From positions 4,896,001 to 4,960,000 of the forward strand of contig OZ241867.1 in NCBI GenBank assembly GCA_965203175.1: 64,000 nt of DNA. The letters run 5' to 3'. The translations under genes and the position numbers were made by a program. Numbering within the stretch: position 1 is the stretch's first letter; each line of letters begins with the position of its first letter. The notes beneath the pieces were generated by a model that worked only from the letters and a program-made list of their open reading frames with translations, had not been told where the DNA came from and searched no databases. The stretch is from Candidatus Latescibacterota bacterium (GTDB lineage Bacteria; Latescibacterota; UBA2968; UBA8231). Of this stretch, positions 1 through 64,000 are shown piece by piece.

Positions 1-1
1 T

Positions 2-1729
2 GACACTGTTGTCACCTCCGCCGGTGAGGGAGGCGCTGGCTTTGAACAGACCCTGCCGTGGCTTATAGCATTCGGGCTCGTGCTCCTGCTCACAAGTGAT
101 GTGCTGTGGCAGATTCGGGACGCGCTCCACCTACGGCTTGAACAGAATCTCGAACACGCGCTCGGCCGCCGCTTTCTGGCCAAGGCGTCGCGGCTGCCGC
201 TCGTCTTCTTTGAGGTGAGCGCGTCTTATGATCGCTTGGAACGCGCCAAAAATCCGGGCTTGAAGCTCAATCGGTTCTTCTTCGCGGCCATGCACCTGTT
301 CCAAGCCGGCATCCGAGTTCTCTCCATTACGGCCATGTTCGTCCCGGTCTCTCTGTGGATCTCACTAACTCTTCTAATTGTACTGGTACCGCAGATCCGG
401 CTGGCGATTGAACAAAGCCGGCGGTTTATGAGCTTCACCTACGGCCAGACCGAGGAAATGCGCCGGGCCGGCTATGTCGATCGGGTCCTAACCGGGCGGG
501 GTGAACAAAAAGAGATGCGCCTCTTTGCCCTCCGCCAGACGCTGAGCCAGCGGTGGCAGGTCATGCGCCAAGCATTGCGGAAGCAACTCTGGCGACAACA
601 GCAGCAACAGGTTCGCGGGGGCCTTCCCATCACCTGTTTGCGTTTCGGCGTCTCGGCCGGTGTCGCCGTTGCGCTGGCCTATTTTCTCGGCGACCGGCTC
701 CTCACGCCCGGACGCTTTGTCGCCCTGTTTCGGGGAGTGGACGACATGCTAAGGGCCGGTTCCAGCCTCGGCCATTCTTCGCGGGAACTGCAAAACCAAA
801 GCGCTGAAATCAGCTATGTGCGCGAGTTTCTCGACCTGCCCGAGGACGCCGGCGCTTGGATACAACAACCACCAGCCGACCACGAACCAACCCAGCCCTT
901 CCCTAAACCACTGCGCGAGGGATTTGCCCTCGAAGACGTCTGGTTCACCTATCCGGCCGCGGATGCCGCCGAGGGCGAGAACCCCCGTCCCGTCCTGCGA
1001 GGCGTAAGCCTGCACCTTGAGCCAGGAGAACGAGTAGCCCTCGTCGGCGCAAACGGCGCGGGAAAATCGACCCTCGCCAAGCTCTTGCTCGGCCTGTACC
1101 AACCAGCATCGGGCGAGATCACCGTCGATGGAGTCCACTACGACGAGATCGACCGAACGAGCCTTGCGAACGCAGTAAGTGCCGCGTTTCAAGACTTCTT
1201 CAACTTTGAACTCACCGCTTCCCAGTCAATCGGAATCGGTGCCCTCGGCAGCGGCGGTAGCGACCAAGAAGCCGACTTGTGGCCAGCGTGGCTGCCACCC
1301 GATCCAGCAGTGGTAGAAAACGCAGCGCGGCGAGCCGGAGTTGATGCCATTGCCGTGCGCCTGCCCCAAGGCTACGACACCCCGGTGGGACACATCCTCG
1401 ATGGCGGGCAAGGACTTTCCGGGGGCGAGTGGCAACGCTTCGCTATTGCCCGCGCATTCATCCGCCAGCCCGAGTTGCTGATCCTCGACGAGCCGACGGC
1501 TGCGCTGGATCCCATGGCCGAGGCCGAGGTGTACCGGCAGTTTGGCGAGTTGCTCGCTGGCCGCACCGCGCTGTTGATTAGTCACCGGCTGGGCTCGGCT
1601 CGCATGGCCGACCGCATTCTCGTCCTCAAAGACGGTCGCATCGTCGAGCAAGGACACCACGACGACCTAATTGCACAGGGCGGCGTGTACGCTGCCATGT
1701 GGGAGGAACAAGCCTCGTGGTACCGGTAG
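2..1729 (+). CDS. ABC exporter, fused permease/ATPase (5'-truncated by window edge)
   Basis: Frame open from window start; TM segments, Walker A GANGAGKST, signature LSGGEWQR, Walker B LILDEPT, ISHR. Confidence 0.9.
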   Translation, partial: DTVVTSAGEGGAGFEQTLPWLIAFGLVLLLTSDVLWQIRDALHLRLEQNLEHALGRRFLAKASRLPLVFFEVSASYDRLERAKNPGLKLNRFFFAAMHLFQAGIRVLSITAMFVPVSLWISLTLLIVLVPQIRLAIEQSRRFMSFTYGQTEEMRRAGYVDRVLTGRGEQKEMRLFALRQTLSQRWQVMRQALRKQLWRQQQQQVRGGLPITCLRFGVSAGVAVALAYFLGDRLLTPGRFVALFRGVDDMLRAGSSLGHSSRELQNQSAEISYVREFLDLPEDAGAWIQQPPADHEPTQPFPKPLREGFALEDVWFTYPAADAAEGENPRPVLRGVSLHLEPGERVALVGANGAGKSTLAKLLLGLYQPASGEITVDGVHYDEIDRTSLANAVSAAFQDFFNFELTASQSIGIGALGSGGSDQEADLWPAWLPPDPAVVENAARRAGVDAIAVRLPQGYDTPVGHILDGGQGLSGGEWQRFAIARAFIRQPELLILDEPTAALDPMAEAEVYRQFGELLAGRTALLISHRLGSARMADRILVLKDGRIVEQGHHDDLIAQGGVYAAMWEEQASWYR

Positions 1730-1764
1730 TCCTACAGGATCCAAAAGTGACCCGCCCGTCCACC

Positions 1765-3540
1765 ATGAGCACACTCCTGCGCTTTCTATGGTGGATGATC
1801 CAGACAGCCCCTCGCTACTCCATCGTCTTACTAGCGCTCCAGTTCGCCACTGGTCTGCTACCAGCCGCGTCGGTGTGGGTCGTGCGGGTGCTCTTCGACC
1901 GCAGCCTCGCGGTGTACGAGGGACACCTGCCTGTGGCAGACATGCTGATGTGGGTCGCTCTGTGGGCCGTGCTGGCACTGGCGCAAGTGGTACTCAGCTG
2001 GGAGCTTTTCTACTTGCTCAGCGAGCGGCTGAAACAGGAGATGGAGGATCGGCTACTCACCCAACTCCAGCGCAAAGCAAGCGTCCTGCGGCTCGAGACC
2101 TTCGAGCGCGCCGATTTTCACGACGTGCTGCGCCGGGCACAGGAGGCAGCCTCGCCCGGCTTCTTTCTCAACCTAATCGGTGAGATCCACACGATAATCA
2201 CCGGAATGCTGACGGTCATCTCCGTCGCCTTGATCGTCGGGCTATGGAATCCGCTGCTCCTGATCGCCATTGCCTTGGTTTCGGTGCCGCCGCCGCTGGC
2301 GCGGGCGCTCCAAGAGAAGAACACCTTTTACCTCAAGCGCGAGCAGACCCAGCGCGAACGTCTGCGGACCTACTTGGAGCGTATTCTCACTGAGCGCGCC
2401 GCCGCTAAGGAGGTGCGAGTCTTCAACCTAGGACCGGCTCTGCTCGGTTGGTGGGAACATCTCTATTGGCAGGTGGCCGACCTGCTCTTTCAGCAGAAAC
2501 GCTCGCAGTCTCTGGTCAATATCTTGCTATCGATTTTCAGTCTCACCGGTCTGGCCGCCGGTATCGGCTGGTCGGCTTGGGCCGTGGCCAACGGCGGTCT
2601 CTCCCCCGGACAGTTCGCCGCCATGATGGTGGCATTACAAGAAGTCAGGACGCACGTCGATCAGGTATTCTTTCGCTTTGGCTATCTCGCCAATCGCCTC
2701 CTCTACATCGCCGATCTCTTCACCTACCTCGACCTAGGCCCGGAAGAATTGAAAGAAGGCGAATCAATCGACCGCGTCGGCGAGGTCCCGATTGCGGCCA
2801 CCGCTCTCTCTTTCCGCTATCCACAGGCAGAACGCCCGGCAATCGACAACATCTCGTTCACCATCCAGCCCGGCGAGCGCGTGGCTCTCGTCGGTGCCAA
2901 CGGCTCGGGCAAGACTACGCTCGTCAAGGTGCTGTTGGGCTTGTTCCATCCCACGCAGGGGAAGGTGCTCTACGGCGATGTCGATCTGAACCAGGTGGAT
3001 CGGAACGGCCTTTGGAACCAATCGGCCGCAGTGTTCCAAGACTACACCCGTTTCGCCTTTTCTCTGGGCGAAAACATCGGCTTGGGACGCACCGAGCGCA
3101 TGGGCGACCAAGCGGCTGTCGAGCACGCCGCTTACCAAGGCGGAGCCGCCCCCATCGCCGAGCAACTGCCGGAGCACTACAACACCCTTCTCACTAAGGA
3201 ATTTGCCGGCGGCACCGAACTGTCCGGCGGCGAGTGGCAGCGCGTCGCCATCTCAAGGGGATTCATGCGCAACGCCGCCCTGATCGTGCTTGACGAGCCG
3301 ACCGCGTCGCTCGACCCCCAAGCCGAGGCCGACGTATTCCGGCGCTTCCTCGCCATGTCCGGCGAGCGGACTACCATCGTGGTCTCCCACCGCTTGGGCT
3401 CCGCCCGACTATGCGACCGGATCTTGGTGCTAAAAGAAGGACGCCTGCTCGAAAATGGGACGCACGGCGAATTGCTGTCTCAAGAAGGAGAATACGCCCG
3501 CTTATGGGCTTTGCAGGCGCAGTGGTACGGCGAGGGATAA
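1765..3540 (+). CDS. ABC exporter, fused permease/ATPase (likely heterodimer partner of upstream gene)
   Basis: GANGSGKTT, LSGGEWQR, IVLDEPT, VSHR; start set at ATG 1765 (MSTLLRF) to avoid overlap. Confidence 0.9.
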   Translation: MSTLLRFLWWMIQTAPRYSIVLLALQFATGLLPAASVWVVRVLFDRSLAVYEGHLPVADMLMWVALWAVLALAQVVLSWELFYLLSERLKQEMEDRLLTQLQRKASVLRLETFERADFHDVLRRAQEAASPGFFLNLIGEIHTIITGMLTVISVALIVGLWNPLLLIAIALVSVPPPLARALQEKNTFYLKREQTQRERLRTYLERILTERAAAKEVRVFNLGPALLGWWEHLYWQVADLLFQQKRSQSLVNILLSIFSLTGLAAGIGWSAWAVANGGLSPGQFAAMMVALQEVRTHVDQVFFRFGYLANRLLYIADLFTYLDLGPEELKEGESIDRVGEVPIAATALSFRYPQAERPAIDNISFTIQPGERVALVGANGSGKTTLVKVLLGLFHPTQGKVLYGDVDLNQVDRNGLWNQSAAVFQDYTRFAFSLGENIGLGRTERMGDQAAVEHAAYQGGAAPIAEQLPEHYNTLLTKEFAGGTELSGGEWQRVAISRGFMRNAALIVLDEPTASLDPQAEADVFRRFLAMSGERTTIVVSHRLGSARLCDRILVLKEGRLLENGTHGELLSQEGEYARLWALQAQWYGEG

Positions 3541-3659
3541 GCGAAATTGCGGGATACAGGAGAATGAGCAAGGACTGCGATATGCTTCTAAAGCAAGAGG
3601 GAGCCGCCTCCATTGCCTTGATCTTTACATGACAACGCAAACTACGTATAGTTGGTCAT

Positions 3660-3980
3660 ATGCTGTTCATCGAGACATCGGAATTCACCAAGCATCTGCG
3701 GTCGCATCTCGATGACGACAGTTACGCCGCGCTTCAGGTGTTTCTCAGTGCGTACCCAGACGCCGGCGACATCATTCGCGGATCGGGCGGTATTCGGAAA
3801 ATCCGCTGGAGAGCGAAGGGGCGCGGCAAACGGGGTGGTAGCCGGGTTATCTACTACTGGCATGTCGCCGAGGACCATATTTATCTACTCACTCTATACG
3901 GCAAGGGCGTGAAGGACGATCTGACGCCTGCCGAGCGGGCCGCGTGGCGCAAGGTCGTAGAGGAGATCAAAAATGGCTGA
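3660..3980 (+). CDS. higB: Type II TA toxin, RelE/HigB family
   Basis: PDAGDIIRGSGGIRKIRW...GKRGGSRVIYY motif; toxin precedes HTH antitoxin. Confidence 0.85.
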   Translation: MLFIETSEFTKHLRSHLDDDSYAALQVFLSAYPDAGDIIRGSGGIRKIRWRAKGRGKRGGSRVIYYWHVAEDHIYLLTLYGKGVKDDLTPAERAAWRKVVEEIKNG

Positions 3981-4287
3981 ACGGAACATCGCCGCCGAAG
4001 TTCTTGCGGGTCTGCACGAAGTTCGAGAGCACCGAGCCGGCAAGCGCACGCTGCGGACCACCCGGGTTGAGGCGAAGCCCCTGCCCGGACTCACGCCCGA
4101 TATGATTAAGAAGATTCGCGAAGAGCTCGACGTTTCAAGGGCGGTATTCGCCCACCTGCTGCGCGTACCGGTGCGCACCGTTGAGGGCTGGGAGCAGGGC
4201 AGGTCCAGTCCACCGGATGCGGCGGCGGCACTCATCCTCATGGCCCAGAAATACCCGGATACCTTCGAGCGGCTGGCATCCCTGTGA
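3973..4287 (+). CDS. higA: Type II TA antitoxin, HTH (HigA-like)
   Basis: IKKIREELDVSRAVFA...RTVEGWEQGR Cro/C1 HTH; overlaps toxin stop. Confidence 0.85.
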   Translation: MAERNIAAEVLAGLHEVREHRAGKRTLRTTRVEAKPLPGLTPDMIKKIREELDVSRAVFAHLLRVPVRTVEGWEQGRSSPPDAAAALILMAQKYPDTFERLASL

Positions 4288-4382
4288 TCTGATCTGATTT
4301 GGATCGTACTCGCTCCGCAACCAAGAGGTTTTCGATGAGTACATTGCACGCGTCCACGCTCAGCGCCGCTGCTTCGTGAGCC

Positions 4383-5222
4383 GTGGCCGCCTCTTACCCC
4401 ATTGTCAACGGTGCCGAGCACGCCTGGGTGCTCCACGACCCCCGCTTTAAGCCCGACCCGCGTCTGTCTAACTGCCCCAACGCCAAGCCCAACTATGAGC
4501 AGTCGGCCGAAGACCTCATCGAACACATGCGGACCTATGGAGTCGACAAGGTCGTCATCAGCCACGTGTGCTACTACGGCCGCGACAACCGCTATGCCAG
4601 CCACTGCGTACAGCGCTATCCCGACCGCTTTGCCGCCATCGGCCTTTTAGTGGGGTACCGGCTGCACCATCCGGCCGATCCGGAGAATCCGGCGCGCTTG
4701 GAACGGGCCGTGCGAGAGGAGGGCTTGGCAGGGCTGCGCTTGAGTCCCATCTACGACCGCGACGTGGTCTGGCTCAGTGATGAAGTCAGCTATCCGCTGT
4801 GGCACCGGGCCGAGAAGTTGGGCGCGGTGTTCAACATCTTCCTAGCGCCGCATCAAGTGGGGCAGGTGGCGGCCATGGCCGAGCGCTTCCCCGGGGTCAA
4901 AGTGGTCATCGACCATCTGGCGATGATCGACATTAACGCCCCCGATAGCGAGGGCTTTGGGCCGCTGCTCGATCTAGCCCGCTGGCCCAATGTGTACATC
5001 CGCACCTCGCTGCACAATCCTTCTAAGGAACGACCACCCTTCCGCGATGTATGGCCCTTTTTGGAGCGGGTGTACGACCGCTTTGGCCCTCGGCGGATGG
5101 TATGGGCTAATTTTTACGAATTGCTCATTATGCAGGAGCTGATCCCCTTTTTCAGCGCTGAAGACAAGACGTGGATTTTGGGGAAGAACGCTCTAGAGAT
5201 CTACTTTAAAGGTCAGGGCTGA
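4383..5222 (+). CDS. Amidohydrolase family protein (Amidohydro_2-like)
   Basis: EHAW, GVDKVV, VVIDHL, FGPRRMVW, ILGKNA motifs. Confidence 0.75.
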   Translation: MAASYPIVNGAEHAWVLHDPRFKPDPRLSNCPNAKPNYEQSAEDLIEHMRTYGVDKVVISHVCYYGRDNRYASHCVQRYPDRFAAIGLLVGYRLHHPADPENPARLERAVREEGLAGLRLSPIYDRDVVWLSDEVSYPLWHRAEKLGAVFNIFLAPHQVGQVAAMAERFPGVKVVIDHLAMIDINAPDSEGFGPLLDLARWPNVYIRTSLHNPSKERPPFRDVWPFLERVYDRFGPRRMVWANFYELLIMQELIPFFSAEDKTWILGKNALEIYFKGQG

Positions 5223-5314
5223 CAGCCCATTCTGCGGCCGGGTTCAGGGTGCTTCCCCGGCGAATTGCCGTGGATCGCGTTGGGAAATTCCCGATCCAGA
5301 TATGCACCTATCCC

Positions 5315-6463
5315 CTACGGATCCACCTGCTGATAGAACTTCTTCGCGCCGTTCTCAATGGTCATAATGACCGCGCTCTTGGTCGGGTGGCGGTTTTCGT
5401 TGTAGCCGGCAATGCGCGTCGCCCCAGCGTACTGTTCGATAGCCAACAGTTGTCGCCGTATCGCATCTGCGTCGAGGCTGCCCGCGCGCTCTGCGGCTTC
5501 CAAGAGCAAGCGGACCGCATCGTAGCTCACTGCATCGCCGCCGGTGGGATCAATCCCGTACAGGGCTCGGTATGTGTCGATGAATGCGCGCGCACTCGGC
5601 TCGTCCGTGTCCGGCGAAAAGTGGCTGCTGAAAAAGCTACCATCCACAGCGGCTTCCTCATTGTCTAACAGCGTTGGATTGTCCCAAGCATCGGCCCCGA
5701 GAAAAAGCGTCGGTTCCCCAGCCGCGTTTTGCAGCGGCAGGGCACGCGCCTGCTTGGTCACAAGCGCAACTTCTGGCGGCAGTCCCGATAGAAAGACCGC
5801 CTCGGGAGCCGCCGCCGCGATGGGGGTCAATTGCGCGGCGAAATCCGTCGCACCGCTCTCGTAGAACTCTTCGGAGACGATCTCCCCCCCAAAGCCGCTA
5901 AAATGGGCAATAAAAAACTCGGCGATCCCCTCGGTATAGACCTCCCCGCGCTGCGTCAAAACAGCGGCTGTATTCACCCCGAGCGTCTCTTTGGCAAACT
6001 GCGCCATGACGCGTCCTTGAAACTGGTCGGTGAAAGCAGCCATGAAGACAAACTCGCCAGCCGTAGTCACGGCTGGATTGGTGGCCGCCGTAGTAATCAT
6101 CGGCACACCGTGGCGCTGAGCTACAGGCCCGACCTCAATGGCGTGCGAGGAGCGATTAGGGCCAACGAGAGCGACGACTTCGTCTGTAAGAATCATAGTC
6201 TCCGCGGCCTGCACCGCGACCGCTGCTTCCTGTATGTTTATCTGGGTGACCAATTCAACGGCTCGGCCCAACAGCCCCCCGCGCTCGTTGACTTCGTCCA
6301 CCGCGATCTTAGCTCCATTCGGATAGGTAATGCGGTCGCCTGAGACGAGGAACCCAATTTTAACGGGGGTGCCCTCGCCGTCCGCAGTAGGAGACAGAGA
6401 AGCCTTATCCTCACAAGCGGCGAACGCGATACCTGCAATACAGGCGACGTAGAACAATTTCAT
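5315..6463 (-). CDS. Branched-chain amino acid-type ABC substrate-binding lipoprotein (orphan)
   Basis: Lipobox IAFAAC; VKIGF, AVDEVNERGGLLGR, DFAAQL, YDAVRLL periplasmic binding protein motifs; start MKLFY at 6463. Confidence 0.85.
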   Translation of the reverse strand: MKLFYVACIAGIAFAACEDKASLSPTADGEGTPVKIGFLVSGDRITYPNGAKIAVDEVNERGGLLGRAVELVTQINIQEAAVAVQAAETMILTDEVVALVGPNRSSHAIEVGPVAQRHGVPMITTAATNPAVTTAGEFVFMAAFTDQFQGRVMAQFAKETLGVNTAAVLTQRGEVYTEGIAEFFIAHFSGFGGEIVSEEFYESGATDFAAQLTPIAAAAPEAVFLSGLPPEVALVTKQARALPLQNAAGEPTLFLGADAWDNPTLLDNEEAAVDGSFFSSHFSPDTDEPSARAFIDTYRALYGIDPTGGDAVSYDAVRLLLEAAERAGSLDADAIRRQLLAIEQYAGATRIAGYNENRHPTKSAVIMTIENGAKKFYQQVDP

Positions 6464-6627
6464 GGCAGATTCTTTTTTAAAGGTGTGGATGGATTCTGAT
6501 TTTATCAGATTGACGATGGTTAAATTTACTGAAATCCAAGAAAGAGACCACGCGCTCGGGGCGTGGGCGCTGTCGGTGAACCTTTGCCCGCTGCCGTCCG
6601 CCTTGTAAGGTAAAAGGCAGATGACGT

Positions 6628-8031
6628 ATGACCAGTCCAAGCGATCAGCTATTGGCCGAACAGGTGCGGCAGGGCAACGAGCAAGCTTTCGTCCGCCTAA
6701 TTCGGCGCTACGAACGCACCCTAGTAGGGTTGATCCGCCACCGGGTCGGCTCCGGCGACCAATTGCAGGACGTACTGCAAGAAACCCTAGTACACGTCTG
6801 GAGCGGCCTGTGCCGAGATACCCCCCGCGACGTGCGAGCTTGGTTGCTACAAGTGGCCCGCAACCGCTGCCGAGATTACTTCCGCTCGACCCAGCGCCGT
6901 GAGCTGTTCGTCGAGACGGAGGTTTTGACGCCCATGGTCAATCGCTTCGGAGTGGCTCAAGCCCGGCAGCGAGAAGCCGCCGCAGCCATCGTCGAGGCCA
7001 TGGAGGAAGTGCCCGACCGCGAGCGGGCTGCCCTGCAGGCCTTTTACTTGGACGGCCTGAGCATTGCCGAAATAGCCACCCGCCACCGTTGTCCCGACGG
7101 CACAGTCAAGCGCCGCCTGTCGCACGGGCGCGACCGAATCCGCACGGTGTTGGGCGTCACCCCCAAGACGAGGAGCAAAACCATGACCATGAGTGCTAGC
7201 CAACAACGGCCCTTCCCCCAGTACCGGCCCGAAATACGCATTAAGGCGAGCCAAGAGACCCCCTTCCGCATTGATTTCAAGGAGATGGCTTGGTGGTTCA
7301 TCGTGCCGGAAGTAGGCGACCGCGTTCGCTGGGCCTCGTACGATCCCCCAAAAGAAGACGACGCGCCCTGGAGACTGTCCGAAACCGTCTCGCTAGCAGC
7401 CCGCCGCCCTGCGGTCATCCACGGCCGTTCTTGCGTCGAAGTGGAGGTGGAGAACCAGTATTTTGACCAAGACGGTAAGATCCACGAACGCGAAGAGGAT
7501 CGCCATGTCAAAGTATGGGGCCATCTGGCCGAGAACGCGGTGGAGTGGATCGCGATAGAATCGCTGCGGCCCGACGGCACGCGGGAACTGACGACTTTTC
7601 TCGACGAAGGATTCCACGACGATTGGGACCGTTCACCGCGCCTAATCGAGGATTGTGGCTACCTGCGCCCCCAGACCGACGGCTCGTTCGCAAAACAGGC
7701 CGACGCCGCCCAAATCACCGGGGCCGGAGTGTTCGACGTGCAGATCGGCGAGCAGCATTTTACCTGCCTGCGCGTCTTTGAAGTCGAGAAGGAAGCCACC
7801 GAGCGCGATGTCATGATCGAAGCCTATATCACCCGCGCCGGACGCACAGTGCTGGACCGCCGCTACAACGGCAACCGCTGGGCTAAAAGAGACGCCCCGC
7901 CGCACAATTGGGGCGAGCAGATGACTTGGGAAGAAGACCTACCCCACACCAACCGCATAGTCATCGACGGCGTGACCTACGTGCACTACTACGACAAATT
8001 GACGGACGCAGCCTGCGGCATCGCCGATTGA
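6628..8031 (+). CDS. ECF sigma-70 factor with ~280-aa C-terminal extension
   Basis: Region 2 (DVLQET...AWLLQVARNRCRD) and region 4 (GLSIAEIA...GTVKRRLSHGR) in first ~180 aa, then unknown domain. Confidence 0.85.
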   Translation: MTSPSDQLLAEQVRQGNEQAFVRLIRRYERTLVGLIRHRVGSGDQLQDVLQETLVHVWSGLCRDTPRDVRAWLLQVARNRCRDYFRSTQRRELFVETEVLTPMVNRFGVAQARQREAAAAIVEAMEEVPDRERAALQAFYLDGLSIAEIATRHRCPDGTVKRRLSHGRDRIRTVLGVTPKTRSKTMTMSASQQRPFPQYRPEIRIKASQETPFRIDFKEMAWWFIVPEVGDRVRWASYDPPKEDDAPWRLSETVSLAARRPAVIHGRSCVEVEVENQYFDQDGKIHEREEDRHVKVWGHLAENAVEWIAIESLRPDGTRELTTFLDEGFHDDWDRSPRLIEDCGYLRPQTDGSFAKQADAAQITGAGVFDVQIGEQHFTCLRVFEVEKEATERDVMIEAYITRAGRTVLDRRYNGNRWAKRDAPPHNWGEQMTWEEDLPHTNRIVIDGVTYVHYYDKLTDAACGIAD

Positions 8032-8065
8032 TGATCCATGACGAGTGGCGCGATAATCCGCGGCC

Positions 8066-9358
8066 TCAACGCATAGTCTCCACCCCCTCAGACACCGAAT
8101 CGTCTGTGTCCTTTATATCGTAGGTCGTTTCCGTATAGGTGATGATCGTCACCCTCCGCCCCGTACGCTCATCGACGACACGACAGCTAGGACAGTTCGG
8201 CCCCGTGCGCTCGATCCGATGCGGCGTCAGTATTCCTTGGACAGCCTCGTAGTCCTCGTATGTCGTCGTCCAAACAGGGGGTCTCTGGTGATAATTCTGG
8301 CGATAGTCTCTTTGTTCGGCAGCAGTCAACCCGTCCCGCGTACCTATCAATAGTCCAGTGTTGCGCGAAAAGAGCGCCTCGTAATAGTTGCCGTACAAGG
8401 TATCGTCCACCCGGATGACGTCAGTCAATCTATCGCGGAATCTTTCCGTCTGTATGTATCGCAAAACGACCCCTTCGCCGAAAAAACGGTCGAAAAAATG
8501 CCAGCGGTGCATCTCGCCCATTTGGCGCGATTGTCGTCTTGCGGGTGTTAGGAAGTCCCACCGCAGACTGAACAGGCGGTAATAGCGGCTCAGCGACTCG
8601 GCTGGGTTGCGCATCGCGCCATCCCTATTAGCGGCCTGCCCTCTTTTTTCTTTTAAGGGAATGTCGGTAACTTCGCCCCATCCTTTGTAGTGCCGATTGG
8701 AGACGGGATACAAATAAGGGCTTACCTGCATGACCACCCGACCCGTCCGGTGGTCCCAGGCCTCGATCGACGTTTTAACCCGAACCCCCTTAATGGAAGC
8801 CAAAGCGCGACGCCCCCCCATCGCGGCGATGGCCCGTTCTACGATCTCTTCTGCGCGCTGGCGGCTCTTGTACGCGGCAGTTCCCGGCGTTACGGCCTCT
8901 AGGTAAAAGCGCACGTGTTGTTCCGCCTGTTTCGCTCGCTCGCGCACGGCGCGCAACGCCAGTTCGTTGAGATCCGGCATCTCTACGGGCGGCGCTTGGA
9001 ACTTGCGTGCCTTGGCTGCCACTTCGATAGTATCTATCGCCAACTCGGCAAAGGGCGTGATGACGGGCAGTTTCCCGACGCCGACGACCTCGGGAATTGA
9101 TTCGGGCGGATTGGGGTTCTCGGGGCCGGCCGGCAATTCTAGGCGTTCTAGGAGGTGCTGCAACAAGCGCGGACTATCTGCTATGAAAGCGGGCTTGGGC
9201 ATCATCAGGGCCGGCGGCGGCAGCCGCAACACCCGCACCTTGAGCTCCGCTGTGTCGCGCCCAGACGGGACGATCCAGAGCAACAATAAGTGCAATGCCG
9301 CGGACAGAACGAAAAACGGAACCATCCGCCAGCGATTTTGGGGTATTCGACGATCCAT
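8066..9358 (-). CDS. Hypothetical: TonB-like membrane anchor, Pro-rich linker, LolA-like/beta-rich C-terminal domain
   Basis: SAALHLLLL anchor; PPP/PENPNPPE linker; AEEIVERAIAAMGG..ALASIK and YEDYEAVQGILTPHRI motifs. Confidence 0.55.
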   Translation of the reverse strand: MDRRIPQNRWRMVPFFVLSAALHLLLLWIVPSGRDTAELKVRVLRLPPPALMMPKPAFIADSPRLLQHLLERLELPAGPENPNPPESIPEVVGVGKLPVITPFAELAIDTIEVAAKARKFQAPPVEMPDLNELALRAVRERAKQAEQHVRFYLEAVTPGTAAYKSRQRAEEIVERAIAAMGGRRALASIKGVRVKTSIEAWDHRTGRVVMQVSPYLYPVSNRHYKGWGEVTDIPLKEKRGQAANRDGAMRNPAESLSRYYRLFSLRWDFLTPARRQSRQMGEMHRWHFFDRFFGEGVVLRYIQTERFRDRLTDVIRVDDTLYGNYYEALFSRNTGLLIGTRDGLTAAEQRDYRQNYHQRPPVWTTTYEDYEAVQGILTPHRIERTGPNCPSCRVVDERTGRRVTIITYTETTYDIKDTDDSVSEGVETMR

Positions 9359-9394
9359 TTATCCAATCGCGATCCGTTAAGAGGTCCTCCCTGA

Positions 9395-10621
9395 TCAAGG
9401 CGTTCCGCCGTGCCCCTGAGCCAAGTAGTCTTTCAGCAGTTGCGCGATTCTTGCTGCCGCATCTTGGCACAGCGGGGCCATAGGCTCCTTGCCGCCCGGA
9501 GTAGATTTCCGCACCGACACAGCCAAAGGCGGGTTCTGTTCAAAAAGAACTCTTCTTTCCGATAGGAGAATCAACTGCACTCCGATTTCGGCGACGCCGG
9601 AGGCGCGTCTTTCGGAATCCTGCCAGAAATTGAGCCTCATAATATCGAAAGCCAACTTGTAGTCGCCCTTCCAAGGAAAATACTGCATGGGCGACTCGCC
9701 AATCTGCTCGACCAAGGCGGCCACCAGCGACTGATGGAGATCGACCGTCTGCTCTTTTATGTATGATACATCAACAGTGCCGAAATAAGCGTAAAAGGGG
9801 CTGCCTGCCAGATTCTCTCCGCCGGCGATATACTGCTCCAGTCCTTGCTCGAATTGATGAGTACTGCGCCCGGCAATAAGCAGCCCCGACTCCGCCGGCA
9901 CTTGCGCGACAAATTCGCGTTCTCCCGCCGCAAACATCAGTGGCATACGGCCGCCCTTCTCATGATGGGGCACCGTAGTCGCATCGGCGGCAGCAACCGA
10001 GTGCAAGATCGCCCGGTGTTCATCCTCCAATAAGGTCTGCGCTAGAACGGGCATCTTCATCTTCTCCCCGGGGAACGACGCTGCGCTAAACGAATACCAT
10101 TTCGCTACGATCTCGCCGCTTCTGCGGTCCTTTAGCTCGTAGCGTGCCATAAGACCGCGCTGGGAGAGGATCTCCCGCTCACTCGTTTCCGCCACCCATG
10201 CGGGAATCGGCACATCGACAAAGTCTTTGGCCATTGCGCTCTCCTTCTCATGGCGCGCAAACCAAGCTCCGTACATACTCAACTCGTATGCCGGCTTTAG
10301 GTTGTAGGTTAGGGGGTCTTCGTAGCGCGTGACGTGTTCAAATAGCCCTGAACCCTCCACTTCCTGCAACAGTTTCCACTCCAAACCATTGGCCTCCCGA
10401 TTCGTGAGTGGGGTAAAAGCCCTCTTGGCCCCACGCCATGAGTACGGATTGGAATCTCTTGCTAGAACCAGAACTGCTATATTCCTTTCGTTCAGATTCT
10501 TGGACACTTTACCGCCGCCACTAACGGCGCAACTGTACAGACACCAAAATGTAACAGCGAAGAGGAAGATCAAATGGCTGTATCCTGTATGGTTGCGGTG
10601 CCAACCAAACAAAGGTCTCAT
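9395..10621 (-). CDS. Hypothetical protein, possible lipoprotein
   Basis: 408-aa ORF; hydrophobic N-terminal segment ending LYSC. Confidence 0.55.
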   Translation of the reverse strand: MRPLFGWHRNHTGYSHLIFLFAVTFWCLYSCAVSGGGKVSKNLNERNIAVLVLARDSNPYSWRGAKRAFTPLTNREANGLEWKLLQEVEGSGLFEHVTRYEDPLTYNLKPAYELSMYGAWFARHEKESAMAKDFVDVPIPAWVAETSEREILSQRGLMARYELKDRRSGEIVAKWYSFSAASFPGEKMKMPVLAQTLLEDEHRAILHSVAAADATTVPHHEKGGRMPLMFAAGEREFVAQVPAESGLLIAGRSTHQFEQGLEQYIAGGENLAGSPFYAYFGTVDVSYIKEQTVDLHQSLVAALVEQIGESPMQYFPWKGDYKLAFDIMRLNFWQDSERRASGVAEIGVQLILLSERRVLFEQNPPLAVSVRKSTPGGKEPMAPLCQDAAARIAQLLKDYLAQGHGGTP

Positions 10622-10882
10622 AGTTTACATCTCCGCTAAGGGAATAAGGCGTTTGCACAAAGCACGTCTATGAATAATCCTCTACGGTCGTAGCTTGATA
10701 TGTAAGTACATATTACAATCTGCGATGTATTGCAAACATCTACCTTCTGCCGCGAAGTAGGGCTGCCCTAATCCGGTGTCCTGCCTCCAAAAATAACCCC
10801 GCCACCGCCGGCTTATTGACTTTTTCCAAGCATCCACGTTCTTTGATTTTGTTCCCCTTTACCAACAGGAAAAGATCCTACT

Positions 10883-11155
10883 ATGACGACGCCCAAAACT
10901 AAAAAACGCAAACTTTTCAAACTCTTAGCCCCGCAGGCGGAAAGCGTTTACTTAGCCGCCTCCTTCAACGATTGGGATCCACAAGCCCGCCCGCTAAAAA
11001 AAGACGCCCAGGGCCTGTGGAAAACTTCGGTCACTTTGCCTCTGGGCAAGCACGAATACCGCTTTGTGGTCGATGGCGAATGGCGCGATGATCCGCAGTG
11101 CGAAGAGCGCCGTCCCAATCCCTTCGGCACCACCAACTGCATTTTACACGCCTGA
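10883..11155 (+). CDS. Glycogen-binding CBM48/isoamylase early-set domain protein
   Basis: APQAESVYLAASFNDW...GKHEYRFVVDGEW..DP...NPFGT. Confidence 0.85.
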   Translation: MTTPKTKKRKLFKLLAPQAESVYLAASFNDWDPQARPLKKDAQGLWKTSVTLPLGKHEYRFVVDGEWRDDPQCEERRPNPFGTTNCILHA

Positions 11156-11239
11156 TTCACCGCGTCTAAAGGCGTACCCCCTACGCTTCACGCATAAACA
11201 GCGCGTAAATCCCTCGCCGCGCCACGCAAAGTCTGAGCG

Positions 11240-12070
11240 TTATTCCCCGTCGCGAGGCCGGTATTCGCCGCGGGCGTTCCAGCCGGGATACTGCGCTTCC
11301 AAGGCGTCGAGCGTCTGACGGGTGTAGTATGGATGGTCGGGCGGTGGGAAGCGGAAGAGTTGGCGATCAGCGGCAGTGAGGCCGGCGATAAACTCGCAAA
11401 AGTGCGGGTTGCGACCCACGTGGGTGTAGTGCTCGACGCCTTCCCAATAGTGGTCGGCGCGACCATAGGCGAATTTCCAGATATAGCGCTGCCCGTCGGC
11501 GCGCCGGTAGTCGCTAGCGGCGTGCCAGGAGTAGTTGTGGAAGATGGCTACCGAGCCGCCAGGAGCGACCATTGGTTCAGCTCTGGCCGCGTCCTGGTGC
11601 TGGCCATCGCCATCGGCGACGAAGAGAGTCGGGGCCTGATCCTCTTCGACATCTTCGAGACAGAACCAGAAGTTGAGCTGGCTGTGGCGATGGTCGGATT
11701 CAGTGGGTGGCAGCAGCGAGTTGTTGCCATTGTCGATGTGGAACGGCCCACCCTTGCGGCCCGGATAGGAGACCAGACCCAGTCCGGGCCGATAGTGGAT
11801 TTGGTCGGTGCCGAGCCAGCGGCGGGCAAAGGCGATGGCCTCGCGATCGACAATGGCGCGGTTGAGGCATTGTTCGGGATAGGGAAAATAGCAGGAGCCG
11901 ATGCGATCGTCGGGTGGGTTGTCCGCGATTTCGTCCCAAGGTTTGAGGATGCGGCGCAGGGCGGCGGCCATGGCAGAGCGTTGGGCTTCGGGGAAGTAGT
12001 TGTGGACGATCACGTAGCCGCGCGTGGCAAGCGCTTCGAATACTTCGTCGCTTAGTCTTTGCTCCTGCAT
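11240..12070 (-). CDS. Phytanoyl-CoA dioxygenase (PhyH) family Fe/2OG dioxygenase
   Basis: RGYVIV, HID, WHAA facial-triad motifs; start MQEQ at 12070. Confidence 0.8.
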   Translation of the reverse strand: MQEQRLSDEVFEALATRGYVIVHNYFPEAQRSAMAAALRRILKPWDEIADNPPDDRIGSCYFPYPEQCLNRAIVDREAIAFARRWLGTDQIHYRPGLGLVSYPGRKGGPFHIDNGNNSLLPPTESDHRHSQLNFWFCLEDVEEDQAPTLFVADGDGQHQDAARAEPMVAPGGSVAIFHNYSWHAASDYRRADGQRYIWKFAYGRADHYWEGVEHYTHVGRNPHFCEFIAGLTAADRQLFRFPPPDHPYYTRQTLDALEAQYPGWNARGEYRPRDGE

Positions 12071-12081
12071 GATGCGTCCCT

Positions 12082-12396
12082 TCAGGCAACGTATTTCTGG
12101 ATGCCGACGATGAGCGCGATGCTCAGGGCCGTGATCAGCGCGACACCAACTAGCACGATGGTCAGAATCTTTCCCATAAACAGGTAGATTCCCAAGCCCA
12201 TCAGGATAGTCACCACTCCTATAAGAAATAGATAAAGCCCCACCCAACGGGCCAACCCGTCCTTGTCGGCGACCTGGTCCGACTTTAGACCGGAGATCAG
12301 GCCGACGCGCTTCTTAACCCCGATCAGATAGGCGATGACATAGAGCGGCAAGGCAGAGATCAGCATGATGAGGAAGATAAATAGGCCTGTGTCCAT
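12082..12396 (-). CDS. Small membrane protein (DUF3784-like)
   Basis: Three hydrophobic helices with KK...LISG and D..GL.RWVG pattern. Confidence 0.65.
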   Translation of the reverse strand: MDTGLFIFLIMLISALPLYVIAYLIGVKKRVGLISGLKSDQVADKDGLARWVGLYLFLIGVVTILMGLGIYLFMGKILTIVLVGVALITALSIALIVGIQKYVA

Positions 12397-12426
12397 CTGA
12401 GTATCCTTTCCATGGGTTGGGGGTTG

Positions 12427-14403
12427 TCACGACGGAAACGGCACGGGAATCCCATCACCATGCCACGGGAAAGCGTAGCTTGGCGTATTGCAGAAGCGGT
12501 CCAGTCCAGCTCCGACGCGAATCGCAGTAGAAGGTGGCAGTTCCACCGAGAAGTACTTCCCTTCTACAGTAGCCGCCACCTCGCCATCCTTCCCTGCGGC
12601 GCGGTATTTGAGCTGCGTAAAGCGATGCTCGCCAAAGGCACCGGCCTGTACAATGAGGCGGCGCGTATCGTGCCGCGACGTGTTGACGAGTTGGACACCG
12701 ACCACGTCCGGCCCCAGTTCATCCACCAAGGCGGCCACGTCTAAAGGTAGCCCCGGCCGCAGGCGGTCGGCGTCGAAGTAGCGCACCGTAGCGCGTAGCA
12801 GGCCGCCGTTATAGACCGACTGCGGCGCCCCCAGCGTCACTTGGGTCAGCCCCTTGGTCAATACCGGCTGCGATGGGAGTCGGTTGGTGGCGATGATTTC
12901 TATGGGACTGCGCGCGTCGGCGCGCATGGTCTCGTAGGTCTCCAGAGCCTGCTGGTACTCCGCCCGCAAAATCTGCTCCGGCCAGCCCGGATTCTTGCCA
13001 TCGTAGTACTGGAAGCGGGCGAATTCAGTATTGCCCCAGTTTTTCTCTCCTAGGGCTGTCCCCACGTCGTTCCAGTCGCGCTCCACGTCGCCGTCGCGCA
13101 CCAAGGTAATGAGTTCGTAGTCCTCCCGGGCCATAGAGGCGTGGTACAGATGCATGATGTCCTGACCCCGCAGCGGAGTGGGTTCCAGCCAGTAGCCCCG
13201 CATCTCAATGCCGTCGCTTACGTGCAGCCCCGGCGCTGGATTCCAGTCCCAGCCATCCGGCCCGTAGCGCACCGGCACGAGGAATTGCCCGCCCTCCCGC
13301 TTCCTGCCGTTATCGACTTGCAGCTTGATTTGCGAGCGCAAAAAGTCGAGGTATCCGCTATCGCCGGTGAGCAGTTGGGCGCATTCGACTGCGATATTGA
13401 TGCCGTGGTACATGATGTTGTAGCCCTGGTAGTGGTTCCAGCCGTACTGGCCACCCCACCACACGCCTTCGCGTCCCCCACCGATGACGCCTTTAGCATC
13501 GACGTTGTCTGGGCAAATACCGCCGTTTTTCTCCGTGCGCTCCATCCACGCCTCAGTGTAGTCGAGAACCCACTGTTTGTACTTGTCGTCGCCGGTGTAC
13601 AAATAGGCATTGGCCACCAGCGCAGTAGCCGCCAAACTGTTGGGCGTGTCGCACTGCAAGACGAGCCGGTCGAACAGATCGACGATCTGCTTGCGCCGCG
13701 CTGGATTTTCAAACCAGCGGGTCTCCAAGTTTTTGACGATGGGATACAGACTGGCGCGCACTCCGTAGTAGTTGGCCTGTCCGCCCAAGCCGCGCCCGGC
13801 CAGCAGCATGGTGTTGGCGTATTCCGCGTCCGCGTGGAGCTTAGGTCCTTGACTCGAATGGAAGGGCGAGCGCAGGATGCGGTATTCGGGGTCCCAGTTG
13901 GGGGCTTGGGGGTCCTCGCCGATGAACATGGCCGCAAAGCTCCGCGCCCGCCGCATGTTTTCCGATACCGTGGGGTCGGCCACCCCAAAGTCGTAAAAGG
14001 CCATATTGCCCTCGCCCAAGTGGTGCCACTCCATGGCTTGTTCGAGATTCCAGAACTCGTTGTGGACGGACGGACGGAAGACCTTCTTGTGGTCGTTGTA
14101 GCGCGTACGGTGATTGATGCGATCGTCGCTGATGCGGGTGACGGCGTTCCAGTTGCGGAAGTGGAGGTCGAGCAAATCATCGGCCGCGCCAATCGCGTAG
14201 AACAGGCCGAAGTTGTACACCTGTTCGTAGAGGTCATCCACATCCTCAGCCAACAAGGTGCCGCCACCGCGCTCAAAGTACTGCCGGGCGAACAAGCGAC
14301 CCGACTCCTCCATCAGCGCGATCAAATTTCGCTCCATCAAGGCCCACGCCGGCGGAGCCGCGACCTCGGTCGCCTCGATCTTGATCATACTATTTGCTGC
14401 CAT
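12427..14403 (-). CDS. Conserved-looking hypothetical protein, 658 aa, probable enzyme
   Basis: Long ORF with RBS GGAGG; DDLYE, WHHLGEG, WWGGQYGW, IVQAGAFGEH motifs. Confidence 0.65.
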   Translation of the reverse strand: MAANSMIKIEATEVAAPPAWALMERNLIALMEESGRLFARQYFERGGGTLLAEDVDDLYEQVYNFGLFYAIGAADDLLDLHFRNWNAVTRISDDRINHRTRYNDHKKVFRPSVHNEFWNLEQAMEWHHLGEGNMAFYDFGVADPTVSENMRRARSFAAMFIGEDPQAPNWDPEYRILRSPFHSSQGPKLHADAEYANTMLLAGRGLGGQANYYGVRASLYPIVKNLETRWFENPARRKQIVDLFDRLVLQCDTPNSLAATALVANAYLYTGDDKYKQWVLDYTEAWMERTEKNGGICPDNVDAKGVIGGGREGVWWGGQYGWNHYQGYNIMYHGINIAVECAQLLTGDSGYLDFLRSQIKLQVDNGRKREGGQFLVPVRYGPDGWDWNPAPGLHVSDGIEMRGYWLEPTPLRGQDIMHLYHASMAREDYELITLVRDGDVERDWNDVGTALGEKNWGNTEFARFQYYDGKNPGWPEQILRAEYQQALETYETMRADARSPIEIIATNRLPSQPVLTKGLTQVTLGAPQSVYNGGLLRATVRYFDADRLRPGLPLDVAALVDELGPDVVGVQLVNTSRHDTRRLIVQAGAFGEHRFTQLKYRAAGKDGEVAATVEGKYFSVELPPSTAIRVGAGLDRFCNTPSYAFPWHGDGIPVPFPS

Positions 14404-14523
14404 CGCCTACTGCCTCCTGTGCGAGAAAAGGTCGGACGTAATTCTAGGCGGCGGTACACGCGCGGGCAAGCGGCCGTTTCATCCGCTTGGCCGCTCCAGA
14501 CACATCCGTTACCTTAAAATCCC

Positions 14524-15309
14524 ATGAATAGTAAAGACTACCTACACGCCCTCTTCGGCTGTCAGGGTCGCAAAGCCATCGTCACGGGAGCCTCCAGCGG
14601 CTTAGGAGCCGAAATGACCCGCGTCCTCGTCTCGGCAGGAGCTGATGTCCTCGCCGTCGCCCGCCGCCAAGAGCGCCTTGAAGCACTGGCCAACGAATTG
14701 CAAGACCGCGCCGGAACCATCCACGCACACGCGGCTGACCTCAGCGACAACGCCGCCATCGCCGCCCTGCCCGAGCAAGCGCGCGAGCAACTCGGCGGCT
14801 GCGATATCTTGGTCGCCAATGCCGGCACAGCCACCCGCGTCCGCCTCGAAGATATGGCCGAGCAAGACTTTGCCGCGGTCGTCGATCTCAATCTCAAAGC
14901 CCAATGGCTGCTCGCCAAAGCCTGCTTCCCCTTGCTCCGCCAATCTGAAGCCGGCCGCATTGTCAACATCGCCTCAATCTACGGATTGAGAGCCTCGGTA
15001 ATCAACGGCCTGAGTGCCTACACAATCAGCAAGCACGGACTCGTGGGGCTGACGCGCTCGCAGGCGGTGGAATGGAGCAGACACAGCATCACTGCAAACG
15101 CCATCGCCCCCAGTTATTTCCCCACCGAAATGACCGAGACCGCCCTCGACAACGAGAAGATGAGCACTCGGCTGCGCACCTTTACGCCGCAGGGACGCTT
15201 TGGCCAACCTGCAGAGCTGGCCACCGCCCTACTCTTCTTGTGCTCAAAGGCCAGTGGCTACGTCAACGGAACCATCGTACCAGTGGACGGCGGCTGGACG
15301 GCGTGGTGA
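14524..15309 (+). CDS. Short-chain dehydrogenase/reductase
   Basis: TGASSGLG, NAG, YTISK catalytic motif, VDGG. Confidence 0.9.
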   Translation: MNSKDYLHALFGCQGRKAIVTGASSGLGAEMTRVLVSAGADVLAVARRQERLEALANELQDRAGTIHAHAADLSDNAAIAALPEQAREQLGGCDILVANAGTATRVRLEDMAEQDFAAVVDLNLKAQWLLAKACFPLLRQSEAGRIVNIASIYGLRASVINGLSAYTISKHGLVGLTRSQAVEWSRHSITANAIAPSYFPTEMTETALDNEKMSTRLRTFTPQGRFGQPAELATALLFLCSKASGYVNGTIVPVDGGWTAW

Positions 15310-15331
15310 TGCACGCCACTGGGAATTGATT

Positions 15332-16315
15332 ATGAAAAAGCGAATCCTCGGCCGCACGGGGCTAGCCGTGAGCGAGCTGTCGCTCGGCGGGCTTTTTGTC
15401 TCGTCCCATGGCGCGGCCTTCGAGCAGAGCAAGCAGGCCGTGCTGCGAGCTCTCGAATTAGGGGTCAATTACATCGACACCGCACCGACCTATTTCGACA
15501 GCGAAGAGGTCTTGGGCAAGGCATTGGAAGGCGTGGAAACGCCCTTTTACCTTTCGACCAAGATCGGGGGACGCCTTACCCCCTTCCTGCCGCAGGATCC
15601 TGCCTGCTTGCGGCGCTCGGTGGAGGAAAGCCTAGCGCGCCTCAAGCGCGATCGCGTCGATATCCTGATGGTCCACGAGCCAGACCGGCCAAGGATGTAC
15701 GATTGGTGGGCCGACGAGGAATACAACGGCCCAGTGTTAGAGGTTCTAGACGAACTCAAGCAGGAAGGTCTCGTCGATTACATCGGCCTAGGATCAACCA
15801 CGGCCTACCACATCGAGCCCATTATCCGCACGGGCCGCTTCGACATCCTGCTCACCGCCCTCAACTACAGCCTGCTTTGGCGCGAGGCCGCACACTGCGC
15901 CTTGCCAGCGGCGCACGAACACAACATGGGCATCGTCATCGGCTCGCCGCTGCAAATGGGCGCGCTATCCCCGGCCCACGAGGAAGAAATACGGCGAGGA
16001 GTACTGTGGCTGGGCCGGCCGCGCCAGCAACAGTTTTGCGCTCTCTACGACTTTGCCCGCGAAGTTGGTATTTCCCTGCCCGAACTAAGCCTGCGCTTCG
16101 TGCTCTCCGACCCGCGCGTCTCCTGCGCCCTGATGGGAGCTCGCTCGCAGGCGGAGGTCGAAGAGAACGCCGCTGCGGTCGCCAACGGCCCCTTGAGCAG
16201 CGAAGTACTGGCCCGACTCGACGAAATCGCCGCCATGGTGCCCTTCCGACCTTGCGAAGAGCCCTTCGTCCTGCCGCTAGGCCGGACGTATGCTGGGCTG
16301 GGACAGGCCCGATAG
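15332..16315 (+). CDS. Aldo/keto reductase
   Basis: RILGRTGLAVSELSLG, GVNYIDTAPTY, STK, SLARLKRDRVD. Confidence 0.9.
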   Translation: MKKRILGRTGLAVSELSLGGLFVSSHGAAFEQSKQAVLRALELGVNYIDTAPTYFDSEEVLGKALEGVETPFYLSTKIGGRLTPFLPQDPACLRRSVEESLARLKRDRVDILMVHEPDRPRMYDWWADEEYNGPVLEVLDELKQEGLVDYIGLGSTTAYHIEPIIRTGRFDILLTALNYSLLWREAAHCALPAAHEHNMGIVIGSPLQMGALSPAHEEEIRRGVLWLGRPRQQQFCALYDFAREVGISLPELSLRFVLSDPRVSCALMGARSQAEVEENAAAVANGPLSSEVLARLDEIAAMVPFRPCEEPFVLPLGRTYAGLGQAR

Positions 16316-16322
16316 AGATCAC

Positions 16323-17039
16323 TTAGACCGGCGGCGCTTCCAGAAAGACGCGCACCCCCATATCGGCGTAGCGCGACCGGCTCTCGGCCGTGCCATTGCG
16401 GAAACAGACTGCGGTATCCGTGCCCTGCAAGGCCTCGACCACGTGGCGCACGCAATCGTCAACGCTTTTGAGATGAGGATGTCCCCGGTGGTTTAGATCC
16501 ATTTGCAGGTCAGTAGGGCCAAAAGAGAGGCAATCGACCCCGGGCCGCGCCAAGTTGAATGCACTGGTCGCGGCCGCCACCGATTCGACTTGCAGCCACA
16601 ACACCCCGTACTGGTTCCACCAATCTGCATACGCCTGGGGGCCGCCGCTCGTGTCGCCGACGCGGGCACCACCGCCGTGGCTGCGTACCCCTTGCGGCAA
16701 GTAATAGAAATTGGCCACGGCCTCTTCAGCGGTCGCCACGGTCTCCACTTGGGGGACCTCGATCCCCGAAGGCCCTAAGTCCAAGCAGTTGCCGATCAGG
16801 TAGGTGTGGCGAGTGTGCTTGATGCGAAAGTGCAGCGGCAAGTCGAACTCCCCAATCATGCCCGCCAACGCGACCAAGCGGTCTTCGCTATAGGGCGAGT
16901 GCTGGCTATCGACAAAGACAAAATCGCACGCGCCCAATTCGGCGATGCGCTTGAAGGCATCGCGCTCGATATCGCCGCGAATGCCAAACCCCACCACCTG
17001 TTCGTCCTGCTTGATCTTCTGCTTCACATTCGCTGCCAT
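16323..17039 (-). CDS. HpcH/HpaI aldolase/citrate lyase family protein
   Basis: DFVFVDSQH, LDLGPSGIEVP, QVES, FGPTDL. Confidence 0.8.
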   Translation of the reverse strand: MAANVKQKIKQDEQVVGFGIRGDIERDAFKRIAELGACDFVFVDSQHSPYSEDRLVALAGMIGEFDLPLHFRIKHTRHTYLIGNCLDLGPSGIEVPQVETVATAEEAVANFYYLPQGVRSHGGGARVGDTSGGPQAYADWWNQYGVLWLQVESVAAATSAFNLARPGVDCLSFGPTDLQMDLNHRGHPHLKSVDDCVRHVVEALQGTDTAVCFRNGTAESRSRYADMGVRVFLEAPPV

Positions 17040-17075
17040 GCTCGCGTCTCCTTTAAGAGAGTGCCAATGCCTCGA

Positions 17076-17957
17076 TTAGGCGTATAGTCCGAATATGCTA
17101 GCCGCCAACCAGAGCAGGGTGTTGACCTGCAAAGGCCGATCACTCCAAACGACTGTCGTAGGATCATCCCCCTGTCCTCGGTGGTACACTAGATAGAGAT
17201 AACGCAACACGCCGTAGAGCACAAAGGGAATCGTCCACTGCATTTGTGTGCCCTCTGCCCCTACTCCCATCGCGTACAGCGCGTAGCAGACTATGGTCAC
17301 CGCCGTGAGGACGGCGATCATCTGGTCTAGAAAGGGCACGCTGTATTCTGCGAGGATAGCGCGGTGATTCGCGGCACCATCCGCCAGTTGCACGATTTCC
17401 TGCCGGCGCTTGACCGCCGCAATGAAGAGCACCAGCGCGAAGATACAGACGATAAACCACGTGGAGATGGACACCTCAATAACCACGCCGCCGCCGACGG
17501 CTCGCAGCAGGTAACACGCGGCCACGATCAGCACATCCACCAACACCACGTGTTTGAGCCGGAGCGAGTACGCCGCGTTGAGCACCGCGTAGAGCACGGC
17601 TACCCACCCCAAATGGGGGTGCAGCCAAAACGCGCACGCCAACGCAAGGGCCAACGCGACCAAAGCCGCCCCCCAAGCCAACGCGACGGATAGGTGTCCG
17701 GCGGCAATCGGCCGGTGACATTTTTCGGGATGCAGGCGGTCGTACTGGCGGTCGAAGATGTCGTTGAACAAATAGACGCCCCCGCTCAACAAGACGAAGC
17801 AGAGGGCCGCCCCTAAGCTGTGTACTAAATAGGAAAGTTCAAAAAGGTGTTCGGAAAATACGAGGGCGGGAAAGACGAAAATATTCTTGATCCACTGCCG
17901 GGGGCGCATGGACCACAGGATGTAGTAGAGCGACAAAACAGGGCTATGCTTCTGCAC
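17076..17957 (-). CDS. UbiA-family prenyltransferase (decaprenyl-phosphate phosphoribosyltransferase-like)
   Basis: RPRQWIKN, YLFNDIFD...DRLHPEK..RPIAAG, KRRQE. Confidence 0.85.
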   Translation of the reverse strand: MQKHSPVLSLYYILWSMRPRQWIKNIFVFPALVFSEHLFELSYLVHSLGAALCFVLLSGGVYLFNDIFDRQYDRLHPEKCHRPIAAGHLSVALAWGAALVALALALACAFWLHPHLGWVAVLYAVLNAAYSLRLKHVVLVDVLIVAACYLLRAVGGGVVIEVSISTWFIVCIFALVLFIAAVKRRQEIVQLADGAANHRAILAEYSVPFLDQMIAVLTAVTIVCYALYAMGVGAEGTQMQWTIPFVLYGVLRYLYLVYHRGQGDDPTTVVWSDRPLQVNTLLWLAASIFGLYA

Positions 17958-17977
17958 AACCGGAGAGCAGAGGCCGT

Positions 17978-18538
17978 TCAGACCTCCATGATCTCCTTTT
18001 CCTTGTTCTCGATGATCCCGTCGATAGAGGCTACGTATTCAGCAGTCAACTCCTGCACCCTTTTCTGCGCGCTGCGCGACTCGTCCTCAGAGATGTCCCC
18101 GTCCTTTTGCGCTTCCTGGAGCAAGTCTATCCCGTCGCGTCGCGCGTGTCGCACTGCGACCCGCCCCTCCTCGGCGCGGTGCCGGGCGACTTTGGTGATT
18201 TCCACCCGACGCTCCTCAGTCAGTTCGGGAATGGGCAGTCGGATGATAGTGCCGTCGTTGGCTGGGTTAAGCCCCAAGCTCTTGTCGGCGAGAATGGCTT
18301 TTTCAATCACGGGAATCAGGGACGCCTCCCAAGGCTTGATCGCCAACAAACGCGACTCGGGGACACTGATCGTCGCCACTTGGTTGAGCGGTGTTTGTTG
18401 ACCGTAGTAATCCACCCGCACGTTGTCGAGCATGGCCACCGAGGCCCGCCCCGTGCGGATAGAGGCTAAGTCGCGGCGCAGGGACTCGATGGCCTTATCC
18501 ATAGCCTCTTGTACTGTTTCAATGATCTCTTCCAACAT
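17978..18538 (-). CDS. frr: Ribosome recycling factor
   Basis: IRTGRAS, VDYYG..TPLNQVA, LTEERR, KEKEIMEV. Confidence 0.97.
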   Translation of the reverse strand: MLEEIIETVQEAMDKAIESLRRDLASIRTGRASVAMLDNVRVDYYGQQTPLNQVATISVPESRLLAIKPWEASLIPVIEKAILADKSLGLNPANDGTIIRLPIPELTEERRVEITKVARHRAEEGRVAVRHARRDGIDLLQEAQKDGDISEDESRSAQKRVQELTAEYVASIDGIIENKEKEIMEV

Positions 18539-18552
18539 GGCGGCCTCAATGC

Positions 18553-19155
18553 TCAGACGTCTTCTCCCAAGACGAACCGCTCAAAGCGACGCACGGTAAT
18601 TTTTTCGCCGATTTTGGCAGTTATCTCGGTGACTAATTCGCCAATGGTCTGATCGGGATTTTTGACGAAGACCTGTTCCATTAGGCAGTTTTCCTGATAG
18701 AACTTCTCCATCCGGCCCTCGACGATTTTCTCGGCAATGTGTTCGGGCTTGCCCTCGTTTTTGGCCTGTTCGAGGAAGATGGCTCGCTCCCTTTCCGCCG
18801 CGTCGGCGGGAACGCCCTCCCGATCAACCGCTAAAGGCTGGGAGGCGGCAATGTGCATGGCCACATCCTTGGCGAACTCTTGGAAGTCGTCGGTGCGGGC
18901 GACGAAGTCGGTTTCGCAGTTGACCTCTAGCAACACGCCGAGGCGGCTGCCCTGGTGAATATACGCTTGGATCAGCCCCTCGCTGGCGTCGCGGCCAGCT
19001 CGCTTCTCCACGGCGGACAGCCCCTGCTTGCGCAAGTACTCAATAGCCTTCTCGCTGTCGCCACCGGTCTCTTGTAGGGCCTTCTTGCAATCCATCATGC
19101 CCAAGCCCGTCTTCTGCCGGAGCATTCGAACGCTTTGTGCGGTAATCTGAGTCAT
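18553..19155 (-). CDS. tsf: Elongation factor Ts (short ~200-aa form)
   Basis: LRQKTGLGMMDCKKAL, EVNCETDFVA. Confidence 0.97.
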   Translation of the reverse strand: MTQITAQSVRMLRQKTGLGMMDCKKALQETGGDSEKAIEYLRKQGLSAVEKRAGRDASEGLIQAYIHQGSRLGVLLEVNCETDFVARTDDFQEFAKDVAMHIAASQPLAVDREGVPADAAERERAIFLEQAKNEGKPEHIAEKIVEGRMEKFYQENCLMEQVFVKNPDQTIGELVTEITAKIGEKITVRRFERFVLGEDV

Positions 19156-19185
19156 CGTGGTTTGCTTTCAAAAGTAGTGATCTGG

Positions 19186-19965
19186 CTATGCGGTGGTCTC
19201 GGCTACATCCGCCGGGACCTCTTCGGTTGCTTCGGTTGCTTCGGCCTCTTGCTTGTCGTCGCGGGCCGCCTTCTCGGCTTCGGCCTCGGCCTTGCCCTCA
19301 ACCACCGCGTCGGCGACGAGGCGCGTGATGAGGGCGATTGAGCGAATGGCGTCGTCGTTGCCGGGAATGGGATAGGTCACCAAGTCGGGGTCGCAGTTAG
19401 TATCGACGATGGCCACGGAGGGAATGCCTAGCTTGGCCGCCTCGCGCACTGCAATGTGCTCCTTCTTGATGTCTATGATAAAGACCAAGCCCGGCAGGCC
19501 ACCCATATTGCGGATGCCAGCCAAGGTCCGCTGGAGCCGGGCGCGCTCTTTTTCGAGCAGCAGGACTTCCTTTTTCTTGAGATTCTCGTAGGTGCCATCG
19601 GTTGAGATGCGGTCGAGATGCTCTAGGTGACGGATGCTCTGGCGGATGGTTTGCCAATTAGTCAACATCCCGCCGAGCCAGCGCTCGGTGACGTGAAACA
19701 TACCGCAGCGCTCGGCTTCCTGCCGCACGAGATCAGCGGCCTGCTTCTTCGTACCGACAAAGAACACGGCGCGGCCGGCGCGCACCGTCTGGCGCACGGC
19801 CTCGCAAGCAGCTTCTACTTTGCCGACCGTCTTTTGCAGGTCGATGATGTGGATGCCGTTGCGCTCGGTGAAGATATAGGGCTGCATTTTGGGGTTCCAA
19901 CGTCGGGTCTGGTGCCCGAAGTGGGTCCCAGCTTCCAGCAAATCGCGGATGGTGAAGTCAGCCAT
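19186..19965 (-). CDS. rpsB: 30S ribosomal protein S2
   Basis: [32 protein letters not shown]. Confidence 0.98.
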
Positions 19966-19982
19966 GATCGCTCCTAAATGTT

Positions 19983-20077
19983 AGTTGGGCCTCCGCCTCC
20001 TTCATTTACACACAGAAGCCCCGCGGACATCGGATGTCCACGGGACACTCTCTGCTGTGCATCGGGAAGCGTGTGTA
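19983..20077 (-). promoter_or_regulatory. rpsB leader (t44-like S2 autoregulatory cis-RNA)
   Basis: Minus strand ACACACGC...GAGTGTCCCGTGGACATCCGATGTCCGCGGGGC...GCGGAGGC directly upstream of rpsB; nested hairpins and t44-type end motifs. Confidence 0.6.
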
Positions 20078-20088
20078 TTGGAATGGGA

Positions 20089-20481
20089 CTAGCGCTTGGA
20101 GAATTGGAAGCGCTTGCGCGCGCCGGCCAATCCGTACTTTTTGCGCTCTTTCTCGCGGGCATCGCGCGTCAGAAAACCGCCTTTTTTCAACACTTCCCGC
20201 TTCTGCGGGTCGTACTGCACCAAGGCGCGGGCAATGCCCAAACTCGCGGCACCGGCCTGACCGCGCAAGCCGCCGCCACGGGTGGAAATGTGGATGTCGA
20301 AAGTGTTCCGAGTCTCAGTCAGATCTAGCGGCTGCACGAGGATCATCTCCAAAGAATCCCGGCGCAGGTACTCGCCGACAGCGCGACCGTTCATATAGAT
20401 GCTGCCATTGCCGAGTTGCATGCGCACTCGGGCTATCGAGGTCTTTCTGCGGCCGGTCGCTTCGTAGCTTTCTGCGGGCAT
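20089..20481 (-). CDS. rpsI: 30S ribosomal protein S9
   Basis: GRRKTSIARV, GGGLRGQAGA, ERKKYGLAGARKRFQFSKR. Confidence 0.98.
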   Translation of the reverse strand: MPAESYEATGRRKTSIARVRMQLGNGSIYMNGRAVGEYLRRDSLEMILVQPLDLTETRNTFDIHISTRGGGLRGQAGAASLGIARALVQYDPQKREVLKKGGFLTRDAREKERKKYGLAGARKRFQFSKR

Positions 20482-20498
20482 TGGCGCGTTGCCTTTGG

Positions 20499-20933
20499 TT
20501 AAAGTTCGAGAGGCTGGGGGTTTTGCGCTTGATGTCGGTGTTCGCCACCTGCATAGACGCGGAGCTTCTTTAGCTGCATCCGCCCCAGCTTGGTGTGAGG
20601 CAGCATCCCCCGCACGGCTTTGCGGATGATCCGATCGGGATGCCGCTCGGCCATGCGGCTATAAGGAGTGGTCCGCAAGCCACCTGGATAGCCGGTGTGG
20701 TGATAGTAGACCTTCTTTTCGGCCTTGTCGCCCGTGACTCGCACCTTGTCGGCATTAATCACGATGACGTGGTCGCCCACATCGGCCTGCGGAGCGTATT
20801 CGGGTTTGCCCTTGCCGCGCAGCACTTGGGCGATTTCCGAAGCCAGCCGCCCTAGCACCTTGTCAGTGGCATCGACCACGAACCACTGCCGCTTGATTTC
20901 GCCCGCTTTAGGGGCATAGGTAATGTCGTTCAT
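20499..20933 (-). CDS. rplM: 50S ribosomal protein L13
   Basis: WFVVDA..VLGRLAS, HTGYPGG, VRGMLP. Confidence 0.98.
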   Translation of the reverse strand: MNDITYAPKAGEIKRQWFVVDATDKVLGRLASEIAQVLRGKGKPEYAPQADVGDHVIVINADKVRVTGDKAEKKVYYHHTGYPGGLRTTPYSRMAERHPDRIIRKAVRGMLPHTKLGRMQLKKLRVYAGGEHRHQAQNPQPLEL

Positions 20934-20966
20934 CGTCTTTTCTTCAGATTAATATAGAAATTGTTT

Positions 20967-20995
20967 AACTTAAGCTCTCTATACGTGCTTGTCAA
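20967..20995 (-). promoter_or_regulatory. Sigma-70-type promoter of rplM operon
   Basis: TTGACA-N17-TAAGTT on minus strand ~35 nt upstream of rplM start. Confidence 0.55.
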
Positions 20996-20997
20996 GG

Positions 20998-21600
20998 TTA
21001 GGCTACCCGCCGCTTGCGCCACCAGCGCCAGAGTAGCACCGCCCCCACCAAGCACAATATCCCCACCAACAACCTATTGTATTGCGCGAGTAGCTCGGTG
21101 ACCTGCTCCCAGTTTTCCCCCACCAAAACCCCGGCGTAGAGCAGCAATCCGTTCCAAACCGCCATGCCGATCGAGCCGCATAGCGCGACGGTAGGCCAAG
21201 GCATGCGGCCTATACCAGCACCGATGGCAATGACCGACCGGATGCCACTCAAAAATCGGTTGCCGAGAATAAGCGCGACGCCGTAGCGACTGAGCCACCG
21301 CTCGGCTTGGGCCAGCTTCGCCGTACCCCGACGGCCGGCGAAAAAGGCGCGACCCCGACTATAGCCCAAATAGTACATGGCTAAGAAGCCAGCCGTACCT
21401 CCAACACAAGTAGCAAGAAAAACCGGCCATATATCCAAGAGGCCGCGCCCCACCAGATAGGCGCTAAACACCACCACCGTATCGCCTGGTATGGGTGGCA
21501 CGATATTTTCCAAAAAGGCACTAAGCAATAAGATGCCATACGCCCACAGCGGATCGACACCCGACAGGGCCGCGAGCAGGGAATCCAAATAGGCCGCCAT
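20998..21600 (-). CDS. DedA family membrane protein
   Basis: LENIVPPIPGD, RFLSGIRS, AGIGRM. Confidence 0.88.
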   Translation of the reverse strand: MAAYLDSLLAALSGVDPLWAYGILLLSAFLENIVPPIPGDTVVVFSAYLVGRGLLDIWPVFLATCVGGTAGFLAMYYLGYSRGRAFFAGRRGTAKLAQAERWLSRYGVALILGNRFLSGIRSVIAIGAGIGRMPWPTVALCGSIGMAVWNGLLLYAGVLVGENWEQVTELLAQYNRLLVGILCLVGAVLLWRWWRKRRVA

Positions 21601-21603
21601 GCT

Positions 21604-22770
21604 TTAGAGCGCCAAAAGAGCCACGGCTTGAGCCTCCATACCCTCCTCGCGCCCGACGAATCCCAACCGCTCGGTCGTCGTGGCCTTGAGCGAAACCTGC
21701 CCTACTTCTAGGCCCAAGGTCGCGGATAGCATTTGGCGCATCGCTGCTATGTGCGGCGCTAGCTTGGGCTGCTGAGCCGCGACGACGGCGTCGATGTGTA
21801 GGACCCGCGCCCCTCGCTCCGCTATCAGGGTGCCGACCTGCTCGAGCAACACCAAGCTCGATATATCCTTGTACTGCTCGTCTGAGTCGGGAAAGAGCTG
21901 GCCGATATCCCCGGCCGACAGAGCGCCCAAAAGCGCGTCGATTATGGCGTGTGTCAACACATCTGCGTCCGAATGGCCCGCCAATCCCCGAGCAAAGGGC
22001 ACGACGACCCCACCCAAAATTAGAGGCCGTCCTTCCTCCAAGCGATGCACGTCGTAGCCCTGTCCTATGCGCAAGCCCATAGTAGGCACCTCTTCCCTTT
22101 CGCGTACTCGCCACTCGGCCCAAGCCAGATCTTCGGGCGTGGTGAGCTTGCGGTTGTCGGCCTCGCCGGGCACGACGCAGACCGCGTGGCCCAATCGCTC
22201 GACCAGCGCGGCGTCGTCAGTGGCCGCCACGTCGGTCCCAGCCGCGTGATATGCCCTCAGGAGCAGTTCGCGGTCAAAGCCCTGTGGGGTCTGCGCCTGC
22301 CATAGCCGCTCGCGGCGCATCGTGCTGACTATCCAACCGTCAGCCACTTCCTTGATCGTCTCTACCACCGGCAAAGCAGGTAGTGCCGCTCCGTGCTCGC
22401 GGGTGGCGGCGACCACCCGCTCCAGCAGCCTCTCTGAAATAAACGGTCGCACGGCGTCGTGTACTAAGACCATATCGGCGCGGGTCTCCTGCAAGCCTCG
22501 ATATACGGATGCACTGCGTTCAGCTCCCCCAGAGACGAGGGCAGTGGCTTTGCCAAAGTCCCCGCCCTCGCTCAAGCGGCGGCGGCAATAGTCCATGTCC
22601 TCGCGCCGCACGACCAAGACGATATCGGTCACCAGCGGGCTCGCTTCGAAACGCGCGAGTACGTGCCAGAGCACGGGCCGACCTCCTAAAGGGAGATACT
22701 GCTTGGGCCGATCTGATCCCATGCGCTGTCCCCGGCCAGCGGCCGGGACAATGGCGGTTATGCGTTCCAC
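21604..22770 (-). CDS. ispDF: Bifunctional IspD/IspF (MEP cytidylyltransferase / MEcPP synthase)
   Basis: [28 protein letters not shown] then [25 protein letters not shown]. Confidence 0.95.
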
Positions 22771-22774
22771 GGCG

Positions 22775-23803
22775 TCACACGATCATCATGGCATCGCCAT
22801 AGCTATAAAAGCGATAGCCCCGCTCTATAGCCTCGCGGTAGGCGGCCAAAAGTCGTTCCCGGCCGACGAAGGCCGCTACGAGCAACAACAGACTCGAGCG
22901 CGGTAAGTGAAAGTTCGTTACCAACATATCGACCGCTTTGAATGCGTAGGGCGGATAGATAAACGCATCCGCAAGGCCCCCACGGGCACACACATTGCCC
23001 TCGGCATCGACGCTCGACTCCAAGGTCCGCACCACGGTAGTACCGACGGCGACGATGCGTCCACCGGCCGCGTGGCAACGCCTGAGCGCGGCCGCCACTG
23101 GCTCGTCGATTTCGCAGTATTCAGACTCGAGTACATGTTGGCGCGGGTCAGCGCAGCGCACCGGCTCGAACGTGCCCGGCCCCACGTGCAAGAGTACCTT
23201 CAAGACAGCCACACCCTTGGCAGCAATCTCAGCGATTAACTGAGGGGTAAAGTGCAGGCCAGCCGTGGGCGCGGCAACGGCTCCTGGGCGCGCCGCATAA
23301 ACAGTCTGATAGCGCTCTCGGTCCGTAGCCTCGGGTGGCCGCCGAATATAGGGAGGCAGCGGTATTTCCCCGATCTCTTCCAGCCGCGCCAGCACGTCCT
23401 CGACGGCAAAGCGCACGCGGAACCGCCCCGGCGCAACCTGCTCGACGATGTGCGCTTCCACCGCTCCATCGTCAAACTCCAATCGCGTCTTGGGTTTTAG
23501 GCCCCGCCCAGGCCGCCCCATAGCTAGCCAATCGCTCGCAGTTAGCGGTCTGAGCAGCAGCAGTTCAATCTGCCCTCCGGTAGCGACTTTACGGCCCCGG
23601 AGCCGAGCCGGCACGACCTGTGTCTGATTCAATACTAGGGTGTCGCCGGGCGCAAGCTGATCGACGATGGCACCAAAGTGCAGGTGCCGCAATGAGCCAT
23701 CCGCCCGGTTCAAGACCAAAAGACGCGCTTGGTCTCTCTCAGGCGGCGGGCGTTGGGCGATCAGGGCATCGGGCAGGTCAAAATCGTAGTCTACCAGTTG
23801 CAT
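22775..23803 (-). CDS. queA: SAM:tRNA ribosyltransferase-isomerase
   Basis: [50 protein letters not shown]. Confidence 0.96.
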
Positions 23804-23817
23804 TGCGCGATGCCAAC

Positions 23818-24525
23818 CTATTCCCGAGACCGCGTAGGACGCCACCGCGCATAGCGGAAAATGGTCCAGAGAATTTTGTATCCGGCCCGCAGCGTGCCAC
23901 TGAGTGTGCCGGTGATCTTGGAGGTGCCAATGCGGCAGCGATAGCGCACGGGCACTTCGGCTGTGCGCAGGCCCAGCCGAGCGGCTTTGACCTGCATCTC
24001 TGCGGTCCAGCCAAAGTTGCAATCCTGCATCTCTAGCCGCATGAGCGCGTCGTAGCGCAATGCGCGGAAAGGCCCCAAATCCGTAAAAGTGACACCGAAC
24101 AACAGGCGAATTAAGAAGGTGGCCAACCAGTTGCCAAAACGAGCTTGGGGCAAGAGAGCACCCTTTTCCCGCTGGCCCAAAACCCGCGAGCCAATAACCA
24201 CATCGGCGCGATCTGCGACGATCGGACTTATTAAAGCCGACATATCCTCGGGGTAATCGCTGTAGTCGCCGTCGAGGAAGACGACGATATCCGGCCTATC
24301 GAGATGGGCCATACCCGCCAGACAGGCTTGACCGTAGCCGCGGCGCGGCTCGCCGACGACGCAGGCACCCAAGCGGCGAGCCACCTCGGCGGTGCCGTCG
24401 CCGGAGCCATTATCGACGACGATAACCTGCTGTGCGATATCCGGTATGTCTTGCAGCACCTTGCCGATGGCGTCTTCTTCGTCACAAGCGGGAATGACGA
24501 CGGCAATGGCCGGAGGCGAGTCCAT
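23818..24525 (-). CDS. Glycosyltransferase family 2
   Basis: VVIPA.DEE, VVDNGS.D.T, GYGQAC, FLDGDYSD. Confidence 0.88.
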   Translation of the reverse strand: MDSPPAIAVVIPACDEEDAIGKVLQDIPDIAQQVIVVDNGSGDGTAEVARRLGACVVGEPRRGYGQACLAGMAHLDRPDIVVFLDGDYSDYPEDMSALISPIVADRADVVIGSRVLGQREKGALLPQARFGNWLATFLIRLLFGVTFTDLGPFRALRYDALMRLEMQDCNFGWTAEMQVKAARLGLRTAEVPVRYRCRIGTSKITGTLSGTLRAGYKILWTIFRYARWRPTRSRE

Positions 24526-24552
24526 GCGCTGGGCACCGCAAATGGGGTTTGT

Positions 24553-25380
24553 CTAGAGGTTTTCCTCCAACCAGAGGAAGAACCGATCCTGCGCCTCGGG
24601 CACATTGTTGAGCAATGCAAAGCCGTGGTCAGCCGAGTCTGTAAAAACGCGCAGCTCCTTTGGCTCGGCCGTCTGTTCCTCTAAGCTGCGGGCGAAGTCG
24701 ACATAGCTGAGAATGACATCTCCGGCCTGAACTTGGTCTTGATCACCCACCATAAAGAGCATGGACCGCGGGCCAAACGGTTCGAGGCCGGTCCCGATGA
24801 CTAACGGCTCCAGTGAAGTGGCCCCCCACAGCCCCGGCGAGAGGGAGATACCGGTTTTTATTAGCTCGGGAAAACTGCCCAAACTCACGTAGGCCACATT
24901 TCCCCCCGAGCCACTGCCCACGACCGCGATACGGCTGGCATCAATCTTGGACTGGCTCTGCAGCCAGACCAGCGCGGCATGGACATCGAGAACGCTCAAT
25001 TCTAGATCAATCAATTCCAAGATCTGGCGGTCATCAGGCAGTGGGGTTTCGCCGTGCCCGCGCATGTCGATGGCTAAGACGGCATAGCCGCGTTCGAGTA
25101 AGGCCGTGTACGTGTCGGTGGCGCTCAACCAATCGTTTTTGCTCCCGCCTAGATCGTGCAGTAGGATCACCACCGGCAGACTGTCGGCCTCCGGCGTGCC
25201 AAAAAGCGCGCTCACCTCGACGCCGTCGTTGGACGGGAATCTAACGGCTGAGATGGGATAGACGCGGCCCTGCCCCTCGGGCAGATCGGGGCCGAGGATC
25301 TGTAGCTCTTCTTCTGAGTCGCTGCATCCCATGATCCCAACGGCGAATACCCAAACCCACCTGCACAATATCTTGCTCAT
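24553..25380 (-). CDS. Alpha/beta hydrolase-fold lipoprotein
   Basis: Lipobox IMGC; VILLH, DMRGHGE, GSGSGG (atypical nucleophile elbow), terminal DHG. Confidence 0.75.
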   Translation of the reverse strand: MSKILCRWVWVFAVGIMGCSDSEEELQILGPDLPEGQGRVYPISAVRFPSNDGVEVSALFGTPEADSLPVVILLHDLGGSKNDWLSATDTYTALLERGYAVLAIDMRGHGETPLPDDRQILELIDLELSVLDVHAALVWLQSQSKIDASRIAVVGSGSGGNVAYVSLGSFPELIKTGISLSPGLWGATSLEPLVIGTGLEPFGPRSMLFMVGDQDQVQAGDVILSYVDFARSLEEQTAEPKELRVFTDSADHGFALLNNVPEAQDRFFLWLEENL

Positions 25381-25536
25381 AAGATCATATCCTCGCCAAA
25401 AAGCGCGTTGCGAGCGCGCTCAATTGGCAACGCTCCTAATTTTCGTAACTCCTTGAGTTTGAATAAACAATCTCACCCTCTAGCTGTCAACTTGACGCCT
25501 TGACGACAAAATTCTTTTGCCGTATGCTGCCGCCCT

Positions 25537-27243
25537 ATGATCCGCGTCGAAAAACTCAGCCTTAGCTATCGCGGGGGGCCACCCGCGTTGCACTCCATCG
25601 ACCTCCAAATCAGCCCCGGAGAAAACATCGCCCTCATCGGCGCTAATGGTTCGGGCAAAACCACCCTCGCCCGCTGCTTAAACGGACTGCAACAACCCCA
25701 AGAGGGCCGAGTCCTCGTCGATGGTATGGACGCCAGCGATTCGGCCCAACTCCACTCCATCCGTCAGCTAGTTGGCATGGTCTGGCAAAACCCGGACGAT
25801 CAGCTAGTTGGCACCACGGTCGCCGACGAATTGGCGTTTGGCTTGGAAAACCTAGCCCTAGCCAGCGATGAAATTCACTGTCGCGTCGAAGAAACACTCG
25901 CCGCTTTCGACCTCGGAGCCTATCGCCGCTATCCGCCGCACAAGCTCTCCGGCGGCGAGAAACAACGCGTGGCCATTGCCGCCGTAGTGGCGATGCGACC
26001 GCGCTATCTCGTTTTGGACGAATCGACGGCCCTGCTCGACCCCGGCGAAAGACAGCAAGTGGCCGAGTTGCTCCAGCGGCTGCGCACCGCATACGGCATC
26101 GCGACGATACTCATCACCCAGTCTCCAGAAGAAGCCGCTCGCGCCGACCGCGTCATCGTCCTTCACGCGGGTCGGGTCCATGCAGACGGCCCCCCAGCTG
26201 TTCTCTTTGCCGACCCGCTCAAGCTTCGCGGCCTCGGCCTCGGCCTCCCTTTTGCAAGTGCCCTTGCCACTCACTTGTCACTGGCCGAGACCCACTTGGA
26301 GCTAGACACCCTGTCCGACGCGTTAGCTGTGCTAAAACCCCAGACGCCCCTATCGCCTTGGACTCCGCCTTCTCCGCCGTCGCCAACCCCGAGCAAACTA
26401 GCAGCCGAAGAACTGACGCACCTCTACGACGAGCATCTGCTCACCCAGCGTTGCGGCATTCGCGATATTAATATAGATGTCCCCACCGGCTCCATACTAG
26501 CCCTCGTGGGCACCAACGGCGCGGGCAAGACCACCCTCGCCCAGCACTTCAACGCCCTGCTCAAACCCTCTCGCGGTCGCGTGCTCCTCGACGGCTGCGA
26601 CATCGGCTCCCTACCCCCGGTTCGCTTGCGCCAGCGCGTTGGCTTGGCCTTTCAGTTTCCCGAACTCCAACTCTTCGCCGAAACCGTGGCCGAGGATGTG
26701 GCTTTTGGGCCGCGCAACCTCGGCTTTGCTGCCGGGCGCGTCGCTAGCCTCGTGGCTCGCGCACTCGCTATGGTGGACATGCCGTTGGAAGAATTCGGAT
26801 CGCGCCAGCCCCTCTCGTTGAGCGGGGGCGAAAGACGTCGCGTCGCACTCGCCGGCGTCCTCGCCATGGACCCAGAGGTCTTAGTGCTCGACGAACCGAC
26901 CGCCGGCCTCGATCCCCAAACTACAGTCAGCTTGTGCCAGCTCTTCTCCGAGCTAAGCAATCAAGGCCGCACCCTCGTGCCAATCAGCCACGATATGGAG
27001 CTAGTCGGCCGCCTAGCCACCCACGTAGTAGTTCTGCACCAAGGCCGCATCGAACTACAAGGGCCAGCCCGCGCCGTGCTCGCCCATCCCGAATTCGAGT
27101 CTATCAGTGGGCTTGTGCCCCCGATATCTATGCAGTTAGCCCTCCGCCTGAGACAACGAGGCCTAGCCCTAGCCGGAGACCCGTTGACTCTAGAAGAGAC
27201 TATCGACTGGCTCGCCCCACTCGTCGCCCTCTCCCATGTCTAA
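25537..27243 (+). CDS. Energy-coupling-factor transporter ATPase, fused double domain (EcfA-EcfA')
   Basis: Two NBDs: GANGSGKT/QNPDDQ/LSGGE and GTNGAGKT/QFPELQLF/LSGGE. Confidence 0.88.
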   Translation: MIRVEKLSLSYRGGPPALHSIDLQISPGENIALIGANGSGKTTLARCLNGLQQPQEGRVLVDGMDASDSAQLHSIRQLVGMVWQNPDDQLVGTTVADELAFGLENLALASDEIHCRVEETLAAFDLGAYRRYPPHKLSGGEKQRVAIAAVVAMRPRYLVLDESTALLDPGERQQVAELLQRLRTAYGIATILITQSPEEAARADRVIVLHAGRVHADGPPAVLFADPLKLRGLGLGLPFASALATHLSLAETHLELDTLSDALAVLKPQTPLSPWTPPSPPSPTPSKLAAEELTHLYDEHLLTQRCGIRDINIDVPTGSILALVGTNGAGKTTLAQHFNALLKPSRGRVLLDGCDIGSLPPVRLRQRVGLAFQFPELQLFAETVAEDVAFGPRNLGFAAGRVASLVARALAMVDMPLEEFGSRQPLSLSGGERRRVALAGVLAMDPEVLVLDEPTAGLDPQTTVSLCQLFSELSNQGRTLVPISHDMELVGRLATHVVVLHQGRIELQGPARAVLAHPEFESISGLVPPISMQLALRLRQRGLALAGDPLTLEETIDWLAPLVALSHV

Positions 27244-28534
27244 ATTTTCTGCCGACTTGCTCGTCCGCCAAGGACGCCTCATCGACCCGGCCAATGGCAC
27301 CGATGTCATAGGAGATATCCTCATCCACCAAGGTAAAATAGTTCAGTCGGCCCCCAATCTCTCGGCACCTCCAGACGTGCCCGTTCTGACGGCCACCGGC
27401 TTGGTCGTCGCGCCGGGTTTTATCGACATTCACACTCACCTCCGCGAACCGGGCTACGAACACAAGGAAACGATTCAGAGCGGCACCGCAGCAGCGGCGG
27501 CCGGTGGCATCTGCGCGGTAGCCGCCATGCCCAATACCAACCCTCCCCCAGACAGCAGTGACCATTTGCAACTAGCGCTGGAGCGAGCGCAGACGGCCAG
27601 TGTGCGCTACTATCCAATCGCCTGCGTGACCGTGGGCCGTCAAGGACGCGGTGCACTCGCTCCCCTCGCGGAACTGGCTGAATTAGGCGCGGTGGCCTTT
27701 TCCGACGACGGAGACCCCGTCGAAGACGAGGCCTTGATGCGCCGCGCCCTCGAAATTGCCCGCGACCTCGACCGGCCCATCTTTCCGCACGAAGAGGTCA
27801 AGTCGCTTACAGCGGGCGGCTGTATGCACGCAGGAGAAGTAGCCGCGCGCCTCGGTGTCAAGGGGATGCCAGCCGCAGGTGAGGAGGAAATGGTCGCCCG
27901 CGATATAGAACTCGTCCGCCAGACCGGCGGCCCCTTGCACATCGCCCATATCAGCACGGCCGGCACCGCGCAATTGGTCCGGCGCGCCAAAGCCGATGGC
28001 CTGCCCGTGACCTGCGAAGTGCTACCCCATCACTTCGTACTTACCGACCGCGAGGTCGAGCGCCAAGGCACGGCCGCCAAGATGAGCCCGCCGCTGCGCG
28101 AAGCCGCCGATGTCGAAGCCATGCTCACAGGGCTAGCCGATGGCACCATAGAGGTCATTGCGACCGACCATGCGCCACATACGGCCGCGGAAAAATCCCA
28201 GCCCCTAACCCAAGCTCCCATGGGCATTGTCGGCCTAGAGACGGCCGTCGGTCTAACCTTGACCTATTTGATGGATCGCGTTTTGCCCCTACACGAGGTC
28301 ATCGCTTGCTGGACCTGCCACCCAGCGCGCATCTTGCGCCTACCCGGAGGCATGCTCACCCCAGGGATGCCTGGGGATCTAACCATCCTCGATCTAACGC
28401 GCGAATGGGAAGTAGTCCCCGAGCACTTCCACTCCAAATCGCGGAATACCCCCTTTGCCGGTTACCACCTAAAGGGCAAGGCCGTGGCCACCATAGTCGG
28501 TGGACAGATCGTCTATAGCGAATTGGCCGCTTAA
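27236..28534 (+). CDS. pyrC: Dihydroorotase (type I)
   Basis: PGFIDIHTHLREPG, MPNT.P, ATDHAPH, SKSRNTPF. Confidence 0.95.
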   Translation: MSKFSADLLVRQGRLIDPANGTDVIGDILIHQGKIVQSAPNLSAPPDVPVLTATGLVVAPGFIDIHTHLREPGYEHKETIQSGTAAAAAGGICAVAAMPNTNPPPDSSDHLQLALERAQTASVRYYPIACVTVGRQGRGALAPLAELAELGAVAFSDDGDPVEDEALMRRALEIARDLDRPIFPHEEVKSLTAGGCMHAGEVAARLGVKGMPAAGEEEMVARDIELVRQTGGPLHIAHISTAGTAQLVRRAKADGLPVTCEVLPHHFVLTDREVERQGTAAKMSPPLREAADVEAMLTGLADGTIEVIATDHAPHTAAEKSQPLTQAPMGIVGLETAVGLTLTYLMDRVLPLHEVIACWTCHPARILRLPGGMLTPGMPGDLTILDLTREWEVVPEHFHSKSRNTPFAGYHLKGKAVATIVGGQIVYSELAA

Positions 28535-29850
28535 TCAGGGATCTTGAACGCGTCCGGCCAATGCTCAATCTCTGCGTCAGTCGCGCGCAGCCACACGGCG
28601 ATCACATCGAAGCGACAGATCGCATCGGCCGCGGCACCGTATTGGATATAGTGCTGGGCGGCCCGCGCTAGACGCTGCCGCTTGGCGCGATTTACCCTTT
28701 GTTCGGGGCGAGACGCGCGCTGGCTGGCCTTTACTTCGACAAAGACCAACTCGCCCCGCTCTTCAGCCACCAAGTCTATCTCTCCTCCAGCAGCGCGATA
28801 GCGGCGCGCCCGGATTCGGTAGCCCCGTTCTTCCAGATAGGCTGCGGCCGCCGCTTCGCCCTGCCGTCCGATGTTCCCTAACTTGTCGCGCTGCTCCCGA
28901 TAGGCCCCTCTCAGGGCCGCTAGTTCGTCAGCCGTTAACTCGTCGGCGGCCTCTTTGACTAACTGTCCCAACCTCTCTAGTTCGGCGAAGTTGGCGCAGT
29001 CGTATATGCCCTCTGCAAAAGAGAGGAAAAGCTCCGAGTGCGGCTCGGCGATTCGCGCAGCCACCGGGCCGAAACTGCGGCGGTGCAACGGGCAAGGGCC
29101 ATGGGCGTCGAGCGCGGCTAAGTGTGCGGCACTGCCGTAGCCCTTGTGCGCGGCAAACCCGTATTCGGGATAGCGGGCATCGCATTCGCACATCAGGCGG
29201 TCCCGGTGTACTTTGGCCACGATTGAGGCCGCGGCAATCGACAGCGAGCGGGCGTCTCCGTCAATGATGGCTTGTTCGGGATAGGGACTGCGCGCCGGTA
29301 GGTGCCCGTCGATCAGCACCCGGTCGGGCGGGGAGTGCAAATTCTCCAGCGCCAAGCGCATAGCCTTGAGCGAGGCCTGTAGGATGTTCAACTTGTCGAT
29401 CTCCGCGGCCTCGACCTGCCCTATTCCCACCGCTAGGGCCTTGTCCGCTATCTCCTCGTACAGGGCTTCGCGCTGGGTCCGCGACAGCTTTTTAGAATCG
29501 TCTATCTTGGCGATGACACAGTCTGGCGACAAGACGACGGCGGCGGCCACCACAGGCCCCGCCAAGCAGCCGCGCCCAGCCTCATCAACGCCGGCCACTC
29601 GGCGCACCCCTTGTTCCCAAAGGTGCCGTTCAAAGTGCAGGAGCCGCTCGCGCCGCTGGAGCTCCGCCTGCTCCCGCGCATCGCGCCGCCGCCGTTCGAC
29701 TACCAAACGCCGGACGCCAACGCGGCGATCTTTTTCGAGCAAGGCCCAGCCCGGATCGCCGCTTTCCCACTCCGCCACCTGTGCGCGTATCTGGGCAATC
29801 GTCATTCCGGCGAGTTCGGTTGCGGCATCCCGTTCGCAGGAACGATTCAT
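28531..29850 (-). CDS. rnhB: Ribonuclease HII fused to C-terminal YraN (UPF0102) nuclease
   Basis: GVDEAGRG, DSKKL, IAAASIVAK, KGY, HRRSF then GRQGE...YL...GEIDLV...VFVEVK...RFDVIAV in one frame; start uncertain (29877/29850/29805). Confidence 0.9.
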   Translation of the reverse strand: MNRSCERDAATELAGMTIAQIRAQVAEWESGDPGWALLEKDRRVGVRRLVVERRRRDAREQAELQRRERLLHFERHLWEQGVRRVAGVDEAGRGCLAGPVVAAAVVLSPDCVIAKIDDSKKLSRTQREALYEEIADKALAVGIGQVEAAEIDKLNILQASLKAMRLALENLHSPPDRVLIDGHLPARSPYPEQAIIDGDARSLSIAAASIVAKVHRDRLMCECDARYPEYGFAAHKGYGSAAHLAALDAHGPCPLHRRSFGPVAARIAEPHSELFLSFAEGIYDCANFAELERLGQLVKEAADELTADELAALRGAYREQRDKLGNIGRQGEAAAAAYLEERGYRIRARRYRAAGGEIDLVAEERGELVFVEVKASQRASRPEQRVNRAKRQRLARAAQHYIQYGAAADAICRFDVIAVWLRATDAEIEHWPDAFKIPD

Positions 29851-29927
29851 GCTGGCAGGCGTCTCATCTATTGACATTAGGTATCGACCTAGTATATTTG
29901 CGAAAAGCTACCAAGAGGAGCCTTAAC

Positions 29928-30512
29928 ATGAAGCGCTACACGGCGTTAGTTGCTTGCTTGTGCCTCGTTTTGCAGCCCGTCATGGCCCTCGCCGAGACGG
30001 AATCGGCACCTATCACCGGGGCAGACACCCGACTCTATCTGGCCGATGGCAGCTTGGTGGAAGGCCATCTGATCGAAAAGGCCCAAGATCTGATCATCAT
30101 GCGCGTCAACGACAAGATCTTCACTTTCGACAAGACCGAAATCGACAAAATTATCACCCTCGAATCGCTGGGCGGGGGCGCCCACACGATCACGGTGACC
30201 GAGTTCCCCTACATCAGTTTTCTCGGGGGAGCCCTTGCCTTCGGTCTGCTCTCTTGGCTGCAATTCGACCGGGCTTCCGACAACGAAGCCGAAGCGAAGC
30301 TCAACCGCGAACACGGGCAGGACGCTCGCGCCCAAAAGCTCGACGACAAAGCCGACCGCGCCCGCCTCTACGGTTGGTCCACAGCCGCTCTCGCTGTCAG
30401 TAGCTTCGGAGTGGCCCTGATCCCGCGCAAAAGCACCCGCCGCATCTTTCCCGAACTCAGTTTCCGCGACGGCGAGCCGCGCGTCGGCGTGTCCTACGTC
30501 TATTCGTTCTGA
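29928..30512 (+). CDS. Hypothetical exported/membrane protein
   Basis: RBS GAGGAG, signal peptide ending ALA, small beta domain, two hydrophobic segments; TTGACA-N16-TATATT upstream at 29871. Confidence 0.65.
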
Positions 30513-30952
30513 GCGCCTTCCGCACCCCGCAGGTGATGTACCAAAGCCTCTAGCCCGAGCACGTAGCTGAAACTGCCAAACCCGGCAATTTGCCCGAGAC
30601 AGACGGGCGCGATAACCGAGTGCTGGCGAAACGCTTCCCGGGCGTGGACATTGGACAGATGCACCTCGACGGCAGGCAATCCCTTGGCCGTCACGGCGTC
30701 GCGCAGGGCAAGGCTATAGTGGGTAAAGGCCCCCGGATTGAACAACAAGCCCTGCTCTTGGGATTGGTGCAGAGCGTCGATTAGCGCGCCCTCGCAATTG
30801 GATTGGTGGCTGCGCACCTGCACCCCGAGCCGCTGCGCGTGATCGGCGATCAACGCGTCGATTGCGGCCAAGGTCTCCCGACCATATACCTCGGGCTCGC
30901 GCGTTCCCAGCAGGTTGAGATTGGGTCCGTGTAGGACTAAGATGCTAGTCAA
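30500..30952 (-). CDS. aroQ: Type II 3-dehydroquinate dehydratase
   Basis: [39 protein letters not shown]; TTG start inferred. Confidence 0.95.
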
Positions 30953-31826
30953 GTTGACCTCCACAGTTTCGCGCGACCACGCAGATCCACGCCTCTTTTG
31001 CCAAGATTGTATCGACCTCTAATTTAGCTTCTGTGACCCAGCGGCAAAAAACCGCTTCTTCCCGCGCCAGCAAACCCGAAAACGCGACTCGTCCACCCGC
31101 TGCCAATAAGCCGCGCAAAGGGATCAACAAGGGCCGTAACACGTGGCTTTGGATGTTGGCCAAGACCATGTCAAAGGGGCTTTCCACGACTGCCTCTATC
31201 CCTCCCAGCCGCACCTCGACCTGCTCAGATCCGATGCGGTTGTGCGCCAAGTTTTCCTGCGCATTGGCCACAGCCTTCTCGTCGATATCCACGGCGAGCA
31301 CCGACCCCGCCCCTAGCAATGCGGCGGCAATGCTGAGAATGCCGCTGCCCGTCCCCAGGTCTAGACAGCGAACTCCAGGACGCAAATAGCTTTCTAGAGC
31401 CTGCAAGCAGAGCTGAGTCGATTCGTGCGCACCCGTGCCAAAGGCCATTTTGGGATCTATGCACACGGCGATTTGGCCCTCGGCTATCTCGACCGGAATC
31501 CACGAAGGGTGAACGACGATCCGCTCAGTGGCCCACACCGGCGCAAAGAACCGCCGCCACTCGGCCTCCCAATCCCGTTCCTCTACACATTCGGTACCTA
31601 TCAGCGACGCCAAACCGAGCGCGGCGAGTCTATGCGCTAGCTCGCGCTGGACTTCAGCTAAATCGCACGTCGGCTCAGCCGCAAAGTACGCGCTCAACCG
31701 AGTTCGCTCTCCTGCTTCCTCGGCCTGAAGGCCGCAGCTACCTAGCTCGTATGCCCACGCGCTCACATCCTCTGCGCAAGCCGCAGGCACCTCTAGCCGC
31801 AAGCAGTGCCAAGCCCGCTTATTCAC
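30945..31826 (-). CDS. prmA: Ribosomal protein L11 methyltransferase
   Basis: DW...[25 protein letters not shown]. Confidence 0.93.
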
Positions 31827-32592
31827 TAGCCTCTAAGCGCCGCAACTCGGCAACTAACCCATCGCCAATTGCGGCGAAAAGGGGATCGGGATCGGCCCGT
31901 CCTTCATCCCCGCTCTGGCGAATTGCAGCCGAGAGGGGCAGCGCCCCCAAGAAAGGCAACCCCAACCGCTCCGCAGCCTCGCGTCCTCCGCCACATCCGA
32001 AGATTTCGTGGCGTTGATCGCATTGGCTGCACAGGTAATAGCTCATGTTTTCGACGACTCCGAGGATATCCACCTCGACCTTGGAAAACATGGCGATACC
32101 CCGTTCCACATCCTCTAGCGCCACGCTCTGCGGAGTGGTCACGATCAAGGCACCGGACAGCGCCACGGCTTGGCTCAAGGTAAGCGGCACATCTCCGGTG
32201 CCGGGCGGCAGATCGATCAACAAATAGTCGAGCGGGCCCCACTCTACTTGGTTCAAAAACTGCTGCAACGCCCGGGCCAACAGCGGCCCACGCCAGACCA
32301 CGGGCGCGTCCTCGCCGGCAATAAAACCAATCGACATCAGGGCAACCCCGGCCTTGTAGACCGGACGCATAGTACCTTGCATCCCGGTTGCAGGCTGCTG
32401 CCTGATACCCATCATCAAGGGAATACTCGGGCCGTAGATGTCGGCGTCGAGCAGGCCAACGCGAGCCCCTTGGGCCGCCAGACTCACGGCCAAGTTGATA
32501 CTTACAGTCGATTTGCCCACGCCGCCCTTGGCGCTGGCAATGGCGACGGTATGGCGCACTTGGGCTAAGGGGCCGGTTCGGGGAACGGACAA
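31819..32592 (-). CDS. mrp: Mrp/ApbC Fe-S cluster carrier ATPase
   Basis: SAKGGVGKST, DADIYGPS, WRGP, DLPPGTGD, ENMS...CSQC. Confidence 0.93.
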   Translation of the reverse strand: MSVPRTGPLAQVRHTVAIASAKGGVGKSTVSINLAVSLAAQGARVGLLDADIYGPSIPLMMGIRQQPATGMQGTMRPVYKAGVALMSIGFIAGEDAPVVWRGPLLARALQQFLNQVEWGPLDYLLIDLPPGTGDVPLTLSQAVALSGALIVTTPQSVALEDVERGIAMFSKVEVDILGVVENMSYYLCSQCDQRHEIFGCGGGREAAERLGLPFLGALPLSAAIRQSGDEGRADPDPLFAAIGDGLVAELRRLEASE

Positions 32593-32604
32593 TTGTACCT
32601 GCTC

Positions 32605-33744
32605 TTAGGAGCGGAAGGCGTTGCGCACTTTGGCGAAGAAGCTTTCGCCCTCTTCGGCGACGCGCTCTTTTTCGAGCTCAGCTAGCTCGGTGAATAGTTC
32701 GCGCTCTCGGCGGCTCAGGCCCTCGGGAGTCCACAAGACGATCTCGATTAGCTGGTCGCCGACACCGCGGCCATTGACGTCCGGGATGCCCCGCCCCCCC
32801 ATGCGGAAGACGCGCCCGGATTGGGTGCCGGGGGGAATCTTCAACATAGCCTTGCCAGATAAGGTCGGAACTTCTACCTCCGTGCCTAGTGCAGCTTGGC
32901 CAAAACCCAAGGGCAACTGGTAGATCACGTGATTGCCATCGCGGATAAAATAGTCGTGCTCTTTTTCCTCTATAAAGACCAAGCAATCTCCGGCTGGCCC
33001 ACCGCGCGGTCCGACTTCGCCTTGGCCGCGCAATGGAATGTAGTTGCCCTCTTGGACGCCAGCGGGAATCCGCACCGTCAGGGTCGTCCGGCCGCGCTCG
33101 CGGCCCTCGCCTCGGCATTCTGGACAGGGATTGGACACAATGTGGCCCTCCCCTTCGCAGGTCGGACACGTCACTATGGTCATCGACGGCCCGAAGAGGG
33201 TGCGTGCCATCTGTTGCACTTGACCCCGCCCGCCGCAAGTGCTGCAGGCCTTGCGGTCCGCTCCACGGGCCGCGCCGGTCCCCTCGCAGCTTTTGCAGCG
33301 CTGCAAGCGCGTCAGCGCGATGTTCTTTTCCACGCCCATGGCGATCTCCTCTAGGGTCAAAGCCACCTTGATCTTCAAATCGCGGCCTTTTGGCTTCACC
33401 GACCCTCGCGATCGCCGCCCCCCACCGAAGAAACTCTCAAAAATATCGCCGAAAATGTCTTGAAAATCGCCAGCGTGCGTAAAATCCGACCACTGAAAGC
33501 CACCGCTGCCGAAATTGCCCTCAATACCGGCGTGACCATAGCGATCGTACGTGGCCTTCTTCTCTGGATCCGAAAGCACCTCGTATGCTTCGGATGCCTC
33601 CTTGAATTGCTCCTCGGCTGCTGCGTCTCCAGGATTGCGATCGGGATGGTACTTCAGCGCCTTCTTGCGGTAGGCCCCTTTGATCGCGCTTTCGCTGGCG
33701 TCCCGCTCGACACCCAATACCTCATAGTAGTCCCTTTTGGACAT
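32605..33744 (-). CDS. dnaJ: Chaperone DnaJ
   Basis: J-domain HPD, G/F region, four CxxCxGxG repeats. Confidence 0.98.
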   Translation of the reverse strand: MSKRDYYEVLGVERDASESAIKGAYRKKALKYHPDRNPGDAAAEEQFKEASEAYEVLSDPEKKATYDRYGHAGIEGNFGSGGFQWSDFTHAGDFQDIFGDIFESFFGGGRRSRGSVKPKGRDLKIKVALTLEEIAMGVEKNIALTRLQRCKSCEGTGAARGADRKACSTCGGRGQVQQMARTLFGPSMTIVTCPTCEGEGHIVSNPCPECRGEGRERGRTTLTVRIPAGVQEGNYIPLRGQGEVGPRGGPAGDCLVFIEEKEHDYFIRDGNHVIYQLPLGFGQAALGTEVEVPTLSGKAMLKIPPGTQSGRVFRMGGRGIPDVNGRGVGDQLIEIVLWTPEGLSRRERELFTELAELEKERVAEEGESFFAKVRNAFRS

Positions 33745-33753
33745 TTTGGTTCC

Positions 33754-34419
33754 TCAGCTCTCCTCACTCGCCTCGGTCGCCTTGCTGACGACGACGCGCG
33801 CGTAACGGACTACCTTGTCGTTGAGTTTGTAGCCCTTCTCCATCTCCTCGATGACCGTGCCGGGGACGTGTTCGTCGTCCGGGACTTCGGCTAGGGCCTC
33901 GTGGACTTCGGGGTCAAAAGGCTGTCCCACCGCCTCGATCTCAGCTAGCCCATAGCCTTTGAGAACGTCGTTAAATTGGCCGCATATCAACTCGACGCCC
34001 TGTTTGAGCAACTCGGCCTCTTGGGTTTCCTGACGGAGGGCGCGGCGCAAATTGTCCAAGATGGGTGCGACTTGCAACAAGACATCGCGCAAGGTCTCAT
34101 CTCGCGTTTCTGCGCGCATCCGCACCGTGCGCTTGCGATAGTTATCCAACTCGGCGACCGCCCGCACATAGCGATCGTAATTAACCGCCGCCTCAGCGCG
34201 AGCCGCTTCGAGCTCGGCTAGCCCATCGGCCTCTGGCTCCGCTTCTTCTTGCGACTCCGCTACTTCTTCTTCCTGCGGTTCCGCTACTACTTCTTCTTTC
34301 TGCGACTCTGCCGCTTGTTCTTCCTGTGACTCCGCTACTTCCGCCTGCGACTCGACAGCACCCTCCGTGCTCGCCTCGTCGTCCATTGCGACGCGGTCCT
34401 GGGTTTCGCGCTCGCTCAT
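33754..34419 (-). CDS. grpE: Nucleotide exchange factor GrpE
   Basis: AELDNYRKR, FDPEVHEA, KGYKLNDKVVR. Confidence 0.96.
   Translation of the reverse strand: MSERETQDRVAMDDEASTEGAVESQAEVAESQEEQAAESQKEEVVAEPQEEEVAESQEEAEPEADGLAELEAARAEAAVNYDRYVRAVAELDNYRKRTVRMRAETRDETLRDVLLQVAPILDNLRRALRQETQEAELLKQGVELICGQFNDVLKGYGLAEIEAVGQPFDPEVHEALAEVPDDEHVPGTVIEEMEKGYKLNDKVVRYARVVVSKATEASEES
34240..34353 (-). repeat. Imperfect coding tandem repeat in grpE N-terminus
   Basis: About 5 units encoding (V/A)AESQ(E/K)E(E), 21-27 nt each. Confidence 0.6.
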
Positions 34420-34465
34420 CGACGCTCCTTACTCTTACTGTGAATTAGATTGGTACAAAGACTCG

Positions 34466-35500
34466 TTAGCAGATCAGATTTGCCGCTCGGGAGGCCGCAC
34501 AATTGACCAAGTTCACTAAGGGCCTATAGGGCATGCGCGTCGGGCCGATCACGCCGAGTACGCCGACCACGCCTTTGGCCCCTGCGACCTCGTAGCTGGC
34601 CGTCACCATGCTGCACCGCCCCATCGCCTGCGGCCGGTGTTCGGAACCAATGGTGATGACCACGCCGCGACGCTCGCTCATAAGCTGGGCGAGGGTGTCC
34701 TTTTTCTCCACCAGATCGATTAAACCGGCCACTTCGCTCGGATCGTCAAACTCGGGCTTCAGGCAGAGATTGCGGGTCCCCGAGACGTGGAGATCGGCAC
34801 CGCGCGTGGTAGCTAAACCCTCGATCTGCCGCACGACGGCTTCCACAACCGGCCGCGGGACTGTCCCCAACTCGACCATTCGCACCTCGACCGCATGTTG
34901 GATCTCAGCCATCGTCAACCCGTGCAAGCGCTCGTTAAAAAGCCGACTCAACGCCTCTAAATCGCGCTGCAACACTGCACAATTTACTTCGACCACCAAG
35001 CTCTTTGTCAGGCCTCCGCGGATCGTGACGATGAGCAACAGGCGACGCCCCCCCAAGCGCCAAAGCTCCAGTTTGTGAAAGATGCCCTGATTAAAGCGCG
35101 GAGCCAAAACCAATCCGAGTTGGTTCGACAGATCGCCAATGGTCTTAGCCAGTTGATGCAGGATCTCTTCGTAATCACCTTCCTGCTGTGCGGCCTCTAG
35201 CTGCTGCCGCAGGGTGATCTCAGCCTCGTCCAAGCCTGCGTCTGTCGTCGCCATGCAGCGCTGCACGTAGAATCTGTATCCCTTTTCAGAGGGAATGCGA
35301 CCTGCCGAGACATGGGGCTGGGAGATGTAGCCCTTTTCCTCTAAAGAGGCCAAGGTGTTGCGTATGGTAGCCGGACTAACGCCCAGATTCTCGCGCTGGT
35401 TCAACGTCTGTGAGCCAACCGGAACACCGAGGGCAACGTGGACTTTGACCAAGGCGAGAAGAACTTGGATTTCGCGTTTGGATAGCGGGCTAGTGGGCAT
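34466..35500 (-). CDS. hrcA: Heat-inducible transcription repressor HrcA
   Basis: PVGS, VSPATIRN, QPHVSAGRIPS.KGYR.YV, GVIGPTRM.Y. Confidence 0.95.
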   Translation of the reverse strand: MPTSPLSKREIQVLLALVKVHVALGVPVGSQTLNQRENLGVSPATIRNTLASLEEKGYISQPHVSAGRIPSEKGYRFYVQRCMATTDAGLDEAEITLRQQLEAAQQEGDYEEILHQLAKTIGDLSNQLGLVLAPRFNQGIFHKLELWRLGGRRLLLIVTIRGGLTKSLVVEVNCAVLQRDLEALSRLFNERLHGLTMAEIQHAVEVRMVELGTVPRPVVEAVVRQIEGLATTRGADLHVSGTRNLCLKPEFDDPSEVAGLIDLVEKKDTLAQLMSERRGVVITIGSEHRPQAMGRCSMVTASYEVAGAKGVVGVLGVIGPTRMPYRPLVNLVNCAASRAANLIC

Positions 35501-35554
35501 GGCCGGAAAGCATCTCCAGCGGCATAAACGCCAGATAAATAGAGGTTCTGAGAT

Positions 35555-35630
35555 ATAATAAAAGCCGCCGATTGCTTGTCAAGGCTCGCTTACCAGCTTG
35601 CTTGACAGCCGATTTGCAGGATCGTACTAT
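35555..35630. promoter_or_regulatory. Back-to-back sigma-70 promoters for hrcA (-) and glnA (+)
   Basis: Plus: TTGACA(35602)-N17-TACTAT; minus: TTGACA(35582)-N16-TATTAT. Confidence 0.6.
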
Positions 35631-35690
35631 TGCATCTTTGTTTTTTTCTAACCACCCTAAAGCATTATTCGACGCGAGAAAGGATCTCTC

Positions 35691-37172
35691 ATGGCCAAAG
35701 CCAAAGCCAAAGCTAAAGCCAAAACGAAAGCCAAAGCCAAAACGAAGTCATCCGGGTCCAGCGCGGTCTCGTCGGCGCTGGCCTTAGCACGCCAGCACAA
35801 CGCGCAGATGGTCGATTTCAAGTTCGTCGATCTGCCCGGCATTTGGCAGCACTTCACCATGCCCATCGCCGATTTGGAACCCGACGTGTTCGAAGAAGGC
35901 CTCGGCTTCGACGGCTCCTCCATTCGCGGCTGGCAGGAAATCAACGAATCCGACATGCTCGTCGTACCCGATCCGACCACCGCGGTGATGGATCCGTTCA
36001 CCCAGGTGCCGACTCTGTCGCTGATCTGCTCGATTGAAGACCCCATCACCCGCCAGCCCTATGCCCGCGATCCCCGCGGCGTCGCCCAGCGCGCCCAAGC
36101 CTATCTGCAACGCACCCAGCTAGCCGACACGGCATTCTTTGGACCGGAAGCGGAGTTTTTCATCTTTGACAACATCCGCTTCGACCAGCAAGCCCATCTG
36201 GGATTCTACGAGATCGACTCGCAGGAAGGCCGCTGGAACTCCGGCTCCGCCGACGGCCCCAACTTAGGCTACAAGCCCGACTACAAGGGCGGCTACTTCC
36301 CCGTGCCGCCGACGGATTCGCTGCAAGACATTCGCACCGAGATGGTGCAGACGATGCTCGACTGCGGCATTGACACGGAGATCCACCACCACGAGGTGGG
36401 CACCGCCGGCCAAGGCGAGATCGACATTCGCTTTTGTCCGCTGCTTATCTGCGGCGATCGGATGATGCTGTACAAATACATCGTCAAGAATGTGGCGCAT
36501 CGGCACGGCAAGACGGCCACGTTCATGCCCAAGCCGCTGTTTGAGGACAACGGCACGGGCATGCACACCCACCAGAGTCTGTGGCAGGGCGATACGCCGT
36601 TGTTTGCCGGTAGTGGCTACGCCGGGCTGAGCCAGATGGCGTTGCACTACATCGGCGGACTGTTGCACCACGCGCCGGCGCTGTTGGCGTTTACCAATCC
36701 GACGACCAACTCCTACAAGCGGCTGGTGCCCGGCTACGAGGCGCCGGTGAACTTGGCCTATTCGCAGCGCAACCGCAGTGCGTCGGTGCGCATTCCGATG
36801 TATTCACCTTCACCCAAGAGCAAGCGGGTGGAGTTCCGTTGTCCGGATCCGTCGTGCAACATCTACTTGGCGCTGTCGGCGATGCTGATGGCGGGGTTGG
36901 ACGGGATCGAGCGTCAGTTGGATCCGGGTGAACCTTTGGACAAGAATCTGTATGATCTGTCGGCGGAGGAGCGGGCGGGTGTTCCGCAGACGGCCGGTTC
37001 GTTGGAGGCGTCGTTGGACAACTTGGAGCAGGACCGGGACTTTCTGTTGCAGGGGGATGTGTTTTCTGACGATCTGATCGACGCGTGGATTGACTACAAG
37101 CGCACCGAGGAAGTCGATGCCATCCGCTTGCGGCCTCATCCCTATGAGTTCGCACTCTACTACGACGTGTAG
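35691..37172 (+). CDS. glnA: Glutamine synthetase type I with Lys/Ala-rich N-terminal tail
   Basis: [32 protein letters not shown], adenylylation site NLYDL; RBS AAGGA before ATG 35691. Confidence 0.97.
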
Positions 37173-37197
37173 ACAACTATAACTACGGGGTACTCGG

Positions 37198-37236
37198 GGC
37201 AAGGGAAGATTTCCACTGGGGGAATCTTCCCTTGCC
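37198..37236 (+). terminator. Hairpin after glnA (probable terminator)
   Basis: GGCAAGGGAAGATT...AATCTTCCCTTGCC 14-bp inverted repeat followed by AT-rich tract. Confidence 0.6.
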
Positions 37237-37262
37237 TATATATACCCTAACGGCCACCCCTC

Positions 37263-38168
37263 GTGAAACTCGTCATCGGCAGCCGCGGCAGCCAACTCGC
37301 CCTCGTCCAAGCCCACGAGGTCCGCAACCGCCTGCTAGCGCTGCACGACGGGCTGGACGTTGAGATCTCGACCATCCGCACCACCGGCGACGCGACGACG
37401 GGTTCACTGCGCAGCTTGGGAGGCACGGGCGTTTTTACCCAAGCCCTCGAACGCGCCCTGCTAGTCGATGACATTGACCTAGCGGTCCACAGCCTAAAAG
37501 ACCTACCTACCCAGATGCACCCCGACCTCGCCCTCGTTGCCACGCCCGAACGCGAAGATGTGCGCGACGCCCTCGTCGGCTCCGGCATATCCTCGCTGGC
37601 CGACTTGCCGGACGGCGCGCGGGTGGGAACGGGGAGCCTGCGCCGCTGCGCCCAACTCAAAGCCCTGCGGGCCGACCTGAACATTGTAGATATCCGTGGC
37701 AACCTAGACACCCGCATCGACAAGACCACGCGCGGTGAGTGCGATGCCGTCGTCTTGGCCGTTGCCGGACTCAACCGCCTCGGCTGGCAGGAGCACATCG
37801 GCTACTACCTGTCTCTAGATCAGGTTCTGCCCGCACCCGGCCAAGGCGCTTTAGGGCTGCAAATGCGTGCTGATCACCCTGCGCGTGCCTCCGTCGCAGC
37901 CCTCAACCACGCCCCAACCCTAATCTCGGTGCAAGCCGAGCGTCACCTGCTATACACCCTGAGTGCTGGGTGTCACGCGCCGGTCGGCGCTTGGGGCCGC
38001 ATCGAGAGAGACCTCCTCGTACTCGACGGCTTGGTCGGCCATCCCGAAGGCACCCAGTTGCTGCGCGCCAAACTGCGTGCTCCCCGCGCTCGTGGGGAAT
38101 CCCTAGCCGAATCCCTTGCAGACGACCTACGCGCCCAAGGTGCCGACGATCTCTTGCAGGTCTCCTGA
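37263..38168 (+). CDS. hemC: Hydroxymethylbilane synthase
   Basis: GSRGSQLALVQ, AVHSLKDLP, GTGSLRR, IRGNLDTR, GCHAPVG. Confidence 0.96.
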   Translation: MKLVIGSRGSQLALVQAHEVRNRLLALHDGLDVEISTIRTTGDATTGSLRSLGGTGVFTQALERALLVDDIDLAVHSLKDLPTQMHPDLALVATPEREDVRDALVGSGISSLADLPDGARVGTGSLRRCAQLKALRADLNIVDIRGNLDTRIDKTTRGECDAVVLAVAGLNRLGWQEHIGYYLSLDQVLPAPGQGALGLQMRADHPARASVAALNHAPTLISVQAERHLLYTLSAGCHAPVGAWGRIERDLLVLDGLVGHPEGTQLLRAKLRAPRARGESLAESLADDLRAQGADDLLQVS

Positions 38169-39697
38169 TGTCCGCTGAATACACCACTCTAGGCACCGTG
38201 TACATCGTCGGAGCCGGCCCCGGCGATCCCGGCCTGCTGACCCTCAAGGGTCTGCGCTATCTCCGCGAGGCCGACGTCGTCCTCTATGACGACCTCCTCG
38301 ACAGCCGTTTGCTCGACCTAGTGCCCAGCACGTGTGAGCAAATCGCGGTCGGCAAACGCGGTGGCCGCAAAAATCCCTCTCAAGACGCGATCCATGCGCT
38401 CCTCGTCGATCGCGCTCGTCAAGGCCATGTAGTCGTCCGCCTCAAAGGCGGTGATCCTTTCATCTTCGGTCGCGGTGGCGAAGAGGCCCTGCACCTGCAC
38501 CAAGCCGGCATCCCCTTTGAAATCGTCTCTGGCGTCTCTGCGGCCTCTGGCGTCTTGGCCTACGCAGGCATTCCCCTGACCCATCGCGGCACCGCCTCGG
38601 CCGCGCTGCTAGTCACCGGCAACGAGGATCCAGCTAAACCCGACGCGACTATCGACTGGGATCAGCTAGCAGCCTTTGACGGCACCCTCGTCATCTTCAT
38701 GGCCGTCCGCAAGCTCGCCAGCATATGCCAGCATCTCGTCGCTCGGGGCCGGCCAGCTTCGACTCCGGCCGCAGCCATCGAATGGGGCACTTGGCCCGAC
38801 CAGCGCACGGTCGTCGCCGATCTCCAACACCTGCCGGACCGCGCCACTGTCGAGCAAATCCGCCCGCCAGCCCTCATTGTGGTCGGCCCAGTCGTCGCGC
38901 TGCGCCAAGAACTCAACTGGTTTGAGAGCAAACCGCTCTTTGGCCGCCGCCTGCTCGTCACCCGCAGCCGCGAACAGGCCGGCCCTCTCCAGCAGCGCCT
39001 CGAAACCGAAGGAGCGGCCGTATCGACGCTACCCCTTTTGCACATCGGTCCACCCGACGATTGGACGGCTGTAGATGCGGCCCAAGACCGGCTCGGAAAC
39101 GTTGCTTGGGTCGTCTTCACCAGCCCGAACAGCGTGACCTTTTTCTGCGATCGGCTCTACCAGCGCGGCCTCGACGCCCGGGCCTTTGCCCACACGCGCA
39201 TAGCGGCCGTCGGCTTGGCTACAGCCGCGGCGCTGCACCAACAGGGTTTAGTCCCCGACCTCGTGCCTCCGAGCCAATCGCAGGCCTCGCTAGCGAGTGC
39301 CTTTGCTGCATTCGATGTGACTGGCCAAGAAATCCTCTTGCCAGCCTCTTCCATTGGACGCACCGAACTCGCCGATACGCTCGCCGCACGCGGTGCCCAA
39401 GTTCACCATCTAACGACGTATGTGAATCGCCTACCGGACCAGATTGAGCTCCCCGCCGCATTAGCCGAGAACAAACTCGACCTCATCGTCTTCGCCAGCC
39501 CCTCCAGCGTCCACAATTTTCATCAGGTACTAGGGCCCAAACGCGCGGAGGCCGTATTCGCCCGCACCCACATCTCCTGCATTGGCCCCACCACAGCCGA
39601 GGCCGTGCGCCAACTCGGGTTTGCCGTTCACGTACAGCCCAGCGAAAGCAGTATTCCCGCCCTCGTCCAAGCCATCATCTCCTTCTACGCCCCGTGA
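38168..39697 (+). CDS. cobA: Uroporphyrinogen-III C-methyltransferase / uroporphyrinogen-III synthase fusion (CobA-HemD)
   Basis: VGAGPGDPGLLT, RLKGGDPFIFGRGGEE; then VTR, VFTSPN, FASPSSV, IGPTTA. Confidence 0.93.
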   Translation: MSAEYTTLGTVYIVGAGPGDPGLLTLKGLRYLREADVVLYDDLLDSRLLDLVPSTCEQIAVGKRGGRKNPSQDAIHALLVDRARQGHVVVRLKGGDPFIFGRGGEEALHLHQAGIPFEIVSGVSAASGVLAYAGIPLTHRGTASAALLVTGNEDPAKPDATIDWDQLAAFDGTLVIFMAVRKLASICQHLVARGRPASTPAAAIEWGTWPDQRTVVADLQHLPDRATVEQIRPPALIVVGPVVALRQELNWFESKPLFGRRLLVTRSREQAGPLQQRLETEGAAVSTLPLLHIGPPDDWTAVDAAQDRLGNVAWVVFTSPNSVTFFCDRLYQRGLDARAFAHTRIAAVGLATAAALHQQGLVPDLVPPSQSQASLASAFAAFDVTGQEILLPASSIGRTELADTLAARGAQVHHLTTYVNRLPDQIELPAALAENKLDLIVFASPSSVHNFHQVLGPKRAEAVFARTHISCIGPTTAEAVRQLGFAVHVQPSESSIPALVQAIISFYAP

Positions 39698-40707
39698 AGA
39701 CCTACCCCGCTGGCAAGCTGCCTCCCACTGAACTAAGCCGTTTGCTCGCGGCCTATACCCACAGCCACGAACGCCTACTCGTGCCGCCGACCGTGGGCGA
39801 GGACGCAGCGGTCATCGACTGCGGCGACCGCTTGCTAGTGGCCAAGACCGACCCGATCACTTTCGCCAGCGACGAGATTGGTTGGTACGCAGTTCACGTC
39901 AATGCCAACGACATTGCCGCCATGGGAGCGACGCCCCGCTTCTTCCTCAGCACCATCCTCCTCCCCGAAGAACGCGCCACGCCCGAGTTGGCGGAATCCA
40001 TTTTTCGCTCCATCCACCAAGCAGCCGAGGATTTGGACATCGCCGTCTGCGGCGGCCACACAGAGGTGACCTACGGACTCGACCGCCCCTTAGTCATAGG
40101 CCAAATGCTCGGGGAAACCACGCGCGATCACTTGGTGCGCTCCTCGGGCTTGCAGCCCGGCCACGCCCTGCTTCTGACCAAGGGCTTGGGCATTGAAGCC
40201 ACCGCCATCATCGCCCGCGAAAAACGCGCGCAACTGCGCGAGCTCGGCTGTACGCCCGCCTTTTTGGACACCTGCGCCAACTTCCTCCACACGCCCGGCA
40301 TCAGCGTCGTGCGCGATGCCCAAGTCGCCGTCCAGGCCGGACGAGTCACCGCCATGCACGACCCGACCGAAGGCGGGGTCGCCACGGGGCTGTGGGAATT
40401 GGTCACCGCATCCGCTGTGGGTGCAGAAATCGACTACCATGCGCTGCCCATCGATCCAGCCACAACGCGCCTCTGCACAGCCTTTGAACTCGATCCCCTC
40501 GGCGTGATTTCCTCGGGTGCGTTGCTAATCGGTTGCACAGCCGATTCCGCCGACACCATACTCGCGGCCCTGCACGACGCCAACATAGCCGCAGCCTGCA
40601 TCGGCACGGTGCGCCCTCCTTCTTTCGGGCTTCAGCTACGCCGCGACGGTCACCTGATGCCATTGCCCACTTTCCCGGTGGACGAGATCGCACGCCTCTT
40701 TACCTAA
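39694..40707 (+). CDS. AIR synthase-related (HypE/ThiL-like) protein
   Basis: GEDAAV, TDPIT, NANDIA, GGHTE, MHDPTEGG. Confidence 0.85.
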   Translation: MKTYPAGKLPPTELSRLLAAYTHSHERLLVPPTVGEDAAVIDCGDRLLVAKTDPITFASDEIGWYAVHVNANDIAAMGATPRFFLSTILLPEERATPELAESIFRSIHQAAEDLDIAVCGGHTEVTYGLDRPLVIGQMLGETTRDHLVRSSGLQPGHALLLTKGLGIEATAIIAREKRAQLRELGCTPAFLDTCANFLHTPGISVVRDAQVAVQAGRVTAMHDPTEGGVATGLWELVTASAVGAEIDYHALPIDPATTRLCTAFELDPLGVISSGALLIGCTADSADTILAALHDANIAAACIGTVRPPSFGLQLRRDGHLMPLPTFPVDEIARLFT

Positions 40708-40716
40708 AGCCGCGGT

Positions 40717-40747
40717 CTCGCCGGTTATCTTGACATCCGGCGACGAG
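40717..40747 (+). repeat. Partial copy 1 of ADH-promoter repeat
   Basis: CTCGCCGGTTATCTTGACATCCGGCGACGAG vs CTCGCCGATTACCTTGACGTCGGCGACGAG at 62118. Confidence 0.65.
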
Positions 40748-40830
40748 GGCGGGAACGCGGTGGTAGGTTTGCGGTGATGGGTCGGGAGACGTTTTTTTTC
40801 GGATGAATAGACTCTTCTAGGTCACGGAGC

Positions 40831-40920
40831 ATGATGATGAAATTTATTCTTTTGCTTTTGACCTTATACTTAGGCACATCACCTGTGTTAGGAAAAAGAC
40901 TCCAAGTTGAAGGGCCATGA
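40831..40920 (+). pseudogene. 29-aa signal-peptide-only gene stub
   Basis: RBS GGAG; MMMKFILLLLTLYLGTSPVLGKRLQVEGP* in AT-rich patch. Confidence 0.4.
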
Positions 40921-40960
40921 GCAAGATGCCGTTAATGTATGCGTCGAAGGAGGAGCCGAC

Positions 40961-42184
40961 ATGAAAATTACCGATGTAAAGAGTGCAATCATCGGCAGTA
41001 ACATCGTAATCCGCGTAGTGACCGATAAGGGAATCGATGGATACGGCGAAGTGGAGGAAGGTAAAGATTTTGTACAGCCCTTGGTTTCCTATTACAAAGA
41101 TCTGATCCTTGGCTGCGATCCGACAAACGTGGAATTCGTCATGCGCCGCATCCGGCGAGCAGGCGCGTTCAAGCCGTGGGGAAAAATCGTCAGCACGATT
41201 GAAATGGCCCTTTGGGACATCGCGGGCAAAGACGCGGGCATTCCGGTGTACAAGCTGCTCGGTGGGAAGGTGCGCAACAGGGTCCGAGTGTACAACGGGA
41301 GCTTTGGCAATCCGAATCCCCCCCACCCCGTGGCCGATACACCGGAAAAACAGGGTGAGAACATTCTCGCCCTGCGCGAGCTGCCCGAGGGCTTTACGAT
41401 TGTCAAAAACGCCGGCGTGTTCCACGGCTCGAGTTTTTTCCAATCGGTCGGCCTCGACGAACCCGCGTACAACACCTATCCGCAGGTGCCAGAGGCCTCT
41501 TGGATGTTAGACAACGGGAGCTTGCTCACAGAAGAGGCACTCGACGCGTACATCGACCATGTCGCTAGGATAAAGAGCGTGGTGAAGAACCGGGTAGGCC
41601 TCGCCTTAGACTGCGGACCGGGCATGACTGCAGTGGATGCCCTGAAGCTCGCCAAAGCGCTCGAGCCGTTCAACATCGTGTGGCTGGAGGACACGATCGC
41701 GGGTGACTATACACCGTTTACGCTGGCACACGTCTATCGGGATATTACAATCAATACGACCACTCCCATCCACACCGGAGAGCAGATCTACCTGCGCCAG
41801 AACTTCCGCGAACTGATCGAAAACCGAGCAGTGAACGTGATTGGGCCGGATCCGGCCGACGTAGGTGGCATCGCGGAACTGAAGTGGATTGCCGAATACG
41901 CGGATTTGCACGGAATCCTCATGGCACCGCACGGCACGATCGACGGCGTGTTCGGCATGGCAGCGCTCACTCACGTATGCTCCACAATGCCGCAAAACTT
42001 CATCGCCTACGAGTACCCGGCCGCCCATCCCGATTGGTGGTACGACATCGTAGATGGTCTGCCCGATCCGCTGCTGCGGGACGGCCACGTAACCGTATGG
42101 GATAAGCCCGGCTTTGGCGTCGAGTTCAACGTGAACAAGGCGTCCGAATACCTCCGAGAAGAGGACAAGGATTTCTTCAAATAA
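40961..42184 (+). CDS. Mandelate racemase/muconate lactonizing enzyme family
   Basis: MKITDVK, IEMALWDIAGK..G.PVYKLLGG, WLED, TGE; RBS AGGAGGAG. Confidence 0.9.
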   Translation: MKITDVKSAIIGSNIVIRVVTDKGIDGYGEVEEGKDFVQPLVSYYKDLILGCDPTNVEFVMRRIRRAGAFKPWGKIVSTIEMALWDIAGKDAGIPVYKLLGGKVRNRVRVYNGSFGNPNPPHPVADTPEKQGENILALRELPEGFTIVKNAGVFHGSSFFQSVGLDEPAYNTYPQVPEASWMLDNGSLLTEEALDAYIDHVARIKSVVKNRVGLALDCGPGMTAVDALKLAKALEPFNIVWLEDTIAGDYTPFTLAHVYRDITINTTTPIHTGEQIYLRQNFRELIENRAVNVIGPDPADVGGIAELKWIAEYADLHGILMAPHGTIDGVFGMAALTHVCSTMPQNFIAYEYPAAHPDWWYDIVDGLPDPLLRDGHVTVWDKPGFGVEFNVNKASEYLREEDKDFFK

Positions 42185-42205
42185 TCGAAATATCCAATAA
42201 ATCCC

Positions 42206-43204
42206 ATGACACAAGTAATCTCCACTGTCGACCTTGACCGCGATGGCAAGCAAATCGGCTGGCTGCATGTGCCGCATTCGGTCACTCGCAGCGCCTACGG
42301 GGTACTGCCCATCCCCATCGCCGTCATTCGCAATGGTCCCGGGCCGCAGGTCCTGCTGACAGCCGGCAATCACGGCGACGAGTACGAGGGCCAGGTGGTC
42401 CTGACGCGCTTGATCCAAGAGTTGCAGCCCGAACAAATCCGAGGCAGCCTCATCATCATACCAGCGCTGAATCAACCAGCCGTGCTAGCGGCAGCGCGGG
42501 TCAGTCCGCTGGACGCAGGGAATCTGAACAGAGTCTTCCCAGGCGACCCCGAGGGCGGACCGACGTGGAAAATTGCAGACTACGTCGAACAGCATCTACT
42601 GCCGAGAGTTGAAGTAGTGGCCGACTTCCACGGCGGCGGGGCCTCCCTAGAATACCGACCACACGCCAGCACCCACTTCGGTCCCGACACATCCTCTGAG
42701 CACAAGCACCTAAGCCTGGATTTGGTTTCCAAGTTGGGTGTGCCACACGTAATGGTTTTCGAGAATCATACTGATAAGGGAGGACTACCCGATGCCGCCA
42801 TTCGGCAGGGCGTGATCTCTCTAGGCGGGGAATACGGTGGAACGGGTAGCGTATCGCGGTCCGGGGTAAAGCTGGTGCAACAGGCGGTTGATCGATTGCT
42901 GGCAGCTCTGGGAATTAAGGGCGCGCTGCCGGATGACCTCGATACGCCTCAGGTTCTATACATCTTCGGCCCCGACGCGTACGCTTATGCACCGGAGCCA
43001 GGCCTGTTCGACCCGGCTACCGATCTGGGCGATGAGGTGAGTGTCGGCGATCTGTGCGGTCAGGTTCTGTTTCCGGAGAATCCTGTGCGCCCCCCCGTGC
43101 CCGTTACTTTCCGCGGCGAGGGTACGGTAGTCTGCAAACGGCACCCAGGCAGGGTGGAAGCCGGAGACTGCGTCGCCCACCTAGCAACCCCGGTAAGCGA
43201 TTGA
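42206..43204 (+). CDS. Succinylglutamate desuccinylase/aspartoacylase family (DoeB-like deacylase)
   Basis: GNHGDEYEG, NLNRVFPG, DFHGGG, EYGG. Confidence 0.85.
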   Translation: MTQVISTVDLDRDGKQIGWLHVPHSVTRSAYGVLPIPIAVIRNGPGPQVLLTAGNHGDEYEGQVVLTRLIQELQPEQIRGSLIIIPALNQPAVLAAARVSPLDAGNLNRVFPGDPEGGPTWKIADYVEQHLLPRVEVVADFHGGGASLEYRPHASTHFGPDTSSEHKHLSLDLVSKLGVPHVMVFENHTDKGGLPDAAIRQGVISLGGEYGGTGSVSRSGVKLVQQAVDRLLAALGIKGALPDDLDTPQVLYIFGPDAYAYAPEPGLFDPATDLGDEVSVGDLCGQVLFPENPVRPPVPVTFRGEGTVVCKRHPGRVEAGDCVAHLATPVSD

Positions 43205-43222
43205 CCACTTCCCGGCAATCCC

Positions 43223-43966
43223 TCACTCAATTTCATATACCACCGTGACATTCACGGTGACAGCGAGCTCACCTGGGGCAATGGGAGTGGAAGTACGCGC
43301 GGCATTATCGAAGGCGGCTTCCGCCGTCCTCGCAAACGGAATTGGAGGACCTTCGAAATAGGTACTCTCAGTGATGTTAATAGGTTCTCCTAGCCTTACA
43401 CCGCTCGCTTTCGCTAAGGTTTGTGCTTTCGCTTCAGCATCTTCTACCGCCAAACTACGCGCCTGGGTTTGCAATGGTGCAGTATCATCAATCATAAATT
43501 GAATGGTGTTAATGACGATGCTGTTTCCTCCCGCTGCGGCGGCATCATCTATGACATCACTGAGGGTTTCCAATTCTCGAACCTTCACCCGAACGGTGTT
43601 GCTTACCATGTAACCACGAAGTATGCGGTTGTTTCCTGAATAGTCGTACTGGGGATAGATACTGAAATTCTCAGTTTTAATATCTTTTTCAGCAATGTTG
43701 TTCTCTTTTAGCGAAGCTATTAACGCGGTCATCGCACTCGCGGCTTCTTCACGTGCCTCTACGACAGTCTCCTTCTCAACAGACACACCTACATTGAGCA
43801 ATGCAATATCTGGTTCACCAGTAACTGAACCACTCCCGGTCACATGGATAGTTCTGTCCGTTGCTGAGGATGATAACACCTCCGAAGCAATATTCACATC
43901 ACAAGCAGTGAGGGCTAAAATCAGCAATGTGCCGATCGTTAAAGACCAATAATTACACCTTTTCAT
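43223..43966 (-). CDS. SIMPL (DUF541) domain lipoprotein
   Basis: Lipobox LTAC; IHVTGSGSV..EPDIA, IYPQYDY, AVEDAEAKA, PGE...VNVTVVY. Confidence 0.88.
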   Translation of the reverse strand: MKRCNYWSLTIGTLLILALTACDVNIASEVLSSSATDRTIHVTGSGSVTGEPDIALLNVGVSVEKETVVEAREEAASAMTALIASLKENNIAEKDIKTENFSIYPQYDYSGNNRILRGYMVSNTVRVKVRELETLSDVIDDAAAAGGNSIVINTIQFMIDDTAPLQTQARSLAVEDAEAKAQTLAKASGVRLGEPINITESTYFEGPPIPFARTAEAAFDNAARTSTPIAPGELAVTVNVTVVYEIE

Positions 43967-43985
43967 AGATACCTCCCGTGAGACG

Positions 43986-44283
43986 GCCGACTTGAGTCGG
44001 CAGAGGGATAGGGATTGAAACGGCGATGAAGCCGAAACGCACAAGGCGTTTTGGCTTGCTGAGTAGGTTCAAACTTGACGCGGTTCCATGAGGACGGTAT
44101 CCCTTTTGGCAGGTTGAGCACCCGACCTTCAGCGCCTGCTCGGCTCAACCTTCGGGGCGGGTGGTACGCAACGTCTGTTGCCTCTACCGCTCCTGGCGTT
44201 CGCCGAGCAGTACCCATCCCCAATGCCAGACGGTGCTGCGGCAGGATGGGGAGGAGGCCAGTAGAGACGGCGACGGTCTCTAC
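43986..44283. repeat. Cluster of REP-like palindromes
   Basis: GCCGACT-TG-AGTCGGC (43986), AGGTTGAGC..GCTCAACCT (44111-44151), GCAAC..GTTGC-CTCTAC (44168), GTAGAGAC..GTCTCTAC (44261-44283). Confidence 0.55.
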
Positions 44284-44484
44284 GCCAAGCAGCCAGTGCG
44301 GTTGTAATGGGTCTCGTATACTCTTCCGGTTCGTCCCAGGCCGGGTCGCGGCGGTAGGGCCGGAGAGGGTAAAGCCGATTGCTTTAGCTATCGGTGGCAT
44401 TACTTTTCCTCCTATGAATCTCGACGAAAACAAGCCCTGGCCGCCAGTGGGCCGCCCTCTAGCAGGACCAACGCCTGAACCAAG

Positions 44485-44567
44485 AGCGCCGCAACGCACA
44501 GCCAAGCCGCTCCAAAGACGCCGACACCGCTTGACCTGTTCCCTGAAAGGCCCTTTATAATTCCTAT
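44485..44567 (+). promoter_or_regulatory. Dispersed promoter repeat (copy of 53278-53359)
   Basis: AAAGAC.CC.ACAC.GCTTGACCTG...AAAGG.CCTTTATAAT.CCTAT shared with 53306-53359. Confidence 0.65.
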
Positions 44568-44673
44568 ACAATTCCGAGATCTGTTGCAAGCTTTCTCGAA
44601 TTAGGATCCGACTACTTTTTAGAAACCGCTTAGACGGCAATGTTCCGCGCCCAGCCAGTGCACGAGGTGACCT

Positions 44674-46236
44674 CTGGTACGCAAAGATAGAAAAATCATC
44701 AGCAACGACGACGGCTGGATCATGAGCAACATGACCGGTCCCGTAACGCCGCAGACCATCAAGGAGCGCATGATCGACACCTATGCCGGTGCGCCCATTG
44801 GCGCGGTCTCGTGGTGCGTCGGCAATAGCGAGACCTACGAATACGAAACAGAAGTAGGCGAGCGCACGGGGGACGGCTACACCCATTTTGCCGACGAGCG
44901 CCACGCCTGGCTGCAGCGAAACCTCCACAGTCTAATCGCCTCGTGCGGCGGCCCCTTGACCGAAATCGCGCGCCAGTTCCACGCGGCCAAGATCGACGTA
45001 CTGCCTTCGGTGCGTATGAACAGCCACTACGATATTCCCTATGACTCGCCATCCCACGGCCAGTTCCGCCGCGACCACCCCGACTGGCTCATCGGCCGCC
45101 CCCACGAGTACATCCCCCATCCCACCCTCGAACACGCCATCGCCAGGGGCCTTGACTACAAGTATCCCGGCGTCCGCGCGCACATGGAAAAAATCATCTT
45201 TGAACTCTGCGAAAAATTCGCCGTGGACGGGGTCGAACTCGACTATTTCCGCCACCCGGCATTCTTCCGGATCGAAGAAGCCTATACCAATCGCTATCTT
45301 ATGACCGACTTTATCCGGCGCATTCGCCAGCGCTTGGACGAGGTCGGCGCGCAGCGCGGCAAACACCTCGACCTGCTGGTCCGCGTCCCGCCGACGCTCT
45401 ACGACTCGCGGCGCATCGGCCTAGACGTCGAGGCCTGGATCGGCGAAGGGCTGGTGGACATTGTCGCGGCGGGCGGCGGCTTTATGCCCTTCGAGCAACC
45501 CATTGGCGAATTTGTCGCCGCAGCCGCGGGCACCGGCTGCCAGATCTACGGCAGCTTCGAGGCGCTGCGCTGGACCCTCGACGAAGAGGTGCTGTACGCC
45601 CTGGCAGCGCGGTTCTGGGACGCTGGCGTCGACGGCCTCTACCTGTTCAACTATTTCAATACGCCCAATGAGTGGAAGAAGCGCGTACTCGGCAATATGG
45701 TCGACCGGGACCGGCTGCCGCGTCTGCCCAAGCGCTACGAACTCGATCATTCAGACCGCATCAACAGCAAGGAACACCATATCGGCGCATTCAGATACGC
45801 CGTGCCCTGGGCTTCCTTGCCGGTGTTCATGGAAGAAACGCAGCGCGGCGGTGGCTCCGCGCTTTTTATGGACATCGCCGACGATGTGGACGGTGCGCGT
45901 TCCGCAGGGGCCTTAGGCGGCTGCACCCTGAGCCTCGGGTTCGACCACATCAATGACGATGACGAATTAGACGTCCACATCAATGGCGCGCCCGTACCTT
46001 GGGACAAACGCCAGGTTTCCCAAGACGGCTGGGGCTATACCGTCTTCGACGGCGTAGTCTATCACACGACCATGGCAACGGAGCGCGTCGAGGGTACTCT
46101 GATACAGTTTGATGTGACCGATCTGCCGATCAAGACGGGGAACAACGAATTGCTCGTGCGGCTCATCAAGGGTGCCGGACCACATTTTGCACCGGTGACC
46201 CTGACCGAGGTGCGGTTGGCGATCGACTATCGCTGA
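44674..46236 (+). CDS. Putative glycoside hydrolase-like TIM-barrel protein (GHL10/DUF187-like)
   Basis: KIISNDDG, SVRMN, HPDW, LDYKYP.VR, DGVELDYFR, DGLYLFNY; start inferred at CTG 44674 (first ATG 44722). Confidence 0.7.
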   Translation: MVRKDRKIISNDDGWIMSNMTGPVTPQTIKERMIDTYAGAPIGAVSWCVGNSETYEYETEVGERTGDGYTHFADERHAWLQRNLHSLIASCGGPLTEIARQFHAAKIDVLPSVRMNSHYDIPYDSPSHGQFRRDHPDWLIGRPHEYIPHPTLEHAIARGLDYKYPGVRAHMEKIIFELCEKFAVDGVELDYFRHPAFFRIEEAYTNRYLMTDFIRRIRQRLDEVGAQRGKHLDLLVRVPPTLYDSRRIGLDVEAWIGEGLVDIVAAGGGFMPFEQPIGEFVAAAAGTGCQIYGSFEALRWTLDEEVLYALAARFWDAGVDGLYLFNYFNTPNEWKKRVLGNMVDRDRLPRLPKRYELDHSDRINSKEHHIGAFRYAVPWASLPVFMEETQRGGGSALFMDIADDVDGARSAGALGGCTLSLGFDHINDDDELDVHINGAPVPWDKRQVSQDGWGYTVFDGVVYHTTMATERVEGTLIQFDVTDLPIKTGNNELLVRLIKGAGPHFAPVTLTEVRLAIDYR

Positions 46237-46316
46237 TACCGCATTCAGTCTCTAGCATCGAATAAGCTCGTTCATGGCCAAGTACATATTGGCAAAGTAT
46301 GAAGAGTTCGCTAGAT

Positions 46317-46354
46317 TCTTACTATAAAGTTGGAGTCTTCAAAAAAAGTAGGAA
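46317..46354. promoter_or_regulatory. Probable AbrB-type TA autoregulatory operator
   Basis: TTCTTACT...AGTAGGAA imperfect inverted repeat just upstream of antitoxin. Confidence 0.4.
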
Positions 46355-46373
46355 CCAACGAAAGGAGCACGCG

Positions 46374-46616
46374 ATGGCCGTCGCCAAACTAACCTCCAAA
46401 GGACAACTGGTCATTCCCCAAGCCATACGCCAGCACCTGCACCTACAGCAGGGCGACAGCGTGGATTTTATCATCCAAGACAATGGCGAAGTGGTCGTCA
46501 AACCGGCCACCCGGGATGTGCGAGCCCTAAAGAATATCCTGCCGAAACCCAAGAAGGCCGTATCGCTAGAGAAAATGGATCGCGCGGTGCGCGAGGGTGC
46601 GGCAAAAGCGCTGTGA
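46374..46616 (+). CDS. AbrB/MazE/SpoVT-family antitoxin
   Basis: LTSKGQLVIP..IR..L.LQQGD; RBS AAGGAG. Confidence 0.88.
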   Translation: MAVAKLTSKGQLVIPQAIRQHLHLQQGDSVDFIIQDNGEVVVKPATRDVRALKNILPKPKKAVSLEKMDRAVREGAAKAL

Positions 46617-47008
46617 GGGGGCTGGATACCAATGTGCTGGTGCGCTATCTAGTGCAGGACGATGCGGCACAGGCGCGGCGCGCGGCAAAAGAGATCGAAG
46701 CGGGATCGGATGCGGGCGAGATCTATTTTATTGCCGATGTCGTCGTCTGCGAGCTAGTATGGGTGCTCGATCGGGCCTATGGATACAGCCGGGCGCAGAT
46801 TGGCGACGCGCTGGAGGGCATTTTGCAGACGCGCTCATTTCATTTTGTGGACAAAGACCTGCTCTGGCAGGGGCTGGGCGATTACAAAAAGGGTAGGGGC
46901 GACTTTGCCGACTATGTGATTGGGCGCGTGGGCGAAAAGTCTGGGTGCGAAAAAACGCTCAGTTTTGATCGTGCCTTAAAAAGCGATGTACGATTTGAAG
47001 TGCTTTAG
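46613..47008 (+). CDS. vapC: VapC PIN-domain toxin
   Basis: LDTNVLVR, ELVWVL, DFAD, SFDRAL; GTGA overlap with antitoxin. Confidence 0.9.
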   Translation: MRGLDTNVLVRYLVQDDAAQARRAAKEIEAGSDAGEIYFIADVVVCELVWVLDRAYGYSRAQIGDALEGILQTRSFHFVDKDLLWQGLGDYKKGRGDFADYVIGRVGEKSGCEKTLSFDRALKSDVRFEVL

Positions 47009-47147
47009 GGAAGTCCGCATGGTATGGTATGCGAGTGATTAATCGGCAAGTAATCCAAATGAAAGTCTCTGAATTGGAAGCGGCACCTGACGAGCTTCGT
47101 GCTCATTGGTTGTTGAGAAGCAAACTAGCTATAGCGAGGAATATCCC

Positions 47148-47969
47148 ATGTCACTGCACAAACCCTTTACAGAAGAAGAACTAGCGCCAATTCTCGAAGA
47201 TTTTTACAAAAACGGCGCGACCATCATCCGCAACGTCTTATCCCGAGAAGAATGCGAGCAAATATGCAGCCGCGTCGACCAGATCTTCGCCGAACCTTAT
47301 TTCACCGAAATGCGGAATGTAAAAATAAGGCCAGAGCTCGATGGCAAAGCGCCCATCGTTGTCCATCGGCTATTTGAATGCGACCGGATGTTCCGCGACC
47401 TGCTCGTGCGCGAGCCTATCATATCTATTGCCGAAACAGTCCTCGGCCCACAGTGCCATTGCATGGCGCAGGGATGCATCTTGAACCGCAGGGATATGGG
47501 CATTAACCGCTTTCACCTAGATGACAGCCTGGAATTTCCAATTGCGGACGACAATATCAGCAGTCACGACCGGCGTCTGCAGATGCCCGTTTTTCGCATG
47601 TCGTTCCAGATCGCCCTGACAGACCAAGACGAAGACCAATATGGCCCCAGCCAATTCGTGCCGGGCAGCCACTATGCGGGCAGACACCCCGACGATCCAG
47701 AAAATCCAACCTTCGACGGCCAAGGCCCCACGTCCCTGCTCATGCAAGCGGGAGACCTCTACCTCCTCAGCAGCCAAACCTGGCATCGCGGTGCCCCCAA
47801 TACATCGGATCGCGTCCGCTACCTCTTTCACCAAGTCTATGGTCAGCGCTTCGTCGCCCAGCGATTCTGGCCCTATCTCAACTATCACATGCCCGATTAC
47901 GTCCTCGAAGGCGCCGACGAACGCCTCCTGCGCGTCCTTGGCAAACACCCCGAAATGGCCTATGGATAA
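47148..47969 (+). CDS. PhyH-family dioxygenase
   Basis: HLD, VPGSH, AGD, WHRG..NTS. Confidence 0.85.
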   Translation: MSLHKPFTEEELAPILEDFYKNGATIIRNVLSREECEQICSRVDQIFAEPYFTEMRNVKIRPELDGKAPIVVHRLFECDRMFRDLLVREPIISIAETVLGPQCHCMAQGCILNRRDMGINRFHLDDSLEFPIADDNISSHDRRLQMPVFRMSFQIALTDQDEDQYGPSQFVPGSHYAGRHPDDPENPTFDGQGPTSLLMQAGDLYLLSSQTWHRGAPNTSDRVRYLFHQVYGQRFVAQRFWPYLNYHMPDYVLEGADERLLRVLGKHPEMAYG

Positions 47970-47995
47970 GCCGCCACGCAACATTAGGCGTAAAA

Positions 47996-49378
47996 ATGAC
48001 CGGTAAGCGACCAAATGTAGTCGTGTTTTTGACCGACGACCAAGGCTATGGCGATCTGGGAATCTATGGAAACCCGGACCTGAACACGCCCCACATCGAC
48101 CGCATCGGGCGAGAGGGGTTGTGTCTGAATCAGCATTATTCCGCATCGCCGATCTGTGCACCGGCCCGGGCAGCTTTTTTAACCGGCCGCTACAATCACC
48201 GCGTAGGCGCATTGAGCGTAGAGTCAAACCGCGGACTGGACCGAATCGCACTCGGAGAATCCACCATCGCGGATTTATTCAAAGCAAACGGCTATACAAC
48301 GGGAATGATAGGAAAGTGGCACAACGGACTACACGACATGCGCTATCATCCGAATAATCGGGGATTCGATGAATTTGCGGGATTTTTAAACGGAGGAATG
48401 AATTACTGGAACTGGATCATCGAATACAACGGGCAGCCAAAATGGTCAGACGGGCGCTATCTGACCGATGTATTTACGCAGGACGCCATCGAATTTATCA
48501 AACGGCACAAAACAGAGCCGTTTTTTCTCTATGTGGCCTACAACGCACCGCACGGTCCACTCGAAGCACCAGAAGAAGATGTCCGACCCTTTGCAGAAAT
48601 GGAAAAATTCACCCAGGCCGTGTGTCTGACCTACGGAATGATCCGGCGGATGGACACCGGAGTCGGACAGATCCTGGATACACTGGAACAACAGGGCCTG
48701 GCGGAAGATACAATAGTACTTTACACCAGCGACAATGGGCCTGTCCACTTCGGCAAGGGTGAAAGAGACCAGACGCGCTACAACGGGCCATTTCGAGGCG
48801 TGAAATACGATGTACTCGAAGGCGGAATCCGCGTGCCGGGCCTGATCCGCTGGCCGACGGGCCTGCCGCAGGGCCAGACCTATGACGGAATGCTGCATTT
48901 TACAGACTGGATGCCCACCCTATTAAAGGCGTGTGGAATCGACATGCAAACGCCCACAGACGGGATGGATGTCCTATCCGCATTACAGGGAAACAATGGA
49001 ACGCTTCCCACCAAACGATTCTGGCAATTCAACCGCTATGACCCCATCGGCACATGTAATGCCGCGATGAGAGACGGAGAATGGAAACTCTACTGCCCCC
49101 CCATTGAAGAGGCAATGCAAAAATTGAACTCGGATAATCTGTCATACGAGAAAAATCTCGAAGGACCGCATTTTCTGCTGGATGTGGAAAATCCACCTGT
49201 GGAACGGACCCTGTCACCGCCCAGCAACCCAGAACTTTACAATATTGAAAACGATCCGCACGAAAACATCGACCTCGCACAACAACAACCAGACCGCGTC
49301 CAGCGCATGAAACGCGAATTGGAAACGTGGTTTGAAACAGTAGAAGTGGACCGGCGGCGTATCGCGCCAAACAGGTGA
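47996..49378 (+). CDS. Cys-type sulfatase (arylsulfatase-like)
   Basis: DDQGYGD, CAPARAAFLTGR formylglycine motif, GKWH, SDNG, EGGIRVP. Confidence 0.92.
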   Translation: MTGKRPNVVVFLTDDQGYGDLGIYGNPDLNTPHIDRIGREGLCLNQHYSASPICAPARAAFLTGRYNHRVGALSVESNRGLDRIALGESTIADLFKANGYTTGMIGKWHNGLHDMRYHPNNRGFDEFAGFLNGGMNYWNWIIEYNGQPKWSDGRYLTDVFTQDAIEFIKRHKTEPFFLYVAYNAPHGPLEAPEEDVRPFAEMEKFTQAVCLTYGMIRRMDTGVGQILDTLEQQGLAEDTIVLYTSDNGPVHFGKGERDQTRYNGPFRGVKYDVLEGGIRVPGLIRWPTGLPQGQTYDGMLHFTDWMPTLLKACGIDMQTPTDGMDVLSALQGNNGTLPTKRFWQFNRYDPIGTCNAAMRDGEWKLYCPPIEEAMQKLNSDNLSYEKNLEGPHFLLDVENPPVERTLSPPSNPELYNIENDPHENIDLAQQQPDRVQRMKRELETWFETVEVDRRRIAPNR

Positions 49379-49441
49379 GCTGCCCTATTCGACCGCCAAC
49401 AGCCGGTTGCGCACCGGGAGACTTACGAGAGGAGACCATTA

Positions 49442-50287
49442 ATGACGTACCAATTTCAGCCGGGCGTGATGTACCTCATGCCCACTCACTTCGGACCAAT
49501 GACGGGACCGCGGCGCGCCCCCGACGGCAAGGGGTATGCCTGCATCGACACCCCCAAGTCCACCAGCTACTCAGTCAGCTTCCTGACCAACGCCGAACAG
49601 CTCGAGGAGCTGTTGCCGGAGGAATTCGCGCTGCACGGCGAGCCAGTGGTGACGGTGTACCAGATCCACATGAAGGAGATCGAGTGGTTGGCCGGGCGCG
49701 GCTACAACATTATGGGCGTGACCTTTCCGGCGACCTACACCGGCAAGCGCGACCGCGCAATGGGACCGTTTCTGACCGTCCTGTGGGAGAACATGACCGA
49801 GCCGATCCTCACCGGCCGGGAACAACTCGGGTTCGCGAAGATCTACTGTGAGATGCCGGATCCGGCCGTGTGCCGGGGCGAGACCCACGTCACAGCGCAC
49901 TGGCAGGGATTTCGCTTCCTAGACATGAAGCTGACCAACATGCGCGAAGTGGCACCCGACGACTATCCGGCACCGGCAGCGCCGCGCACCGACGGCGTGC
50001 TGACCGGGCTACTCCATTACAAGTACATCCCCCGCACCGGCCACTGGGGCGAAGCGGACGCGGCCTACGCCTGCCTGACCCCTGAGGAGGGCAGCAACAG
50101 CCGCCTGACTGAGTTGTGGCAGGGCGACGGGACGGTCGAGTTTCACCCCGCGCGCTGGGAGGACATGCCGACCCAGTACATGATCGTCAACGCGTTCCAC
50201 AACCTAGAGATCAAGGAATTCCGCGGCGGCACCATCAGCAAGACCATAGGCAGCAAGGATCTCAGCGATCAGCGCATGCTGGTGTAG
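49442..50287 (+). CDS. Acetoacetate decarboxylase-like protein
   Basis: MP.HFGP, L..LLP..F, GREQLGFAK Schiff-base Lys motif. Confidence 0.8.
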   Translation: MTYQFQPGVMYLMPTHFGPMTGPRRAPDGKGYACIDTPKSTSYSVSFLTNAEQLEELLPEEFALHGEPVVTVYQIHMKEIEWLAGRGYNIMGVTFPATYTGKRDRAMGPFLTVLWENMTEPILTGREQLGFAKIYCEMPDPAVCRGETHVTAHWQGFRFLDMKLTNMREVAPDDYPAPAAPRTDGVLTGLLHYKYIPRTGHWGEADAAYACLTPEEGSNSRLTELWQGDGTVEFHPARWEDMPTQYMIVNAFHNLEIKEFRGGTISKTIGSKDLSDQRMLV

Positions 50288-50302
50288 GGATTGAGCCAAT
50301 AT

Positions 50303-51625
50303 TCACGGCACCTGAACCGATTCTTCGGTGGGCACGTACCGGTTGAGCGCGTCGAGTGGTTGCTTGACATCACTCCACGCAACCTGATGAGGAAGCACAC
50401 CGGTCAGAGCTGCTCGGGCCGCACAGATGCCCGCCGCTTGGCCCATAGCCACGGCATTGCCGGTGACCCGATAGCTCGAATGAGCGATGAAATCCCCGCT
50501 GATGCAGCGCCCGGCCATGAGGAGCCCGTCCACGTCTCGGGCGATCAGTGACCTCAGGGGAATGTCGTAGGGCTGTGACCGATGCGGCTTGGCTTCGACC
50601 GCCTTGGTCTTTGCCGGATCGGTCGAATGCACATCGATCCCCATGGTCACGCGGCAGACAGCGTCGTCGAAACGCGCGCCCTCAAGCAGATCCTTTCCCG
50701 TCACTTCATAGCGACCGTGTATGCGACGCCCTTCCCGCACGCCGATCTGCGCCGCAGTGGATACAATGCGGATACCGGACCAGACCCCGCCTAGCTGCCG
50801 CAGCGCGGCCACCTGCTGGTGGACTTCGCGTCGGCCGCTGATGGTCGCCTGTGTAATTCGGTCCGGATCGTCGCAGGCCACACCGTATTGATGGTTCGAC
50901 ATCAACGCGAACAGGTCGTCGCGGATGCGGAACAGCGTCGGGTGGCCATACGACGGTGCCACGCCAATTTCGCTCATCAGCGCCCCCAAGCGCTCTTTGG
51001 GCTCGCGCAGAGACCCGCCCACATAGGGCTCCACCTCGTTAAAGCGAATGCCCCCGATCAGGGCCATCAGACTCATGGGTTGAACTGCACCTGTTTCCGG
51101 ATGGCCCATGTCGAACCCACAGCCGGCTTGCGCGCCCAGATCGCCGTCGCCGGTCGCATCGATAAAGGCTTTGGCATGCCAGGCTTCTCGCCCTGCCTTC
51201 GACTCCGTGATGACGACTGAAAGCCGATTATCCGAATCGCGTCCCGCTGCCACGACCCGCGTCAGCAGCCGAACATCGACGTCGGCCTCCAGACACATAT
51301 CGTCGAGCAGCCGCTTCATCTCCTCCACATCATAAGCGTAGTTCTTGCCGCCGTCGTGCCGCAGTCGCCTGGCATCGCGCTGATCCAACCGCGCCGTGAT
51401 CTCAGCCATGATCCCCGGCTTATTCGCCGAGTCGATAATCCAGCTAAGCGCTCCCGTGGTCCAAACACCGCCCAAGCAGCCGTGCAACTCGATCAGCCGC
51501 GTCTTTACCCCTTGGCGGGCAGCAGCAAGCGCCGCGGCTACACCCGCAGGTCCCCCACCACAGACGACCACGTCTGTTTCCTCAACGATGGGAACATCCT
51601 GGGCCGGTTCCCGATGCGATCTCAA
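50303..51625 (-). CDS. FAD-dependent oxidoreductase (FAD_oxidored family)
   Basis: VVVCGGGPAG, IDATGDGD, GVREGRRI.G, YDIPLRSL, AGRCIS; TTG start after AGGAGG. Confidence 0.88.
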   Translation of the reverse strand: MRSHREPAQDVPIVEETDVVVCGGGPAGVAAALAAARQGVKTRLIELHGCLGGVWTTGALSWIIDSANKPGIMAEITARLDQRDARRLRHDGGKNYAYDVEEMKRLLDDMCLEADVDVRLLTRVVAAGRDSDNRLSVVITESKAGREAWHAKAFIDATGDGDLGAQAGCGFDMGHPETGAVQPMSLMALIGGIRFNEVEPYVGGSLREPKERLGALMSEIGVAPSYGHPTLFRIRDDLFALMSNHQYGVACDDPDRITQATISGRREVHQQVAALRQLGGVWSGIRIVSTAAQIGVREGRRIHGRYEVTGKDLLEGARFDDAVCRVTMGIDVHSTDPAKTKAVEAKPHRSQPYDIPLRSLIARDVDGLLMAGRCISGDFIAHSSYRVTGNAVAMGQAAGICAARAALTGVLPHQVAWSDVKQPLDALNRYVPTEESVQVP

Positions 51626-51678
51626 GCTCTGTCCTCCTACTTCTGTCCCTGAATTGAATACCTAAGGCCACAGGAGAA

Positions 51679-53139
51679 TCACTGCGGCGTCGCGTTTCCC
51701 GCAAAGGGTCCGTACATGCCCTTCCCCCATTCGATCCGAGCCGTTTCCACCTTTGCGACGACTTTGGGGTCGGCCGGCGCTGATGCGATCTCTGCACCAT
51801 CTTGGGCGATCGCAATCCGGTCACCATCAGCGATGAATTCCAGTGTGGTTTCCCCTGCTCGCCAGGCCACTGGACCCGCGGCGCATCCCAGCTTGCGTAT
51901 CCGGTGCACCGTCCGATACTCGTTCCAGACCTCGTCGTGCAAAAACTCCATTCTCATGTCCCGTTCCGGACAACCCTTCGCACTTGTCGAGATGAAGAGC
52001 GAATCACCCATCGGGGCCAGGCCCGTGGTTCGATTGCCCCAGCCGTTCCAGACGAGCTCTGCGCCGTGCATCTCGTTGTAGCCAGTAACCCGATCTTCCC
52101 AAGGGTGGTTCATCTCGTCCGTGATTGCGGGATGCTCGAACATCCTGCGAACAAAGTGCCATTCGTCGCCGGGGTGGTCGTAGCGCCATAACTCAGCCCA
52201 CGGCCAGACCCCTACGTACACATCTCCCCCGAACAGGCAGGTTGTCTGCGCCTCGCGTACGGCAGTCGAAACACCGGGCATCACCGGCGGCCAATCCTCC
52301 AAGTGACGCAGCGCCGTCCCCTTTTTCACGTATTCCAGCAGGTTCCCAGTCGGATAGTGGCCGATCAGCATCCGATCATACCAGTTCAGCATCGAATAGA
52401 GTTGGTGGCTGACGCCCGTCTGAGACTGGCGAATGATCCTCCATGCCGCGCCGTCAAAGGCGTAGACTCCTCCAACATTCGAGGACTGAATGATCTCGTC
52501 GCCCAACTGCCCGGCGGCGAACGAGGTTTCGCCCGCATAGCGCAGATCCAGCGTAATCGCCTTGTCCAGATCGAGCGGACCGTCGCCCGGCCGCCACGGA
52601 ACCGCATGCAGCTTGCTCCATGCGGGGTCGTTGTTCTGATAGAAAACGAGGTGGCCGTGGGAGTAATAGAAATGGTGGTAATGGCCCTCGTCGGGCTGCA
52701 TCAGGATCTTCGCGCCGTCGCACCATGCCTCGCCGCCCTTGAACTGGAGCAGTTTTCCGGCCAGACGCATCATCCCTTCGCCGCTTGTCGTCTCCTTAAT
52801 GCCAAACCTTTCATCGACAACCCAAGCCTTGGATTCGTCATCGTACCATCGCGCAGTGCGATCGAGCTGACCGCTAAACTGGTAAACCTTGCCGTCGAGG
52901 TCGAACAGATAGTTGCCACCGTCGTCGGATGGAAACGGCAGCTTCTCGTACGTCACCTCTCCGCTGTCGTGACGCACGAAGAACTGCAGCGTCCAACGGT
53001 CCATGCGGAAGTGCGTATTGAAAAGCCCCATGAACCCCGCACCAAACAGCACCCGACCGTCGCTGTCTCGGGCTTCAAACACGGTACCTAGGTTCTGCCC
53101 TAGATCTTCCCCGAAGTTCACCTTTGCAGTAATCTGCAT
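51679..53139 (-). CDS. Hypothetical protein, beta-rich (possible propeller)
   Basis: 486-aa ORF with RBS GAGGA; repeated VY.FDG/GHYPTG/GVWPW segments. Confidence 0.65.
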   Translation of the reverse strand: MQITAKVNFGEDLGQNLGTVFEARDSDGRVLFGAGFMGLFNTHFRMDRWTLQFFVRHDSGEVTYEKLPFPSDDGGNYLFDLDGKVYQFSGQLDRTARWYDDESKAWVVDERFGIKETTSGEGMMRLAGKLLQFKGGEAWCDGAKILMQPDEGHYHHFYYSHGHLVFYQNNDPAWSKLHAVPWRPGDGPLDLDKAITLDLRYAGETSFAAGQLGDEIIQSSNVGGVYAFDGAAWRIIRQSQTGVSHQLYSMLNWYDRMLIGHYPTGNLLEYVKKGTALRHLEDWPPVMPGVSTAVREAQTTCLFGGDVYVGVWPWAELWRYDHPGDEWHFVRRMFEHPAITDEMNHPWEDRVTGYNEMHGAELVWNGWGNRTTGLAPMGDSLFISTSAKGCPERDMRMEFLHDEVWNEYRTVHRIRKLGCAAGPVAWRAGETTLEFIADGDRIAIAQDGAEIASAPADPKVVAKVETARIEWGKGMYGPFAGNATPQ

Positions 53140-53230
53140 GCCTATCCTCGTCTTGGTCTAGCTTTTGATTGTTATCCTGGGTGAAGAGGAATGACCTCTA
53201 CGACCTTGGTACGGATTGTTAAGAATAGGT

Positions 53231-53359
53231 GGGATTATAAAAGGCCTTTAGATGTGTGTCCAGCGGTGTGATTCCCTAGCGCCCCAACACAAGCGAGGCC
53301 GTCTCAAAGACACCTACACTGCTTGACCTGACCTCTCAAAGGTCCTTTATAATCCCTAT
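53231..53359. promoter_or_regulatory. Bidirectional promoter built from two inverted homologous arms
   Basis: Left arm minus strand TGGACA-N17-TATAAT; right arm TTGACC-N19-TATAAT; ends GGGATTATAAA / TTTATAATCCC. Confidence 0.65.
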
Positions 53360-53379
53360 CCATAAGGGAGATAGGTAAC

Positions 53380-54381
53380 ATGATTAAACTGGGTATGATC
53401 GGCTGTGGCGGCATGGGGGGTGCTCACATGCGGCGGTTTCACACTCTGAGCGATCGGGTCGCATTGACCGCGGTGGTCGATGTTGTTCCCGAGCGTGCAG
53501 AGGCCGTCGCGCAGCAATTTCCGGGAGCCTGTGTGGCGACAGATTATCGCGAGATTTTAGACTCGGTAGATGCCGTATTGCTCGCGCTACCCCACCATTT
53601 GCACGCTTCCGTAGGACAGGCGTGTCTCAATGCGGGCGTCCATGTCTTGCTCGAAAAACCCATGGCCAATAGTGAAGCCGCCTGCCAAGAACTGATGGAA
53701 GCATCTGCAACCTCGGGCAAGGTGCTGATGATTGCGTATTGCATGCGCTTTCATCCCATTGTCCAGCGTTTGCAAGCACTATTAGATGAAGGCGCGTACG
53801 GCGATGTATTTCAAGTGTCGATCTGGACCGAGCAACTCACTCGCTACCCCCCCGATCACTGGGCTTCGAGCCAAGAGCGCTTGGGCGGCGGGCAGTTGTT
53901 TAGTCACGGCTGTCATTACATCGATTTGCTGCTCTGGTTTTTGGGCCGACCCGTGCAGGGCATGCACATGGGTACCAATTTTGGCACGCCGTGGATGGAG
54001 CGCGAAGGCACGAGCAATGTGACGATGGAATTTGCCGATGGCCGCCTAGGGTATCACTTCGGCACTTGGGGCGCGCGGGGCACCCGATTGCGCTACTCAA
54101 TCCACGCGCATTGCACCGAAGGTATGCTCGACGCCGATATCTCCGGCGGCAAACTCGTGCATATCCTACGCGGTCAAGAGGAAGTTTTGTTCGAAGCAGA
54201 GCCGGGCAAACACACGGAAAACGAGATGGCCCATTTCCTCGATTGCATTGAAACCGGTCAAACGCCGCTGACCGATGGCAAAAGCAGCTTGCAGGGCCTG
54301 CGCGTGATCTGGCGGCTATACGAAGCCGAGCAAGCAGGGCATATTGCAGATTTGACGGGCTTGGGTTTGGACGAGGCCTGA
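53380..54381 (+). CDS. Gfo/Idh/MocA oxidoreductase
   Basis: GMIGCGGMG, HVLLEKP, GGG...HGCH.ID. Confidence 0.92.
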   Translation: MIKLGMIGCGGMGGAHMRRFHTLSDRVALTAVVDVVPERAEAVAQQFPGACVATDYREILDSVDAVLLALPHHLHASVGQACLNAGVHVLLEKPMANSEAACQELMEASATSGKVLMIAYCMRFHPIVQRLQALLDEGAYGDVFQVSIWTEQLTRYPPDHWASSQERLGGGQLFSHGCHYIDLLLWFLGRPVQGMHMGTNFGTPWMEREGTSNVTMEFADGRLGYHFGTWGARGTRLRYSIHAHCTEGMLDADISGGKLVHILRGQEEVLFEAEPGKHTENEMAHFLDCIETGQTPLTDGKSSLQGLRVIWRLYEAEQAGHIADLTGLGLDEA

Positions 54382-54388
54382 CCTGCGA

Positions 54389-55456
54389 CTACGCACTGTA
54401 TTGCTCAATCTTTGCTTCGTCCACTTCAACGCCCAATCCCGGTCCCAACGGCACGCGGATGCGTCCATTTTCAAACTGCAACGGTTTGGCCAGCACATCA
54501 TCCGTCAGGCCGTGGTAGCAGGTGTCGTTTGGTCCAGAAAAATTGGGGGTTGCTGCCGCGATATGCGTAATAGCGGCGGTCTTGAGTCCAAGGTCGTGCG
54601 AACAGTGCATCAGGCATGGCACGTCATACGCCCCTGCGACAGTAGCGACTTTCTTGACAGGTAGCACTCCACCCGCCGCTGGGGTGTCTGGCATCAGCAT
54701 ATCAGCGACCTCGTTGGCGAGCAGGTTCACAACGGCGTCCGCAGTGCTAACGCCCGTGTTCACCAAGATTCCCATGCCGATTTCCGTCCGGCACCGGATT
54801 AGCGCGTCGGGGTACTCGGGCGAGCACGGGTCTTCAAAATAGCGAATCCCAAGGTCTTTCATTTTTCGCATTGTAACTTCTGCCTCTTCGGGGGAATACC
54901 CGCTGTTTGCATCTGGGCGGAGTATGGCTTGGTCGCCAACAGCGGCTTGTATCGCCTCGGCTATCTGCAGGTCCTGTTCGGAGTCGTCCCCCGCTTTTGT
55001 TTTTAAGAAGCGAAACCCCCACCGCTCCATGTACTCGCGGGCGGTTGCCGCGGACTCCGATGGGGCCTTGAGTCCCATGCAGGCGCAGAAGTCCACTTCC
55101 TCCCGCACCACACCGCCGAGCAGTTTACAGACCGGCAAATCCGCTCCCTTGCCCATGGCATCCCAAAGTGCCATCTCAATACCAGACATCGGGCCTTTGC
55201 TGATGCCCCCTGCTTCCAGCGCTGCGATGGCCCCTTCGATATTGGCCACATCTTTGCCCGCCAGAATTGCGTTTGGGTCCGTTTCGAACCTGCCCGTTCC
55301 TTCGCCCCAACCCACTACATCCGCGTCTGTTTCTATTTTCACAATGAGTCCCGCTGCGCCCAAAGTGCCGCTACCACCACCGCGCCCGACGTAAGGGCCA
55401 ACGGGAGAAGCGTATGGGATTGTGACGCTGGTTCCTATAATCCGCTTGATCTTCAT
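54389..55456 (-). CDS. Mandelate racemase/muconate lactonizing enzyme family
   Basis: GWGE, IEMALWDAMGK, KTK, DAN, FEDP, GPGLGVEVD. Confidence 0.88.
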   Translation of the reverse strand: MKIKRIIGTSVTIPYASPVGPYVGRGGGSGTLGAAGLIVKIETDADVVGWGEGTGRFETDPNAILAGKDVANIEGAIAALEAGGISKGPMSGIEMALWDAMGKGADLPVCKLLGGVVREEVDFCACMGLKAPSESAATAREYMERWGFRFLKTKAGDDSEQDLQIAEAIQAAVGDQAILRPDANSGYSPEEAEVTMRKMKDLGIRYFEDPCSPEYPDALIRCRTEIGMGILVNTGVSTADAVVNLLANEVADMLMPDTPAAGGVLPVKKVATVAGAYDVPCLMHCSHDLGLKTAAITHIAAATPNFSGPNDTCYHGLTDDVLAKPLQFENGRIRVPLGPGLGVEVDEAKIEQYSA

Positions 55457-55642
55457 TTTCGCACCTCGAAATAAGATTTGTGGTTTCCGCTTGGCGTAGC
55501 CTAACACCCTTCGTGCCTTGTTGTCAATGTTTGGCTGGTTCCTGTTGACGAGTGTTCGGGGGGCGTTACCTTACGGGAAGACTTCACGGGTGCATCGAAC
55601 GCAGCGCAAAACCAACCTTCTACGGAGGTCGATCCGCCGGTA

Positions 55643-56458
55643 ATGATGATCTCGGAAAAAGACAAAGAGACGTACGCCGAGCAAGGGTTTCTCGTTCTGC
55701 GTCAAGCCTTTACTCAAACTCGCATCGCGACACTGCTCGAAGGGATCGAACGCCTGATCGACAAGGGGCTTGCGGGAGAGTGCGAGATAGGCTGGATTGA
55801 CCGCGAGCGCCGTCTGCCGTCCCGCACTGGCCACCTGCTCAACCCCGATAAGTACCACCCTGCCTTCGCCGATTGGATCGACGCGGATCTCGCACCCCAT
55901 CTCGAAGCCCTCGTCTCCGGCCCGAGAGTGCGTCACAGCCTGTTCGGCATGCTCGCCAGCGGCGGCGAGAAGCCCTACACCCAGAATTGGCACCGCGACC
56001 TCTGCAAACCGGGCGACGAGGAAGAAACCGCGTACCTGCGCCGACACGAGGGCACCTTCGTACAGTTCAACGCCCCGCTCGTTTCCGGAGACCGCTTCCT
56101 CAATATCGTCCCCGGGAGTCACCTGCGAGCGTCGACTGCCGCGGAAATCGAAGCGTCCCGCAACGAATCGGGAGACATGCCCAACGCCCACGTCGTCGAA
56201 CTGGAACCGGGCGACATCGCCTACTACAACGCCAACCTCTGGCACCGAGGCTGGAACCCAGAGGGACGCAAGCGCTGGACCATGCACTGCGCCTTCTGGA
56301 GCGCTGGGACGAAGGTGATGACGCACGAGTACGGACAGCGCGAACAACTGACCCAACAGGGGCATCTAGAGCAAATGCCCCCCATTACGCGGCAGTACAT
56401 ACAGAGCTACCTCGACAACTATCCCGAGGCAGACCCGCCCTCCATGTTCGACCTGTAG
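55643..56458 (+). CDS. PhyH-family dioxygenase
   Basis: QGFLVL, WHRD, VPGSH, PGD, LWHRG. Confidence 0.85.
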   Translation: MMISEKDKETYAEQGFLVLRQAFTQTRIATLLEGIERLIDKGLAGECEIGWIDRERRLPSRTGHLLNPDKYHPAFADWIDADLAPHLEALVSGPRVRHSLFGMLASGGEKPYTQNWHRDLCKPGDEEETAYLRRHEGTFVQFNAPLVSGDRFLNIVPGSHLRASTAAEIEASRNESGDMPNAHVVELEPGDIAYYNANLWHRGWNPEGRKRWTMHCAFWSAGTKVMTHEYGQREQLTQQGHLEQMPPITRQYIQSYLDNYPEADPPSMFDL

Positions 56459-56517
56459 CCATAGCTTGATCGTCCAACCAGGTCTTGCTTCGTCCGCGAT
56501 GAGTTCGGGATTTGGTT

Positions 56518-57639
56518 CTATGTAGGCCCCTCCTGTGGCGGCGCTTCCGTTCCTTTGGCTTTCAAATGGTGTTTGATATGAACGTCTCTCTGGTTGTCGG
56601 TCTTCCTGATACTTTGCGTTGCGTCAACGTTAACTGAGTAACCCAACCCCACCATCTCAGCTTCATCGAGAATCACTCTCGCCGCCTTCGCCAACGCAAA
56701 TGCTCTTTCCGTGTCGATCATCGCGCTCATGCCGCGTCCGCCAACGTTCGCCTCGAAGTATCTCCACTTGTTGAAGGTGTGACGTCCATTCCTGAGCACT
56801 TCTTTAACTTCGGTGAAGTCGGCTTCGATCCGCACTCTACTGTCTAAGGGTAAGTCGCGGTACAATCGGAATAGGTCGTGGCTCTTCCTAGCTTCATCCT
56901 TCCGGGTCAAGCGTATGGCTTTCATCGCCAACTCGCACGCAAAGGCGGCCATCATTGCAACCGTCATCGTGGAACCCATCCTCTTCATCAGTTCGTATTC
57001 GTGGGTCTTGGAATGTTCGCCTAGCTCTTTCTCAGACAGGTAAATCGTTGCACTACCATCGTCGTTCACATCAAAGTCCGAGAAACGGGCTACGGACATC
57101 TCTCTCGGTAGCCGCTCTACTCCCGACATCAAGACTCTAGCCTGCAGAAAGAAGAATCCCGCCGACCCGGCTGGAAAGTCACTTCGAGTCAGCCATCCGT
57201 CCTTGTTTCCCTCGGACGCCTGTACCTCGACACGTTGAAGAAACTCCTCACGTGTTTGACGATCCATGTGATGGAAGACCTTTTGGACGAACGTTGAGTC
57301 ATCGCTGTACTTAGGGGCGTGTCCCCAGCCCATATTCAACATATTTAATCCACTCTCTTTTGACATTCGCTCATATTCGTCCTTGGCGTCGTCCCCTTCC
57401 AGGAGCAAACCGCATACGCGACACCGAATTCCCGTCAGTAAGTGCTCATCATCTTTCCTACCGATTAGCCCTCCCCAGCAGCGCTTGCACCGCCCCTTCA
57501 ACCTAGCTCTCCTTTCGTTTCCAGGCCTAAAACTCCCTAAATTCATCCACATATCATCCAAGTCCCAGTTCCATTCGATCTTTATCGGTCCGAGGGGCCT
57601 CGGCGCGTCAGTCTGCTCACTGGAGTCCTTATCCATCAT
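56518..57639 (-). CDS. Hypothetical protein with N-terminal Zn-ribbon and probable HEPN domain
   Basis: CKRC...CRVC; FACELAMKA...KSHDL..LY..L...F..WRY. Confidence 0.6.
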   Translation of the reverse strand: MMDKDSSEQTDAPRPLGPIKIEWNWDLDDMWMNLGSFRPGNERRARLKGRCKRCWGGLIGRKDDEHLLTGIRCRVCGLLLEGDDAKDEYERMSKESGLNMLNMGWGHAPKYSDDSTFVQKVFHHMDRQTREEFLQRVEVQASEGNKDGWLTRSDFPAGSAGFFFLQARVLMSGVERLPREMSVARFSDFDVNDDGSATIYLSEKELGEHSKTHEYELMKRMGSTMTVAMMAAFACELAMKAIRLTRKDEARKSHDLFRLYRDLPLDSRVRIEADFTEVKEVLRNGRHTFNKWRYFEANVGGRGMSAMIDTERAFALAKAARVILDEAEMVGLGYSVNVDATQSIRKTDNQRDVHIKHHLKAKGTEAPPQEGPT

Positions 57640-57901
57640 TGTTGCTTCCTTTCCTAATTCGGTTGAATGTTGGCTTACTCGCCCTGCCTAGTTGTACCGG
57701 CAGATGTTGATCAGCGCTTGGCTCGGCTGCTGCGAGCCCTATCGAAAAACAGGGAGCCTACCCTGCCCTTCGGGTGCGTTCAGCACCTTGAGAGAAGCCC
57801 CCAAAAGCTCCTTATTTTACCTACACGCTATAAAAATTGATGCGGCAGATTTTGTTTGCAAACCCGATGCAGTAGTGATATGCGATACTGTGATGGCATA
57901 A

Positions 57902-58046
57902 GAAGCTGTCTGAAAACTAGGGTTTCGGTCTCTCACTCGGCTCAAAGTATCTAGGACCGAGGGCGTTTCGCCCTATGAAAAACGCTTGGCACCAGGGCCG
58001 GTCGACAGCCCGAAAAGCAGCCCGAGGGGAGTCTTCAGACGGCTTC
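57902..58046. mobile_element. 145-bp MITE, IS5-family-like ends, TAA target duplication
   Basis: TIRs GAAGCTGTCTGAAAACT / reverse complement GAAGCCGTCTGAAGACT (15/17); TAA at 57899-57901 and 58047-58049. Confidence 0.7.
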
Positions 58047-58105
58047 TAAGAGGCTTCGGCATTTTAGTATTATTATTTTGCACGGTGAAACGGAGATAGA
58101 CGGCA

Positions 58106-59047
58106 ATGAGTGCAAAATACGAATGGATCTGCGTCACTGAGAGCGCGGCCTTCGCGGCGCGCGATGGTGCTGGCGCACTGGTGTTCCAAGATAAAATGTG
58201 GCTACTGGGCGGCTGGAATCCCGGCGATAAAGTCCACTTCCCGCTGATCTGCAACAGCGAGGTCTGGTCGTCGGTCGATGGCACCTCCTGGACGCTTGAG
58301 AATCCCCAAGCGCCCTGGGAAGGAAGGCATACAGCCGGATATGTGGTGCACAACGACCGGATGTGGATCGTGGGCGGCGATTGCAATCAAGGCCATTATC
58401 AGAACGATGTCTGGAGCAGTGCGGACGGTATTCATTGGGCTCTAGCTAATGATCACGTGCCGTGGGCTCCCCGAGTGCTTCATTATACCCTGGCCTTCGA
58501 CGGCAGAATCTGGGTTATGGGTGGGCAAACCATTCCCAATTTTGCCGACGCTGACGAGGTCTTCCACAACGACGTGTGGAGTTCGGAAGATGGGGTAAAC
58601 TGGACCCGAGTTACCGAGAGTGCTCCGTGGGTGCCCAGAGGGATGATCGGCGGAGCCGCTGTGCACGACAACAGGATGTGGATTCTGGGTGGAGGCACAT
58701 ACGATACGCCTGCAACTCCCATGCGCAATTTCTACAATGATGTGTGGAGTTCGGACGACGGGATTAACTGGAAACAGCACACAGCGCACGCCCCGTGGAC
58801 GCCCAGACAATACCACGAGGTGGCCGCGTTCGATGACCATCTGTGGGTGTTAGAAGGCTACGCGGCAGAGAGCGGTAATCGTCGCGATGTGTGGTATTCA
58901 CCCGATGGCGTAAACTGGACCGAATTGCCCGATACCCCTTGGGCACCTCGCCATGCCGGGAGCGTGTTCGTGTACGACGGGTCGCTGTGGATGGTGGCGG
59001 GGAATAATATGGAGCCAGATGCTTGGAGGCTTACGCGCAGGAAATAG
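58106..59047 (+). CDS. Kelch-like beta-propeller repeat protein
   Basis: About 6 repeats of PW..R......(M/I)W..GG...NDVWSS.DG..W. Confidence 0.8.
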   Translation: MSAKYEWICVTESAAFAARDGAGALVFQDKMWLLGGWNPGDKVHFPLICNSEVWSSVDGTSWTLENPQAPWEGRHTAGYVVHNDRMWIVGGDCNQGHYQNDVWSSADGIHWALANDHVPWAPRVLHYTLAFDGRIWVMGGQTIPNFADADEVFHNDVWSSEDGVNWTRVTESAPWVPRGMIGGAAVHDNRMWILGGGTYDTPATPMRNFYNDVWSSDDGINWKQHTAHAPWTPRQYHEVAAFDDHLWVLEGYAAESGNRRDVWYSPDGVNWTELPDTPWAPRHAGSVFVYDGSLWMVAGNNMEPDAWRLTRRK

Positions 59048-59054
59048 GTGTCTT

Positions 59055-59900
59055 ATGGACCGCAGAATGGAAGAATACCGCGCTCAGGGTTATACCGTAT
59101 TCGAGGGGCTGTACGACGAAGCCACCATGCAGGCCTGGCGCGCCGAGCAGGATCGGCTACAAACCATCTCCACGAAGGGACCCGGCGTGCAAGAACCGAC
59201 CACTTGGTTCGGCAATATGCTCGAACGAGCGCCGCAATTGATGTGGCCAGCAGTGGCTCATCCGGCCATTCTCGACTTTGCCGAGCAAGTGGTGGGACCT
59301 TTCGTGCAACTCGACAACCTCACCTTAGCCGCCTTTCCCTCCATGGATCCGGAAGAAGCCGCTGGCAAGGTCAGTGCTTGGCACCGAGATCGCTGGGCTC
59401 GCATGCCCAACGGCGCGTACGAACGCCCGCTGGCCTTTAATGCTATCTGCTATCTGCAGGACCTGGACGACGAGTACGGCCCACTCAGAGTGCTGCCCGG
59501 TTCTCACGTCGAACCCATCGCCTTAGCCGAAGAAGAAATCCGCAAGCCGCACCAAGACGAACTGTTGATCTACATGAAAGCCGGCGATGTGGTTTTGACC
59601 CACAATGGCCTGCTGCACTCGGGGACGCCCAATACCTCGGGACGCAAGCGCTACTTCTTCAGTGTGTACTACAATATCTCCTGGCTCAAACACACGGATA
59701 CGTTCACCGGACCCAACTGCCAACAACTCATCAATTGGGCCCGGAGCCGACAGGACCACCGGGCCCTACGCTTGCTGGGTCAAGACGAGCACTTGCAGAG
59801 CCGCGCCAACAGCGGTTTCCAGCAACCCGACGAAGCGCGCTGGCGTCAGTGGGCCCAAGCCGACCAACAAGCAATGGAAGAGGCCACCATGCAAGAATAG
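59055..59900 (+). CDS. PhyH-family dioxygenase
   Basis: QGYTVF, WHRD, LPGSH, AGDV, LHSG..NTS. Confidence 0.85.
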   Translation: MDRRMEEYRAQGYTVFEGLYDEATMQAWRAEQDRLQTISTKGPGVQEPTTWFGNMLERAPQLMWPAVAHPAILDFAEQVVGPFVQLDNLTLAAFPSMDPEEAAGKVSAWHRDRWARMPNGAYERPLAFNAICYLQDLDDEYGPLRVLPGSHVEPIALAEEEIRKPHQDELLIYMKAGDVVLTHNGLLHSGTPNTSGRKRYFFSVYYNISWLKHTDTFTGPNCQQLINWARSRQDHRALRLLGQDEHLQSRANSGFQQPDEARWRQWAQADQQAMEEATMQE

Positions 59901-59932
59901 TTCGGTTTCGGTCTCCCGTCAAAACGACGGAG

Positions 59933-59973
59933 GACACGATGTTAGCTTTCAAACTACCTAAACCGAGTGTGAC
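59933..59973 (+). repeat. Duplicated 5' stub of the acyltransferase gene
   Basis: 38/41 nt identical to 62202-62242; encodes MLAFKLPKPSVT vs MLAFKPPKPSVT. Confidence 0.8.
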
Positions 59974-60061
59974 AGCGCGGCGGTTGTCGCCGAAAGCGGG
60001 AACGCGGTGGCAGTATAGGAAGGGGAGAGTTGGCTCGTCAGCCAATACCTCTTTATCCTCC

Positions 60062-61384
60062 TTATTTTGACGAGTACGTTTTAATCGCATTTCGGAAAGC
60101 AGCACCACAAAGCCATATCCAAACTAATCGAAAAATACCTATTATGTTTAATCCAACTTCACCCAACAAAAATTCTCTCTCAATGATCGTATACGTACAA
60201 TTGTCAAGAACATCCTTTAAGCTATCTGCATAAAAAAATATCTTAGCAGGTGTATATGTACAGAAATTCAAATACGTCTCCCAAGATACCTCTCTCATTC
60301 CACCAAACCTAGCCCAAATAAGTGGTATAGAATTAATAATGAAATATCCCAAAAGCAACAAGCTAATAGGCCGAATCCAAGACATATAAAAACGAGACGA
60401 TGTCCAACGCCATCCCAATAAAAGCCAATTTTGTAACCCTCGCCAACTCTTGTACCATTTGCTGTTTTTCACTTCTGCATATTCAACCAATGAAATATAG
60501 CTAGCAATAGTATTCTCTTGATCTATATCATTTCTCATATGTGCTAAATTTTTCAACCTAACAAACAGATCCTTCATATAATAAAATTCTCCAACATATG
60601 TTCTTACATAACAAGTATCCAGTAATCTCCATCCTATTTTCTCATTGCGATCAAAAGATATACTTAACAAAGTATACTCCTGAACATCATCATATTTCAC
60701 AACATCACCGTGATGATCAAATTTTCTACGATTAACCATCTGATCCCACTTCAAAACATTCACTTCATTACCACCAATAAAACGACAGCTTATTGGATAC
60801 CTAAACGGAAAAGGAAAATCTAAATTCAACTCCATAAATCTATTTTCTTTAAATTCCAAAGATATCCACTTTCTTTTGTCAATATCATTACTCTTAATAG
60901 TAACATGCGAAAAATTATTTTTTTCAAAAACTACACTGCTGCGACCTGGAAAAGAAAACGAACAATTTCCTGTGCTTCTTGCAAAACTCAATGATTCTCC
61001 AATATAAGGATCATCAAATTCAGGAATAAATTTTATACCAGTCTCCCCAATATTACTCTTAAAAAAACGACAACTATCGAAATGTAAACTCGCTGACATA
61101 TTCGAAACTCCATATCTTATCTCAACCTCATGATTAGAACAACTTTCGTCGCGACTATCAGTGATTTCAATATCAAGATTTTTTATATGGAGAACTACAA
61201 CATCCCAACCTCTTTCATTATTACTACCACTTGCTAAACTCCATCGAACATACCCTTCTAATACACTTCCCTCACCTGGTATTACTTGCTTACTCAAAAT
61301 ACGGGATAACTCATCACTCAAAGCACGAGACAACTCATCGCAAGGCACCTCTTTTCTTGTCTTAACGGATTCTTGTTCGGACAT
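60062..61384 (-). CDS. AT-rich hypothetical membrane protein (pentapeptide-like N-region, C-terminal TM helices)
   Basis: 440-aa ORF, strongly AT-rich relative to window; LHFDSCRF/FEKNNF repeats; WTSSRFYMSWIRPISLLL TM region. Confidence 0.65.
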   Translation of the reverse strand: MSEQESVKTRKEVPCDELSRALSDELSRILSKQVIPGEGSVLEGYVRWSLASGSNNERGWDVVVLHIKNLDIEITDSRDESCSNHEVEIRYGVSNMSASLHFDSCRFFKSNIGETGIKFIPEFDDPYIGESLSFARSTGNCSFSFPGRSSVVFEKNNFSHVTIKSNDIDKRKWISLEFKENRFMELNLDFPFPFRYPISCRFIGGNEVNVLKWDQMVNRRKFDHHGDVVKYDDVQEYTLLSISFDRNEKIGWRLLDTCYVRTYVGEFYYMKDLFVRLKNLAHMRNDIDQENTIASYISLVEYAEVKNSKWYKSWRGLQNWLLLGWRWTSSRFYMSWIRPISLLLLGYFIINSIPLIWARFGGMREVSWETYLNFCTYTPAKIFFYADSLKDVLDNCTYTIIEREFLLGEVGLNIIGIFRLVWIWLCGAAFRNAIKTYSSK

Positions 61385-61445
61385 TCCATAGATCCTTTAA
61401 AAAAATTGATAATACTCGTCCTATAACCATATAACCAAAGCGAAT

Positions 61446-61814
61446 TTAAGACATCTCTAGGGCGCGTTTGACCGATCTGGGGTCACGGGCGATTAGGCGC
61501 AGGAGCGTGCGGGCCGCCTGATCCGGTTGATAGCGCCCCTGTTCCCAGTCTCGCACCGTCGCCAAAGAAAGCTGAAACGTAGTGGCGAATTCGCGCTGAG
61601 TTAAACGCAGGGCCTTGCGGATCGCCTTAGTGTCGGGAACGCGCTCAAATGCTTCGAGCTCCTCATCCGTCAAAGGTGTATTGTCGGGATCGGACAACGC
61701 GGCCTTCTCAATATCCTCGTCGCTCATGGCATCGAGACGTTGCGCCTGGGCCTTGCTCAGACGCGGTAGGTTCTTTTCATCCAGCCTAAATTTCGTGGTA
61801 TTTTCTTCGCTCAT
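61446..61814 (-). CDS. HTH (HigA-like) antitoxin
   Basis: IRKALRLTQREFA..F.LS..TVRDWEQGR..PD.AAR. Confidence 0.85.
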   Translation of the reverse strand: MSEENTTKFRLDEKNLPRLSKAQAQRLDAMSDEDIEKAALSDPDNTPLTDEELEAFERVPDTKAIRKALRLTQREFATTFQLSLATVRDWEQGRYQPDQAARTLLRLIARDPRSVKRALEMS

Positions 61815-62056
61815 GACGCGTTGCTCTCCGGGCAGAGATGATTCGAGTTCGTGAAAAACGTTCTGTAATAGACTACGAGCAACACGCGATCATCGACCAT
61901 GCCAATGACGCGACGGCGCACTTCCCCCTCGTATTCTATCAGCTCCTCTTCTTCTAATCAGTAGGGATCAAGGAACACTCGCGCGGCGTATTCAAACGGA
62001 ATCCCATGCTTGGCCAGATTCATCGCCGCTTTGTCCTCATCCCATTCGAATTCCAT
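61786..62056 (-). pseudogene. brnT: BrnT-family toxin pseudogene
   Basis: MEFEWDEDKAAMNLAKHGIPF...DPY*...; in-frame TGA at 61958-61960 plus frameshift before RIISARRA. Confidence 0.85.
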
Positions 62057-62066
62057 GAGACTAATA

Positions 62067-62081
62067 TACGGGATTCCCGTA
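62067..62081. promoter_or_regulatory. Palindromic operator upstream of TA operon
   Basis: TACGGGA-T-TCCCGTA 11 nt upstream of brnT start. Confidence 0.55.
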
Positions 62082-62117
62082 GTTCTATCAATGAAGGCGT
62101 GGACTGCCAACCCAGCC

Positions 62118-62201
62118 CTCGCCGATTACCTTGACGTCGGCGACGAGCACTAACTACTTTCTCTGCTGTACACAGGATTGTCCATGCCCTTCCAAACATG
62201 A
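62118..62201 (+). repeat. Copy of ADH promoter, RBS and first 5 codons (mini-ORF MPFQT*)
   Basis: Aligns along its length with 63443-63524, ending in identical GTCCATGCCCTTCCAAAC. Confidence 0.8.
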
Positions 62202-62207
62202 GACGCG

Positions 62208-63425
62208 ATGTTAGCTTTCAAACCACCGAAACCGAGTGTGACGACGATTCAAACTATACAAGCCCTGATACCGCTTGTGAATCGCTTGTATTTGAAAGGG
62301 CTAACGCTGGATGTCGATGCAGAGTCCATTGCTCGGTTGGAGGCCATACGCGGGCATTCTACGGTCTTAGCCCCTAACCATCCGGCGCACGAAGATCCTA
62401 TGGTTATGTTCCTCTTGTCAAAGCGGTTATCGCAACCGTTCTACTACATGGCAGCTCGGGAAGCCTTCGACAGGGGTAGATTCGGGACTATCCGATGCTA
62501 TCTGATGCAGCGGTGCGGTGTGTACTCGGTTGTGCGCGGCACTGTAGATAGAGATGCCTTTCGCATGACGCGGGCGCTTTTGTTTAAGGGCGATTGGCCG
62601 ATTGTCATCTTCGGCGAAGGGGAAATTTCGCGCCAAAATGATACCGTCATGCGCTTTGAGAGAGGCATTGTCCAGATGTGCTTCTGGGCTTTGGACGATA
62701 TGGAAAAAGCGCAAGTCGGCAAATCGCTCTACGCTGTGCCCGTCGGCATCAAATATCACTATCCACGCGACATGTGGAATTCTATTGATGTTGCTCTCAC
62801 GAGGTTAGAACGGTATATCCTCCCGCCTGCCGAACAGATGCCAGTAGAGCGCTACGATCGATTGCGCCGCATCGGTGTCGCGATAGTCAGGACACTCGCA
62901 GCGGAATATCAGTATAAGATGGACGAAACCGTGTCCCTTGATGTCCATATCGAAAGGCTGAAAGATGCGATCCTGTCCCATGCCGAAGGGATTATGGGCA
63001 TCCAAACTGAATCCGACATACTCACAAGGACGCGTGCGTTGAAAAACATAGTCGATGCCGAAATTTATAAGGACATTGAGCAGATGACGGAGTACGAGCA
63101 GAAAATACACGGAGAGCAGCTCCAGAAATTTCAACAATTCTATCCCGATCTGGAGCGGTTGATCAATTTTATATCAATCTCTGACGGGTATGTTGCTGAA
63201 GAACCGTCGCCAGAGCGATTTCTCGATGTGATTCTCCGTCTTGAAAGAGAAGTCTTTGGTAGGTCAGAAATGCGCGGGCCGCGAGTGGCATCCGTCCGCG
63301 TCGGCGAACCGAAAGATCTTCGGGAACGTTACGACACCTACAGAACTCAAAAAAGAGAAACAGTAGAACAGATAACCCATGAACTTGAAACATCGGTTCA
63401 GAGTTTGGTCGGCGGGTCATCCTAA
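62208..63425 (+). CDS. Phospholipid/glycerol acyltransferase (PlsC-like)
   Basis: APNHPAHED (HxxxxD), IFGEG, VPVGIKY. Confidence 0.85.
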   Translation: MLAFKPPKPSVTTIQTIQALIPLVNRLYLKGLTLDVDAESIARLEAIRGHSTVLAPNHPAHEDPMVMFLLSKRLSQPFYYMAAREAFDRGRFGTIRCYLMQRCGVYSVVRGTVDRDAFRMTRALLFKGDWPIVIFGEGEISRQNDTVMRFERGIVQMCFWALDDMEKAQVGKSLYAVPVGIKYHYPRDMWNSIDVALTRLERYILPPAEQMPVERYDRLRRIGVAIVRTLAAEYQYKMDETVSLDVHIERLKDAILSHAEGIMGIQTESDILTRTRALKNIVDAEIYKDIEQMTEYEQKIHGEQLQKFQQFYPDLERLINFISISDGYVAEEPSPERFLDVILRLEREVFGRSEMRGPRVASVRVGEPKDLRERYDTYRTQKRETVEQITHELETSVQSLVGGSS

Positions 63426-63510
63426 CCTTATGCAGATAGCGCCCCGCCAGTTACCTTGACATCGACGACAAGCGCTAGCTACTTTCCCTCTTGTACATAG
63501 AGGATCGTCC

Positions 63511-64000
63511 ATGCCCTTCCAAACCCACTTCGACTTCCGCCATCCCACCCGTATCGTCCACGGCCCCGGGTCTATCGCCTGCTTGGCGGATTGTTTCTCA
63601 CCGGCCGACAAGGTACTGATCGTCTCCGATCAGGTCTTAGGAGAAATCGGCACCGTGGAAGCCGTCACCGCCGCTCTCGGCAACATCCCCCATGCCGTCT
63701 ATCTCAAAGACGGTTCGAGCGAGCCGACCCAAGAAGCCGTCGAAGATGGAGTCCAAGCTTACCGACAAGAACGCTGTACCGCCATCATCGGCCTCGGCGG
63801 TGGCTCGCCCATGGACGTGGCCAAGATGATCGGCGTCCTCGCATCCAATAACGGACGCATCACCCAGTATCTGGGCAGTGACAAAGTCGCAAACGATCTA
63901 CCCTATCTCGCCTGCGTTCCCACGACCTACGGCACCGCCAGCGAAGTCACGCCCTTCGCCGTACTGGACAATCCCGCCAGCGGCAACAAAGACCCAGTCA
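63511..64000 (+). CDS. Iron-containing alcohol dehydrogenase (3'-truncated by window edge)
   Basis: MPFQTHFDFRHPTRIVHGPG..., IGLGGGSPMDVAK, VPTTYGTASE; missing from ORF track because no stop in window. Confidence 0.9.
   Translation, partial: MPFQTHFDFRHPTRIVHGPGSIACLADCFSPADKVLIVSDQVLGEIGTVEAVTAALGNIPHAVYLKDGSSEPTQEAVEDGVQAYRQERCTAIIGLGGGSPMDVAKMIGVLASNNGRITQYLGSDKVANDLPYLACVPTTYGTASEVTPFAVLDNPASGNKDPV

Follow-up and report, generated by a model that had tools for sequence, protein, structure and literature searches.

How genes come to be gained at a chromosomal site that has no integrase or transposase gene is the question raised by the region between two conserved genes, one for an AIR-synthase-family protein and one for an iron-containing alcohol dehydrogenase (Fe-ADH), in the genome of a Candidatus Latescibacterota bacterium (G000; 6.58 Mb). 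The region lies in a 64-kb stretch of DNA, hereafter the window, for which a preliminary description had proposed that genes accumulate in the manner of an integron, by insertion aimed at promoters and start codons. We compared the site in 19 genomes, G000 and 18 relatives, and measured the length of the interval in 17 congeners for which both borders were covered. The features that bear on the question are listed in Table 1.

Table 1. Features of the region, with positions counted from the first nucleotide of the window.
Feature	Position	Strand	Basis or remark
Left border gene, AIR-synthase-family protein	39694..40707	+	Pfam AIRS and AIRS_C; synteny shows it in relatives
Third, partial copy of the ADH upstream segment (left half, to the spacer after the TTGACA box)	40717..40754	+	Directly 3' of the border gene
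dn, downstream segment of the border gene	40738..40766	+	Second copy 59985-60013; repeat families D6 and D12, 78-85%
29-codon 5' remnant (signal peptide) of a secreted-protein gene	40831..40920	+	Fused to the next gene's upstream region
SIMPL gene	43223-43966	-	ATG parted from its ribosome-binding site by the 437-nt element
437-nt non-coding repeat element	43967..44403	-	Between ribosome-binding site and ATG of the SIMPL gene
Sulfatase gene insertion	47979..49426	+	G000 only; replaces a 53-nt spacer
PhyH-family dioxygenase gene (PhyH2)	58953..59900	+	Directly followed by the acyltransferase gene in G001, G006 and G011
Stub 'a', 6 nt of leader and acyltransferase codons 1-12	59933..59973	+	Repeat comparison; GGAGG box upstream
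dn', second copy of the border gene's downstream segment	59974..60015	+	Begins at the join with stub 'a'
Low-GC gene, 440-aa predicted membrane protein, no family assigned	60062..61384	-	GC ~35% in its kilobase; GC3 0.27
HTH antitoxin, MqsA/BrnA type	61446..61814	-	Pfam HTH_3 and MqsA_antitoxin
Partner toxin gene	61833..62057	-	Three-frame translations
Copy p, ADH upstream segment, ADH start and 4 codons (MPFQT), then stop	62117..62201	+	Adjoins the acyltransferase leader; compared with p' over 62117-62197(-62201)
a' (62202-62242) and intact acyltransferase gene (62208-63425)	62202..63425	+	Pfam Acyltransferase PF01553
Copy p', ADH-proximal upstream segment and first 5 Fe-ADH codons	63442..63524	+	Repeat comparison
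Right border gene, Fe-ADH	63511..63999, beyond window end	+	Pfam Fe-ADH

Gene content between the AIR-synthase-family gene and the Fe-ADH gene differs among members of the same genus, and we regard this interval as a recombination hotspot. The left border had been labeled HypE-like; its match to the NCBIfam hypE model scored 103 bits against a cut-off of 251.6, and the AIR-synthase family is the appropriate assignment. The Fe-ADH gene was found in all 19 genomes, and the left border gene is present in the relatives, although G004 has just part of it; G004 also has a near-empty junction (~1.3 kb). Among the 17 congeners the border-to-border interval ranged from 1.3 to 29.4 kb, with presence and absence varying gene by gene. 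Several island genes share 82-92% DNA identity with another family, against 65-73% for core DNA. The variable content, together with the closer similarity of the island genes than of the core DNA to that family, indicates that this is a true integrase-free accessory hotspot, as had been proposed, and the gain and loss of genes singly or a few at a time can be seen in the relatives' gene content. We also checked whether the repeats are generic promoter motifs or the relatives have identical gene order; neither was the case, and the region is therefore a real variable site. The tree of the ADH flank from the 19 genomes has good support for just 2 of its 16 inner branches and does not place ancestral states, so that several steps could have run in either direction.

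The reported absence of an integrase, a transposase gene and a tRNA was borne out. No integrase or transposase domain was detected in any large ORF of positions 39694-63999 using Pfam, NCBIfam, PADLOC, and PHROGs, and the 64-kb window has no tRNA or tmRNA gene, so that an integrase-borne island at a tRNA gene was rejected as a candidate. No Rfam family reached its gathering score. A search for Ku did not find it. Domains of ComEC and DprA are present in the genome, but, since 10 of 14 control genomes have them too, they say little about competence.

Three related copies of the ADH upstream segment had been described, and our comparisons agree. Copies p and p' are ~80-82% identical over 83 nt, and both include the ADH ATG and four further codons. 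The third copy (40717-40747) is alone below significance with blastn-short, but it is clearly homologous when aligned with relatives, matching the acyltransferase-proximal copy of G023 at 31 of 33 aligned positions with one indel, and its sequence is interrupted at different points in different relatives. In the 6.58-Mb genome the p/p' and a/a' repeats are unique by blastn-short, and a search with a 28-nt core, tolerating up to six substitutions, gave matches at only the two known places. An ADH upstream copy precedes the acyltransferase gene in nine of the 19 genomes (the two-copy state), the other ten having a single p. In two-copy genomes the left flank of p is the flank of the single p in genomes lacking the acyltransferase gene (G002, G005, G007, G013, and G019), while the left flank of p' is the 3' flank of the acyltransferase gene, which indicates that the acyltransferase gene and p' were placed between the old p and ADH. 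In the nine two-copy genomes, identity between the p and p' of one genome is 62-88% (73-88% without G008), less than the mean of 89% between orthologous p copies, as expected if the two copies stem from different lineages. The two-copy arrangement upholds the earlier suggestion that a newcomer can inherit a copied promoter, and copy p probably now drives the acyltransferase gene; p was not called a promoter by a simple sigma-70 scan.

The second reported duplication, that of the first 12 acyltransferase codons, is likewise present (38 of 41 positions identical between 'a' and a') and has no other match in the genome. Stub 'a' occurs in G000 only, among the 19 genomes. In G001, G006, and G011 there is a single 'a', with PhyH2 directly abutting 'a' and the acyltransferase gene, and the adjacency of PhyH2 and the acyltransferase gene extends to more distant genera. 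The join of p to a' retains the last 4 nt of PhyH2, stop codon included, with microhomology of 1-2 nt at most. On its other side stub 'a' is joined to dn', within a 10/11-nt run common to both partners. A homologue of dn lies downstream of PhyH2 in four relatives (G002, G013, G022, and G023) and downstream of the border gene in three (G007, G014, and G019).

These repeats look like scars of uneven recombination among relatives with different gene sets, a known form of integrase-free gene gain. The reading we favor, with a probability of about 0.6, is insertion with long target duplication, that is, unequal, partly illegitimate (homology-facilitated) recombination between divergent haplotypes of the locus. 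The recombination pathway and the direction of each step are reconstructed from the end states. DNA from a relative with a different arrangement would recombine unevenly to give a new arrangement, with ordinary homologous pairing in a shared gene at one end and, at the other, an illegitimate join at a non-corresponding point with little or no homology. The stretch between the two non-corresponding points would thereby come to lie on both sides of the new DNA as the long target duplication, one duplicate staying on the intact gene and the other remaining as a stub. At this locus, a haplotype with the order toxin-antitoxin - p - ADH would have been joined, at ADH codon 5, to one with the order PhyH2 - acyltransferase - p - ADH, at the PhyH2 stop codon, to give the p - acyltransferase - p' - ADH order common to the nine genomes. 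In a later event, in G000 only, the sequence found after PhyH2 in the same nine genomes would have been attached to acyltransferase codon 12-13, leaving stub 'a', and an older event may have split the ADH upstream segment itself, with its left half staying beside the border gene. The homologous end probably lay in a shared gene, given that PhyH2, the acyltransferase gene and ADH are present in both presumed partners.

Insertion with long target duplication was reportedly first described by Nobusato et al. in 2000. In the sections of Furuta, Abe and Kobayashi (2010; PMC2853133) that set out the class, inserts are <20 kb without a mobility gene of their own and lie between direct repeats of >30 bp. 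[quoted passage not shown] Here the inserts are 2.2 and 1.2 kb and have no integrase or transposase domain. The repeats measure 41 nt (a/a') and 83 nt (p/p'), and the border gene's 3' end is duplicated around a 3.2-kb insert in G003 (505 bp) and G001 (387 bp); the a/a' and p/p' repeats are otherwise unique in the G000 genome and are not IS ends or the att site of a multi-copy element. Single-copy states exist in relatives for both repeats of G000 and at all four of the further loci considered, at each of which an insert lies between repeats of 100-230 nt and congeners have a single-copy empty site. These four loci carry a DNA methylase, a restriction-modification pair (Eco57I-like methylase and BsuBI/PstI endonuclease), an enolase-superfamily enzyme and a STAND NTPase, the last of which is not an example free of mobile genes because its insert contains a copy of an IS5-family transposase. 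As defined in that part of PMC2853133, the class centers on restriction-modification cargo, and double-strand breakage by the cargo is suggested to be involved. Restriction-modification genes occur at another G000 locus, whereas the inserts at the window encode an acyltransferase, a toxin with its antitoxin, and a membrane protein, and other loci carry the enolase-superfamily enzyme and the STAND NTPase besides methylase and restriction genes. A further difference from the published class, as it is described there, is that the scars at the window are nested at one hotspot.

We consider it unlikely that the repeats arose by tandem duplication within the chromosome followed by decay. The segment from the acyltransferase leader to ADH codon 5 would have been duplicated head to tail and, to explain stub 'a', most of the first acyltransferase gene would have been lost, through deletion or through replacement by the low-GC and toxin-antitoxin genes. 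Tandem duplication of a unit a-acyltransferase-p does predict the order a ... p - a' - acyltransferase - p' - ADH, and a possible parent arrangement, acyltransferase - antitoxin - ADH, is present in G007 and at locus L059. The 10/11-nt run at the join of 'a' and dn' could also be a small older remnant of the first acyltransferase copy, comprising codons 10-13 and kept by all two-copy genomes, which would favor duplication and then decay. However, a simple duplication of PhyH2-acyltransferase-ADH would put the acyltransferase 3' flank to the left of p; the flank seen there is that of the old ADH promoter and runs on into the toxin gene. Tandem duplication would also require several additional deletions or replacements, stub 'a' is found in just one of the nine two-copy genomes, and p and p' differ by 12-38% within a genome (12-27% without G008), compared with 7% for 'a' and a'.

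Improbable, too, is Campbell-type integration, in which circles excised via flanking repeats would integrate, through one homologous crossover, into the genome they came from or a related one, so that a short shared piece ends up on both sides of the insert. One crossover with a circle carrying the 83-nt p piece and the acyltransferase gene would give exactly p - acyltransferase - p', but the first circle to join p to the acyltransferase leader would still need an illegitimate join, and no circle junction was seen. Moreover, efficient homologous crossover would generally take a longer match than 41-83 nt at 80-93% identity. The enolase-superfamily insert (L121) provides some support for such a route, as its copies in G003, G012, and G041 share 98-99% identity, against ~91-93% for the flanks, which points to recent spread of the insert itself. 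In the portion of their paper concerned with restriction-modification units flanked by long direct repeats, Furuta et al. hypothesize this same cycle (PMC2853133).

The dedicated integron-like system of the preliminary description, in which an unrecognized recombinase would capture genes at promoter and start segments, is in our estimation very unlikely. The proposal draws on the three duplications at the locus that involve the ADH upstream segment or a gene start, on the copied upstream segment, with its short coupled frame, that precedes the acyltransferase gene, and on two island ORFs, of 486 and 373 aa, that have no family or solved-structure match. As in integrons, single genes are gained piecemeal at one site and a resident promoter can express the newcomer. 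The resemblance goes no further: no large ORF of 39694-63999 has the integrase domain expected of an adjacent IntI, and no attI, attC or shared site was recognized, there being no recurrent intergenic repeat, only scattered inverted repeats at chance level among those listed, and no Rfam match. No motif is common to the repeats across the joins, and because the repeats differ between junctions there is no common recombination site and nothing integron-like. In addition, island genes lie on both strands, unlike one-orientation promoterless cassettes behind a common promoter, and the promoter here is copied rather than shared.

Nor did we find that insertion aims at promoters or gene starts, for four reasons. 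The duplications in G001 and G003 at this same locus are of the border gene's 3' end. A census of the whole genome, built on crude ORF-based gene calls, gave 193 isolated local direct repeats, and among pairs with one intergenic copy the scar orientation was seen in 15 of 19 gene-end pairs and 9 of 18 gene-start pairs, so that scars at 3' ends are at least as common and the presumed enrichment of 5'-end copies did not emerge; the DNA between scar-oriented copies has 54.4% GC, compared with 59.0% for the genome. The sulfatase gene (85-88% DNA identity to genomes of another family) was inserted with no flanking duplication on comparison with relatives. Lastly, the stub at 40831 is genuine, since in G013, G008, and G002 the same start opens a long frame at the corresponding position, but it is a deletion or replacement remnant.

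An assembly artefact, a chimeric join caused by the repeats, is extremely unlikely: stub 'a' and the low-GC gene do occur together in G000 only, but p - acyltransferase - p' recurs in nine separate assemblies, G023 independently has a diverged homologue of the low-GC gene at the same position (62% amino acid and 77% DNA identity), and a long-read assembly should not be misled by repeats of just 41-83 nt with 80-93% identity.

Transfer hotspots, or flexible genomic islands, without mobile-element genes have conserved borders and content that varies between close relatives, and transfer into them is presumably by recombination in the borders, the usual model being a double homologous crossover that leaves no scar. 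The two conserved border genes of the window enclose variable content in the same way, but several events have left long duplications that reveal the joins. It is this preservation of joins, where gene gain at integrase- and transposase-free hotspots is usually ascribed to scar-free exchange, that gives the locus its value; with about twenty mostly complete genomes of one genus and their intermediate states, the steps can be read nucleotide by nucleotide. Illegitimate recombination with one anchor has been proposed for the stub-leaving arrays of orphan T6SS immunity genes in Vibrio cholerae, in a paper (PMC5361080) that also cites Rhs orphan arrays and whose authors, where they discuss integrons, drew the parallel and then rejected it. 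The arrays, as that discussion presents them, share with our reading one homologous anchor and one illegitimate join, successive events that displace older pieces, truncated genes that remain, and the lack of an integrase. They hold one functional class (effector/immunity) behind a conserved anchor gene (PMC5361080), in contrast to the unrelated metabolic and defence cargo at the window, where anchors were apparently used on either side.

The case does not reveal a new kind of machinery. In an uncultured candidate phylum, it adds ordinary metabolic and defence genes to the cargo of a pattern so far described mostly with restriction-modification systems, and it shows one way in which a newly placed gene can acquire a promoter copy. 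A broader reading, which we hold only tentatively and think rather doubtful, is that in this genus such insertion may be a general, cargo-independent mode of gene gain that has operated dozens of times per genome, leaving nested scars that record the order of events and sometimes copying a neighbor's expression signals to the newcomer. If this were true, the process would not be a quirk of restriction-modification genes, and the acyltransferase gene would be an example of expression signals handed on. In a bolder form, an unrecognized host or element function might promote the unequal joins.

Two other features of the island deserve mention. A start-only stub had been placed at 44400; this sequence is instead the native ribosome-binding region of the SIMPL gene, displaced by the 437-bp element, which is absent at this site from all 18 relatives and has a 97.5% identical copy elsewhere in G000. 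The HTH antitoxin matches NCBIfam TIGR03830 (E 2.6e-11, below the family cut-off), and its partner toxin gene, putatively BrnT-like, is disrupted in G000 by one frameshift and one in-frame stop but intact in G003, G013, G014, G021, and G023.

Between a left border gene of the AIR-synthase family (called HypE-like in the preliminary description) and the Fe-ADH gene, the source genome (a single contig of 6.58 Mb with 59% GC, of which the window spans positions 4896001-4960000) carries about 20 genes on both strands. Most of these are of ordinary metabolic types: enolase-superfamily enzymes, a deacylase, SIMPL, a sulfatase, an acetoacetate-decarboxylase-like protein, an FAD oxidoreductase, a GFO/IDH/MocA oxidoreductase, a Kelch protein, an exosialidase relative, an acyltransferase and three PhyH-type dioxygenases. 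Two toxin-antitoxin pairs are also present, as is a low-GC gene without a known family. Searches of the island ORFs with Pfam, PADLOC, NCBIfam and PHROGs gave no integrase or transposase domain. The window contained no tRNA gene and no Rfam family at gathering score, and an E-value search of 43900-44470 against Rfam returned one match, at chance level. The 440-aa product of the low-GC gene had no match in the same four protein collections; a protein-atlas search gave only a lead, to pentapeptide-repeat or ion-channel-like Bacteroidota membrane proteins, and its recognition value fell short of the guide value. A 504-aa ORF has an exosialidase as its solved relative (E 4.8e-15), and neither a family nor a solved relative was found for the ORFs of 486 and 373 aa.

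Comparison with relatives upheld the earlier claim of a real, variable island without an integrase. The interval was obtained from 18 congeners, onto which the window proteins were mapped, and the spacing between the border gene and the ADH gene was taken from the 17 genomes for which both borders were fetched; it is shortest in G004, at about 1.3 kb, and longest in G001, at 29.4 kb. Content varies gene by gene among the 19 genomes: the sulfatase is present in the source genome only, the low-GC gene in the source genome and G023 (62% amino acid identity), and the first enolase-superfamily gene in three. The PhyH, sulfatase, GFO/IDH/MocA and Kelch genes have 82-92% DNA identity to genes at scattered loci in another family of the same class, whereas identity to the same genomes falls to 65-73% across 20 kb of adjoining core DNA, a difference that indicates recent gene exchange between families, as judged from sequence identity. 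Based on this variable content and the high cross-family identity of the genes relative to the core, the interval is a genuine hotspot of accessory genes supplied by horizontal transfer. Neither generic promoter motifs nor an unchanged gene order in relatives, which the preliminary description named as grounds for refutation, was observed.

Features of the island and its borders (window positions)
Feature	Position	Strand	Remark
AIR-synthase-family gene	39694-40707		left border
Third, partial ADH-upstream copy	40717-40754
Border-gene downstream repeat pair	40738-40766 and 59985-60013
Start stub of secreted-protein gene	40831		29 codons
437-nt element	43967-44403	-	non-coding
TTGACC/TATAAT segments	44500-44593 and 53292-53385		72% over 94 nt
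MazE-type antitoxin and PIN-domain toxin	46299-47008
PhyH, sulfatase, GFO/IDH/MocA and Kelch genes	47106-47969, 47996-49378, 53380-54381, 58106-59047		82-92% DNA identity to another family
Overlapping long ORF	55571-56365	-
Overlapping long ORF	55643-56458	+	PhyH-type dioxygenase
PhyH2 dioxygenase gene	58953-59900	+
Stub a	59933-59973		acyltransferase leader and first 12 codons; 38/41 matches to the intact gene
Toxin partner of HTH antitoxin	61833-62057	-
Copy p	62117-62201		ADH upstream segment, ADH ATG and four further codons
Copy p'	63442-63524		joined to ADH
Fe-ADH gene	from 63511		right border

The two duplications first described, that of the ADH upstream segment (copies p and p') and that of the acyltransferase start (stub a and the same segment of the intact gene), were confirmed by repeat search and whole-genome blastn-short and occur nowhere else in the genome. 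In copy p the ADH codons run into a stop, and six bases separate this from the acyltransferase ATG. The third, partial copy reported after the border gene is weak alone, but it aligns with the copy next to the acyltransferase in a relative, with 31 of 33 positions matching and one indel. The stub at 40831 is real, as the secreted-protein gene from which it derives is whole in three relatives. A further proposed stub, at 44400, turned out to be the edge of a 437-bp element lying between the SIMPL ribosome-binding site and its ATG. A simple promoter scan called neither p nor p'; the promoter role of these copies is inferred from a conserved TTGACA box and their position.

Six arrangements were found at the ADH end among the 19 genomes.

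Gene arrangements at the ADH end
Arrangement	Genomes
PhyH2 - x - antitoxin - toxin - p - ADH	G013
acyltransferase - antitoxin - toxin remnant - p - ADH	G007
PhyH2 - acyltransferase - p - ADH	G001, G006, G011
antitoxin - toxin - p - acyltransferase - p' - ADH	G000 (source genome) and seven others
p - acyltransferase - p' - ADH, without the toxin-antitoxin pair	G008
p - ADH alone	five genomes

In the genomes with two copies, the left flank of p is the one found to the left of the sole p in genomes lacking the acyltransferase, while the left flank of p' is the 3' flank of the acyltransferase. The join past ADH codon 5 opens with the final four bases of PhyH2, including its stop codon, and the PhyH2-acyltransferase adjacency is also present in more distant Latescibacterota. 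The acyltransferase-proximal copies form a class of their own, with a mean identity of 89% among themselves; within a genome, the acyltransferase-proximal and ADH-proximal copies are 62-88% identical (73-88% without G008). The simplest account of the two-copy state would be one unequal join between two haplotypes: one ending in toxin - p - ADH, which would supply the left part, and one beginning with the PhyH2 stop and continuing through acyltransferase - p - ADH, which would supply the right. From the sequence comparisons, the repeats are best interpreted as traces left when divergent versions of the locus recombined unequally. We dropped the idea that the three PhyH2-acyltransferase genomes represent an ancestral empty site into which the two-copy form was inserted; either direction is possible and only the join is claimed. 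A tree of the ADH flank from the 19 genomes had almost no resolution, with good support for 2 of its 16 inner branches, and no polarity is claimed from it. Stub a is seen in the source genome only, and at its join a run of 10 of 11 bases is common to acyltransferase codons 10-13 and the post-PhyH2 sequence of four relatives (G002, G013, G022 and G023); this run may have served as microhomology in a second unequal join, or it may be a small leftover of older origin.

Unequal recombination at this locus has published counterparts. The pattern is that of "insertion with long target duplication" as outlined in PMC2853133, in which an insert shorter than 20 kb that carries no mobility gene lies between repeats of >30 bp, and the genome lacking the insert has the repeat once. 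In that description the class has restriction-modification cargo, and DNA breakage by the cargo was suspected; the cargo here, in contrast, is diverse. The joins also fit homology-facilitated illegitimate recombination, proposed for stub-leaving gene arrays in PMC5361080, for which the evidence here is indirect: ComEC and DprA, both of which are common, are present in the genome, and Ku was not found there. We regard the locus as a known kind of event in a new lineage, in which the nested scars are unusually legible.

The proposal that newcomers enter by insertion aimed at promoters and start codons was not supported. A 3.2-kb insert in G003 and G001 lies between two copies of the border gene's 3' end, 505 and 387 bp long, respectively, and the sulfatase gene took the place of a 53-nt spacer without duplicating any sequence. 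A whole-genome census identified 193 isolated short direct repeats in 60-kb windows; by crude, ORF-based gene calls, the pairs with an intergenic copy comprised 18 to a gene start and 19 to a gene end, with the orientation of an insertion scar in 9 of the 18 and 15 of the 19, respectively. The GC content between scar-oriented copies was 54.4%, compared to 59.0% for the genome. The likeness to an integron array fell away altogether, the locus lacking every defining integron feature tested.

Several other features of the island were observed. The 3.2-kb insert common to G003 (L029/L030) and G001 (L009/L010) encodes a 610-aa ORF to which no function was assigned. Acyltransferase homologs with 65-75% amino acid identity are found in many records titled Candidatus Poribacteria, and the gene is therefore common to more than one candidate phylum. 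The MazE/PIN pair has 86-99% amino acid identity in most congeners, and the toxin partner of the HTH antitoxin has one in-frame stop and one frameshift in the source genome and is intact in five relatives. Of the two long ORFs overlapping on opposite strands, the plus-strand ORF is probably the real gene because it encodes a PhyH domain and is GC-rich at third codon positions. The promoter-like segments (TTGACC, 19 nt, TATAAT) lie upstream of the exosialidase-like and GFO/IDH/MocA genes and have related copies 3 Mb off (G000:C1:1776652-1776713 and 1782201-1782261); they could be a common regulatory signal or another old duplication.

The 437-nt element has a second copy at G000:C1:5446543-5446979 and further loci (L130-L134), and is patchy and of low copy number in the genus, with matches in 13 of 26 genomes. 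All six insertions examined abut TCAT. Four of them immediately precede a long ORF's ATG (that of SIMPL in one case), in the gene's orientation, and there a GGAGG box at the end of the element is spaced as a ribosome-binding site would be. Targeting of start codons was considered and rejected, as TCAT adjoins all six and the bias could arise because harmless insertions survive. The copies examined had no transposase beside them, and the RNA fold z-score was only -1.99; the element may be a non-autonomous one of the single-strand-transposon type.

Inserts flanked by duplicated sequence, as at the ADH end, recur at the four other loci of the source genome that were examined more closely, at each of which the repeat is single-copy and the insert absent in some congeners.

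Further loci with duplicated flanks
Locus	Duplicated	Cargo	Empty in
L120	147 nt, 3' end of MgtE gene	DNA methylase	G013, G021
L124	101 nt before gene start	Eco57I-like methylase and BsuBI/PstI endonuclease	G011
L121	120 nt, end of EamA gene	enolase-superfamily gene	G002
L119	230 + 63 nt, end of enolase-superfamily gene	STAND NTPase, paralogous gene, IS5-family copy	most relatives

The enolase-superfamily insert (L121:3170-4345; G000:C1:5963170-5964345) is 98-99% identical in G003, G012 and G041, with flanks of about 91-93%, which suggests that it spread very recently among species of the genus. The IS5-family insertion sequence (about 940 bp, DDE_Tnp_1; L119:2500-3439, G000:C1:396500-397439) is present in several copies in the source genome and in ten or more in some congeners.
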